A stretch of 64,000 nt of DNA from the NCBI GenBank assembly GCA_038087875.1, contig CM075988.1, positions 10,170,001 to 10,234,000 of the forward strand. Reading direction: 5' to 3'. Position 1 is the stretch's first letter. Every line of letters starts with the position of its first letter. Position numbers and translations under genes: made by a program. The notes beneath the pieces are model-generated. The model made no database searches and was not told the origin of the DNA. It saw only the letters and a program-made list of their open reading frames with translations. The stretch comes from Malacoraja senta (Eukaryota). This document shows positions 1 to 64,000 of this stretch, one piece after another.

Positions 1-110
1 TGTTTGAGTCAATTTCTACTTTCTTGGGGTTTGAAATATTTGTGAAAATTTAAATTTACACCTACCCTTTATGAAATACAGCATGAAGTCTAAAGCTATC
101 ACAGCATTAA

Positions 111-420
111 GGCGCCACGGTGGCGCAGCGGTAGAGTTGCTGACTTGCAGCGCCAGAGACCCGGGTTCGATCCTGACTACAGGTGCTGTTTGTACGGAGT
201 TTGTATATTCTCCCCATGACCTGCGTGGGTTTTCCCCGAGGTCTCCGGTTTCCTCCCACATGCCAAACACGTACAGGTTTGGAGGTTAATTGGCTTAATA
301 TAATTGTAAAATTGTCCCGAGTGTGTGTAAGATAGTGTTAATGCTCGGGATCGCTGGTTGGCACGGATTTGGTGGACCGAAGGGCCTGTTTCCATGCTGT
401 ATCTCTAAACTAAACTAAAT
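111..420 (+). mobile_element. tRNA-derived V-SINE (HE1-like), full length
   Basis: A box (tggcgcagcgg) and B box (ggttcgatcc), V-domain-like core (ttctcccc...tccggtttcctcccaca), CR1-like 3' end (gaagggcctgtttcc) and (taaac)n tail; many homologous copies in window. Confidence 0.85.
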
Positions 421-1109
421 GAAACATTCCCCAAACACGTGATTTCATTTATCAACTTCCTTTGTATATGATATTAATGGAGACAAGAGCTTCAGAATTA
501 TGACAAACATGCTCCTATTTCCATTGAAGTAGTGAAAAGTAATTTGATAACAGTGTGTTAAGTGGTTGTACAATGATATTACACAGAATAATTTCCTGGC
601 TAATCTATCTGCCCCAGTCTAGCAGCTACCAGGAGCAAATCTTCATCTCCAAGCCTTTGGATTCAGTAAAAGTAATAACGTTCTAATTATATTAATTCAA
701 AATATTTAATGCCATTGCCTAACATTTGATAATAGTTCCATGATTAATAATGCATTACAAATTAATCTTCACAGCTAAAAAATCGTTTGTCTTGTTTGCA
801 TCACGTGTCACAGCTTGAAGAGGCTTTGGACTTGGAATTTTAACATTCGGAGTATTCTACCCGAGTAACAGAGTCATGTAGAGGTACAGCATGGAAACAC
901 ACACCTTGGCCCATTGAGTTCACACTGACCATCAACCACCATTTGCATTGACCCTGCATGAATAAATGTTTTAATAATCTCCTTATGGTCTCAGCAATCT
1001 CCTCCCAGATTCTACCACACGGAAGACAGTGGGAACATAGAACTAGTGTGAAGGGGTGATTGATGGGGCTGAAGGGCCTGTTTTTGTGCTGTATTTTTAA
1101 TTTAATTTA

Positions 1110-1285
1110 ACAACTTATAGTGTCCACTTAATATGCAAAGCCACACACACACGCGGGATGTGGAAGGAAACTGGAGCAGCTGAGGGAAACCCAGGCAGTC
1201 ACAGGAAGAACATACAAATTCCACACAGACAGAACCATGATTAGTATTGAACCAGGGTCTCTGATGCTGTCCCACTGTGCTGCCC
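1110..1285 (-). mobile_element. degenerate V-SINE
   Basis: reverse-complement similarity to the head/core of the 111-420 copy. Confidence 0.6.
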
Positions 1286-1849
1286 TGATGTTTTTGTATT
1301 CACAGTTTTTGCATTAGAAATAAAAAAATCAGTTTCCTATTAAATTATCAACTGATCAATGAAATAAAAAGTTAAAACACATGAAGATTGTCAAATCATT
1401 TGCCATTTGGTCAAGGAATGCCAACCCGTGGACAATTGATTGCGATGACATCCAGTCTATTCCTCACTGAAAAGGGAAGTGATTATCTCGCTACTGTTAA
1501 AATATTATTCAATGTGCGATAGTGCTTCAAGTAGATGTTGCTGGAAGCAGTGGGGTAAATGGTGAAGTACCTCAAAGACGTTTATTTGCATTCCTTGTAA
1601 ATTATTCTGGAAATCAGCATGTACAATACTGAATTTTGGTCTTGAATCGCCTGAGCTGTGGAACTAATGTTGTAAGCTGAGACGAATGCAGATGGATGCC
1701 TGATGTTTTGTGCGGACGTGATGGGCTGAATGGCCTGTTTCCATGGTATATGACTCTGTGGCTCTACATGGTTCTGTATCCTCAACACCAGTCATATATT
1801 TACTTGTATTCATCATGTGACATGTAGCTTAAGTTTGTGTTAAATTTAA

Positions 1850-2170
1850 AATGTGAAAGATAAAGTGCTGGAAGAGCTCAATGGGTCAGGCAGCATCTGT
1901 GGAGGGGCCCAGCCCAAAAGCGCCATCTGTCCATTCCCTCCACTGATGATAAGATGATAAGTGATAGTAGAATTAGGCCATTCGGCCCATCAAGTCTACT
2001 CCACCATTCAATCATGGCTGATCTATCTCTCCTTCCTAATCCGATTCTCTTGCCTTCTCCCCATAACCTCTGACACCTGTCTGACTGATGCTGCCTGACT
2101 TGCTGAGTTCCTTCAGCACTTTGTGTTTTGTGCAAGATTCCAGCATATGTATTTCTTTGTGTCTCTAAAT
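1850..2170. mobile_element. Penelope pseudo-LTR fold-back remnant interrupted by a CR1 3' fragment (~1945-2080, minus)
   Basis: inverted gtgctgga...ggtcaggcagcatc / gatgctgcctgac...cagcac arms; central part matches the CR1 3' end at 27900-28055 in reverse. Confidence 0.55.
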
Positions 2171-2679
2171 TCAAGGAGATGTTATTGCCACTAGAGTGTA
2201 ATATACTTCAGATACGACACAAATGTTTGAAGGTTGGCAGTGAAAAATACAACAGGAAAGATTCTCATTTACTGATCCTGGAAAAGTAGCTGTTCCACTA
2301 TTCACAATCTAACCTGATCAATTACGTATTATTCATGCGGATGAAATATGAAAAGGGTAATCAACTGATTAACTCCCAATCTTTCCTAATTATTGCATGT
2401 TGCATATAATCCCATGGAATCTACTTTTGAACTGAAATGTGAAATGTCAGTGATTAATGTTTCCAGAGATAAAATAATGAGTTTCTTAGTATTTTTTACA
2501 GTGGCAAACAGGTTGAAACTGAAGAATGGGCAATACTTTTCCTTTTCTATTATTGACTCATCTGTTTTGTATATAAGGTGTTTTCTGTTTGTCGCAAAGA
2601 TGCTGAAGTGAAACTTAATATGTTGCTCAGGATGTTGAGGGATTTTGTCAGAACAGGCAGCAAAAAAGAAACCGTTTCC

Positions 2680-2970
2680 AGGGCAACACAGTGGTATAGT
2701 TGCTGCCTCACAGAGCCAGAAACCTGGGTACGATCCTGACTACGGGTGCTGTCTGTACAGAGTTTTACGTTCTCCCTGTGACCATGTGGGTTTTCTCCGG
2801 GTGCTCCAGTTTCCTCCTACATTCCAAAGACATGGAGGTTTGTAGGTTTATTAGCTTCTGTATATTGTCCCTAGTATGTAGGATAGAACAAGTGCAAGGG
2901 CGGTCGTTTGTCAGTGTGGACTCGGTGGGCCAAGGTGCCTGTTTTCACACTGTATCTCTAAACTGAACTA
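2680..2970 (+). mobile_element. V-SINE
   Basis: colinear similarity to 111-420. Confidence 0.8.
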
Positions 2971-3779
2971 AGGTAGTACATAGGTAGATAGTATGTCAAT
3001 AGTATACAGATTTAAATTAGAATTACAATTATACAGATAGTGAGAATTATTCTTATTAAACTTATGATAATTTGGAATTAGTTGCCTGAAAGGGTGATAA
3101 AAGCAAATTTAGTGATAATACTCAAAAGGGAATTAAATCTATATTTGGAAGGAAGCGAGTTAATTGAATTTAAATGCAGGCAAATGCATGATGAGCTGAA
3201 TGCTGTATAGCCTCATGCTGTGCTAAGCAGTTCTATGACTGCAAACCTTCTTTGAATCTGTCGACAGATGGGACAGCAGTAGTAAATGACCAAAGGGTAG
3301 CAGTAAAAGGTCTTAACTGCTTTGATGTGGATCTTTTTTCTCTACACATTTATTTTGATGATGGCATTTTGTCTGTGTGGTGAAACTATTTCTATTCAAG
3401 CACTACACAATTCCCATTTGGTCTCATTAAAATGCTACCTTACAAAAATAAAATGCAGTCGTTACCTGATTAATTGACCAGTGATTACTTCACAGGTAGC
3501 AAGTGCAATGTACTTGAAAATAATCTCTTCTGTTCGACTGACTTACTGATGGCTTCCTACTTGAAAAACCATTACATTTCCACATGGTTTTCCTGTTGAC
3601 TTGCTTTTCACAAATTAAGCCCATTGCAATCATTTGTTTATTCAGAAATGCGAGAAGTAATTTAGAGTGTAAGATTGCAAAAGCCTTAACATTTCCCCAA
3701 GAAATGACAGATGGAGGTAGTCTGAACTGTGTGATAATGAATAGGTTCAGCTGCTAAAGAATGCACCAGAAGTATGTTT

Positions 3780-3920
3780 AATGTATTTTCTATATCTCTC
3801 ATTTCCTTTTCCCCTGAATCTCAGTCTGAAGAAGGGTCTCGACGTGAAACGTCACCTATTCTTTTTCTCCAGAGATGCTGCTTGACCGCTGAATTACTCC
3901 AGCTTTTTGTGCCTATGTAC
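3780..3920 (+). mobile_element. Penelope pseudo-LTR fragment with degenerate hammerhead motif (3826-3853)
   Basis: ctgaagaagggtctcgacgtgaaacgtc followed by the conserved pLTR 3' segment. Confidence 0.7.
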
Positions 3921-4139
3921 ATTTTATCAAGTTATCTTTAAAATAAACAAATAGAACTGCTGGAATGCTTGTATAGTGAAAGCATTTTTAATAGTTTCTG
4001 AATCAACATGGTGAGACTCAAGCAGTCGGGTTGAGTATGAGGTTCCTCCATACACTTGTAAGGTGTGGTACTATTAGATTCTGAGGCCTGTTCGGTTGCT
4101 AGGGTTCCAAGCAGGCACAGGAAATACATAAAGCATTGA

Positions 4140-4792
4140 GAGCTGCTGTACCTATTGTTCCAGGTGTAGCCGCTTATACATCAGCGAGACCAAGCAGTCT
4201 GGGCGATTGGTTGGCTGGACACCTTTGCTCAGTCTGCCTTGGCCTACGTGCTCTCGTAGTTGCCAAACACTTTCTCCCATTCCCATTCCCATTCCCATAA
4301 TGTCCTTTCAGTCCTAGGCCCGCTCCATTGTCAGAGTGAGGTCAAATGCAAATTGGAGGAACAGCATCTCATATTTTGCTTGGGCAGCTAACAATCCAGT
4401 GGTATGAATATTGATTTCTCTAACTTCAAGTAACCTTTGCCATCTGTCCCTCCCCCACCCAAGTCATTGTACTAGTTTCATGGTCTCTTTGGTGAGTTTC
4501 ATTGTCTGTATAATTCATTTTCATCTAGCCCACAGCCAACAATATACTGTTTCCTTGATCTTTGTTGCTTTTTTGTATATATTTCATTTATTTGTTCTAT
4601 ATCTCTCTATATCACCGTCTATATCTATATCTCTCATTTCCCTTTCCGCTGACTCTCAGTCTGAAGAAGGGTCTTGACCCGAAACGTCACCTATTCCTTT
4701 TCTCCAGAGATGCTGCCTGACCTGCTGAGTTGCTCCAGCTTTTTGTGCCTATCTTTGGTTTAAACCATCATCTGCAGTTCCTTCCAACACAA
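4140..4792 (+). mobile_element. Penelope-like element 3' fragment (decayed GIY-YIG end plus pLTR)
   Basis: tacatcagcgagaccaag...aaattggaggaacagcatctcatattt matches the GIY-YIG region of the 31769-32218 copy; hammerhead motif at 4661-4688. Confidence 0.8.
4661..4688 (+). ncRNA. minimal type I hammerhead ribozyme-like motif
   Basis: CUGAAGA-A-[GGGUC UU GACCC]-GAAAC-GUC; core boxes intact, stem I only ~2 bp. Confidence 0.6.
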
Positions 4793-4964
4793 GAATCCTA
4801 GGAGACATTTTAACTGGATTAGCGCTGTTCGCGTGCACATGTTGATAGATTAGTATTCTGAAATATCTGGAAACGTTTGCAAAATGGAAATTGTAGGTTA
4901 CAAATTCACATACTTTTTTGTACTAAGCAAAAATGCAACATAAAAGAAGGGAAGAGATTGAACT

Positions 4965-5142
4965 TTTTTTCACCTCCCATCACAGTGAGGAATGTGGAGG
5001 AGTCACTGTGGTGGATGTTCATGTTAAAATGTATTTTGTGTGTTTTGTTGGTTTTTAATGGTATGACTGTATGGCAAATCAAATTCCTCGTACGTTGCAA
5101 AAATACTTGGCTCATAAAGTATGATTATGATCATGATTATGA
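4965..5142 (+). mobile_element. 3' portion of non-coding LINE-mobilised element family
   Basis: ccatcacagtga...tcactgtggtgg hairpin shared with 23093-23740, 27405-27745, 38389-38706, 47924-48770; (tatgat)n tail. Confidence 0.6.
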
Positions 5143-5669
5143 AATTAATCAGTAAAGGAGACTGGGCCTCAGAGCACACACAGTGACTTTGAGCATATAG
5201 TTCTCTGGCCATGACATGTGTCCACAAGGTTATTTGCAGCAATGAATAATGACAATGTTGAATTAAAGCAAGTAGTATAAATGCGTTTTAGGAAAGGTTG
5301 GACAAATGAGCAAAAAGGGCATAGAAGGTTATACTGATAGATTGATAAGGAGACTCAAAGGGAAATAAAACCCCATGAGGGAATGGTGGAGGTTTATGTA
5401 CTGTTTCTGTGCTATATAAACACAATCCAATTAATAGTGCAGCAAATCTTTATCTATGGATGTGCACTGCATGGTGAATACCCCCCGTGAAAGTGGCTTT
5501 TAGATGTTTGTATTCAGCACTCAGTGTGAAACGCATATGCTCAAGAAAACTGATCTGAACAGGGAAAGGTCCTGTAACTGCACCACTGAAGGAGAACATC
5601 CATTACTTGGCTGCATTGTCTTTTGGAATCGTGGAATCATGCTTGTTGGGTCAGGCTTTGGATTTGGAG

Positions 5670-5850
5670 AATGTATACATGGCAGGTCGTGTCTTACCAA
5701 CTTGATCGGGTTTTTTGCGGAAGTGACAAAGGCGGTCGATGAGTGTAGCGAAATACACTTGTACAGGAAAACAGATCTGAACAGATCGATTGATATGGAG
5801 GGAATGGAGGGATATGGATTATGTGCAGTCAGATTAGAGATGGTCTTGGC
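5670..5850 (+). mobile_element. CR1 LINE fragments
   Basis: translation GRSCLTNLIGFFAEVTKAVDE is a CR1 RT motif; followed by CR1 3' UTR-like sequence. Confidence 0.65.
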
Positions 5851-7164
5851 ATCAGAGACACAAAGTGTTGGAGTAACACAGCGGGTCTGACAGCATCTCT
5901 AGAGAAAATGGATGGGCGACATTTTGAGTCGGAACCTTTCTTCAGACATCTTGTCACAGACATCCTTCTCCCCAACTTGGCATCATACTTGAAATGGGCA
6001 TTGTGGGCTGCACTGTTCTATGTACCATGTTCTAATGTCCCACGTGTTGCAATGGTGAGGCGGCTGCTCAACAAAATCAATTGGTCCCAAAGTAATGGTC
6101 CCTCAGGTTCCAGCCTGACCATGAGAAGATGTAATGCAGGCAAGGAGATTCCCACAGAATTGGAGAAAGAAGGACGGTAATAGTGTTCCTCGAGGAGGAC
6201 CTAAACCATAAGAATCTCCTTGAAATTATACACCTTGGGGCAGATAGGGGAGGCATTGAATGTTGGTGTAGTAAATACAGGTGATCATAGATTTGCCAAT
6301 GTGCAAACTATCCCTAATTTAGGTCAGAATCAAAAGAATCAAGTGACCATGTTAAAGAAAATAATTTGCAGGTGTAATGCAAAGTAGGGAGAGGGAAAAT
6401 GGGACTGATAGGATTTCTCTCCTGGGCTCAATGGGGCAAATGTTAACATTCTGCATGTATTAAGTAAGTAAATATAATGCAAGGTGTTGCTTAGAAATGA
6501 GCATATATAAAGAATTGAGAAATAAATCCTTGCCGATTTTAGGCTCGAGACTCAAAAGATCAAGAAAAACTGCACCATTATGCATTTGGAGCTGGAGTTA
6601 GTGAGAAGTGTCAGTGGATCTTGTTGGCTTTGTAACTGTTGATGAAGTAACACTGACAGGAAAACCTATTGGCTGAGCTTTCAAATAATGGCTCAATTCG
6701 AGTCTATGGGACAATCGGTTTGAATTGCAAACCGAAGTTATTATGGAATAACTTAGTTAAAATCTCAGCAAATTTCCAATCTCTCAGCTGCTAGGATATT
6801 TCTAACATCTGGCATTATTGGATCAATTGGAAGCAGTTCAATGGGTAATTAACTTGTCTCATTCCATCATTTCAAAGAAGTGAGCGGCCAGGCAGGGAAT
6901 ATTTCTTGGTGCATTATCAGGGGAGGAATTCAGATTGGTAGCTTCTCAGCCATAAAAAGTTATTTCCCATGTGACTTTTATACTTCTATACCATGAATGA
7001 ACTCACATACATTCTATCAAATGACATTTGTGGGTTTTTTATTATTCCATTATATATTGTTTTGAGCATTTTAAATACCCTCTCTCAACAGAATATTGAA
7101 ATCTGGATCAATCAATTATCCCCTGTGGCAATATAAATGCTTATGGGACATTATAATTCAGAAA

Positions 7165-7325
7165 TCCCAAAGACGTGTGGGTTTGTAGGCCAAATAGTCT
7201 TTGTAAAATTATCTTTAGTGTGTAAGAAATGGATGAGTAAGTGGGATAATATAGAACTAGTGTGAACGGGTGATCAATGGTCAGCATGGATAGTGGGATG
7301 AAAGGCTTGTTTCCATGCTGGACAA
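7165..7325 (+). mobile_element. V-SINE 3' half
   Basis: similar to the 3' half of 111-420 and 19685-19995. Confidence 0.6.
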
Positions 7326-7966
7326 TCATCTATCTGGTCAGTTCTGACACACAGAGGAAAAGCTTGTTATCTGAAATTGTATAATTCAACATTTAGTTCT
7401 GAGGGCTGCCTCATATCTAAATGGAAGATTTTAGACTTTACTTTGGAGATATAACACGGAATCAGGCCCTTTGACATACCGAGTCCACGTTGACCAGCCA
7501 TCACCCCTTACACTAACACCATCCTACACATTTGCAGATTGATCTTATATTATAGAAGTCACCCAACTTCAGCTTCCATTGAAACCTAGTTTAAATTGCA
7601 AATGAAGAATGTGTTCACCTTAGTGACAGGTAACTACGAAGTGCTGAGATTTTCTACTGCCGGGGCTGGTGAATCGAACAAGCTTTAAAGCCAGTGTCCT
7701 CCAATGCCTTACCTGCCCACCAAACAGTGCTTGTCATTGAACAGTTCCTCGTACCCGAAGGTCAAGCCCCTTTGGATGAGATTCAGTTTTAAAGTGACAT
7801 GATTTCTTCTGGGATAGCACATGTGAACTCATTGTACAGAATTCTGACATTCAGCTTCAAGCATGAAATGTTTTACAACCTTAAGGTAGGAGCTAGAGAA
7901 TTAGCAATAACATTCTTTTAAAATAAATTAACAGTCGGGAACTATCATTCTGAGCTTTCAAAATGA

Positions 7967-9448
7967 ATGGTAGCTTCATTGGCAGAGGAGCTGAACCTCT
8001 TCTTTGCTCGCATTGAAGTGGAGCCACCAGAGCCAGCCATATCACACCACATGGTCCATAGCAGCTTATCCCTCAAAATAGAGGAGCATGAGGTGAGGCA
8101 CACGCTGCGGGCTATCAATCCGAGGAAGGCTGTTGGACCCGATGGCGTTTCTGGACGCGTGCTGAAGGACTGCGCAGACCAGCTGGCTGGAGTCTTTACG
8201 AGGATTTTCAACCAGTCTCTGGCCCAGTCCACTGTCCCATCCTGTCTGAAGTCCTCCACCATAGTCCCTTTGCCCAAAACCCCCCACATTTCCAGCCTCA
8301 ACGACTACCGGCCAGTCGCACTCACACCAGTGGTGATGAAGTGTTTTGAAAAACTGGTCCGGGGTCACATCACATCACTCCTGCCCCGAAGCTTTGACCC
8401 CCACCAGTTTGAGTATAGAGCGAATAGATCCACAGACGACGCTGTAGCCACAGCCCTCCATGCTGCACTGTCACATCTGCAGCAGCAGGGGAGCTACGTG
8501 CGGATGCTCTTTGTGGACTACAGCTCTGCTTTTAACACCATTCTTCCCCACAAACTGGTGGACAAACTGGGGGACCTGGGACTTCCACAGTCCACCTGCA
8601 TGTGGATAAAGAGCTTCCTGTCGGGTCGCAGTCAGAGAGTCAGAGTGGGCCGTCACACATCTATGGCCCTCAGCCTCAGTACCGGCTCTCCACAGGGCTG
8701 CGTGCTGAGCCCCCTGCTTTACACCATCTACACATATGACTGCACCCCCGCCCACCACAGTAACACCATTATCAAATTCGCGGATGACACCACGGTGGTG
8801 GGGCTCATCTCTGGGGGGGATGAGTACGCCTACAGGGATGAGGTGGAGCAGCTGACAGGGTGGTGTTGAGAAAATAACCTGCTCCTCAACACCTCAAAGA
8901 CCAAGGAGCTCATAATAGATTACAGGAAGAAGAAAACGGACATTACACCACTAATCATCAGAGGGGACTGTGTGGAGAGGGTGGCGGATTTCCGCTTCCT
9001 GGGAATCCACATTGAGGAGGACCTGACATGGAGCGTGAACACCTCTGCGCTGCTGAAAAAGGTCCAGCAGAGACTGTACTTCCTGAGGGTGCTCAGGAAG
9101 AACAACATCACCCAGAGACTGCTGCTATCCTTTTATCGGTGCTCAATAGAGAGCATCTTAACATACTGTGTATGCGTGTGGTACACCAGCTGCACAGCGG
9201 CTAAGAGGAAAGCGCTCCAGAGGGCTATTGACAATGCCCAGAAGATTGCCGGCTGCCCTCTCATCACATTGGAGGACTTACACAGTTCCCACTGTCTCAA
9301 AAAATCCCAGAACATCATAAAGGACATTTTCCACCCCTGGTCACTCCCTGTTTGTACTGCTGCCGTCAGGCAGATGGTGCAGACCAATGAGGACAAGGAC
9401 AAACAGACTCAAAAACAGTTTTTATACCACAGCAATAACTACACTTAA
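7967..9448 (+). pseudogene. Rex1/Babar reverse transcriptase with in-frame TGA at 8867-8869 and a frameshift near 9335
   Basis: ORFs 7967-8869 and 8972-9448 are in the same frame; reading through the TGA gives ENNLLLNTSKTKELIIDYRK. Confidence 0.85.
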
Positions 9449-9660
9449 TGTAGCCACCAAATGAGCGCAGGTGTGTTACACACCAAAGGGACTGGGAAAT
9501 CGACAGAAGAATGTGTTTTTTCATGTTATTTATTTTAGTTGTTTATTTTAGACTTTTGCTTTTAGAAAATGTGTGAATTTTGGTTGGTTGGCATTTTTAA
9601 TTTTGTTGTACATGTTTACATGTTATAATGACAATAAAGTATTCATTCATTCATTCATTC
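7967..9660 (+). mobile_element. Rex1/Babar non-LTR retrotransposon, 5'-truncated
   Basis: RT motifs LNDYRPVALTPVVMKCFEKLV, LFVDYSSAFNTI, GSPQGCVLSPLL, KFADD; AATAAA and (CATT)n tail at ~9633-9660. Confidence 0.9.
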
Positions 9661-10269
9661 TTATTAAGTTTTGTTGAAAACTAAGTGAATCACTTTTTCC
9701 CTATATTAAATATATATATTTAATCTGCTGGTCCCTAAGTTCTGGAAGTGGCAGATGCTTTAATGCCATCTTAGCAACTCAGCCTAATATACAATGACCT
9801 TGTTGGAAACCAGCATAGCTTAGAAGGGTTATATTTACCCTCACAAACAAGAATAAGAGCAGTGTGTTTCTCCCATGAGATGGCCGACGTGCAAAAATAA
9901 AAATGAAAGTGTGTCCTTCAGAAGGCTAGCAATCAAAATAGGATTTAAGAACATTAGGGCAGGCAAACATTCAGGTCGAAGGTCAGGAATCTCATCAGAC
10001 AGTATGCTTCCTTGACCATTGAAACAGAACGAGTCTGATATGTGTATAAAGTGTGTTATTAATTTCTGATTCAATAACATAACTTCACTTATTCCTTCAC
10101 CGTGCATTGGCTATATATGACGCCATCTTCCTACTATTAGCTTCTATCCCAGAAAGAAGTGATAAATATTTAAGCTTTGTGCTTATCCATCTCATTTAGA
10201 CCCCTACTTCTATCTCTCAGATTGTCTTTGTGATTTTCTGTCTATGCCAAAATAGCTAGGTTAATTCTA

Positions 10270-11095
10270 CAGCATAGAAACAAAGAATTGCAGAAGCTGG
10301 TTAATACCTAAAGGAACACAAGGTGCTGGAGTAACTAAATGGGTCAGGCAGCATCTCTGGTGACGACTGATAGATGACTTTTTGGATTGAGACCTTCTCA
10401 GACTGATTGTGGGGGGAGGGGAAGGAAACTGGAAAAGGGAAGAGACAGAACAAAGCACGGCAGGTAATAAGTTGACTCGGGCGAGGGGGTGTTTGACAGG
10501 CAGATGGTTGGAACAAAGGTCAGAGATAAGAACAGTAGATGGAGACAGGTTTGAAGAGTTGCAGCTAAACAGTTGTGGTCGGTCTCTCGGTTAATAGCCA
10601 CTTTAACTCCCCTTCCATTCCCACTAATCTTTCCATGTCTTGATCTCCTCCACTGCAAATCAATAGTGCTTTATTGTTACAGCCAGAGTGAGTCCACGTA
10701 CAAACTGGTGAAACAGCAGCTAATATTCTGCTTTAGTTGCATACAACCCAACTGGATAAATGTTGAATTCTTCAATTTTAGGTAACTTCTAACAAACCCC
10801 CTAACTCTCTCACTAACACCTCTCTTCCGTCCCTCCTTCCTCTCCCCTGTGCCCCACCAAGACTCCCACCACCCTCCACCCACCTCCCTGCTGACATTCC
10901 TCTCCTGGCTACGCAATCCGCACCTCTTCAAACCAGTCTCACACCTACTGTTCTTATCTCTGGTTATTGTTCCAACCATCTGCCTGTCAAAACGAAAACC
11001 CTCTCCTGTGTCGAACTATACATGCTCTGCTTTGTCCTGCCTCTCCCCTTTTCCAATTTTCTTCCACCCCTTGACAATCAGTCAGAAGAAGGGTG
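10270..11095. mobile_element. decayed Penelope-like element: inverted pLTR (10270-10550) plus GIY-YIG end and pLTR (plus strand)
   Basis: aaactggtgaaacagcagctaatattc matches the KLEEQHLIF-coding region; inverted homology between ~10400-10530 and ~10950-11090. Confidence 0.7.
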
Positions 11096-11474
11096 TCATG
11101 TGTATATGTTACTATTTACTGTGACAAGTTCTTAAAATGAAGCAGTATCCATCTCTCAAAGGCTGAGACACAGAAATGATGCTCAAGAAAGTAGACTTGA
11201 TGTATGGGCCTGAAAATATATTTTCCACCACCTTAGAGGAAATGTCAGACAATTTACTTTAGATATATGTATGAAAAGTTGATGTATGGGAACAAATCAG
11301 ATCGAACAATTGCATGTTACTTTGAAGGAATCAACTAATGGAGTAATTTCAACACCAATGTAGTGTTACAGCATAGAAAAATAATATTGTAAAGTATTTT
11401 TGACGTGTATTCAAAATGTTCAAGGTGTGCATCATGCAAGCACTGTGATATCTGGTCCAGGTAGAGAGTGAGGG

Positions 11475-11742
11475 CAGAAACAGGCCCTTCAGCCCATGCC
11501 GCCCAATGATGCCCGTTCATTAAAATTTTCCTACGCACTAGGGACAATGTACAATTTTGACCGAAGCCAATTAACTACAAACCTGTATGTCTTTGGAATG
11601 TGGGAGGAAACCAGAGCAGCCGGAGAAACCCCACATGGTCACAGGGAGAACGTACAAACTCCATACAGACAGTACTCATAGTCAGATTGAACCTGAGTCT
11701 CTGGCGCTGTAAGGCAGCAATTCTACCTCTGCGCCACCCCTG
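11475..11742 (-). mobile_element. V-SINE
   Basis: reverse complement of SINE head/core/tail. Confidence 0.8.
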
Positions 11743-12229
11743 TGCTGTAGCAAAAATACTGCCATGGTAGGGAGAGAAAAGTCCACACATTCTCTTAAGC
11801 CTATATTGTCCTTCAATTACATTATGATCATTACAGCCATTAGCTGTCACTCCTTGAATATATTTTGAGAAGTAAAAGAATGCAGACTGGTTAAAATATC
11901 AGAATGAAAACAGTGACTGCTGAAAATGTCAGAAGATTAGATAGCAACTGTGGAGAGAGAAATAATATGTCATGTCTAGATGAAGCAATATTACCTGCCA
12001 CGCTTTGTCCTGCCTCTACCATTTTCCAGCTTTCTTCTCCCCTCCCCTCCCCCCCCTCCCCACAATAACTCTGAAGAAAGGTGTCAGCCCTAAATTTCAC
12101 CTTTGCTTGTTTCTTCAGAACTAGAAAATAGTTCAAAACAATGTTTCATCATAACTAGAAACAAGTTAGAAATCAAACCTGTACAAAGTTGCAGAGAATG
12201 CAGAAGGATAGTGAGAACAATGGCACTAT

Positions 12230-13560
12230 ATGTGATGGGTGAGGACCAAGTGAGACAGTAGTTTGTGAAGTAGTGTGTATCGTCTACTGTTTACACAGGG
12301 TTTCTATGTGCTCCTGAAACATGGGTTTAAGGTTCACAATACTATCCCAATGATTGTTTCATCTTCAGTATCATGGGTCAGGGATTCCCAGGAGTCAATG
12401 GTGATATTGCATCTCTTCAGGTTTTCAGCATGTCTATCACACTTTTTCTTTGTCTACTTGTAAATCTCTTCCCATGACAAAGATTGGTATTACAGTTTTA
12501 GATGACTGTCATTACAGTAGTTAGACACAAACTGCTGGAGTAACTGAGCGGGACTGGCAGCATCTTTGGAGAGAAAGAATGTGTGATGTTTCGGGTCGAG
12601 ACCCTTCTTCAGGCTGATGTCAGGGGAGTGGGTGGGACAGAGATAGGATGTTGTAGCAGTAAGTAAGACTGGTGGGAGAACTGGGAAGGGGAGGGGATAG
12701 AGAGAGAGGGACAGCAAGAGCTATTTGAAGTTAGATAATTCAATGTTCATGCTGCTGGGATGTAAGCTATCCAAGCAAAATATGAGGTGCTGTTCCTCTA
12801 ATTTGCGCTGGGCCTCACTCTGACAATGGAGGAGGCCCAGGACAGAAAGGTCAGATTGGGAATGGGAAGGGAAGTTAAAGTGCTGAGCAACCGGGAGATC
12901 AGGTAGGTTAAGTCGGACTGAGCATAGGTGTTCAGCGGAACGATCGCCGAGCCTGTGCTTGGTCTCACCGATGTACAGGAGTTGACACCTGGAACAGCGG
13001 ATAACTGTCATAACAGCGTTGTGAAGTACGCACCAAAACCAATTTAGGGTAATTGGGCCACTGATATGAGTTGCTATCCTGGGAGAGGACACTGATGTTG
13101 ATTCACATGCTTTGATGGGATTTGGAGAATTTTCTGAAGACAGTGTTGGTAGTTCTTTCCAATGCCTTGAGATACCTGGTCCAGGTAGTCTTTGCCTCAA
13201 AACTAATTAGGGGATCAAGGATCACAAGTGGACCATGAGTTTTGTGTTTGATCTAGTTTTTGACCTTCAAATATCCTCTGCTTCAATATATCTAAGTCTA
13301 TTTTGGTATTGTTGGTCCGTGTTCACCATTGAAGGCGAGGTTGAATTTTACCATCAATGTTTACCTTTGCTGAATTTGGCTCTTGAGAGGTGACTCCCAA
13401 TATATGGTGAGCAGGCCATGTATTTTAGGGTTACACCATGAACCTTCGTTGGCCAGGTCAGTGTGGAGCAAGAGGAGGCAGGACCCTTGTCTTGTTGATG
13501 TTAAGTATAAGGACCATTTCTTGTATGCTTCTGTATGTATTCACCACGGTGAAATGCAGA
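12230..13560 (-). mobile_element. decayed RTE-clade LINE fragment, interrupted by a Penelope insertion
   Basis: minus-strand remnants read approximately TEAY..M.LILNINKTRVL and WTRYLKALER...KILQI, typical of RTE RT C-terminal regions; frameshifted. Confidence 0.55.
12518..12999 (-). mobile_element. Penelope-like 3' fragment (GIY-YIG plus pLTR with hammerhead motif 12585-12612)
   Basis: IRCSRCQLLYIGETKHRLGDR...VAQHFN...KLEEQHLIF; flanked by imperfect 17-bp duplication 12501-12517 / 13000-13016. Confidence 0.85.
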
Positions 13561-15114
13561 GACAATAGGCTGACACTCAGTGTTTATCTTTGCACGGTCC
13601 AACATTAATGACAATGGACACCGACACAAAAAGCGGAGAGGTTAATTCATTGCAGCATCGGAGACTCCTGGCAATAGTGTAAACCCTTGTGGGTAGGTCA
13701 CAGCTCCACACATTCGTACAGTGTCCTTAGTGTCCCATAGTGTAAATGAATGAGAACGTATTGCATAATTTCAGACTCCGGAAACACATAATTCAAAGTA
13801 ACTTCAACTTGAAAATTGAATTTCAGTGGAGACAAGAGAAACAAAGAAAGAATGAGAGGATAAACAGTTGTGTTTGGCTCGGTAATAAATAGGGATCAGC
13901 ACAATTAAATAAACAGCATCGTCAATAGCACCAGGGATCTTTTAAGTTCTGATATTCAGGAAATTGCTTTGTTTAATACCGTTTTGTAAGATTACACTAC
14001 GCATGATGCACACCGTTAATGAAACTAGATTTATCTATTAATTATTTCAAAGTGTCCGCAGAAACGCACCAACCTTGTGTTTATTTATTGCTAATGATGG
14101 CTTATATCTCAGAATTGGGCTGTTCAAACTCTTGGCCTTCATTAACTTCACTCTGGTAAATTTTCACTTCAAATCCTCCGAGTGCATTATATCATTCACC
14201 GGAAAACAAAGTCCAAGCTCGCCATGGTAAAGGTCTCTCCGCAATGAACAGAATATGCAGCACTTGAAAAAAGCACGCTGATACACGGCTTATAAAACCC
14301 CTTTACATTCACTTCAGCGAAGCCTATCAACATAACTTCCTATTTGAGTGATAGTCATACCGCGCAGAAACAGGACCTTCGGCCCATCCTATGTAAACTA
14401 TCTATTAATTCCCGATCAATCACCCATCAGTCGTAATGCAGAGTCTCATCCTGAAACATCAATCATCACTCTGCCTCCACAGATGCTGCCTGATCTACTG
14501 AGTTTCTCAGCAGTTTAAATTTGGGTCCAGATTATGGCACCTCTTATGTCTCCACATGTTCATTTATACTAATCCCATCACAACCAGCTTTTAGTCCATA
14601 AACTTCTGTAGCCTTGGTTATTCAAATGCTCAAGATTCATGCATTCTGCCCTGCTGTGTGCCGGCCCGTTTCAACCTTAAACCTCCAGGGGACCTTTTAC
14701 AACTGATAATTAGGGTCAGAATTGACAGTACTGCCAAATTCTGGACCTCTTAGGGTGAGCTGGCACAGATTTATTGAATGAGACTTGCTTTTAGTTAATT
14801 TGCTACAGTTTTTTTGGTGAGATGGCAGAGTGGGTTCTCGAGGGATGTGTGGTTAATTGGAGTTTGAGAAGTTGTTTGGAAAGTTGTTTGAGAATGCTAT
14901 ACGTCAAGATTGAAGACCATGGAACAGGAAGGTCTGTAGTAGTGCAGACATTAGGAGCACTTTAAATTAAAAGCCTGAACATGCTGGAAATCTACAAAAA
15001 AAAGAGAAAACGTTGAAAACACTCAGCAATCAGGCAGCGTATGTGGAACGAGAAACAGCTGATGTTTCAAGTCTGAGACTCTATCAGAACTGACAGGGTC
15101 TGACCTGAAGATTC

Positions 15115-15748
15115 ACACCTTCCCATCTCCACCCCTTTCCGTTTTCTACAGAAACCGTTCCCTCTGCAGCTCCCTCATCAACTCGTCCCTTCCCACCCAA
15201 ACCACCCCCTCCCCAGGTACTTTCCCCTGCAACTGCAGGAGATGCAACACCTGTCCCTATACCTGCTCCCCTGGATCCGTCCAAGGACCCCGACATGGTG
15301 ATGCAAAGTTTCACTTGCACCTCCTCCAACCTATTCTACTGTACCCGCTGTTCCAACTGTGGACTCCTGTATATCAGCAAGACCAAGCTCAAACTCGGCG
15401 ATCGTTTCACTGAACACCTCCGCTCAGTCCGCCTAAACCGACCTGATCTCCCAGTTGCTGATCCTTTTAACTTCCCCTCCCATTCCCACACTGACCTTTG
15501 TGTCCTGGGTCTCCTCCATTGTCAGTGAGGCCCAGTGCAAATTGGAGTGACATCACCTCATATTTTGCTTGGGCAGCTTACACCCCAGCGGTATGAACTT
15601 TGACTTCTCTAACCTCAAGTAATCCTTTCCTTCCGTCTCTCTCCATTCCTCCCACTTCCCAGTTCTCCGACTAGTCTGACTGTGCTCCTTTACATTTTAT
15701 CTGTTTGCTTTGTTGTTACCTTCTCTTAGCTAACAATGATCTATTCTA
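15115..15748 (+). mobile_element. Penelope-like 3' fragment, left part (continues at 18982-19210)
   Basis: Cys linker and GIY-YIG remnant (FTCTSSNLFYCTRCSNCGLLYISKTK); 3' UTR resumes after the nested insertion. Confidence 0.8.
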
Positions 15749-15958
15749 AGGTACACAAAAATGCTGGAGAAACTCAGCGGGTGCAGCAGCATCTATGGAG
15801 CGAAGGAAATAGGTAACGTTTCGGGCCGAAACCCTTCTTCAGACTGATAGGGGGTGGGGAGAAGAAAGGAAAAAAGGAAAAGGAGGAGGAGGAGCCTGAG
15901 GGCTGGGGGAGGGGAGGAGACAACCAGATGGCTGATGAAGGGGAGGGGACAGCCAGGG

Positions 15959-16591
15959 CTAGCAGAATTGGGAGAATTCAACGTTCAGGCCACCAGGATG
16001 TAGACTGCCCAAGCGGAATATGAGGTGCATTTCCTCCAATTTACGGTGTTGCTCGCTGTGGCCATGGAAGAGACCCAGGACAGAGAGGTCAGATACGGAA
16101 TGGGAGTGGGAGTTGAAGTGCTGAGCCACCGGGAGTTCAGGTTGGTTATTGCGGACCGACCGGAGGTGTTCGGCGAAACGATCGCCAAGCCTCCGCTTGG
16201 TCTCACCGATGTAGATCAGCTGGCATCTAGAGCAGCGAATGCAATAGATGAGGTTGGAGGAGATGCAGGTGAACCTCTGTCGCACCTGGAACGACTGCTT
16301 GGGTCCTGGAATGGAGTGGAGGGGGGAAGTGAAGGGACAAGTGTTGCATCTCTTGCGGTTGCAAGGGAAAGTACCAGGGGAGGGGGTGGTATGGGAGGGA
16401 AGGGAAGAATTGACAAGGGAGTTACGGAGGGAGCGGTCTTTGCGGAAGGCAGACATAGGGGGAGATGGGAAGATGTGGCGAGTGGTGGGGTCACGTTGGA
16501 GGTGGCGAAACTGACGGAGGATCACTTGTTGTATGTGACGGCTGGTGGGGTGAAAGGTGAGGACTAGGGGGACTCTGCCTTTGTTGTGAGT
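15959..16591 (-). CDS. PLE C-terminal part: Cys-rich linker and GIY-YIG endonuclease (joined to the RT frame by a 1-nt frameshift)
   Basis: NKGRVPLVLTFHP...CNRKRCNTC...NLIYCIRCSRCQLIYIGETKRRLGDRFAEH...VAQHF...GLN. Confidence 0.88.
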   Translation of the reverse strand, partial: THNKGRVPLVLTFHPTSRHIQQVILRQFRHLQRDPTTRHIFPSPPMSAFRKDRSLRNSLVNSSLPSHTTPSPGTFPCNRKRCNTCPFTSPLHSIPGPKQSFQVRQRFTCISSNLIYCIRCSRCQLIYIGETKRRLGDRFAEHLRSVRNNQPELPVAQHFNSHSHSVSDLSVLGLFHGHSEQHRKLEEMHLIFRLGSLHPGGLNVEFSQFC

Positions 16592-18980
16592 GGGGGGGAT
16601 GGGGAGAGAGAGCAGTGTTGCGGGGTATGGCAGAGACCCTGGTGCGAGCCTCATCTATGGTGGAGGAGGGGAACCCCCGTTCCCTGAAGAATGAGGACAT
16701 TTCAGATGCCCTGGTGTGGAACGCCTCATCCTGGGAGCAGATGCGGCGTAGACGGAGGAATTGGGAGTGGGGGATGGAGTCCTTACAGGAAGCAGGGTGG
16801 GAAGAAGTGTAGTCCAGATAGCCATGGGAGTCGGTGGGTTTGTAGTGGATGTCGGTAAGGAGTCTATCACCTGCGATGGAGATAGTGAGGTCAAGGAATG
16901 GTAGGGAAGTGTCGGAAATGGTCCAGGTGTATTTGAGTGCCGGATGGAAGTTGGTGGTGAAGCGGATGAAGTCAGTCAGTTGTGTGTGGGTGCAGGATGT
17001 GGCACCAAAACAATCATCGATGTAGCGGAGGTAGAGGTCGGGGATGGGGCCCTGGTACGCATTGAACAGGGATTGTTCTACGTACCCGACAAAGAGGCAG
17101 GCGTAGCTGGGGCCCATGCGTGTGCCCATAGCTACGCCTTGTATTTGGAGGAAATGGGAGGAGTCAAATGAAAAGTTATTAAGTGTAAGTACCAGCTCCG
17201 CTAGGCGGAGGAGGGTGTCAGTGGCCGGGTATAGATTGCTTCTACGGTCGAGGAAAAAACGGAGGGCTTTGAGACCATCCTGGTGGGGGATGGAGGTGTA
17301 CAGTGACTGGACGTCCATGGTGAAGATGAGGGGGTGAGGGCCTAGAGAGTGGAATGCGCGGAGATGACGGAGAGTGTCTGAGGTGTCTTGAACATAGGTG
17401 GGGAGGGATTTAACCAAGGGGGATAGTATGGAGTCGAGGTAGGTGGAGATGAGTTCGGTGGGGCAAGAACAGGCAGAGACAATGGGTCTACCGGGACAGT
17501 CAGGTTTGTGGATTTTGGGGAGAAGGTAAAAGCGGGCTGTGCGGGGCTGGGGAACGATGAGGTTGGAGGCTCGTTCGGGCAGGGCGTGGGAGTGGATGAA
17601 GTTGGTGATGGTGCTGGAGATGGTGGCCTGGTGCTCGTCAGTGGGGTCATGGTCCAGGGGTAAGTAGGAAGAGGTGTCCGAGAGTTGGCGCGTGGCCTCA
17701 GCTTTGTAGAGGTCGACGCGCCAGACTACCACGGCACCTCCCTTGTCGGCGGGTTTGATAACCCAATCTAGGTTGTTGCGGAGTGAGTCGATGGCAGTGC
17801 GTTCAAGGGGGGAGAGATTGGAGTGAGACAGGGGAGTGGAGAAGTTGAGGCGGCTGATGTCACGGCGGCAGTTTTTAATAAAGAGTTCTAAAGCCGGAAG
17901 GCTGCGAGGGGGGTTCCATGAGGATGGGGTGCGTTGGAGACGGGAAAAGGGGTCATCAGTGGGGAGCGAGGACTGCTTCCCATGGAAGTGAGCTGTGAGG
18001 CGGAGGCGACGGTAGAAGCGTTCCAAGTCATGGAGGGCACGGAACTCATTGAGATGGGGACGGAGTGGGACAAAGGTAAGACCTCTGCTGAGGACAGACC
18101 GTTCGATGTCGGAGAGGGGGAGGTCGGGGGGGATGGTGAACACCCGGCAGGGATGGGGGTTGGGGCCGGAGGAAGGCAGGTGGGTGTAATGGGGACGAGG
18201 CGATGTGTGGTGGGGGGGTGGTGGGTGGTCAGGGGGTGGGGGGGTGAGAGGGCAGTGGTGTGGGTGTGGAAGAGAAGTGGTCCCATAGTTGGAGAGGGAT
18301 GGGGAAGAATCAGTGGAACTGCCACTGAGATAACCAGGGCTAGGCAGACTAGCGCTAGGACCCAGTGGAGTCAAACCCAGGAGAGTGGGAGTGAACAGCG
18401 TGGAGGCTTCAGGCCCAGTACAGAGTCCAGTTTGCAGGTAAGGCGACGGCTGCGGGCTGCTGGAGGGAGGTGCAGTGGCGAGGGTCAGCGGACCCGACGG
18501 TCGGGGTCCGTGGGCAGTGTAGTCGGGGTCGGTGGGGCTGGAGGGCGTTGCAGTGGCGAGGGTCGGCGGACCCGATGGTCGGGGTAGGTGGGCAGTAGAG
18601 TCGGGGTCCACGGGCGATGCGTGGGAGGTCCCGGTAGGCGGATGGTCGGTGGGGCGGCGCGGTTCGACCAGTCCGGTGAGGCGACGGGGTGAATAGGGTG
18701 CGGTGCGGCGGCCAAGTTCGTGGATCCCCGGTCCGGCGGCCGTGTAGAGTGGGCCCGGTCCGGCGGCGATGCTGGATGGGCCCGGTCCGGCGGCGACGCT
18801 GGGAGGTCCCGGGGGGCGGCGAGGTTCGGAGGAATCGGCGAGGGGAAGGAAGTCCGAGTTACCGTAGAAGCGGCGAGCCTGGGCGTCATCGGTAGGCAGG
18901 TGAAGGTCGGCAGCAGCATCGACGTGGAGGTCGGTGAAGGCGACCTCCTGGTGAGTACTGGAGGCGCTCCCCGTGGACAA
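16592..18980 (-). CDS. PLE reverse transcriptase with Pro-rich N-terminal region (open frame, no ATG at the truncated 5' end)
   Basis: [71 protein letters not shown]. Confidence 0.9.
18455..18812 (-). repeat. coding tandem repeats in the PLE N-terminus (two ~78-nt units, three ~27-nt units)
   Basis: DPD.TAH.PRPSGP.TLATA.PSS x2 and GP.S.AAGP x3 visible in DNA and protein. Confidence 0.8.
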
Positions 18981-18981
18981 G

Positions 18982-19210
18982 ATGGTCTATTCTACATTTT
19001 CCTTGATCTCTACCCCCTTTGTCTCACTTTCACACCTTACACTTCCTGTTATATGTATCTCCCTCTCCCCTGACTCAGTCTGAAGAGGGGTCTCAACCCG
19101 AAACGTCACCCATTCCTTCTCTCCAGAGATGCTGCTGTCCCATTGAGTTACTCCAGCATTTTGTGACTATCTTTGGTTTAAACCAGCATCTGCAGTTCCT
19201 CACTACAACA
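18982..19210 (+). mobile_element. Penelope pLTR, right part of the host fragment; hammerhead motif 19080-19107
   Basis: continues the 15115-15748 fragment; ctgaagaggggtctcaacccgaaacgtc. Confidence 0.8.
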
Positions 19211-19684
19211 AAACTAATAGGACATTGGTTCTACAATAGGAAACATAATGAATTGTAGGAGTAGTAATGAATTGTTATTCCTTTTGACTCATGTGCACAG
19301 TGATGCTGTTTGACATTACTAAAGACCTCCACATAAAAGGTTAGTGTGTAAATTCATAGAACATTATATTGGAAAGTACTAGCATGGATTGGAAATTAGT
19401 TAATGTGCAAGGAACAGTGAGTTGCGATAATTTACCTTAGAGATTTGTTAATGATGCTAAACTGGTTTTATGGCGTCCTAGACAGTTTGATCAAATGGCG
19501 TAAACTATGACTGTTGCAATAAATTAGGGACAAATTTGAAGTTAGCCACATGAGTGGGAGAATAAAAAGAATGGCAGAGCATTATTTAAATAGTGTTGAG
19601 TTGATGTATGGAGATTTGGATGTTTTTGTACACCATTTAATGAAACCAGGTATGTAGTGCAGCAAACAGTTAAGTCAGCAATTA

Positions 19685-19995
19685 GGGGCGGCACAGTGGT
19701 TCAGCTGTCTCACAGTGCCAGAGCCAGGGTTTGATCCTGACCTTGAGTTCTGGCTGTGTGGAGTTTGAACGTTCTCCCTGTGACCACATGGGTTTCCTCT
19801 GGGTGTTTTGTTTCCTCCCACATTCCAAAGATGTATGGGTTTGTAAAATAATTGGCCTCTGTAAATTAGTGTGAAGGGAGTGGATATGAAAGTAGAATAA
19901 CATCGAACCAGTTTGAACGGGTGATTAATAGTCAGCATGGACTTGGTGGGCCATAGGGCTTGTCTTCATGCCGTGTCTTTCAATCAATCAATCAA
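19685..19995 (+). mobile_element. V-SINE variant with (caat)n tail
   Basis: A/B boxes, V core, CR1-like 3' end. Confidence 0.75.
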
Positions 19996-20259
19996 ATGGT
20001 CTATTAGTTTTCATAGTAAGAGGTTTTGAGTAAAGGGGCAAGGATTATGCAGTGCTTTATATGTGAGATTACACCTGGAATGTTGTGTGCCATTTTAATC
20101 TCCTCACCTTGTACAGAGCATTTTTGCCCAAATGCTGTTACATCAACGGCTACAAGACAGATTCATGGATGGTGGGACAGGTGAATGAAGAGAGATTAGA
20201 TCAACTACATTTGTAGAATGGGAAGCAATCTTATTGACGTTTGTAATATTCTGACAGGG

Positions 20260-20470
20260 CGAGACACAAAAAGCTGGAGTAACTCAGTGGGACAGGCAGC
20301 AGCTCTGGAGAGAAGAAATGGGCGATGTTTTGGGCCGAGACCCTTCTTCAGACCCAACTCAAAACGTCACGCATTCCTTCTCTCCAGAGATGCTGCCTGT
20401 CCTCCTGAGTTACTCCAGCTTTTTGTGTCTACCTTCGATTTAAACCAGCATCTGCAGTTCCTTCCTACAC
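20260..20470. mobile_element. non-coding Penelope fold-back unit
   Basis: inverted pLTR arms; flanked by attctgaca(a)ggg at 20248 and 20471. Confidence 0.75.
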
Positions 20471-21259
20471 ATTCTGACAAGGGTTAGACAGGCTGGATGC
20501 ATCAAGGCTAATTCTCCTGGCTGGGATGTTTAGTGTGGGTGGTCACAGTCTCAGGCCACAAGGTAAGAAATTGAGATCCAAGATAAGGAGAACTTTCGTC
20601 ATTCAGCACGGTGACTGGGAACTTCACAGCCACATCCATATAAGCTGTAGCTGGATATATTTAAGAAGAAGATACATTTCTGCACAGAGCATAATGGGGA
20701 GGAAGAGAGGATATGGCATTGAATGGTGGAGCAAACTTGAAAGGCATAGCTGACTAGTTTTGATTTATTTCCCATTTGTCTTTCTTTCCAAACTGTCTTA
20801 CTCCTGAATTTCTCAGAAATTCCTGCATATGAAAAGATTTTCTCCGATCTAATGTGTCAAACCTTTCGATAATTTTAAAGATCTTCATCAGTTCCAGGGC
20901 TCAAATTTAATGTTTCTGGTGTGCTCCAGTTTGCACACTGACAGATAAAACTTTGCTGTTCTACTGATGAGATATTAAGATGCATGATATTGTAGCAGCA
21001 GAATCATACACTACTACATCTAAATCTGATTTAAATTTTAAGAACTCAATTTGCTGTTTTTTTTTCACTTAGGCTTCGAATTGAAGGAATCTATATTCAC
21101 CATTATAAATGAGACCAGAGGATAAAAAGCCATTCTACACTGCTTTTACTTAAGTATGTAATATAATAACTGCTGTGCTGAAGATCAATTACATGGGAAG
21201 AATTATTACATGGGATATTTTCTCAATTGGCCTTTAAATACCAGCTTTTCTCAGCTAGT

Positions 21260-21545
21260 TAGAACATAGAACATTGAAAAGTACAGCTGAGGAACATGCC
21301 CTTCATACCACAATGTCTGTTGAACATGATGTCAAATATACTAATCTCATCTGCTTCCACATGATCTATCTATACCCCTTCAATCCTTGTCTGCCATATA
21401 CCTGTCCAAAATACTCTTAAACGACCCTATTTTATCTGCCTCCACCACCATCCCTGGCAGTGTGTTTCAGGCATCCACTACACTCTATGTAGAAAACTTG
21501 CTCTGCATATCTCCTTTAAACTTTGCTCATTCCACCTTAAAGCTA
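21260..21545 (-). mobile_element. CR1 3' UTR fragment
   Basis: reverse similarity to CR1 3' ends at 28640-28950. Confidence 0.55.
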
Positions 21546-21554
21546 AGATCTTTA

Positions 21555-21725
21555 AAGATAGAGTTGCTGCCTTACAATGCCTTACAAGATCCGGATTCGA
21601 TCCAGACTACGGGTGCTGTCTGTATGGAGTTTGTACGTTCTCCCTGTGACCACGTGGGTTTTCTCCGGGTGCTCCGGTTTCCTCCCACATTCCAAAGACA
21701 TACAGTTTTTTAGGTTAATTGGCTT
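21555..21725 (+). mobile_element. V-SINE 5' half
   Basis: B box and V core. Confidence 0.75.
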
Positions 21726-22853
21726 TGGGGAAAAAGTTCTGAATGTCTACCTTATCTCTTCTCTCTGGTCTCTATCAGGTCTCTCCTCAACCTCCAGTGT
21801 TCCAAGTTTGTGCAACCGTTTATGAAGCTAATAGCATTTAATCCAGGCAGCATGCAGCTAAACCCTTCCTGCACCCATTTCAACTCATCTTGGAGTTAGA
21901 GCAACATTTTGATTGATGGTAGAAATGTAAGAAAGATCTATCTCTTCTATTTATCATGTTATCTTGTTGATTCCCTCTGTGTCCTATCAAATGCACAGTT
22001 GAAAAACCCTCAAACAAGAATACAAGATTTCTAATACACTGTCAGTAGGGGGGAAAAAATCTGAACACTTTTCAATTCAATTCTGTTCTTCCATTATTGA
22101 AATCCCATGTGATGGGATGTCAGAGAAATTTTTCAACTTGTCAATTCAAATGGTTTAAGTGCAAATTAAATATCCCACACCAATGATGAAACAAATGATC
22201 AGTTCTTCATTTAACTCATCACCATATTTGCCTACACATATCCAAAAGTAGGTCAATTATTCCAACTAATTTGTGTCTGCATTTGTCCTTCAATGCAGTG
22301 AGTAGATCTAATTATTTTTAATATCTAATTATTCTTTCCTTCTCTGTTCCTTTTAATCCTTTTCCCTTTCGATGAATCAATCAACTCTAATCTTGGTGGT
22401 GGATCCACTTTTAACTTTTTGCATTTAAACTGGCGGCTTAATGTTCTGGACTAATGTCAGGTATTGGAAACTATCTCTGTCCAGTCCTGCAAATTCATAA
22501 TTTATATTGTCCCATAATCTAAATTTAATAAAGGAAAACCATGCATATGTTCACAAAAGCAATGTTTCTCAGTTAAGAGCTCTGCATAATTGTTGGAAGA
22601 CATGATTTTATATTTTATACAAATGCATCATTTTTTTTTCCATTCCAGAGTTTCAAACTCCTGTTAATATACCCTTCAGTAAATGAGAATGATATGTCAA
22701 GTTATAGCTATGCAAAGGTTTCACAAGAAGAAGGTTGGAATACAAAATAATGATCCTTTTAAAACTTTTCTTCTTCCAAGTGAATATTTAGGATTTGCAT
22801 CAGTTTCCATTGTATCAATGAAGGATGTATGAAGAAACTGCAGATGGTTCAGT

Positions 22854-22881
22854 CTGAAGAAGGGTCTCGACCCGAAACGTC
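22854..22881 (+). ncRNA. minimal hammerhead ribozyme-like motif in a short pLTR unit (~22825-22950)
   Basis: ctgaagaagggtctcgacccgaaacgtc, identical to the copy at 35121-35148. Confidence 0.65.
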
Positions 22882-23092
22882 ACCCATTCCTTCTCTACAG
22901 AGATGCTGCCTGTCCCACTGAGTTCCTCCAGCTTTTTGTGTCTATGTTCGTGTCAGTGAAGGAACTAGTACAATGTGTAAGGGATCAATATCCGTTCAAG
23001 GAATTTGCATGCTTTAGTGTCAGCCTTGGCTCAGTTGGATCACTATTACCTCTGCGCATGGTCCTCATCATCCAAGATGTGACCTTCTCATA

Positions 23093-23740
23093 TTTCAAAG
23101 GTTTCAAAGGTTTCAAAGGTTTTTTATTGTTACATATACCAATTAAGGTGCCGTGATATACGAATTACCATACAGCCATACGAAAAAAAAGCAACAAGAC
23201 ACACAACTACATAAAAGTTAACATAAACATCCACCACAACTGATTCCCCACATTCTTCACTGTGATGGAAGGCAAAAAAGTCCTTTCTACTTCCTCTTTA
23301 TTCTCCCGCAGTCGGGGCAGTCGAAACATCTGTCAGGGTGATCGAAGCTCCTGCAGCCGGCGGTCAAATCCCCCGCATCGGGCCGATCGAAACTCCCGCG
23401 TCGGTGCGATAGAAACTCCCGCGGCTTGGAGTTCCCGATGTCGGTCTCTGACCAGAGACTACGAGCTCTATGATGTTAAAGTCCGCAAGCACCCACGGTT
23501 GGAGCTCCGAGGTCGATCCCTGGCAAAGGGATCGCAGGCTTCGCGATGTTAAAATCCTGTCGGCTCCCCGCGGCGGAGCTCTCAAAATCGGTCTTGAGCA
23601 AAGGCCACCAACTCCTCAATGTTAGGCCGCAGTGTGGACGGAGAAACGATATGGAAAAAAATGGCATCTCCGTCAAGGTAAGAAATTAGAAAAAGTTTCC
23701 CCCACATCCCCCACCCCCCTCCCCCACCCCCACATAAAAC
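23093..23740 (-). mobile_element. GC/CpG-rich non-coding retroposon with Rex1-like 3' end
   Basis: (acctttgaa)n tail, AATAAA, 3' stem-loop, ccatcacagtga box, hairpin 23637-23674 homologous to 48081-48119. Confidence 0.65.
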
Positions 23741-24277
23741 ATGGCTTCTGCCAAAATGGCTCCCTGAGTTCCTGAGTTTCAACTTTTATTCCTAGGGATC
23801 AAGGATGACTTGTTTGCACTACAGTCCTGTGGGATCTCAGGTGGCCTCTGTGACACCTGGAGACAAGACTACAGGAGTGGCAGGAACTACCCCATGAGAT
23901 AGTTTGTGAAATGATATCCTCCAGCTGGCAATTACACATGTGTTTATGCAAGCAAGGTTCCCAAGGATGTGTTAAATTCTCCTTCCATTTTGAGCATTCA
24001 TGGGACAGAGATTCCCAGGAGAAAATGCAAAGACCACACCTGTCCAAGAAGGCTTTGAGAACATCCTTGACTCATTTTCTCGGTGGGAATGTGGTGACAC
24101 CTGATAGACACAAGGCCTACTCATCAACTAAGTACAATTAACACTCGGCACGGTGTATCCTCATTAATATTCACTCACACACACTATCGGTAGCCAACTG
24201 CACACACCACACACACCCAAGCAGAAAACGTGGAAACAGCTGGAAGGTCAAGTCAAGATTCAAGGGTGTTTCATATT

Positions 24278-25395
24278 GTTTAGTTTAGTTTAGTTTCGAG
24301 ATTCAGCACGGAAACAGGCCCTTCGGCCCACTGACTCCGCACCGACTAGCGATCCCTGCACATTAACACTATCCTACACACACTAGGGACAATTTTACAC
24401 TTACTGTATACCAAGCCAATTAACTTATACCTGTACGTCTTTGGAATGTGGGAGGAAACCGAAGATCTAGCAGAAAACCCATGCAGGTCATGGGGAGAAC
24501 GTACAAACTCCGTACAGACAGCACCTGTAGTCAGGATTGAACCCGGGTCTCCGGCGCTGTAAGTGCTGTAATGGGCCTGTCCCACAGGCGATTTTTTAGG
24601 TGACTGCAAGAGACTATACGGTCGCCACATGTTTGCGGGTGGTTACTGCGGAGACGCCTTCATGGTCATGAGGAGTTCCCGCATTCTGGGAACTAGTCAC
24701 GGCCTCATTATGGTCACTGCTAATTTGTCAACATGTTGAAAAATTAGCGATGACCAGAATGAAGCCGCCATGGAGAGTAGAGAGAATTCTCGTGCCGTAG
24801 GTGGGTCTCCAGGAGGTCCTAGTTGATTGCCAGGAGGTCGAAGGTTCTCGTAGGTTGTAGCAGGTGTTGACCAGTGAACTTCATTGGCTCATCGGGAAAA
24901 AAAACGTAAGCAGTAGTTTTCAGAACCAAGGATAACCGATGTTAATGTCCGCTGAGCTTCACAGCCGTGTATCTCTGGCCCCTTAAAAGTTGTCTCCACT
25001 CCTTCTCCCCCTTCTCCCCACTTCTCCCTCCTCTCCCCCCCTCTTTAAAAGGACTTAAGTGACCCTTCCCGTACACTGTGCTTTCACCGTCTTAATTACA
25101 GCGTCAACCTTCCTGTTCATCGCGGTGTGTGTCTGTATCACATTGGCTTTGCACCGTGTGAATTTCACTCAGACAGCGCTCCCCCCGCTTGCCCTGTCCC
25201 CCGCCTGCATAACGGGCTGGTGAAGGAAGCGATGTTTGTGTGTGTGTGTGTTCCACTCTGACAGTCGTCGTTCCAGATGCCGGTTTTTCAGGCAACTGCC
25301 GGCAACTTGACAGTCGCTGGCAGTCACATGAAAAATCGCCTAAGTGGGACAGGCCCATAAGGCAGCAACTCTATGGCTGCGCCACCATGGCCACC
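24278..25395 (-). mobile_element. V-SINE split by a MITE (SINE parts 24278-24571 and 25358-25395)
   Basis: SINE sequence gctgtaa|ggcagcaactcta is rejoined when 24572-25360 is removed. Confidence 0.8.
24572..25357. mobile_element. non-autonomous DNA transposon, PIF/Harbinger type
   Basis: TIRs tgggcctgtcccac / gtgggacaggccca (extending imperfectly to ~27 bp), TAA duplication at 24569-24571 and 25358-25360, no transposase ORF. Confidence 0.85.
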
Positions 25396-25775
25396 CACTC
25401 ATAAGTACCAAAACAGAACAAGAAATTCTTACTTGCAGCAGCACAACATGTTTGTAAACACAATACTCAATTAGATAATATAATGAACAAACACAAAAAA
25501 AGTTAATTAAAAAACCCCGATATAGTGTAAATAACAAAACAAAGCCCGAACCCCTTCGTGCAACCAAGTCAGTTGAAAGTTCAGAGTTTGGTTGGAGGTT
25601 GGAGTGTACAATGGGTGATGGTTGTTGGGGAAAAAACTGTTCCTGAACTTAGAGGTTTTGGTTTTCAGACTCCTATACCTTCTTCCTGATGGCTGCGTTG
25701 AAATGAGAACGTGGCCAAGGTAGTGTGGGTCCTTGATGGTGCTGGTTGCCTTTTTCAGACAGTGCCTCCTTTCGA
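25395..25775 (-). mobile_element. Rex1/Babar 3' fragment
   Basis: CLKKATSTIKDPHYLGH...PSGRRYRSLKTKTSKFRNSFFP C-terminal motif. Confidence 0.75.
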
Positions 25776-26984
25776 GCCCACTATCTCTCCTCCACTGTTC
25801 TGATGAACTCCTGGAACTGAGGTATTGGCCCTTGTTTTCTTGATCTGCTGAGTTTTTCAACATTTTGGGGGGTTTTATTTCGGATTTCCAGCATCATCGG
25901 TTTAAAATAATAAAGTTATTTGAAATAAATGAATTTCTCAACAGAATGGAAAACTGGACAACATATTGATAATATTTAATACGAGAAACGAAAAGATCAA
26001 TTGCAATTTTAATTAAGAGGAGCTGATTCCAAAAGCTGAGAAGAGAACATATTTTATATTATAAATGATAATTTAGGCAAGAACATGGTGGACTGTAATA
26101 GCCTGAGGTGATATATTCTGTGTGCATGAAAGAAAAATGAGTTATATAGTCATTGGGAAGACTTTAAGGTTATTTTTTTAAATATACGTCAAATAATGTG
26201 CAGAATTAGAAAAGACTAACAAAAGGGCGTTGCCTTTTTAGGTTTTATAGAGACAAAGAGTGTAAGAATAATGAAATAGATTTCTACAAAACCTTGTTTA
26301 AGCCGCATTCAGAGTTTTGAATATGGCTTTGAACACTTCTATATTAGGGAGGTATTCAGTCGGTAACCTCTTGGGACAATCTTTTTTTCTGAATTTTCTG
26401 TGCTTTGTCAAATCAGCATTTCTCACAAAGAGTAAAATAATTTTTTTGGATAGTTTTGTGCCTGCAGTTTATCTTTTTTTTCCTTTTATCATAATTCAAC
26501 AGTCAAATCTGACTCAGTAAATAACAGGACTTTGGAATGAATTGTGTCTTGGAAAATGAAATCTGATGGGGTACTGCCTATTTCTCTTCTCTTTACCTAT
26601 CCTTATCTCTACAAGGTAAAGTTTATATTCCTTACGTTTGCTGAGTGCACGTACCATTGAAAATACAAACCCACAAAGTGCTGGAATAACGCAGTGGGTC
26701 AGGCAGCATCTGTGGAGAACAGGGATAGGCGACATTTCTAGCCATGACCCTTCCTCAGACTGCAACACAGTCTTTGCAGACATCAATCACCATGGCATCT
26801 GCCATCAATCCAAACAGTGAAACAAGATCAACCTCAAAAGTAGCAGGAGCTTGGCTTCTTTGAAGAGAAAACATCAGTTGTATGCATACCATTATATATT
26901 CTCTATAGATTACATACATTACCTCATTTCCAGCTGTGACTTCTCTTTTGTCTCTTTGTATCGTCACTTAAAGAAAAGTTTTGA

Positions 26985-27404
26985 AAGTCACATTTGGAGT
27001 ATTATGTCTTCTGGTCACTCCATTACATGAAAGGGTGCAGAGGTTTACCAGAAGGCTGTATGGATTAGAGAATTTCACATACAGGCAAAGCTTGGATAGA
27101 CTGGGATTGTTTTCTCTGGAACATCAGAGGTTGAAGGGAAACTTGATAGAAGTATATAAAATGATGAGAGACTCGTATAGTGTAGACAATAAGAATGTTT
27201 TTTTCCCAGGGTTGAAATGTCCAACGCTAGAGGGCGTTGCTATAAGGTGACACAGAGAGTGCTGGGGGCCTGGAAGGCATTGCCAGAGGGAGGGGGTGGT
27301 GGAAGCTTATACTATAGTGACGTTTAAGAGGATTTTGGACAGGCACGTGGAAGTGTAGGGAATAGAGGGATATGAATCATGTACATGAGATCAGTTTACC
27401 TTTG
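26985..27404 (+). mobile_element. CR1 3' fragment
   Basis: ERVQRFTRRLYGL...LDRLGLFSLEHQRLKGNLIEVYKMM, a CR1 ORF2 C-terminus. Confidence 0.8.
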
Positions 27405-27745
27405 TATCCGACCACCCCGGGCCGCGGAGTTTGAGCCGGCCCGTCGCGGAGCACGGATTCGGCCGCTGGACTGGCTTACCGTCGCCCGGCGGGGCCACAG
27501 CATCAGAAGCCTGGATCGCCTCAGCGCAGAGGGAGAAGAAAGCGGGAAGAGACAGAGACTTTAAGACTTTTGCCTCCATCACAGTGAGGAGGTGCCTGGT
27601 GAACTCACTGTGGTGGATGTTAATTTGTGTTTATTGTGTGTTTTGTCATTTATTATTATATGTATGACTGCAGGCAACGAAATTTCGTTCAGACCGAAAG
27701 GTCTGAATGACAAATAAAGGAATCTCTAAATCTCTCTAATCTCTG
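27405..27745 (+). mobile_element. GC-rich non-coding retroposon (same family as 23093-23740), 5'-truncated
   Basis: hairpin 27576-27616, 11-bp stem with GAAA loop at 27685-27710, AATAAA, (aatctct)n tail. Confidence 0.65.
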
Positions 27746-27779
27746 TTCGGTACCAGCATTCTGTGCCGAAAGAATAAGC

Positions 27780-28055
27780 AGTAAGTCATTTAGAACGGAG
27801 ACGAGGAAACACTTTTTCTCACAGAGTTGTGAGTCTGTGGAATTCTCTGCCTCAGTGGGCGGTGGAGGCCAGTTTTCTGGATACTTTCAAGAGAGAGCTA
27901 GATAGGGCTCTTAAAGATAGCGGAATCAGGGGATATGGGGAGAAGGCAGGAACGGGGTACTGTTTGGGGGTGATCAGCCATGATCACATTGAATGGCGGT
28001 GCTCACTCGAAGGGCCGAATGGCCTACTCCTGCATCTATTGTCTATTGTCTATTG
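27780..28055 (+). mobile_element. CR1 3' end
   Basis: FFSQRVVSLWNSLPQ.AVEA..LDTFKRELDR; gggccgaatggcctactcctg; (tattgtc)n tail. Confidence 0.85.
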
Positions 28056-28381
28056 AAAGGATGAATCCAGTGCTGTACTGTTTTATGTAGTCTGAACACC
28101 CAAAACATCACCCATGCTGTCTCTCCAGAGATGCTGCCTGTCCCGCTGAGTTATTCCAGCATTTTGCATCTATCTTTGCTGTACTGTTCTATATTCTATG
28201 TTATTATTCTGTTCAATGCAGAGCAAAGTCACTACTTCACTAGAACACAAGAGTGACCAAATCCCATTGTTTCTTGTACCTATTGCAAAGGTTCCATTGG
28301 CTAATGGTCAAAATCCAAGAATCATACTGACATGAAAATGGAACTGGCTGGAAATAGATAATAGACAGAAATAGACATATT

Positions 28382-28409
28382 CTGAAGAAGGGTCTCGACC
28401 CGAAACGTT
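28382..28409 (+). ncRNA. minimal hammerhead ribozyme-like motif (GUU site) in a pLTR fragment
   Basis: ctgaagaagggtctcgacccgaaacgtt. Confidence 0.6.
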
Positions 28410-28489
28410 GCCTTTTTCCTTCGCTCCATAGATGCTGCCTCACCCGCTGAGTCCCAAGGTGCAATTGTTCTTATTAGTGTACCCAGCTG

Positions 28490-28955
28490 AACTGAACTCG
28501 TTTTGCAGGACTTGATGGCCTGAGCTATAGGGAATGTCGGGCGGGCAAGGATTTTATTCTTTGGAGTGCAGCAGGATGAGGTGTGATCTTATAGAAGTGT
28601 ATGAGATCATGAGCGGAATAGATAGGAGTAAATGCACAGAATCTTTTACCCAGAGTAGGGTAATCAAGAACCAGCACATAGGTTTAAATTGAGAGGGGAA
28701 AGATTTAATAGGAACTTGAGGGGCAACATTTCACACAGGAGGTGGTGGGTATATGGAAAAAGCTGCCAGAAGAGGTAGTTATGGCAGGTACTATAACAAC
28801 ATTTCAAAGGAATTTGGGCAAGTAAATGGATTGGCAAGCTATAGAGGTGTAAGGGCCAAATGTGGGCAGGTGGAACTAGTGTGGATGGGGTACCTTGGTT
28901 GGCATGGGCGTTGGGCCGAAGGGCCTGTTTCCATGCAACATGACTCTCGAGCCTA
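28490..28955 (+). mobile_element. CR1 3' end
   Basis: GL.GLSYRE...G.YSLE..RMR.DLIEVY.IM and CR1 3' UTR. Confidence 0.75.
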
Positions 28956-29516
28956 ACTGTTGATATGGGAACCAGTGGGTGCAAGTCAATGGCTAATTGG
29001 AAGGTGAGCCAACCCCCAGGACTGATTGTATGTGCAGCAGCATCCTGCAGAACTGCAAGGAATAAAATCCTTGTCTTCACATTCCTCAAAACTGTCATTT
29101 TGGTTTTGATAGAAAGATGACTCACCCTTTCCCTACATTTTGATCACATTCACATCTTTCCTAAGCTTTACAGCTGGAATTTATAATTGAATATTAAATG
29201 TGCTCATTCATTACTGCCTTTATAGATCTGATATATGAACAAATTCAATGCAAATTATTCTGCAGTAGGAATGCCATGAACTATTTGAGCTTTTAATTCA
29301 TCATAGACTAAGCCAGTAACATGCGAGTTGGATGCAAGACAACCAAGTTCAATGAACATCAATCTGTCCATCTGGGAATAATAGGGCACATAACATACAA
29401 ATGAAAATGTGTTGCGGACTGAAAATGATTGCTTTTTTTTCCAGTGTAAGAACTGGTTATATTGAAGGATATAGCTTTTGTTAAACAATTGTTAATATAG
29501 TGTAGGATTTATCCTG

Positions 29517-30006
29517 TTTAAGAAGGAACTGCAGATGCTGGAAAATCGAAGGTACACAAAAATGCTGGAGAAACTCAGCGGGTGCAGCAGCATCTATGGA
29601 GCGAAGGACTGAAACCCTTCTTCAGACTGATGGGGGGTGGGGAGAAGAAAGGAAAAAGGCGCAGGAGGAGCCCGAGGGCTGAGGGATGGGAAGAGACAGC
29701 CCGAGGGCTGAGGAAGGGGAGGAGACAGCAAGGGCTAACAGAATTAGGAGAATTCAATGTTCATGCCCCCGGATGCAGTTATTTTTATGAGGTGCTGTTC
29801 CTCCAATTTCCGGTGTTGCTTGCTCTGGCCATGGAGGAGACCCAGGACAGAGAGGTCAGATACGGAATGGGGGGGGAAGTGCTGAGCCACCGGGAGGTCA
29901 GGTTGGTTATTGCGGACCGAGCGGAGGTGTTCGGCGAAACGATCGCCAAGCTTGGTCTCACCGATTATTTTTATGAGGTGCTGTTCCTCCAATTTCCGGT
30001 GTTGCT
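29517..30006 (-). mobile_element. internally deleted Penelope derivative with a 42-bp direct repeat
   Basis: near-identical to 15749-16210 with several deletions; repeat at 29779-29820 and 29965-30006. Confidence 0.75.
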
Positions 30007-30217
30007 GTTGCCTTACAACTCCAGGGATCCAGGTTAAACCCTAATCTCAGATGCTGCCATCAACAATGAAACACACCTTGTAGGATTTGATAGAAATATT
30101 CAAGGGCTTCTCACAGGCTATCTCACCATAACTTCCTAGAGTTTGTATGTTCTCTCAAATGTTCCAATTTCTTCCTGTATTCCAGATATGTGTCGATAGC
30201 CTTGTTAGGTACAAGAG

Positions 30218-32404
30218 TTTAAGAAGGAACTGCAGATTCTGGAAAATCGAAGGTACACCAAAATGCTGGAGAAACTCAGCGGGTTAGGCAGCATCTATGG
30301 AGCGAAGGAAATAGGCAACGCTTCGGGTCGAAACCCTTCTTCAGACTGATGTGAGGGTGGGAGGGGGGGGGGGCGGAAGGAAGAAAGGAAGAGGTGAAAC
30401 CAGAGGGCTGAGGGAGAGCTGAGAAAGGGAGGAGAAAGTAAGGACTACTGAAATGAGAGAAGTCAAGGGTCATACTGCTGGGGTGCCACGCGCCAACTCT
30501 CAGACACCTCCTCCTACTTATCCTTGGACCATGACCCCACAGATGAGCACCAGGCCACTATCTCTAGCATCATCACTGACTTCATCAACTCCGGCTCCCT
30601 GTCCTCCCAATGCATCCAACCTCATCGTTCCCCAGCCCCGCACGGCCTGATTTTACCTTCTCCCCAAAATCCACAAACCTGACTGTCCTGGCAGACCCAT
30701 TGTTTCTGCCTGTTCATGTCCTACCGAACTTATTTCCACATACCTTGACTCCATCTTATCCCCCCTGGTTAAATCCCTCCCTACCTATGTTCAAGACACC
30801 TCACATGCTCTTCGTCTACTCCAGGACTTCCGTTTTCTAGGCCCCCATTCATCTTTACCATGGATGTCCAGTCACTCTACACCTCCATCCCCCACCAGGA
30901 GGGTCTCAAAGCCCTCCGTTTCTTCCTCGACCGTAGAACCAACCAATCCCCATCTACTGATACTCTCCCCTGCTTAGCGGAGCTGGTCCTTACCCTTAAT
31001 AATTTTTCATTTGACTCCTCCCATTTCCTCCAAATACAAGGTGTAGCTATGGGCACACGCATGGGCCCTAACTATGCCTGCCTCTTTGTAGGGTACATCG
31101 AACAATCCTTGTTCGAGATGTACCGTGGCCCTATCCCCGAACTCTACCTCCGCTACATCGACAACTGCATTGGTGCTACCTCCTGCACCCACACACAACT
31201 CACTGACTTCATCCATTTCACCACTAACTTCCATCCGGCACTCAAATACACCTGGACCATTTCCGACATTTCCCTACCATTTCTTGACCTTACTATCTCC
31301 ATCGCAGGTAATAGACTACTGACCGACATCCACTATAAACCCACTGACTCCCATGGCTATCTGGACTACACTTCTTCCCACCCTGTTTCCTGTAAGGACT
31401 CCATCCCCTACTCCCAATTCCTCCATCTACGCTGCATCTGCACCCAGGATGAGGTTTTCCACACCAGAGCATCGGAGATGTCCTCATTCTTCAGGGAACG
31501 GGGATTCCCCTCTTCTACCATAGATGAGGCTCTCACCAGGGTCTCTTCTATACCCCATGACTCTGCTCTCACTCCCCATCCCCCCACTCGTAACAAGGGC
31601 AGAGTCCCCCTTGTCCTCACCTTCCACCCACCCAGCTGTCACATACAACAAATAATCCTCTGACATTTTCGCCATCTCCAGCGTGATCCAACCACTTGCC
31701 ACATCTTCCCATATCCTCCCCTGTCTGTTTTCCGCAGAGACTGCTCCCTCCGTAACTCCCTGGTCAATTTGTCCCTTCCCACCCGCACCACCCCCTCTCC
31801 GGGCACTTTCCCTTGCAACCGCAGGAAATGCTACACTTGTCGCTTTACCTCCCCCCTTGACTCCATTCAAGGACCCAAGCAGTCGTTCCAGGTGCGGCAG
31901 AGGTTCATCTGCACCTCCTCCAACCTCATCTATTGCATCCGCTGCTCTAGATGTCAGCTGCTCTACATCGGTGAGACCAAGCGTAGGCTTGGCGATGGCT
32001 TCGCCGAACACCTCCACTCGGTTCGCAATAACCAACCTGACCTCCCGGTGGCTCAGCACTTCAACTCCCCCTCCCATTCCGAATCCAACCTTTCTGTCCT
32101 GGGCCTCCTCCATGGCCAGAGTGAGGACCACCGTAAATTGGAGGAACAGCACCTCATATTTCTCTTGGGCAGTTTGCACCCCAGCGGTATGAACATTGAC
32201 TTCTCTAATTTCAGGTAGTCCTTACTTTCTCCTCCCCTTCTCAGCTCTCCCTCAGCCCACTAGCTCCACCTCTTCCTTTCTTCCTCCAGTCCCCCTCATC
32301 CTCACATCAATCTGAAGAAGGGTTTCGACCCGAAAAGTTGCCTATTTCCTTCGCTCCATAGATGCTGCCTCACACGCTGAGTTTCTCCAGCATATTTGTC
32401 TACC
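30218..32404 (+). mobile_element. Penelope-like element: inverted 5' pLTR, truncated RT/GIY-YIG body and 3' pLTR
   Basis: duplication ttaggtacaagag at 30205-30217 and 32405-32417; inverted pLTR 30218-30486; hammerhead motifs 30317-30344 (-) and 32312-32339 (+). Confidence 0.92.
30487..32218 (+). pseudogene. PLE RT plus GIY-YIG pseudogene
   Basis: highly similar to the 15959-17700 protein; stops at ~30650 and 31661-31663, frameshifts, catalytic YIDD changed to YIDN. Confidence 0.88.
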
Positions 32405-33304
32405 TTAGGTACAAGAGGTTGTCTTTTGGTTAACAAAAATTAAAAGCGTGACGCTGGGCATGTTGAGAGAGAGAGTTAAATTGTTGAGTACAAGGGAATG
32501 GGATTTATTGATTGTTTCCTTGGTTGCATAGACCCAATGGGCTGAATGGCCTTCATTGCTTTAAAGTATTAGACAAAATAAGGTAATAACTGCATGCTAT
32601 TTCTTAGGATTAATTCAATGCATTTTCTGAATTCCGTTAATAGTAATGATTTAAATGTACACTTTCTGTGAACTATTGTGGGGAACTGATGGTATATCAA
32701 TGCAAGGTCTAAGTGGATGAGAGATATGAAATGAAAAACAGGCTCAGAAAAATTGAATGAATGAGAGAGAAAATAATTAATAAACACTTCTGTTCAATTA
32801 GATGGATTCTAGAAATTAACCACTTCCTGTTACCATGGCAACTTTAACATCCTACTTAAATGCTGCTGGAATTGAGCTTATTTGGAGATAATAGTGTAAA
32901 CATATCATTAACTCAAACTGGTGCTAGACCATGTGAAACTTGCTGCCAACTCTCACCAAAATAATGTGCTCCAAGAATGTGTGATACTGCCCGTGATGCC
33001 ATGTTTTAACATTCTCATATATTAAAACAAAATATTCAACCAATTACACGACAATTAATGGATGAACTGCTCAATTCTCTTCGTTTCAATAACTTATATA
33101 CTTGCCTGACTAAGCATCAGTTGAAACACTAATTAATTAAAATTAGCCTTTAGCAATTTAAACCAAAATGTTTCATTTGGTTAAGACTTGTGAGGTGGGA
33201 ATGTTACAATAATGTTGAAGTCACTGAGGATAAATATTTATCTTTTTTTTTTAATTTTTCACCTTTGGCACAAGGCTTTGTTTCTTTAGTTTACTTCCAA
33301 TACT

Positions 33305-33895
33305 CAGACTCATAGAGTCATAGAATCATACAGCATGGAAACAGGCTCTTCGGCCCAACTCATCTATGCCATCCAAGATGCCCCATCTAAGCCAGTCCCA
33401 TTTGCCCGTACTTTGCCTATATCCCTCTAAACAATTCTTATACATGTACAAGTGTCTTTTAAATGCTGTTATAATACTTGCCTCAACTACCTTCTCTGGC
33501 ACAAAAAGATGGAGTAACTCAACGGGACAGGCAGCATCTCTGGAGAGAAGGAATGGGTGATGTTTCGGGTCGAGACCCTTCTTCAGACTTCTCAGATTCA
33601 GATTCAGATTCAGATTCAACTTTATTGTCATTGTGCAGTGTACAGTACAGAGACAACGAAATGCAGTTAGCATCTCCCTAGAAGAGCGACATTAATATGA
33701 GCAGTAAATAAATAAATCTAATAAATCCTGGTGGGAGGAGTGTCCGGGGGGGGGTGTGATTGGCAGTCACCGAGGTACAGTGTTGAGTAGTGTAACCGCC
33801 GCAGGGAAGAAGCTGTTCCTGGACCTGCTGGTCCGGCAACGGAGAGACCTGTAGCGCCTCCCGGATGGTAGGAGGGTAAACAGTCTGTGGTTGCA
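33305..33895 (-). mobile_element. cluster: CR1 3' end (33305-33498), Penelope pLTR with hammerhead motif (33499-33590), Rex1 3' end (33592-33893)
   Basis: respective motifs; Rex1 part NHRLFTLLPSGRRYRSLRCRTSR.RNSFFP with (aatctg)n tail. Confidence 0.75.
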
Positions 33896-34219
33896 AAAAA
33901 GGGAAGAAGGATTGTTCTGTTTGGAACATGATAAAACCCAAGTTGGGGAGTTATTCAGACAGCCAGTGTAACCCAATATTTCACTAGGAAGTTAATGAGC
34001 AATTACCAGTAGCTTCTCGAATCGTTCTTTGAATGGTCACCAGGACTCCATGTGACAAAAAGGCTCATCTTACATTTGCCTTTTCTGGACATAAACATAA
34101 GAATCAACAGCATGCTATTTTGACAATCAGATTGATAAACGAATTCCATGAATTTGATGTGAAATATGTGCATGCACCCCGAGAATATGTGATTACAATA
34201 CAAAGCAGTTTGGTTTCAT

Positions 34220-34460
34220 GTTTTAGAGTCATACAGCATGGAAACAGGCCCTTCAGCCCATCTTCTCCACACCAACCAACATGCTCCAGCTACACTAATC
34301 CCACCTGCCTGCCTTTGGCCCATATCCCTTTAAAAATACCCTATTCATGTACTTGTCCAAATGTTATTTTAAACTTTTGATAGTACCTGCCTCAGCTATT
34401 TCCTTTGGAAGCTAGTTCCATGTACCTACCACCCTTTGTGTAAAATAAGTTGCCCCTCAT
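34220..34460 (-). mobile_element. CR1 3' end
   Basis: reverse similarity to 28700-28950. Confidence 0.65.
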
Positions 34461-34899
34461 GTAATTTCTATTTTCTATGCATTGAGTTCAGTGCAATTTC
34501 AACATTATTTCAATTTCTTGTCTTACCAGAGTATTTTATCCATTTCTATCAAATCTTTCACACCTGCCTGAGGTATATTTGATTATTTCTGTGCTTTCTT
34601 TCCTATTTAGCTTTTGAAAAATGCATCGAGTTCTGTCTCACTTTTCTTTTCCCCAGTGAAAAGCAGCTCAATATCCACAACATATCTCTTCAACTCTGTA
34701 GTCTAAGCTTCAGAAACATTTACAATGCAGTTTTCCCGATCCATCCTAACACTTCAAGGTTAGATGCCCTCAAGTACACATGGCACACATCATTCAACTC
34801 GAAGAAATATAGAATGGCTACAGAATGAAAGGAGGCCATTTGGCCCATCAAATCCATAACACCTCATTGTAAGGGGAACCCACCAATCCTATTCTCATA

Positions 34900-35247
34900 G
34901 GCAGACACAAATGCTGGAGAAACTCAGCGGGTGAGGCAGCATCTATGGAGCGAAGGAATAGGTGACGTTTCGGGTTGAGACCCATCTTCAGACTGATGTG
35001 GAGGTGGGGGGGGGGGGGTGGGAAGAAGAAAGGAAGAGGCAGAGACAGTAGGCTGTGGGAGAGCTGGGAAGGGGAGGGGAAGGAGGGAGAAAGAAAGAAC
35101 TACCTGAAATTGTATAAAGTCTGAAGAAGGGTCTCGACCCGAAACGTCACCTATTCCTTCGCTCCATAGACGCTGCATCACCCGTTGAGTTTCTCCAGCA
35201 TTTTTGTCTACCTTTGATTTTTACAGCATCTGGAGTTCTTTCTTAAA
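34900..35247. mobile_element. non-coding Penelope fold-back unit with a hammerhead motif on each strand (34964-34991 -, 35121-35148 +)
   Basis: ~90-bp inverted arms; duplication caatcc(t/c)attctcata at 34884-34899 and 35248-35263. Confidence 0.85.
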
Positions 35248-35489
35248 CAATCCCATTCTCATACTCTCTCCCTATGGTGCTATACATTCATTGTTTTCAG
35301 ATATGTATCATTTTCAATAAACAACACAATGTCTACCCCCACTACTCCCTCCTTGTTGTGCAGTCTAGACCTGGACTACTCACAGTATAAAGAAGTTTGT
35401 ATTATCACACTTTTGGGCTCCTCTGCTAATAATGTCCATTCTATGCCCATCACAACTGGAGTAGAACAGCAGGTAAAGCTGGGCGGCAC

Positions 35490-35700
35490 AATTAGTTCAG
35501 GAACTTAATAGGTCAGGCAGCATCTGTGGAGGGAATGGATTAGCGACATTTCAGAGCAGAACACTTCTTCAGACATAAGAAGGGTCCCGACCTGAAGCAT
35601 TGCTAGTCTATTCCCCTCAGAGATGTTGCCTGATCCGCTAAGTTACTCTGGCACCTCGTGTTTAGCTCAGGATTCCAGCATCGGACCGTTCCTTGTGTCT
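35490..35700. mobile_element. older Penelope fold-back unit
   Basis: degenerate inverted pLTR arms. Confidence 0.6.
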
Positions 35701-36044
35701 TTACGTTTTATTTTCTTCCTGGTTTATAGCATCATATGAGGTTTTAATTCATCAGCTGGCTACCCATGCACCTGCAAACACCCACACATTATCATCTTAT
35801 TATACTTGCCAGTTGTCATAATTAGCACAAAAAAAAACATATTTGCCAGTTAACACCTAAAAACGGTAGCAATATACTACTTACAGCTCCAAAAACTACA
35901 ATCTTACGAAACCTCCTATTCACATTCTTCTGGTAATGGGGGAGTTGATGGAGAGTGTTTCAGAGCTGCTGCCATAGGCTATGAAGATACTGGGCTGGAC
36001 AAAGAACGTGGTGGGTGCACATGAAGAGAGCAAGTTCTCTGTAA

Positions 36045-36321
36045 AGGGCCTGTCCCACTTGGGCATCATTTGCGCGTCACGCAGGTGGCGAGCGAAGATT
36101 TTGTGAATCCCAAAATCCAGGGGCGGCGCGCGCGACCGCTCGTCACTGCCTGTGCCATCACGTCTCACCACGTGCCATGCGCGCGTAATGCACGCCATGC
36201 GCACGTCACGTGCATGTCACGGCGCGCGCGTGACGCGTAAATGATGTTGTGTCATGCGTCGTGACGCGTAAATGATGTCGCGTAAATGACGCGCAAGTAA
36301 CGCCCAAGTGGGACAGGTCCT
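36045..36321. mobile_element. MITE, PIF/Harbinger-like TIRs, CpG-rich interior
   Basis: TIRs agggcctgtcccacttgggc / gcccaagtgggacaggtcct; same terminal motif as 24572-25357; flanks TAA/AAA (imperfect TSD). Confidence 0.8.
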
Positions 36322-36999
36322 AAAGGTTGAATGCTGAAAACGGTTATGGTTTGGACACAGGAATAACGTATATGAGACTGAGAACATACAAGAAGTTTTG
36401 TATTATACAGTTAACGTTGGATGCAAACAATAATTGTTGCTTTAAGGGTGTTTCTTCCTTCAGGATTCTGTTCTGCAGCTAACTGCTTTCCAGGTATCTT
36501 TCTACTGTAAATGGCTCGATTGTAATCATGTCTTGTCTTTCCACTTAACTTGTGGTTAGCACACAACAAAAGCATTTCACGTGACAATAAACTCAACTGA
36601 AGAGGTTGCAAAAAGTTTGTAGGAAGTTATGGTGAGGCAGCCTGTGAGGAGCCCTTGAATACCTCCATCAAACTCCTTCAGGGTGTGTTTCAATGTTGAT
36701 GTGATATGGATTTTTATTCTATGCAATATGATTGGATTCTTGTTCACATCTACTGGCTGGATCATCCATTTCCCAGCCGGCAGATCTTCTCCACATCTCT
36801 CCCACCCAAGCATTAACCGGGACTATGTTCATTTATTTAATTATACATTGGTAGCAAAGGAACTGTTTTGAGCTCCATGTTTCCCATGTATATTCATCTG
36901 TGCACTCTGCTCTGTTCTCGTGGATGGCAGGAATCCACAGAGAACAGTGAAGTCAATGGACAGACCTTTCCTACCAAATGATACCTGACTTTAAAATGG

Positions 37000-37455
37000 A
37001 CATCTAAAGAAGGGTCATGACCCGAAACGTCACCCATCCATGTTCTCCAGAAATGTTGCCTGACCCACTGAGTTACTCCAACAAATTTTGTCCTTTAAAA
37101 GAACATTACGCATGTTCCTGCCTTCCATTATTGATGGAAGAACATTATTGGAAATTTGTGGGAACATTAATACGAACAGGACAAACGATATATTTTAACC
37201 TGAATAAGTTCTTGATTCAATTAATTTCATTGCATCATTTAATAATTTCTCATATCAGCCAAATTAATGTGATTAGGATCCAAAGTGAAATCAGAGTTCC
37301 AATAACATTTATTACTGTCAGGCATAATTAATTTGGTGTCAACCTGTAACAAAGCCTATTCTGAAGAAGGGTCCCGACCCGAAATGTCACCCACCCTTTT
37401 TCTTCAGAGATTTTGTCTGACCCGCTGAGTTACTCCACCATTTTGTATCTATCTA
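37000..37455 (+). mobile_element. two short Penelope pLTR fragments (~37000-37095, ~37358-37455)
   Basis: hammerhead-like motifs at 37004-37031 and 37361-37388, each with one core substitution. Confidence 0.65.
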
Positions 37456-38388
37456 TTCACAGCCTTTTTGGACACGTAAACATATTTCATATCTAATTTG
37501 ATAGCAGCTTCAACATCTTCATGTCGTGCCCTGCACTTTCTGCCTAATTAGAAACCCTCTCACACCAATGAACTCCCTTTATCCTCTGGCTTCATTTATG
37601 TGGGACTGCGTTAACAGAATCAGCAGCATCTTCACAGTTCCCTCTTCCACTTCTTACTGGATAATTGCTCATTATGTGGAAGATATTTCCCACCTACTGA
37701 TTCAGAATATATGTGTCATTCATAGTCTTTTAATTTTCCACTTAACTGTGAAATGGCACAGCTGACAATTCGTTGCTGTTTGACTTTCCGGATTAAATCA
37801 CCCTTTAATAGTGGTTTCTTTGTGTGGCCAAAATGTTAACATTAAACAAAAACATATTCAGAGTTGCCGAAATGCAAAAGGCATAGGTAAGGATGCACAT
37901 GGAGAAATTATGAAATGATTTAGATTGCAATTTTCAATTCTGGTGCACAGGCATAATTCTACAATTGAATAGTTATTATAGAAATTTCAAACTGTGTTCT
38001 GTTAAAATCAACAGAGAAAAGATCAGGCACATTTTACAAGGGACAGGTGTTTCAGTTATCAGTTCCGCTCAGTCCAGTTTAATTTAATATCACATGTGCA
38101 GAGGTACAGTGAAAAGCTTTTTGTTGCGTGCTAACCAATCAGCAGAAAGACAATACATGATTACAATCGATCCATTTACAGTGTATAGATACATGATAAG
38201 GGAATAACGTTTAGTGCAAGGTAAAGCCAGCAAAGTCCGATCAAGGATAGTCCCAGGGTTATCAAAGAGGTAGACAGTAGTTCAGCACCTGTTCTCTGGT
38301 TGTTGTAGGACGATTCAGTTGCCTGATAACAGCTGGGAACAAACTGTCCCCGAATCTGGTGGTGTGTGTTTTCACATTTGTATACTTA

Positions 38389-38706
38389 AGCCGCGGTCTC
38401 CGGTAGGAAAGTGCCGATTTGGGCACTTCAAGCCGCGGAGTGTGTTTGACCGTCCCGACGTCAGAGGTTTGATCATCCCGACGAGAGGGCCTGTACATCG
38501 GGCCGTCCGTAGCGGCGACTACGGAAGGTTTATGGCCCCGACCACGGATAAACAAAGGAGGAGGACCGACTGAACTTTGTTGCCTTCCACCACAGTGAAG
38601 AATGCTGCGGTGAATGTTTGTTTTAAATTCTATTGTGTATTGTATGTTCTTTTTAAGTGTATCGCTGCTGGCAAATTCATTTCACTGCACCTTTAGGTGC
38701 ATGTGA
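38389..38706 (+). mobile_element. GC-rich non-coding retroposon family member
   Basis: ccgtagcggcgact...ggccccgaccacgg shared with 48530-48573; 3' stem-loop tcactgcacct-tt-aggtgcatgtga. Confidence 0.65.
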
Positions 38707-38902
38707 TCACGTTGACTTTGCCTGATGGGAGAGGAGAGAAGAGTGAGTGACCAGGGTGCGCTCATCCTTGATTACGCTGCTGGTCTTGCCGAGGCAGCGT
38801 GAGATATAAATGGAGTCAACAGAAGGGAGGTTGGTTTCTGTGATGGTCTGGGCTGTGTCCACAATTCTCTGCAATTTCTTGCAGTCGAGGATGGGGCTGT
38901 TC

Positions 38903-39540
38903 AGATCAGATTCAGATTCAGATTCAGATTCAAACGTTATTGTCATTGTGCAGTGTACAAGTACAGGGACAACGAAATGCAGTTAGCATCTCACCCAGAA
39001 GTGCGAACACAGAATAATGGAACGGTAAAATATATATATGTACAAACAGTAGCAGTAGTGCAATTTTCTGGGGGGTTGGGGGGGGGGAGATCAGTCACTG
39101 GGGGAAGGAGTGTCCGAGGGGGGGGGTGACTGGCAACCACCAAGGTGCAGAGTTAAGTAGGGTAACAGCCACAGGAAAGAAGCTGTTCCTGAACCTGCTG
39201 GTCCGGCAACGGAGAGACCTGTAGCGCCTCCCAGATGGGAGGAGGGTAAACCGTCTGTGGTTGGGGTGAGAGCAGTCCTTGACGATGCTGCGCGCCCTTC
39301 GCAGACATCGCTTGCTCTGGACAGACTCAATGGAGGGGAGTGAGGAACCGGTGATGCGTTGGGCAGTTTTCACCACCCTCTGCAGTGCTTTCCGGTCGGA
39401 GACAGAGCAGTTGCCATACCATAATGTGATACAGTTAGTAAGGATGCTCTCGATGGTGCAGCGGTAGAAGTTCACCACAATCTGAGGAGACAGATGGACC
39501 TTCTTTAGTCTCCTCAGGAAGAAGAGACGCTTGTGAGCCT
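38903..39540 (-). mobile_element. second Rex1/Babar 3' fragment (same subfamily as 33592-33893)
   Basis: NFYRCTIESILTNCITLWYGNCSVSDRKALQRVVKTAQRITG...RNSFFP; (aatctg)n tail. Confidence 0.85.
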
Positions 39541-40349
39541 TCCCAAACCAAGCTGTGTTGCATCCTGATAAAGCACTTTCTATGGTCCCTCTCTAAAGTT
39601 GGCGAGAGTTGTGAGGGACAAGCCAAACTTCCCAAGCCTTCTAAGGAAGTAGAGTTAGATAAAAGTGATGTTAAACTTTACTTCCTCATAAAGATAATGG
39701 CATACATATCTGCAAACATGCAGACACACACATTCATTTGTGGATGAGCATGTGTTCAATCTGACACGAATGCATATGAATAAATCTGCAATAACTTATA
39801 AACATAGAGAGGTATATACAATCTGAATATATGTATCAATTCAATTGTGCATGAAAAATTCAAATGTACTTGTCAGGAAATACTGTATATGTCAAATTCA
39901 TAACATGAAATGAATTTGTAAATACGCACAGACAGATTTAAACAAAAGTGATTCAGGGGCATTATTTCTTTCTCAGAATTTGGAAGTGGAAGATAATATG
40001 GGAACTTAAAAATACGCTTGATTTGTACCCTACATGCTTGTTCCACACACCATTGACAAACAGTACACTGCCTGCTGTGTGTTCCACATAAAATTCACTG
40101 TAATTACCTACTCAGACTAATCTAACATTACCTCCCAAACCCACAAACTCTGCTACCAAGAAGGAAAGGGCTGCAGGTGTATGGTAAAACCAGGTTGTAC
40201 ACCATTCTGACTTGGAAGTGATTTTCTGTATCGTTGCTGGGTCTAAAGCCTGGAGGTTCCAACCTAACAGCACCATGGAAATACCTCCATCGAATACCAT
40301 TCACATGGTAGAATGGTGGCATTCACATCACATGAGACAAACAGTCAAT

Positions 40350-40780
40350 GATTCCATTCCCACTCCCAGCCTTCCCAATCCTACCATCAATTGGATCTAT
40401 AAGAGGCAATGCCTCAAGAAAGCAGCCAGTATCAACAAAGACCCACAGCACCTTGGCAACACTCTCATTTCACCCGTACCATCAGGAAGAAGGTCTAGGA
40501 GTCTGAAAAATGTGATGACCAGCTTCAAGATTAGCTTCTTCAAGCCATTGAGCATGACACAACATTAACCTCAACTGTGAACTACAGTATCTTGGTTGCA
40601 CTAAGGACTTTGCTTCCCTTTGCACTAGTATTGGTGTTATTAATTAATTTATTTTTTTGTTTATTATATATTATCTGTTTATTGTGTTTACAGGCCTGTT
40701 ATCCTCCTGCAAGTAAGAATTTCATTGCACATTGTTGATACATATGACAATTAAGCTCTCTTTACTGTTGACTCTTGAAA
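40350..40780 (+). mobile_element. Rex1/Babar 3' fragment
   Basis: YKRQCLKKAASINKDPQHLG...PSGRRSRSLK...FKISFF. Confidence 0.7.
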
Positions 40781-41539
40781 CAGTAATGTCAGGCCTAGCA
40801 CTGTAATGTGGACAGAACCAGTGTTGTTCGGATAAGATGATAAATGCTGATTTTGATTGACTGCAAAAGCAGATGCCAAACATCCCAAGGTGATATTTGA
40901 AAGGAAAAATAATATCATGAATATTTATTAATATTTATCTGTCAGATAATATCTATAAAGCCAGTTATTTGGTCATCATTACATTGACATTTGTAGAACC
41001 TTACTGAGCACTGATTATCGTACTTGCTTATTATGATTCAAGAGTGGTTTGCCACTTTTAAAACTCATTTGGGAAGTCCTAAAGTCACATCCCAAACTTT
41101 TGGATAGGAGTAAAATAAATTCAAGCTTTATTTTGTTGTGCTTTCTTTTGATTCTTCTGCAATCCCAGACCATTTCCCCTTGGGCTAGCCCACAGGGACC
41201 TAGTCCTTCTCATGTCATTTTCCAATATCCCAACAAAGCCACTCTATTCTTCACAAACAAGAAGAATAAATGTTCAATCTCTTCCGCTCACTAAATGTCT
41301 CCTGTAAAATGTGAGACCATTATTCATGGCGGCCTCCCAACTTGCCATCTTCCATGACGACCGTGCCCCAAGGTCTCTGTCACCAGCTGAACAATTGCCA
41401 TTCATGCTGAAAGAGGGTAAATCCATATCCTTTTACAGGCTCTTCTGTCAAATGTGCTATTGCATCCAGAATGTTTTGGCTCAGATCCTTTCCAATTGGA
41501 CTTCCCTGCTTCCAACTGCCTCTCCTTTGATGTTTTTTT

Positions 41540-42012
41540 TTAGTTTCATTTAGAAATTTCGGTCCACCAAGTCCGCGGCGACCAGTGATCCCCACACACT
41601 TACACAATCCTACACATACTGGGGACAATGTACAATTATACCAAGCCAATTAGCCTACAAACATACATCTACATATGGAGCGTGGGAGGAAACAGGAGAT
41701 CCCAGAGAAGACCCATACAGATCACAGGGAGAACATACAAGCTCCATATAATAATAATAATAATGAATTTTATTTACGGGCGCCTTATACCGAGGTCTCA
41801 AGGACACCTTACAGAGATTTATAGGAAACATATAATCAGAATTTAAAAAATAAGTTATAAAGACCTTCAAATCAGGGACAGAATTCCTTCCAAAAAGACA
41901 AAAAAAGAAAATCAGAAATTTGAGGAGAGAGCAGCGGCAACGAAACCGCGCCAGCGTCCACTCTCCCCTCTGACCCGTAGTCAGGATAAAACCCGGGACT
42001 CCGTGCCACCCT
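41540..42012 (-). mobile_element. V-SINE interrupted by an L2-type 3' end (~41748-41972)
   Basis: SINE core on both sides; the insert ends (minus strand) gtgtccttgag...aaggcgcc...aaataaaa(tta)n, an L2-like terminus. Confidence 0.65.
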
Positions 42013-43039
42013 ATCTAACTTTTATATCAGTAGTTACATGTTTGCTGAACACCCTCTCTCCTTAATAAAATGTCTTTTAAATATGTCTTTTTCTCCAAGC
42101 TCCTGCACATGATATTCCCAGGTAGTCTCCCAACCAAGCATTCCACAGTGCTTTATAAACTGGGTAATCCGAGGAACCACAGCACACTTATGCGTAAGTC
42201 CCCTGCTATTTCATCTGTATAAGGGCATCCAGATGACAACCATTTGGCACAAATTTTGGCACAGCAGCGATCCATAACTAGCGCCAAATTTCTAATGAAT
42301 TAAAATGGGGTGAGTTAAAATGTTATTTGCACAATCTGACAAAGATACTGTGGGGATCCCTTAATTACTGCCTTGATGCCAATCTTAGCTTTAAGCTTCA
42401 CTGGCTCTTGAATTCATCAATTAATCCAAAGAGGACGTGTGAGAGGAGCTATCTGGAAGAGGAAGAAAGCTGGAGCCCAGCAAGATCTCTATTCAGATTC
42501 AAAATAGCTTCTCCCTCTGGAGATCTGTTGTATAGTTGGACGATGCAGTAGTGAATACCTTTCCTTTAATTTAGATAAGTTGAGAGAGGAGAGAGACAGC
42601 TGGTGGTGGTAATTACACTGGATGTTTGCCTTACATTCCCAATGGTTTCCATTTGACCTCAGGATATTTAATGCATCAGTGCTCTAGTTGTCTATCTGCT
42701 TTCATTTGTTAGGTTCTAGAGAATTAGCGATGGATTTTTGTTTTAACTCACACAATCCCTTCAGTTCATTTCATTTTAAAATGTAGGAACACAGACATCT
42801 GTTTCCCACATGAACTATTTCATTCTGGATCTGAGCTGTACCTTCTACAACAGAAGAGAGCAGTCATATTTCACTCGTGTTATACCCGTGATACTTATTT
42901 TGTGTTGAGTGGCCATCCCATATCGAAGGGACGCAAAATAGCTTTCCTTCCGATGCTCATACTCCCACCTATAACATTTATACTGCTATATAACACCTGC
43001 ACTGATGGCCGATGAAGCCCTAGATAAAAATCAGATTAA

Positions 43040-43520
43040 ATTTAGACACGAAGAACTGCAGATGCTGGATTACAAAACAAAAAGACACAAAGTGCTGGAA
43101 TCACTCAATGCGGGTCAGGCAGCATCTCTGGAGAATGTGGACAGGCAAGGTTTCAGGTCGGGGCCCTTCGTAAAACTGATTGTTGGGTGGGGGAGAAGAA
43201 AGCTGCAAGAGGTGAAACGGAGTCTGACAAGTGATGGGTGGATACAGGTGAGTTTTTTTTTTAATCGGTTGGACAAAGGCCAGAGATGGAAAATGTGAAA
43301 TATGGCGATCAGGATAGAAGATGCTTGAGAAGTGAAGCCAGAGGAAGGAATGTAGGTGGAAGGGGATGGGGGAAGGGAGGAAGGAAGAAGAAAGGGAGAA
43401 ATGGGTGTGCATTCAAGTGTGGCACATGAAAGAGAGGGGGAAAACAGGGGGAGAGGTAGGGGGTTGTTTGTAGGTGAGTTGGTTTTCATCATCAGATGTA
43501 AGCTGATACTTCGCCTCACA
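43040..43520 (-). mobile_element. decayed Penelope pLTR/3' UTR
   Basis: gaactgcagatgctgg...gtcaggcagcatctctggag and degenerate hammerhead. Confidence 0.65.
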
Positions 43521-43979
43521 TGTATCCACAAAAAAACATAAAGCTTTCGCCTCAGAGACTTGCATTGATTGTGGAGGAAAGATCGTTGAATGACCCTTCA
43601 CCATTCTTTCAAAAAATTGATTCCTTTCCCATCAGCACAGCACTCTAATACTGGCCTCCTACACTGGAGAGAAAACAAATTACATCATATGCCAATATCT
43701 ATAAGACGCGGAGTGGTTTTCTATTGGTGTCTTAATTTAGAAGCAGGGAATGCAATGTCCAAGAGTTATTTCCCAGCATTTATGCCGTTAATCTGATTTC
43801 AAAAGAGCAGTGCAGACTAGTGCCCATGGAGAAGGCAGGGTTTATAGCTGTTGCTACTGTTTGGCAACCGTATTTAACAACATAAATAACAGGCACCAAC
43901 TGGCAGCTGCCTGGTTCCCATAATCAGGCTGAAAGGCAGCAAACGCAGAGTCAACATTTCCTGATTGTGCAATGTAATT

Positions 43980-44590
43980 AGAGTCATAGAGTCACACCGC
44001 ATGGAAACAGGCACTTCAGCACAATTTGCCCACACTGACCAACATGTCCCATCTACACCAATCCAACCTGCCTGCGTTTGGCCCATATCCCTCTAGACCT
44101 ATCCTGTCCATGTACCTATCTGAATGTTCCTTAAACATTGCAATAGCACCTGCGTCAACTACCTCCTTCAGCAGCTCGTTCCATATACCCACCACCCTTT
44201 GCGTGCACTTAAACGTCTGTCTCACCTGGAAGGACTACTGGGGGTCACTGGATGTAATTGAGAGAGGAGATGTAGGGACAGGTCTTACACCTCCTACAGT
44301 TTCAGGGCAAAGTGTCTGGGGAGGAGGTGGGTTTGGTGGGACGGGCTGAGCATAACAAGGAGTGACAGAGAGAGAGTGGTCTCTACAAAAGCGGAAAGGG
44401 GTGGGGACAGGAAGATGTGACTGATGGCGGGATCATGTTGAAGATGGAAGAGGTGCACGTACAACTTTGTTTCACCTCCTGTCCTTTACACCAGCGAGTC
44501 CAATCATAGATTAGGCGACGGTTTCACCAAACACTTGTGTTCTGTCTTCCATGTCCTGGTGGAGCACCTCAGTTGCTAACTGTTTTAACT
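43980..44590. mobile_element. CR1 3' end (43980-44200, -) followed by inverted Penelope linker/GIY-YIG scraps
   Basis: QRVVGIWNEL..EVVDAG; 44205-44450 resembles 16270-16510; 44490-44590 resembles the plus-strand GIY-YIG. Confidence 0.55.
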
Positions 44591-44759
44591 GATACTCCTC
44601 AGACAATAATGGGAGGAAAGGACAAGCCGTAGAGAGGACATCGGCTCCAGGAGACAGGAGAAGAGGGTAGCGAAAGACAGTCTGGTAGAATGTTTTGGCA
44701 ATGTGATCTCAGGGCTCAGGCCTGTTGAATTAAGTGAAATTCCTACAGTGACTGCATTG

Positions 44760-45395
44760 GCACCTTAAACCTATCATTCTTCATTCCGCCACTCTGGGTA
44801 AAAGACTGTGCATGTACCCTATCGATTCCTCTCATGATCTTATACACCTCTATAAGATCACCCCCTCATCCTCTTGCACTCCAAGGAATAAGGTCCCCAG
44901 CCTGCTCAACCTATCGCTATAGGTCAAGTCCTTGAGTCCTGGCAACATCCTCGTAAATCCTCTCTGTACTCTTTCCAAATCAACATCTTTCCTATAACAT
45001 TGTGACCAAAACTGAACACAAGACTCTAAATGCAACCTCGCCAATGTCTTATATAATTGTAACATGACCACACAATTTCTATATCCAATACTCTGACTAA
45101 TGAGGGTCAATGTGCCGAAAGCCTTCATGACCACCCTATCTACCTGTGATGTCTCTTTGAAGGGACTATGTACCTGTACTCCTAGATCCTTCTGCTCTAC
45201 AACACTCCACAGAGCCTTGCCATTCACTGTGTAGATTCTGCCCTGGTTAGACATCTCAAAATGTAACACCTCACACTTCTCTGTATTAAATTCCATCAAC
45301 CATTCCTCAGCCCACACGCCCAACTGATCAAGATCCTGCTGCGATTTTTGAGAACCATCTTCACTATCTACTATACCACCCACTGTACCATGTCA
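44760..45395 (-). mobile_element. CR1 ORF2 C-terminal fragment
   Basis: GGIVDSEDG...QQDLDQL..WAEEWLMEFNTEKCEVLHF...KDLGVQV...LYKTLARLHLESCVQFWS. Confidence 0.85.
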
Positions 45396-46043
45396 ACTGT
45401 AAAAATTGAAATATGATTAGGCTTTCTTTGATTGCCCTGTTCAAAATTGAGTTTGAAGTGACACTGATTTTGAGTGTCCTTTTGGTTCTGGTTACTCATA
45501 ATCAATTTGTTATGACTGATGAAGTAATTTTTAAAAACCTTGTACATTAAGTAGGACTTTGTTGGTCTCTGGCTGGACTTGTGTATAAGCATATTATTGG
45601 TTATATTGAACATTTCATCAAACATTCTTCATATTTCTTCTTTCACTTGCACTCCATCTCATTCAGAATTCATAGTATAACCTGAACCATCAGTACCATA
45701 TTAAGTTGAGCAAGCAAGATGCAGAACTAGTTCCAGCAGCAATGTTCAGTCCCTGTCCAGTAGCCTCCAGGTCAAGGAATAACAATTAATCTCATAAGAT
45801 GTGTTTCCTCTTCGGAACCAAGGTTCTCAGACTCTAGGATAGGTGATGAGAAAGACTGGCAAAGGTTGTGGAATAATTTAATTCAGGGAAGACTAAAAGC
45901 AATGTGCGATCCATTATTGTTGCTCTTTAGAAATCACGAGAGTGCTCTTCAAACTCTATTCCTTCCAGTCTTTACAGCCCTTCCCCGCAGTTGAAAGACA
46001 AATCCTAGTGATTGGGGTCACAAACATCGACGTGATTGAAAGT

Positions 46044-46243
46044 NNNNNNNNNNNNNNNNNNNNNNNNNNNNNNNNNNNNNNNNNNNNNNNNNNNNNNNNN
46101 NNNNNNNNNNNNNNNNNNNNNNNNNNNNNNNNNNNNNNNNNNNNNNNNNNNNNNNNNNNNNNNNNNNNNNNNNNNNNNNNNNNNNNNNNNNNNNNNNNNN
46201 NNNNNNNNNNNNNNNNNNNNNNNNNNNNNNNNNNNNNNNNNNN
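46044..46243. other. assembly gap (200 N)
   Basis: run of N; true length unknown, so contiguity across it is not guaranteed. Confidence 0.99.
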
Positions 46244-46377
46244 GGTCGTTGGTCGGAACAATCCCAGTGGGCCGAAGGGCCTGTTTCTGCGCTATCTATA
46301 ACTAAACTAAACTTAACTCTTGACCCCTCTTCCTCTGGTTGCTTTTTCTTTCTCCACTTCCCCCCAGTTTCACTTGT

Positions 46378-46612
46378 TTTAGAAAGAACTGCAGATGCTG
46401 GTAAAATCAAAGGTAGACGCAAAATGCTGCATGGAGTAACTCAGCAGGCCAGGCAGCATCTCTGGAGAAACGGAATAGGTGACATTTCCGGTCGAGACCC
46501 TTCATCAGACTGAATGGTCCGATGAAGGTGTCTCGACCCGATACGACCCCTATTCCTTTTCTCCAGAGATGCTGCCTGACCCGCTGAGATACTCCAGAAC
46601 TTTGTGTCTACT
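46378..46612. mobile_element. Penelope fold-back unit (hammerhead motif with CUGAUGA at 46481-46508, minus)
   Basis: inverted pLTR arms around a ~10-bp spacer; decayed PLE RT scraps follow at 46620-46990. Confidence 0.75.
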
Positions 46613-47010
46613 TCCTGTTTCATGGTCCCCGAGACTCACACATCCTACCCACACCTAGTAGGCCCATCATTTCAATTTGTTCATTACCCACACCATCTAT
46701 ATCTTCAAACCATGATTCTATTCTTTCTCCCTTTGTCAGTCTTTTCCCACTTACATCTGTGAAATGTCTGATGTCCCCACCAACTCCCTTTCCTCGAGGA
46801 AGTCCAATGTCACTGGACCTCCATCCCACACCACAATGATCTGGAGGGCCTTCCATGTATTCTTTGAACATAGGCTCAATGACATACCCTCCATCAACAT
46901 CCTATGCTTGGCTGAAGTTGTTCTCACATTGAACTACAGCTTTAACTCCACTTCATTTACTTCCTCCAAACCAAAGATGTGGATTTGGAAACATGAATAA
47001 GTCTAAGCTC

Positions 47011-47197
47011 AAGATAGACACAAAAAGCTGGAGTAACTCAGTGGGACAGGTAGCATCTCTGCAGAGAAGGAATGTGGGTCTCGACCCTAAACATCACCCA
47101 TTCCTTCTCTGCAGAAATGCTGCCTGGCCTGCTGAGTTACTCCAGCTTTTTGTGTCTATCTTCGCTTTAAACCAGCATCTGCAATTCCTTCCTACAT
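47011..47197. mobile_element. Penelope fold-back unit, 187 bp
   Basis: inverted arms; duplication ataagtc(t/g)aagctc at 46997-47010 and 47198-47211. Confidence 0.8.
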
Positions 47198-47284
47198 ATA
47201 AGTCGAAGCTCTCTCTTTCTCTTTGTGGGATACATGAAACTTGTTGGGAATTTAAGGATATGGATCATGTGCCGGCAGATTAGA

Positions 47285-47597
47285 TTAGTTTAGTTTAGTT
47301 TAGAGATACAGTGTGGAAACATGCCCTTCGGCCCACCGAGTCCATGCTGACCAACGATCCCCGCACACTAACAATATCCTACACACACTGGGGACAATTT
47401 ACAGTTTGACCGAAGCCAATTAGCGTACAAACCTGTACATCTTTGGAGTGTGGGAGGAAAATGGAGCACCCAGAGTAAACCCACACGGTCACGGGGAAAC
47501 GTACAAGTTCCGTACAGACGGCATCCGTAGTCAGGATGAACCCGGGTCTCTGGCACTGTAAGACAGCATCTCTCCCGCTGCACCACCATGCTGGCCG
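47285..47597 (-). mobile_element. V-SINE, full length
   Basis: reverse complement of 111-420 type with (taaac)n tail. Confidence 0.85.
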
Positions 47598-47923
47598 TTA
47601 GTTTATCTTTGCGTCATGTTCAGCACAAACATTGCAGGCCGAAGGGCCTGTCCCTGAGCTATGTTTTAGTCCAACCACAATCTCCTTTACATCTTTTTCT
47701 CGTACATTAATGATCACAGCACTGTTTCCTTTTCTCATACTTGCAATTTTTCATTAACTTTGCTGCCAATTTGAATAGAGCTAAACTCCAAATGGTGTTG
47801 TTAATAATCAGGGATTGTTTAATTAAATCCAAGGAATGTCCTATTATATAATACAATACAATAATACTTTATTAGCCAAGTATGTTGTGCAACATACGAG
47901 GAATTTCATTTGCCAAGTCAGTC

Positions 47924-48770
47924 TTTCCACTAGGGGTGCTGCATTGTAGGCGCCTCTGCCTACAGCCTGTCCGTTTTTTCCTATATTTTTTTAATTTTAG
48001 TTTGTCTAAACAGTTTTGTTTTGGGGATTCTTTCGTTTTTCTATGTGGGGGAGGGGGAAACCGCTTCCCAGTTGTTTCCTGGCGGGGATGCGACTATTTC
48101 TCCGAGTCGCGTCCTTGCCCCCCACCTCGCGGCCTACCACTGGATCAGAGCAGCCTTTCCTAACGGAGACTGGGGGCCGGACCAGAGCTTCGGCAGTGGC
48201 GGCGCGGCGCTGGATTCACCGCGGAGTGGGCGATACCTACCTGGATCGCCGTTTGAAGCTCCGGAGCGTTGGTCCCGCCGCTCCAACATCGCGGGGCTGT
48301 GGTTCGCGGTGCTCCCAGCACGGGCGGCGCTGACCAACATCGCGGAGTCCTGGGGCCCTTTGCCGAGGGCCGCCAGCATTGAATCTCCGCCTGGCGCGGC
48401 CTGGGGACGTCGGGAGCTGCGGACTCCGATGGGAAGCGGCCGATTCGGAGGTCCAAGCCACTGAGGTTGGCCTCCCGTTCCAATGTCGGAGTGCCAACAT
48501 CCCAGCGAGCAGGCCTGAGCGGCGGGCTGCCCGTAGCGGCGACTGCGGAGGGCTCCGGAGGCCCCGACCACGGGTGAACATCAGAGGGAGATGACTGACT
48601 TTGGTGCCTTCCCTCACAGTGGGAAACTTTTGATTCTGCTGTGTGGGGATGTTTTATGTTGAACTCTATCGTGTGTTGTATTCTTTATTTTATTGTATGG
48701 CTGTATGGTGATCACATTTCACTGTGCCAACTGGCACATGTGACAAATAAATGTATCTTGTATCTTGTAT
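47924..48770 (+). mobile_element. GC/CpG-rich non-coding retroposon, longest copy, inserted in an antisense relative (47849-47923 and 48771-48880)
   Basis: 15-bp hairpin 48081-48119, repeated ccaacatcgcgg, 3' stem-loop tcactgtgcca-ac-tggcacatgtga, AATAAA, (tgtatct)n tail; flanks match 4965-5142 in reverse. Confidence 0.7.
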
Positions 48771-48949
48771 CATACAAATAAAAAGTAACAGAACACACAA
48801 AATACATTTTAACATAAACATCCACCACAGTGACTCCTCCACATTCCTCTCTATGGAAGGCGAGTAAAAGTTTGATCTCTTCCCTTCTTAGTTCTATTAT
48901 GAGACTGTTCATACAGTTATCCCATTTTTGCATCCACTCCCGACGCATT

Positions 48950-49140
48950 AAGGGCAATTTACAGAGCCTAATTTACCTCCACGTCTAAAGGGAGGAAAAT
49001 TGAGCGCCCGGAGAAATCCTGCACGTTCACAGAGAGACCATGCAAACTCCATGCAGACAGCATCCGTGGACAGGATCTAACCCAGGTCTCTGGCACATTC
49101 AGGCAGCCGCTCCAATTAATGTACCACTGTGCTGCACTTG
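48950..49140 (-). mobile_element. degenerate V-SINE
   Basis: reverse similarity to SINE head/core. Confidence 0.55.
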
Positions 49141-49564
49141 CTTGAGTAATCCTCTTGCTCAACATTTCGGGTCTTCAGGCTGGAGATGGGTCCTGACCCA
49201 CTGAGCTACTCCAGCCAAAGGTCACCAACCTGAAACATTAACCCTGTTTGTGTTTCCAGAGACCACAGGACTTATTTCCAGCATTTCATTATTTTGTTCA
49301 CATTTTCAGCAACTGCAATTTTTGCTGTTTGATTTAGAATCTAATTAGTTGACTATTTCCATACAGAGAAGTAGCAAAATGGGATGTTTAAGTAGCATCT
49401 GCAAAATATATATAAATAACAACATTCATAAAATAGTATGTGGAATCTACCTTCTGCCACATTAATATCAATAAAGTGATATCATAACTCCTGTTATATT
49501 TGTACTGGGTGCTCATGACATTGGAGGGTATCTGACCCATTGCGGATTTTAATGAAATTGTTTC

Positions 49565-50300
49565 AAATCAAGTCAAGTCACTTTTATTTCTATAGCACAT
49601 TTAAAAAACAACACTCGTTTGGCCAAAGTGCTTTACATTGGTGGAGGTACTAACGTTATACAACAGTAGTTCATAGATTAAGTACAAACATAAATACATA
49701 CATATAGCCCTCCCTCAGATGATGCCAAGAAAGGCTTGAGAGTAAAGATGAGTTTTAAATCTCGACTTAAAAGAGTCGATGGAGGGGGCAGTTCTGATGG
49801 GAAGAGGGATGCTGTTCCACAGTCTAGGAGCTGCAACCGCAAAGGCGCGGTCGCCCCTGAGCTTCTGCCGAGACCGCGGGATGTTCAGTGACCCCAAGTC
49901 GGCCGATCTGAGGGACCTGGAGGTGGTGAGGTGGGTAAGCAGACTTTTGATGTAGGTGGGGGAAAGCCCGTAGGTGGGGGCTTTGTAGACATAAAGAAGG
50001 ATCTTGAAATTTATTCGGAACCACACAGGGAGCCAGTGGAGAGAGGCCAGAATCGGGGTGATGTGGTCCCTTTTTCGGGTGCCCGTCAGGAGTCTCGCTG
50101 CGGCGTTTTGGACCAGTTGCAGGCGGGACAGGGAAGATTGGCTGATACCAGTGTAAAGGGAGTTGCAGTAATCTAGGCGGGAGGAGATAAATGTGTGGAT
50201 GATCTTTTCGAGGTCGTCAAACTGGAGGAATTGTTTTATTTTAGCTATCGTCCGAAGCTGGAAGAAGCTAGCTTTTACCACGGCATTGACTTGTTTATAA
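49565..50300 (-). mobile_element. L2 LINE 3' fragment
   Basis: HTFISSRLDYCNSL...LQLVQNAAARLLT...HITPILASLHWLPV...GDRAFAVAAPRLWNSIP...FKSRFKTHL; (acttg)n tail. Confidence 0.9.
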
Positions 50301-50394
50301 AGGAAGCTCGAACCTTGAAATTCTCCCTTCAACATGCAATGCCTTAATTATGTCTTAATCATTTAAAGATGACTTTGAAAACAGTATCGGAGTC

Positions 50395-50660
50395 GTGAGC
50401 AAAACTCAAAGTGCTGCAGTAACACAGTAGCATCTGTGGGGGGAATGTTTAGGCAATGTTTTGGATCAGGACCCTTCTTCAGACTGAAGGACTAAAGACT
50501 AAAGAAGGGTCCCGTCCTGAAATATCACCAGACTTCAGAAGAGGTCTAACCCAAAATGTTGCCTATCCATTCCCTCCACAGGCTGCCTGACCTGCTGAGT
50601 TCCTCCAGCACTTTGTGCTTTTCTCAAGATTCCAGCATCTGCAGTTCCCTGTGCCTCCAT
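50395..50660. mobile_element. Penelope fold-back unit with three degenerate hammerhead motifs
   Basis: inverted pLTR arms; motifs near 50455 (-), 50500 (+), 50535 (+). Confidence 0.6.
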
Positions 50661-51207
50661 GTCTGACTCTTGTGCTGGAACCTCCCTGTACTCTGACGCA
50701 TTCAGGAGTATCTTCTTATGCTGAGAACAAAGAGGGACCCAGCAGCATAGGCCACTGAGAATGAAGGGGGGCCAACATGTCTCTAATGAGTACTTGTGTT
50801 ACTTTGTTAGCACCAGAAACGGGGCAACTCTTTGTGTACTTTGTGTATTGTACGTAAAGACAAAGAATTCCACTACATGTGACAATAAAGTATCATTGAA
50901 TCACTGAATAATTAAATTATGGTTTTATATGACATCATAGCTTATCAGTTTCATGAATTTAACACAGGGCAAAGCATTTAGATAAAAGTATTTAAAAATA
51001 ATACAGATATTCGAGATATGAAGTAAAACAGAAAGTGGTACAAACATTCAAGTGTTGAGGCAGCGTCTATGGAATGAGAAACAGAGTTATTAATTCTGGA
51101 TATTAAACGATCTTTCTACAAAGATGATATTAGGTAATTGAGCTGAAAAGCTATGGAATGCTCCTCATGCCACAGATGTTCTTAACCTGCTCAGTATTTA
51201 CATTCCA

Positions 51208-51515
51208 GGGGTGGCACAGTGGCGCAGCGGTAGAGTTGCTGCCTTACAGCACCAGAGACCTGGGTTCAATCCTGACTACGGGTGCTGTCTGGACGGAGTT
51301 CGTACGTTCTCCCCGTGACCTGTGTGGGTTTTCTCCGGGATCCCCGGTTTCCTCCCACACTCCAAAGAGGTACAGGTTTGTAGGTTAATTAGCTTGGTAT
51401 AAGTGTAAATTGTCCTTAGTGGAGAGTGTTAGTGTGTGGGAATCGCGGGTCGGCGTGGACTCGGTGGGCCGAAGGACCCGTTTCCACATTGTATCTCTGA
51501 ACTAAAAAAAACTAC
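51208..51515 (+). mobile_element. V-SINE, full length
   Basis: A/B boxes, V core, CR1-like tail. Confidence 0.85.
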
Positions 51516-52261
51516 TTTCTGTTAAATCAGATAAATGTCTCAAAAATTGGAAACTGTAGATTTTTCTATTCTGCTGAAATTTTATTGCCAGCAAACTTTG
51601 GAGATTGTGTTTTATTATCAGACAATCATGAAATAAGATAGAAGGTGAAAATGTGAAATTAAAACAGAAAATGGCAACAACAAAAACACATTCATAAGGT
51701 CAGGCATATGACTGGAGGGAGAGAAGCAGAGTTAATGTTTTAGGTCTATGACTCTTCACAGTTTAAAGTGCCAGCATGCTTTTATTTGTTGTTTTTTTCC
51801 CATTTCTGTTACTACCCACCTTCACCAACTAACCAGACAGTTCCATGAGCATCGTATCATCTGCACTACATTTGGCATACAATTACAGACATTCCCTTTG
51901 TTCTTTACACACCTCTTCCCAAGTCCTCCTGCAACTTAATACATGCTTATTTTCTCACTCTTCTAATCCTGATCAAAGGCGATTCACTTATTTTTCTGGC
52001 TAGGCATTAGAGAGATCTGATTCAAAATTTTCCACACTTTTAAGAATTGGGAACCAGTTTAACACTAGGTATTAATTTTACTTTGGAGTCACGTGAGTGA
52101 CTACGTGAAGAAGACCCGTCAGGGCGCATGCGCGTCATTACGTCAGACGCATTGGCGCTCACGGACGTCGTTTTTACAACTCCAAGGTAAGTAAAACACT
52201 TTTTGGGAGTTTTTTAGGTCCGTTTGCTGTGGCGGTCTGTTGCGATTTTTTCACAGGCACC

Positions 52262-53795
52262 ATGAACAAAACGGGCAAGGGCAAGAGGCGAGCCGCAAAG
52301 CCGATAGAGAGCCGCGGGAATGCGGTTGGTGAAGGGCTGCCTCATACCCCTGTAACAGTCGCCGGCTGGGAGCGGGGCGACTGTGGACTTGTGTATTTAG
52401 AAAAAGAACGGAGCCAGCATCAGTTGGGCGCTAGCCAACATGCAAGTCAGGTCCATGGAGCAAGAGTCAGTTTGGGATTCACCTCCAAGGCTGGATACCA
52501 CTTTCTGAGTGGATATTCCAAATGGAGAACCTGTACACAGGTTGCTCCAACAAGACATACTCCAGGAGGAGTGATGTCAGAGCCAGGCTGCAGAAGCAAG
52601 GGGTGCTTGATAGCACCCTCATTGATGAGGCGCATGCACAGGGTCAGCAGAGTTATCCGATACAAGCGAAGACGGCAGCTGCCAGATGTTCTATTCCTGG
52701 CAGTACGATTCGCTGCTCTGTGAGAGTTCTGACCATCACTCTGACGGTGAGGCCGATACAAGCGAAGATGGCAGCTGGCAGATGTTCTACTCCTGGCAGT
52801 ATGATTCGCTGCCCCGTCAGAGTCAGGAGAGCCACTGGGAGAAGAAGTGGCCTCTATGATCAACTATTTTGTCTTCCATCAGCTCCAGTTGCTTACGATG
52901 GATGAAAATGCCAAAAAAGCACGAGACCCCAAGGAACTACGTATTGCTGAAAGTACTAGCAGTGAACCAAGATATAAGGGGTCAGATGGGCGAGGGGATG
53001 TGAGCCTAAGAAATAAAACTGCAGAGAATATTGAAGCTGCTGGGTTGAGAAACAACTGCATTTTTGCAAGAACAATGGATGGAGGCCAGGAATGGAGATG
53101 CATCAAGAGGCACTAGGATTGCTATGTAGCGCCCACTTCGAGATGAATAGTTTCAGGAAGTATGCCATTCGGCCCACCATCAACCGCAAGTTGCAGCAAC
53201 TCTGTAAAGCCCAGTAATGTGCAGTCACTCAACTTACTCTTCGGAGAAAAACCTCACGAAACGTGGGAAAGAGTTGGATGATGAGGCAAAAACAGCAAGG
53301 TTGATCAAAACATCGATGGTCAGCAAGTCTGTGAAGAGGACGTATCCTTTCAGACATCATACGGAATCCTGGGCCTACACCATTGTCGACCATTGAAGCA
53401 GGGGCGCAGTTGGCGTCTTGCGGCGGGAACACAAAAAAGCGTGGGGTTTCCTGCCAGGAGCCGGGGACCACAGGTCACTCAGGTGACAAAGGAGGTAGGT
53501 GGACCTGGTTCTCATGGGAACAGACAGATATTGGAAGCAAATTACTTCAGGTTCATTATTCTGAGTATTATTCAAAGGTTTCGAATTGATTCGATCCAAA
53601 TAGTGATTTGCCATCCAGCATGTTCCTTGCAGAACACTCCAAATTCACTAAAAGAAGTGATGGAGGTTCAAGCTGAATTTGAAAACTTGTCTATAAAAAA
53701 GTAATTGAAAGGTTGGTTTATCAAAACCACCAAATTGTGTTTAAATTTTCTCGACCTAAAAAGGTGAGGAGTATTTTAGATCTGACAAGTCTTTA
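52262..53795 (+). pseudogene. DIRS gag-like ORF remnant and N-terminal part of RT
   Basis: Kozak-context ATG at 52262; RT start-like ILSIIQRFRID...EVQAEFENLSIKKVIE...RPKK.RSILDLTSL ending at the L1 junction. Confidence 0.6.
52657..52824 (+). repeat. 96-bp tandem duplication in DIRS gag region
   Basis: ccgatacaagcgaaga.ggcagctg.cagatgttcta.tcctggcagta.gattcgctgc at 52657 and 52753. Confidence 0.85.
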
Positions 53796-53979
53796 AACTT
53801 CCGGTGGCGCCATGGAGCTGTAAGGGTGCAGCATTGAGCTCCTCTCCCGTTAAAATCGCGAAAAAGCCGTTTTGAGAGACAGGACTGATTTTAAAAAACT
53901 CACCGGAGCTTCCTGGCGTCGCGTAAGTGACGCCATCAGAAATCAACGCGAAAAATCGGGAGTTTAACGGGAGTTTTAA

Positions 53980-54914
53980 ATGAGCAAAGAGAAACGCTCA
54001 CGAGCACCTAAGAAAGCTACTATCAGTCTCCATCTTCGGGAAGTTTTGGAAACTCTGCAAACGACAGCAGAAAGTTCAGAAGAAGAGTCTTACTTCCAAG
54101 GAACTGTGTCTGAAATGGAGAAGGAGATGAAGCAAATGCTAGCAGAAATGAATGCTACAATGAATACTACACTGGCAAAAATGGAGAGTATGGAGACTAA
54201 TATGGACAGTATGGAGACTAATCTTTCTAAAAAAATTGACTTTGCTTGTGGTGAGTTAAAGGAGCTGAAGAAGCAGCATAAGGAGCTTGATTAAAAAATT
54301 AACGTTAGAATGTGCTAAAATGGAAAAAGATTATAATAAGAAATTTAATAAGATAAATGATAACACAAAAAAGTCTGATAAGCTGATGGAAGAGATGGAG
54401 ACTGTAATGAAAGAGATGGCTTTGGAAATAACGAGTCTGATAAAAGCACAAAAATCTGAGGGGGAGCAACTCGTGAGAATGACTGATAAATGTTTGGACT
54501 TGGAGGCGAGATCAAGAAGGCAGAATTTAAGAATTGTTGGAGTAAAGGAAGGACAAGAGGGGCGTGGACCTCAAACACGTACTTTCGTTGCTGACTTGTG
54601 AAATTCCTCGACATCTCTTCACTGGAAAATATATTGAATAAGATTACCCATGGGGAGAATCTTACATATCTTGGGGATAATATTAGATTCTTCCGTGATT
54701 ATCCCCTTGAGGTCATTCAAAAAAGGAACTTGTGACAAGAAATATTCTGAAAGGAATACCCCAAGTGAGATATGGGGTGGTCTACCCAGCAAAAATGAAG
54801 ATTACTGATAAGGACACTGAACGCTCATTTACAGTTCCCGAAAAGGCTTTTAAGTACACACAGGATATCGTAAAGAAAACAGTGGTTGAAGATGACGACA
54901 AGGATGAATATTGA
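53980..54914 (+). pseudogene. L1 ORF1 (coiled coil, partial RRM, CTD), frameshifted
   Basis: heptad-rich region, DLEARSRRQNLRIVGVKEG, YGVVYPAKMKIT. Confidence 0.85.
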
Positions 54915-56046
54915 ACTTTTTAATACAAGATTTTGCTCTAATTAAGATGGCGGACCTTTTCCAGACAGTTACCAGATATGCTTATCCGTCTGGAATGTGT
55001 TTTCGAGAGTACAGTCCATGTTTCACCTTGAATGAAAAACTTAAAGATAAACAAATAGGACGTTGAAGATACAGAATTAATGAGGGAATTAATAAGGGAC
55101 ATGGAATGAGACATTATTGATTGGAATATAAAAATTTGTTGATTTAAGAAAATCTTTAATTACTATATTTTAATGATAAATAATCAATTAATCTAACAAA
55201 TTTAATAATACTAATTATCTGTTAATGTAAGTTGCAAATATGAATAACCCATGATGTGGGGAAGGAGATAATGGGAGTGTACATAATTTTGATTTCATAA
55301 ATTTAAAATAGTTAAGGGAAAAGAACTAATATTGATGATATATACTAATATACAGTAATTAACTAAAATGTTCATAATAATACTAAAACTAATATTGTGT
55401 GTGAAGGAGGCAGGCAGAGTATACACTTGGAAAAGATCCAGATGCATGGTTTTGTTTAACCCCTTGGTACCTGCTTGTATTAAAGTTAAAGAATGGGATA
55501 TAATGTAAGAACTTTGGGTGGATATATATGGTAAAATTTAGATTAATGTTAGATAAATTGGAAAGGCATATATACTTATAGAACTGAACACGTTGTGTTT
55601 TATTTTTGGTTTTTTATTTTTTACTTTTTTTTCTGAATTCTTTCTGTTTTTATTGGCTCTGGTTTGATAATTTTTTTTTTTTTATAAACATATGAAACGG
55701 TCCGCAGCCTTTTACGAGACTCTGTTAAGGGGATGGAGCTCAATGTACAACAACATCAACGGAAGTCCGTACATTTTTCGCCACCTTAGGTGGCTATTCG
55801 TTTTTAAGGTATCTTTTCTTAGATACCTTAACATCACTTTTTTTTTTAAATCACTATAAAGATTTCTATTTGTTTAATTTTTTTGTAACCAATTTCACAT
55901 TACATTTTTTCTTTTTTTTTTCTAAGGTATTATACAGGAAGGAGATGTAACATAAATTTAAAAAAATTCAGGACGACCACCCAGCACCCTGAGTTCTGAG
56001 GTATTTGGTTGCACCATACGAGTCAAAAACACTATATTGATATATA

Positions 56047-59000
56047 ATGCAAGACAATAGACAAATAAAGAATGGAGGAATTACATTCTGTAGTTGGAAT
56101 ATAAGGGGTGCTAATGAACCAATTAAGAGGCATAAAATTTTTGCCCAATTAAAATCTTTGAATTGTGACATGATGTTTTTGCAGGAAACACACATGAAAC
56201 AACAAACACAGATGAGATTGAAGGCGAATTGGATAGGTCAAACATATTATTCTTCAATTACTTCTAAATCTAAAGGTACGGCTATTATTATTCGGAAAGG
56301 TATACCATTTAAATTAAAGAATACTATTTCAGATAAAGAGGGAAGGTATATTATAGTTGCGGGAGCAATTTATTCAACCCCACTGACTATGATAAATATT
56401 TACGCTCCGAACTTTGACAACCCCCAATTTTTAAATAAAATTATAGATATAATATCAGAGCTTAATTACCAAAATGTAATAATAGGGGGGCACTTCAATT
56501 GTGTTTTAGATCCATACTTAGACAAATCAGTAAAACAAAGGAGGGGTAATTTAAAATCTAAGACTAGTGAACTTTTAAATACATATATAAAAAATACTAA
56601 TATAACAGACGTATGGAGAACTGCTAATCCAACTGGAAGGGAATACTCGTTTTACTCATCGGTACATAAAACTTATTCACGAATTGATTATTTTTTAGTG
56701 GATATAAAATTAATTCCATATACAATTAATCCTTCATACCACACCAGTATTATTTCCGATCACTCCCTGTTGACATTTCTATTAAAATTTGAGGGAATGC
56801 CGGGTAAAAAATCTTTTTGGAGGTTTAATACACAAATTTTAAATGACCCACAAGGTTATAAATATTTAAAACAACAAATGAAACTTTTTTTTGAGACAAA
56901 TGAAACACCAGGTATTTCACCTTCTTTATTATGGGAAACTTTCAAGGCATTTATCAGAGGAGTTATAATCTCATATCAAATTTTTCAAAATAAAAAGAAT
57001 AAGACAGAACAACTGATGCTAGAAAAAGAAATTAGACAATTAGAGTTAGATAATGCCAAAGATCCAACTACAGATAAACATAATAAGATAATACTACTGA
57101 AATTTAAACTTAATTGAATTTTATCGGCAAGAGTAATAAGATTATTCCAAATTACAAAACAGGAACATTTCGAATTTGGTGACAAACCACATAAACTCTT
57201 AGCTCGTCAATTGAAAAAACAAGAAAAGGAAAACACTATCACGAAAATCAAATCAGAGCAAGGTGAATTACTAATATTACCTAAGGATATTAACAATAGA
57301 TTTGCTCAATTTTATCAATATTTATATACATCTAAAACTAAAATATAAGATAGTAAAATTATAAATTTTTTAGATAACTGTAATCTTCCAAAACTTGATC
57401 TTTCGTAACAAGAGGTATTAGGAGCTCAGATTACACTTGAAGAAATAGGTGAAACAATAAAATCGTTGAAAAATGGTAAGACGCCTGGACCAGATGGTTT
57501 TAGTAACGAATTTTATAAAAGATTTCACGAGATAACGGCTCCATACTTACTTAATTTATATACTCACGCCTTTAAAGAAAATAAACTACCAGAAACATTA
57601 GCTGAATCAACTATTACGCTTATACCAAAAAAAGATAAAGATTTAGATGAACCGGGCTCATATAGAGCTATATCACTTTTAAATACAGATCAGAAAATTT
57701 TAGCAAAGACTTTAGCAAGAAGATTGAGTAAATACATTAGTAAATTGATAAATACTGATCAAACGGGGTTTATACCCAAAAGACATTCATTTAATAATTT
57801 GAGACGCCTGTTTAATATAATGTACTCACATAAAACGGAGGAAGAAGATATATCAATTGTTTCTCTGGACGCAGAGAAAGCATTTGGCAGTATTTATATA
57901 AAGTACTGCAAAAATTTAATATGGGAGAGAATTCTATTGTATGGGTAAAATTATTATATGATAAACCGACGGCAAGAATATATTTTTTTTTTTTTTTTTT
58001 TTTTAATTTTTATTTATTAGAAGTACATTACATCACAGCCACATACATTAATACTCGTCATTTATATCTTCTTACAATTAATGTACTCCCTTTATTTATT
58101 TTTTTACACTAAAGAAAGAAAAGATTGAAAGAGAGAAGAAAGTGAAGGAAAAAGTGCAAGTGTAGAAAAGTGTAGAAAATGTAACAACAAAAAAGGACGA
58201 AGACCCTATGAGAGCGAAATTAAAAACAAAAAGAAAAAGAGTTAAGAAATAGGCCCTAAGAAAAGAAAAGAGAAAGAGAAAAAAAGAAAAACAAATGTTT
58301 TTTTTTGAGCATCACGTAAATAGGACATACCAACTCTTCAACTATCATCCCCCCTTACCCGACCTCAATTTTTTATTTTTTTAAAGTACTTTTGCACCCT
58401 ATGTTTGTAATAATTCTATAAATGCAGACCACGTCAGGTGGAAGTGATCTGGTTTACCTGCTAGGAGGAGTCTTATCTCTTCAAGGTGTAGTGTTTCAAA
58501 CATATTTGAAATCCACATATTTATAGTTGGTATTGGAGCCTTCTTCCAAAATTTTAGAATTAGCTTTTTTCCAGTTATTAACCCATAATCCATTAATTTC
58601 TTTTGAAACACATTTAGTTCTGGATCATCTTCCGTTATTCCGAAGATAATCCATTCTGCTTTGGGTATCAGTCTTGTTTTAAATAACTTTGTAAAGATTT
58701 CAAAAATTTCATTCCAAAATTTTTGAATTTTTGTACAGAAGACAAATGAGTGCGCTATAGTTGCTTCTTGGGATTGACATTTATCACAAATAGATGATAC
58801 GTTTGGGAAAATTTTATGAATTTTAGTTTTCGAATAATATAATCTATGTAAAATTTTAAATTGTATTAAAGTGTGTCTTACATTAATCGAGCATTTATGT
58901 ACTTTTAATAAGTATTCATTCCAACTTTCCTTTGAAATTTTAATAGCTAACTCTTGTTCCCAGTCTCTTCTGATACCCTCCGTAGATGGTATTTGTACAT

Positions 59001-60990
59001 TTAAGATAATATTGTACAAATATGATATTAAGTTTGCTGATTCCGCTTTTATCTGCATTGCCTCGTCCAGTACATCTGCTGGGTTATTATGATGATCTTT
59101 TATATATTTTTTCAAATAGTCGCATATTTGAAAGTATTTAAAATATTGATTATTTCCGAGTTTATATTTTATTTGTAATTGTTGAAATGAAAGTAATTTT
59201 CCAGTTTCATACAAGTCACCAAGCGTTTTAATTCCTAGTCTATCCCATTGTGTATAAGCTTTATCTATAATAGAAGGACTAAACGAAGGGTTATTGACTA
59301 TAGGTAATAAAAGTGATAAGTTTCTTAATTTTAAATTTTGTTTTATTTGTTTCCAAATACGGATTGTACTAGACGGCAAGAATATTAACCAATAATATGT
59401 TATGTCCAAAATTTCAATTATCAAGGGGCAATAGGCAGGGATGTGCATTATCACCTCTGTTATTTGCCCTTATGATAGAGCCTCTGGCTGAAAGTATAAG
59501 AATTCATCCGAATATTCAGGGATATAATACTAGGGACTCAAATAATAAAATTTCATTATATGCAGACGATATACTTTTATACATTACAAATTCACAAACG
59601 AGCATACCAAACTTATTAAATTTAATAGAGGAATTCGGTTCCTTTTCTGGATATAGAATAAATTGGAATAAAAGTGAAATCATGACGTTAAAACCTCAAG
59701 AATCTACACACCTATTAATATTCCCCTTTAAACTCGCAACAGAAAAATTTAAGTATTTGGGTATTTAAATTACTAGAAAATATAAAGCATTATTTAATGC
59801 TAATTTTATGCCTTTATTAAATAAACTCAACGCTTTGATTAAATTCTGGAAAACACTTCCCTTTATCATTAATAGGTCGAATAAAAGCTATAAAAAATGA
59901 TCTTTTTACCACAATTATTATACCTATTTCAATCTATACCATTATATATACCAAAAAACTTTTTTTTTAAACTAGACTCTAATATTACTAATTGTATTTG
60001 GGACTATAGATCACACAGAATTCAAAGAAAACACTTGTGTAAACCAAAAGATGCTGGGGGACTTTCACTTCCGAACTTAGGAGCGATCCTATTCTCCCCG
60101 ATAAAATTGAACAACACAATATATAAGAACAACCCAATTACACATGATACAATAAGAATTTGGAAACAAATAAAATTATCTTTAAAATTAAGAAACCTAT
60201 CATTGTTAATGCCAATAGTGTATAATCCTTTATTTAAACCATCTCTTATTGATAAAACATATAATCAATGGGAAAGAATGGGAATTAAAAGGATCGGTGA
60301 TATGTATGAAATGGGAAATCTGTTATCATTTCAACAATTACAATTAAAATTTAATCAGAAAAATAACCAATATTTTAAATATCTTCAGATTTGCGACTTC
60401 ATGAAGAAATACATACAAAGATATCAAAACATAACTTTAGATCGACTGGAAGAAGCAATGAATATTAAGGCTGACTCACAGAAATTAATATCATATTTAT
60501 ATAATAGTATTTTAAATATAGACCTACCATCGACAAAGGCACTTAGAGAAGAGTGGGAAGGAGAATTAATGATAAAAATCACAAAGGAAACATGGGAAAA
60601 GTATTTGATATATATACACAAATGTTCGATTAATGTAAGACATAATTTAATTCAATTAAAAATTTTACATAGATTATATTATTCAAAAACTAGATTGAAT
60701 AAATTCTATCCAAAACGTCCCCCAATTGTGATAAATGTTTATCCCAAAATGCAACTATAACACACTCTTTTGTTTCCTGCATAAAACGTTATAAATTTTG
60801 GAGTGATATTTTTGAAATATTTACAAAATTATTCAATATAAAATGGAACCTAATACTGAAATGATTATATTTGGAGTAATGGAAGATGGGAATAAATTGA
60901 ACTCATCTCAATTTTTTTTTTAAATTATGTGTTAATAATGGCAAAAAAACATACTTACATTTTGGAAAAATACACCCATACCAACTTCTT
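56047..60990 (+). pseudogene. L1 ORF2 (APE endonuclease, RT, Cys-rich C-terminus), with stops, frameshifts and a nested insertion
   Basis: SWNIRG, FLQETH, NIYAPN, YSRIDYF, SDH; KTPGPDGF, SLDAEKAF, GNRQGCALSPLLF, LYADD. Confidence 0.9.
57982..59371 (-). mobile_element. 5'-truncated L1 of a related subfamily, antisense within the host L1
   Basis: poly(T) at ~57983-58004, open ORF2 C-terminus 58399-59371 (CDKC...H...C), 14-bp TSD gacggcaagaatat at 57968-57981 and 59372-59385. Confidence 0.92.
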
Positions 60991-61219
60991 TTCTTCTTTT
61001 CTTCACCTTTCTTCTTTCACCCTTTTTCCCTTCTCACACACTATATATCACATGTTTTTCTATCTTTTATTACCTATTCTCTCTTTTCCTTTTCATTATA
61101 AAAAAAAAATAAGAAGCTGTACATAAAATGTAATATGTCAATATATATTAGGCACTTTGGTGCCATATGAATGTACTTACTTCTAATAAAATAAAAATAT
61201 TTTAAAAATATATATATAT

Positions 61220-62385
61220 TTTTGTGGTATAGACACTTCAAAATGGAGACTTTGGGACTGCCAAACAACTTATTTCAAAATATGTTATATGGCACCTATA
61301 GATTTGAAATATGTATATTACTCAGTAATATACATCTGTTCATTTGTAAGATAAAAATATTTGAAATTTATCTGAATGAAACAATTATGGCAATTCAAAG
61401 TTCTGTCTAATGGGTTAACTTCAGTTCCTAGAATTTCACTAAATTGGTCAAACCAATTTTGGGGCTAATTAGAGTCCAAGGACAGATGTTGATAGCAAAA
61501 TGAAAAGGCACTAAGATGCATGGTGGCCATTTTGATAGGCCATGCAGTTAAACAACAAATGCTGCTTCTGGTTTGCAGTGGTGGATTTAACATGTCCCCA
61601 GTAGTTCGAGCAAGATACTGATTGAACAGCCTTCCATGGTCTTACAGACTGATGTCAGTGCATTAGGATTGGTGCCACTGAAATGGTATCCATCTGTGGA
61701 CAGATGGAATATGGAAGAGGCATTATTTTTTGCAGACATGGAGAATCAACGTTTTACAGCTGTTGGAAGGCTTATGAGCTCCAAGCTTGTTGTTAATACA
61801 ACTAATCTGCATGTTCAGCTTCAAATTAACAATACTACAGCAATGGCATGTTTTTATCGTATAGGGTGGAATTAAGTCAGAGTCATGTGACAAATTGGGT
61901 AATCAAATCTGGACTTGGTGTGTTGACAAATATTTGGTTTCAGCTCTTTATCTACCAGGTAGATTCAATATAGTAGCAGACACCAGGTTACGGGAATTTC
62001 CATGATAACAAAGAATGGATGTTGAATCTTAAGATTTTAATGATATAGTAGTCAGATTTGGGATGCCAGATACGACTTGTTTCCATCCAGACTCAATCAC
62101 CAGTTAAAGAGATATGTGTTATGGGAACTACATCGGGAGACAGTAGCGATTGATGCTTTCTCGCTACATTAGGATGGTATGTTTTTATATGCATTTTCCA
62201 TCAATAGTCTCATAAACCGGTGTCTGCTTAAAATGAAGCAGGATGCTGCCTCTGGGGTACTGGTGGTACCAGACTGGTCTACGCAGCCATGGTTCCCTTT
62301 GATATTGGAATTAATGACACCGTTTCTGATAAAGGTTCCCAAAAGAAGGGATTTACTGGTGTATCTGATAATTGGAGAGTAACAT
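61220..62385 (+). pseudogene. DIRS RT (continued), RNase H and methyltransferase-like domain remnants
   Basis: YRHFKMETL, YMAPIDLK..YYSV, NGLTSVPR.FTKLVKP, LQTDVS, NNTTA, YLPGRFNIVAD, DLFPSRLNHQL, IDAF, GVLVVPDWSTQPWFP; the YLDD segment appears deleted near 61490. Confidence 0.82.
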
Positions 62386-62399
62386 CCGTTATATGCCTG

Positions 62400-63408
62400 T
62401 ATGGATCTGTTAATTTGCAGGTTTTAAAAAGAGGATTGTCTGGGCATACTGTGGACATGCTTACAGCAGTCTGGCGGAAGAGCACTCAAAAGCACTACAT
62501 TTGCGAATCTGAGGTTGTGACTCTGTAAATGCTGCTTTCCCATTATGTAAAGAATGGGAACATTTTCTGTGTACAAAAGAATATTGAATGTTGTACGGCA
62601 CATGTCTCAAATGTCTTAGGTTTTCTCAACACTCTATTATGAGGGATTGAGTTATAGTGTGATTTATTCAGCCAGAAGTACATTGTCCTCGTTTTTTATT
62701 GATGGGGTTGGAAAGACATCCTGTTGAGTCTCATTCTTTCGTTTCCAGATTAATGAAAGGAATTTTAATTCCAGACCTTCTAAACCTAGGTATGGCAATC
62801 TGGAATATAAGAGTGGTTTTAAGCTACTTCATCAATGGACTCTTGGTATGATTCTGATTTTGGCCAAATTCAGCATGAAGGTAGTCATGCTTATGGCACT
62901 TGTAACAAGCACAGAGAGTGCAGACATTACAAAAGTTACAGATACACAGGATGGAAGTACCTCAGGATAATGTTATGTTTTACATTTATGACCTACTCAA
63001 ATGAAGTAGGGTCAGGTGTGACAGGATTCAAGAGTGTTTTATTAGCATATTCCATGGATCCATGTCTATGTGTTAAGACATATTTGTTGCAATACATTGA
63101 GGCTACAAAGGTCTTACGAAATATGAAAACAAGATTGCTTATCATTCACGAAAAACCATACAAGATAGTGTCAGTTCAGACTATTTCAAGATGGTTAAAA
63201 CAAGTTTTGGTTGCTGCAGGTGTTAACAGTGATGTTTTTACATCCCATTCGATTTAGCAGCAACATTGGCGGCCAGGGCGAAGGACGTCCCGTCGACCAT
63301 ATTTTCGCAGCCGCCGGGTGATCTAATAAGTTGGTGTTTCAACACTTTTACCATCGGCCTATTGCCAATACGGGGCTGTTTGCAGATACTATATTAAGTT
63401 CTGCTTAA
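62400..63408 (+). pseudogene. DIRS tyrosine recombinase remnant
   Basis: WRKSTQKHY, GLSYS...SARS, KVVMLMALVT, VSVQTISRWLKQVLVAAGVNSDVFTSHS, AAG* (W->stop), F..FY.RPI. Confidence 0.85.
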
Positions 63409-63584
63409 ATTCCCCTAGGTTAAAGGGGAAACTGTTAATTATATTATTCAAATAAATGAATTACTGCATTTTTTCATGCAAATGTCATTATTAATGCATT
63501 ATTGATTATTTCTCGTTCCAAGTCAATCAATGCAGTGAGAAGCCGGGATTTGAATCTGCGGCATGAAATCACAAAGCTTTAAAG

Positions 63585-63696
63585 TCTTCACGTAGTCACT
63601 CACGTGACTCCGAAGTAAAATAGTAAGATTAAACGAGAACTTACCAGTTTGAAGTTTGATCTTTATTTTATGAGGAGTTACGTTGGTGATTACGTG
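63585..63696. repeat. DIRS internal complementary region (ICR)
   Basis: 63585-63620 is the reverse complement of 52076-52111 (35/36); 63621-63696 is the reverse complement of 63851-63926 (74/76). Confidence 0.95.
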
Positions 63697-64000
63697 CCCA
63701 CCACGCCCAACCCTCTTTCATAAAGGTCAGCTGGAAGTTCTAAAATTTACTCGTTTTTCCTATGTTACTATGTTACTTCGTTATTGGTGTTTTGTGATTT
63801 CACACCGCTGCTTTGAAGATTGACGCGCATGCGCCCTGACGGGTCTTCTTCACATAATCACCAACTTAACTCCTCATAAAATAAAGATCAAACTTCAAAC
63901 TGGTAAGTTCTCGTTTAATCTTACTATTAAACCTTATTTATTGTGCAAAAAAACAAAGTGCCTGGGAATGGGCAGATGATGTTTTGGGTCAGGAGCCTTC

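Follow-up and report, generated by a model that had tools for sequence, protein, structure and literature searches.

The 64,000-nt stretch of the Malacoraja senta genome analysed here (the window) harbors a genuine family of retroposons, represented by six copies (c1–c6) that together comprise 2,551 bp, or 4% of the window. When complete, the element measures about 850 bases and contains no gene. We consider it likely that these are non-autonomous, non-LTR, probably pol II-transcribed retroposons moved by Rex1-type enzymes. No description of the family was found in the published literature, and an entry in Dfam or Repbase is possible.

Six copies share a 3′ architecture

All six copies proposed in an earlier note on this DNA exist, and their hairpin and linker are mutually homologous (blastn, 67–89% identity, E 1e-6 to 1e-38). 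An upstream hairpin, a GT-rich linker, and a terminal stem-loop are common to all of them. The longest copy, c5 (47924..48771, plus strand, 848 bp), is probably full length and the only one to reach the presumed 5′ end; its 5′ boundary is exact, with no reverse transcriptase (RT) upstream. It lies as an antisense insertion within c6, separating the 5′ half of the latter (hairpin and linker; 48772..48889, minus strand) from its 3′ half (terminal stem-loop, AATAAA, and tail; 47849..47923, minus strand). The insertion shows 2 nt of overlap and lacks a long target duplication. The suggested split of c6 was borne out by reads and contigs of four of four sequencing runs, which join 47915/47921 to 48770 and so contain the uninterrupted form.

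The other copies bear out the proposed variable 5′ truncation. Copy c1 (4943..5145, plus), which starts at 4943 rather than at 4965 as previously reported, lacks the GC body and shares both its 5′ breakpoint and its tail class with c6. Copy c2 (23093..23740, minus) begins at about position 120 of c5 and has 23-nt tandem modules in its body and a 9-nt tandem tail, while c3 (27405..27745, plus) combines an unrelated or highly diverged GC body with a perfect 11-bp terminal stem closed by a GAAA loop and a third tail class. The 5′-truncated c4 (38389..38706, plus) is an antisense insertion in a Rex1-type 3′ fragment. A poly(A)-signal hexamer and a tandem tail had been ascribed to the family at large; c4 departs from this description, with neither AATAAA nor tail and with a deletion in its hairpin.

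A CpG-rich body with signs of CpG decay

The GC-rich body of the architecture described earlier is present in four copies (c2–c5), whereas c1 and c6 have none at all. These bodies contain 56–69% GC with a CpG observed/expected ratio of 0.94–1.25, compared to 0.48 for the window. That of c5 (48046..48600, plus) is built from degenerate 23–51-nt modules with a AACATCGCG-type core and is homologous to the bodies of c2 and c4, the three being similar to one another at z 11–25. Similarity of the c3 body to that of c2, c4, or c5 was not significant (z 0.7–2.8), so the copies may represent more than one family. As for the AACATCGCG motif described as recurring, its exact form occurs three times in the window, once in c2 and twice in c5, and nowhere outside these two copies.

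The earlier note further inferred that the family seeds CpG-island-like patches. In composition, it does provide four of the 19 such patches in the window, but the claim is weakened by CpG decay: of 17 T>C or A>G differences listed for c5 against related sequences, 14 fall in a CpG-decay context (p 6e-5), a pattern that argues against protected CpG islands and is expected of methylated repeats.

Hairpin, linker, and 3′ terminus

The family-specific upstream hairpin maps to 48606..48652 (plus) in c5, 4977–5014 in c1, ~23230–23269 (minus) in c2, 27572–27620 in c3, 38580–38621 in c4 (the copy with the deletion), and 48813–48862 (minus) in c6. It folds in c1, c2, c3, and c5 with z-scores of −1.7, −1.1, −4.2, and −3.6, and its consensus comprises 13 pairs, two of them with compensatory change. 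The hairpin was not found in Rex1-type loci; the sole match to its motif among 103 such loci (L028) lies within the RT ORF and was dismissed as chance. In c5, the hairpin is followed by the GT-rich linker (48653..48715, plus), with a terminal GTATG(A/G)CTG motif common to the copies, and by a Rex1-type 3′ end (48716..48771, plus) consisting of ATTTC, a stem-loop, TGACAAATAAA, and a 7-nt tandem tail.

The terminal stem-loop, likewise part of the original description, proved strong in c3, c4, and c5 (z −4.7, −2.8, and −3.5); in c1, c2, and c6 it is weak, at z −0.4 to −1.0. Over the whole 3′ 160 nt, folding was significant only in c3 and c5 (z −5.4 and −2.5), not in c1, c2, or c4. Evidence for a family "conserved in structure" comes from few sequences: in these, the terminal stem is 80% paired compared to 13–48% in slid controls, but it does not beat shuffles, 57–128 of 500 being as good on pairing and covariation measures.

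Tails match several Rex1-type LINEs

A likeness to the window's own Rex1-type ends had been noted, and it holds for c5, c2, and c4 (p 0.004–0.008; c2, 0.008; c4, 0.006) and for c3 (p 0.037), but not for c1 (p 0.73) or c6 (p 0.16). A profile built from five in-window Rex1-type ends picked c5 only, with a score of 20.7 that is within the null maxima of 14.8–21.4. We also compared the copies with 54 distinct ORF-anchored Rex1-type tails from outside the window, using 191 AATAAA/ATTAAA-anchored 49-mers of the window as null. None of the 191 scored as high as c1, c3, or c6, and one as high as c5; c2 (58/191) and c4 (74/191) remained unmatched in this external set. Copies c1 and c6 thereby match a different Rex1-type tail class, known from outside the window, and every copy has a counterpart among the ORF-anchored Rex1-type tails of one reference set or of both. 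Three classes of 3′ end can be told apart, and for each there is an ORF-anchored Rex1-type LINE of its own with a matching tail, a pattern suggestive of several partner lineages or of tail exchange; in this, the family is broader than first proposed. From the shared tails only, we infer mobilization by Rex1; that the partner LINE is a "Rex1" is likewise inferred.

The likeness does not extend to the body, which had no match among the 103 Rex1-type loci—these stem from other fish hosts, not M. senta—nor among in-window Rex1-type fragments, save in one of 12 comparisons (c2 versus the element at 7967, scoring 62 against a shuffle maximum of 50). That element (7967..9660, plus), a candidate member of the partner clade, is a 5′-truncated Rex1-type LINE with RT and PF09004, one in-frame stop, a 3′ stem-loop, and a TTCA tail, and shares up to 84% identity with elements that have one ORF of ~990 aa. 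The fragment hosting c4 (38065..38901, minus) has an end at ~38081–38120 that is ORF-anchored to an RT-LINE fragment; no other in-window end matches the tails of c4 and c5 as well. A second 3′ fragment lies at 38900..39592 (minus), with a relative at 33592–33892 (minus), and a further Rex1-type lineage is found at 25400–25968 (minus) and 40380–40765 (plus). Scans of viral contigs for Rex1-type proteins yielded no confirmed case, and our literature search found no paper linking DUF1891 with Rex1.

No gene, no tRNA head, and a strand-biased transcript

The copies were said to hold no credible ORF. We agree: four long c5 frames had no Pfam match, there is no RT homologue, and the longest sense ATG ORFs span 96 aa in c5 and 63 aa in c2, with single-base indels among relatives. 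Neither the AP endonuclease/RT ORF of an autonomous Rex1/Babar LINE nor a conserved ORF1-like protein of the HAL1, HeT-A, or Ag-Sponge type was found in c5. A 176-aa stop-free frame of c5 was rejected as a protein, with no match in one search and three among 1.84 billion proteins in another, of which two are translations of family copies and one a chance Fn3 match.

The absence of a tRNA head was confirmed, in that ARAGORN called no tRNA gene and Rfam gave no match at gathering score; tRNA, 5S, 7SL, and snRNA families were missing from c5 and c2 even at E 10. The c5 head (47924..48045, plus) comprises ~45 GC-rich nt followed by a T-rich part with T6 and T7 runs, and its likeness to the window's tRNA-SINE heads was not significant (p 0.11). 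Using generally known patterns for the pol III A and B boxes, we detected no B box at one mismatch in any of the four copies tested (c2–c5); the same patterns found A or B boxes in seven of nine resident SINE heads. Runs of T6 and T7 stop pol III. Since they occur within 100 nt of the c5 start and a B box is lacking, transcription by pol III appears improbable. Two further Rfam leads were discarded, namely an HDV-like ribozyme at 48365–48443 (internal, 18.8 bits against a gathering score of 50, E 4.5; none in four copies by descriptor search) and other weak matches (E 0.8–8) taken as chance.

Whether the head resembles Rex1-type 5′ ends received mixed answers. It had no nhmmer match to them and a pairwise p of 0.46, and a Gibbs motif search of Rex1-type 5′ regions found nothing beyond the T-rich tract. 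A post hoc anchored 5′-end profile with a T-rich term placed the start of this one copy at rank 1–2 of 127,840 positions, and at rank 27 without that term (12 when CpG decay was considered).

In a polyA RNA run from a related species (X23), first mates at 47940–48739 were 164–616 deep on one strand versus 9–150 on the other (one bin, 95 versus 17), the deeper strand being sense on our assumption of a dUTP library. Over the antisense c6, the bias is reversed (744 versus 99), and depth is nearly flat from the c5 5′ end, where no pile-up of molecule starts was reported. These strand-biased reads are an indirect sign of the probable transcription of the element by pol II, and the sense RNA could stem from host genes using it as a last exon. 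Positions 48183–48458 of c5 match the C-terminus of the little-skate THAP3 RefSeq model, which ends in ~95 aa of sense-strand family sequence.

Public sequencing runs showed the family to be high-copy. In run X1, summed contig depth—which is not copy number—rose from ~30 in the flank to 13–22k at the c5 5′ end and 270–700k over its 3′ part, a profile indicative of high copy number with a 3′ bias. The RNA and DNA runs come from different organisms. In an index of public runs, none of those listed as containing the family is recorded as RNA, which says nothing about expression. Exact-motif scans of viral and metagenome contigs gave no matches.

A model for mobilization and its alternatives

We propose that pol II would transcribe full-length copies from a promoter inside their 5′ end, probably acquired from the 5′ end of a Rex1-type LINE. 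The single ORF protein (endonuclease and RT) of a resident Rex1-type LINE would bind the last ~45 nt of the RNA and copy it into DNA by target-primed reverse transcription, with priming at the tandem tail; incomplete copying would give rise to the 5′ truncations. The upstream hairpin probably helps RNA stability or RT engagement and, more speculatively, may stall RT, given that c1 and c6 both start ~35 nt upstream of it. Subfamilies would keep hairpin and linker, while template switching or recombination supplied them with tails of three or more Rex1-type lineages; they would therefore follow whichever partner is active; inserted copies would be methylated and then lose CpGs. In its most far-reaching form—a hitherto undescribed superfamily of pol II-driven, ORF-less skate retroposons with a Rex1-derived promoter head, a CpG-rich modular body, and a conserved hairpin of their own, served by at least three Rex1 lineages through swaps of the last 45 nt—we offer this reading tentatively, as one that may well not hold in full.

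Were the copies instead 5′-truncated 3′ UTRs of autonomous, skate-specific Rex1-type LINEs with an unusually long GC-rich UTR, the Rex1-type tails, the 3′-biased depth, and the tandem tails would fit equally, and the external loci do come from other fish hosts. Yet c5 holds no ORF remnant in its 848 bp, hairpin and body are absent from in-window Rex1-type 3′ UTRs and from 75 of 75 external ones, and the called 3′ UTRs of the 54 loci reach at most 633 nt (median ~225). Together with a single hairpin and linker joined to three tail classes, and with none of the 24 loose ends listed (2022 more) lying upstream of the start of c5, this makes long UTRs an unlikely origin. Even less probable is an element dependent on Rex1 but devoid of its own promoter, its head unrelated to Rex1 and its RNA supplied by host read-through or as an alternative last exon (acceptor at ~48168, AATAAA at the end). 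The THAP3 model, the mixed head tests, and the missing start pile-up would suit such an element; strand-biased RNA is, however, as deep upstream of 48168 (200–566 at 47940–48179) as downstream, and no spliced joint inside c5 stands out among the 15 RNA joints listed (157 more). We give least credence to an ordinary pol III SINE with a head of tRNA origin that has been lost from, or has decayed in, each of the six copies. Sea anemone does provide a case of a tRNA SINE with a Rex1 tail (in the excerpts of PMC3747384 and PMC3472496 used here) and the c5 start faintly resembles the window's tRNA-SINE heads, but this likeness is that of p 0.11, the B box, T-run, and small-RNA results (none at E 10) speak against it, and 850 bp is long for a SINE.

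Comparison with known retroposons

That a LINE moves passengers via a shared tail is already well known. Of the features that strictly define a SINE, the skate family has a LINE-derived 3′ tail and a non-coding body, and lacks the small-RNA head and, in c2–c5, the internal A/B-box pair. Closest to it are the bipartite ORF-less LINEs (Bov-A, RTESINE1/2, WALLSI3, RIME, NARTc, and Vingi and R2 derivatives), which, in the portions of PMC5786205 cited here, share the missing ORF and small-RNA head and the LINE-derived 3′ end, and may also share a LINE-derived 5′ end and pol II transcription, but not the Rex1-type partner. They consist of LINE 5′ and 3′ parts only, whereas the skate family adds ~650 nt (CpG-rich body together with hairpin and linker) unmatched among the LINEs compared (those of other fish hosts and in-window fragments), and hence is not a simple internal deletion of a LINE. 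Autonomous Rex1/Babar LINEs resemble it in the short oligonucleotide repeat after the 3′ end, 5′ truncation, the lack of ORF1, and a GC-rich then T-rich start (excerpts of PMC6274825 and PMC13343379), and differ in their endonuclease/RT ORF and in lacking the extra body and hairpin.

Among SINEs, Nematostella SINE2-5_NV, which shares a short 3′ stretch with Rex1-24_NV, is similarly non-autonomous but is a tRNA-headed pol III SINE of a sea anemone, with a tail not evidently like the skate tails by eye (portions of PMC3747384 and PMC3472496). The chondrichthyan HE1/HER1 (V-SINE), SacSINE1, SacSINE1-LE, and SINE2-1_CM (= SINEX-1_CM) have host group, high copy number, and tail exchange in common with it; features reported in parts of PMC3747384 and PMC5499810 set them apart, as all have a tRNA head, a tail of CR1 or L2 type, and a shorter length (at most 463 bp in SacSINE1 copies). 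In the headless EhLSINE, EdSINE1, and Chlamydomonas SINEX-1/2/4_CR, too, a LINE tail is combined with a promoter whose origin is unknown, but their partners are R4 or RandI and their hosts protists and algae, and the table in PMC3747384, as excerpted, includes no vertebrate or Rex1 case of such a headless element.

A headless 850-bp element is apt to be overlooked by SINE finders and to be annotated in skates, by mistake, as LINE UTR or "unknown"; the present one has a CpG island-like composition and turns up in gene models. We found no account in the literature of how Rex1/Babar LINEs recognize their own RNA; partners sharing only ~45 nt with three Rex1-type lineages point to a minimal recognition signal and render stringent versus relaxed recognition testable. 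According to the parts of PMC13343379 consulted, Rex1/Babar LINEs are abundant in rays, with the highest Rex1 coverage among the vertebrates sampled, and are the CR1-group elements most often transferred horizontally. If the superfamily reading is true, it would provide the first vertebrate case of Rex1 mobilizing a non-autonomous partner and would make the family a major supplier of CpG-rich DNA and of alternative last exons to skate genomes, and Rex1 would join RTE, Ingi, Vingi, and R2, the only four sources of ORF-less non-autonomous LINEs in the 2018 listing (PMC5786205, in excerpt).

Copies and architecture of the family

Using blastn and alignment, we delineated six copies of the retroposon family: c1 (4943–5145, plus strand), c2 (23093–23740, minus), c3 (27405–27745, plus), c4 (38389–38706, plus), c5 (47924–48771, plus) and c6 (minus; two parts, 48772–48889 with 47849–47923). 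Together they occupy 2,551 bp, or 4.0% of the window, and c5—at 848 bp the longest and probably full length—is 70–78% identical to the others over the aligned parts. In all six, a GT-rich linker joins an upstream hairpin to the terminal stem-loop, and no credible ORF was found in the family. The upstream bodies, built of degenerate modules (period 23 nt in c2 and c4, 51 nt in c5), are homologous among c2, c4 and c5 (z 11–25 against 100 dinucleotide shuffles). The c3 body showed no homology to these three (z 0.7–2.8), c1 and c6 have no body, and c4 carries neither AATAAA nor a tail. The earlier note had proposed one non-coding family of conserved structure; the family is real and abundant, and its uniformity is weaker than claimed.

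The 5′ starts of c1 and c6 (4943 and 48889), which belong to the same subfamily, lie at the same base or at most 1 nt apart, some 35 nt 5′ of the hairpin; these copies may represent a short 200-bp subfamily or a reverse transcriptase stall site. Copy c5 is nested in c6; the junctions overlap by about 2 nt and lack a long duplication, and the uninterrupted form was present in all four sequencing runs examined. Similarly, c4 is nested in a Rex1-type fragment.

Probable Rex1-type LINEs share the tail of the family

Six ORF-anchored fragments of a single LINE clade lie within the window, the largest of which harbors RT and PF09004 domains and reaches 84% identity with ~990-aa single-ORF proteins on 3.2–3.9-kb contigs. 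Judged by its domain layout, this clade is probably Rex1/Babar; the label stays at probable since ORF1 is also absent in some L2 lineages. It fits the features given in two publications, namely the lack of ORF1 with highest coverage in rays (PMC13343379) and an oligonucleotide repeat following the 3′ UTR (PMC6274825). Two more short Rex1-type 3′ ends (36491–36600 and 50780–50905, both plus strand) have an internally deleted terminal stem-loop. Animal Rex1-type LINEs were also seen in the assemblies of named bacteria and in MAGs (23 loci, L081–L103), a location that points to contamination of those assemblies with host DNA.

To compare tails, the 3′-terminal 50 nt of every copy were compared with six in-window LINE ends (five ORF-anchored, one found via DNA similarity), with 3,000 random window 50-mers as null. 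Copies c5 (p 0.004), c4 (p 0.006), c2 (p 0.008) and c3 (p 0.037) resembled these ends; c1 (p 0.73) and c6 (p 0.16) did not match any of the six. The second comparison drew on 103 loci that encode relatives, from host DNA in metagenome or genome contigs (80 of 455, plus 23), of which 75 had a mappable ORF end and 56 a rule-called tail, 54 of them distinct; several visibly wrong calls (e.g., L005, L012, L044 and L099) were kept in the set. Of 191 AATAAA/ATTAAA-anchored window 49-mers, none scored as high against the external tails as c1, c3 or c6 and one as high as c5, while c2 (58/191) and c4 (74/191) showed no match to the 54 tails above this null. In terms of best partners, c1 and c6 pair with L015/L024, c3 with L004, and c5 with L082 and the in-window end at 38082–38120, the class to which c2 and c4 also belong. 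From the two comparisons it thus follows that three family tail classes correspond to three LINE tail classes, and Rex1 tailing is better supported than the earlier note, which had seen a Rex1-like 3′ end, could show. A profile built from the five in-window ends alone gave no discrimination. Across six sequences (four family, two LINE), pairing in the terminal stem reaches 80% versus 13–48% in slid registers, and its pairing in these six was not above that of shuffles.

The 5′ end of c5

Among 36 external LINE 5′ regions, 23 distinct ones start with GGCG(C/G), and in many of these a further GC block and a T-rich tract come next, a layout visible by eye at the c5 start. Neither an HMM search nor a pairwise test detected it there. 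In a third, anchored profile, position 47933 ranked 2nd of 127,840 positions (1st when allowing for CpG decay) and, without the T-rich term, 27th (or 12th). Because this profile was designed after c5 had been seen, a Rex1-derived head counts as a lead, with perhaps an even chance of being right. A ~220-bp element at 41750–41975 (minus strand) scored level with the c5 start in the profile; it begins GC-rich and then T-rich and ends in a stem-loop and (ATT)n. This end looks L2-type, and the element is possibly another small LINE derivative of the non-autonomous kind. At its very start (47926–47941), c5 may resemble the CTCF core motif, in this one copy and with a 1-nt gap.

Abundance and transcription

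At least 20 rows of the run index, from 14 studies, include part of 47800–49000; the 14 best contain 0.39–0.54 of its words and span nine organism codes. In the DNA sequencing run X1, summed contig depth—which does not equal copy number—rose from ~30 in the flank to 13–22k over 47940–48059, 18–275k over the body, 270–700k over 48540–48779 and 1.2–1.8 million on c6-type sequence; c1/c6-type sequence had the highest depth of all. A second DNA run, X2, gave a similar profile. This means that the family's copies number in the thousands or more and that 3′ sequence is in excess.

Transcripts were seen in X23, a polyA RNA run from a different organism, in which ~6% of reads are concerned and 89% of the mapped reads continue into sequence unlike the mapped stretch. 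First mates on c5 were biased several- to twenty-fold to one strand, and the bias was reversed on c6; if the library is of the dUTP type, RNA on both copies is sense. From 47940 onward the RNA depth stayed roughly even, in contrast to the DNA depth, and the best-supported rows listed showed no pile-up of molecule starts.

Gene models and CpG content

Among named sequences, the family's nearest relative resides in a gene model of Leucoraja erinacea, which makes a skate or a near relative the probable host. In XP_055520024.1, a predicted THAP3-like isoform X2, the 92 aa at the C-terminus match the sense translation of 48183–48458 (48%, E 2e-12). This suggests that family sequence was captured as an alternative last exon in the predicted model. 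A pyrimidine tract (48150–48185) with an AG at 48167–48168, a possible cryptic splice acceptor, lies just upstream of the point where the isoform enters family sequence.

CpG-island composition is found in 19 patches of the window, four of them supplied by c2–c5. Among 28 differences inside c5, taken from the best 40 of 321 listed, 17 are T>C or A>G, and 14 of these re-create a CpG (34% expected; p 6e-5); the source family is therefore even more CpG-rich than c5, which decays like methylated DNA. Given this decay, the family is weaker as a source of functional CpG islands than the CpG-island-like patches of the earlier note would imply.

Other elements in the window

The window is repeat-rich animal DNA. 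Its largest CpG-rich patches are made by two related Penelope-like elements with RT and GIY-YIG (15746–19000, minus; 30485–32408, plus); 1.95 kb of them align at 86% identity, and short fragments are numerous in other places. Two non-coding, MITE-like elements (24570–25378 and 36043–36322) have their terminal inverted repeats (GGGCCTGTCCCAC) in common, as well as TAA-like flanks; their interiors are CpG-rich and differ, and the pair is perhaps PIF/Harbinger. The former splits a tRNA-SINE. The window also carries about ten copies of a 300-bp SINE that has a tRNA head and both A and B boxes (116–419, 24277–24564, 47285–47590, 51215–51514 and others), and ~25 of a shorter repeat core (e.g., 4624–4800), probably HE1/V-SINE. 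Complementary terminal and internal repeats (52053–52137 with 63821–63904; 63619–63696 with 63851–63928), together with degraded reading frames that resemble RNase H and recombinase, point to a putative DIRS-type element at 52050–63930. It is interrupted at ~53780–61000 by L1/Tx1-like LINE pieces (endonuclease) with an inverted segment (58525–59368 versus 60148–60986). An N run at ~46040–46250 is an assembly gap, read as X in translations.

Probable mechanism and alternatives

The data show the anatomy, tails, abundance and nesting of the copies and the strand bias of the RNA. We infer the promoter, the enzyme and the exchange of tails, and consider the following course probable: pol II would transcribe from the element's own 5′ end, a Rex1-type protein would recognize the terminal stem-loop, and target-primed reverse transcription would start at the tandem tail, leaving 5′-truncated copies, with tails exchanged between partner LINE lineages.

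That the family instead represents an unseen LINE's long 3′ UTR strikes us as unlikely; its likeness to LINEs ends at the tail, and its body was unmatched in the 103 loci. Slightly less likely still is a promoter-less element supplied by host transcripts. Least likely of the three is a SINE that has lost its head: no resemblance to tRNA, 5S, 7SL or snRNA turned up, nor a B box in the four copies tested (c2–c5), and the likeness of the c5 start to resident tRNA-SINE heads gave p 0.11. A pol II-transcribed, Rex1-tailed retroposon is the reading we prefer.

Comparison with known systems

The family is undescribed in the literature searched, which omits most subscription papers, and the accessible parts of PMC7599744, PMC9004415 and PMC3708506 contain nothing on it. 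It could already be held in Dfam, Repbase, the supplement of PMC13343379 or its Zenodo consensus set, and in that case may well stand there as an automatically generated consensus with no name. As far as the available text of each source goes, ORF-less bipartite elements are listed only from RTE, Ingi, Vingi and R2 (PMC5786205, Kojima 2018), one Rex1-tailed tRNA SINE is recorded, from a sea anemone (PMC3747384; PMC3472496), and the SINEs known from chondrichthyans have a tRNA head and a tail of CR1 or L2 type (PMC3747384; PMC5499810).

From a strict SINE the family differs in its head and in A/B boxes. With bipartite non-autonomous LINEs it shares the 3′ end; at the 5′ end, a single copy, c5, ranks 1st or 2nd of 127,840 positions in the anchored profile, with no match by HMM or pairwise test, and, on the sequences compared (103 loci and the window), the family does not consist of LINE parts only. 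In how it works, this real and abundant Rex1-tailed retroposon resembles both bipartite non-autonomous LINEs and SINEs.
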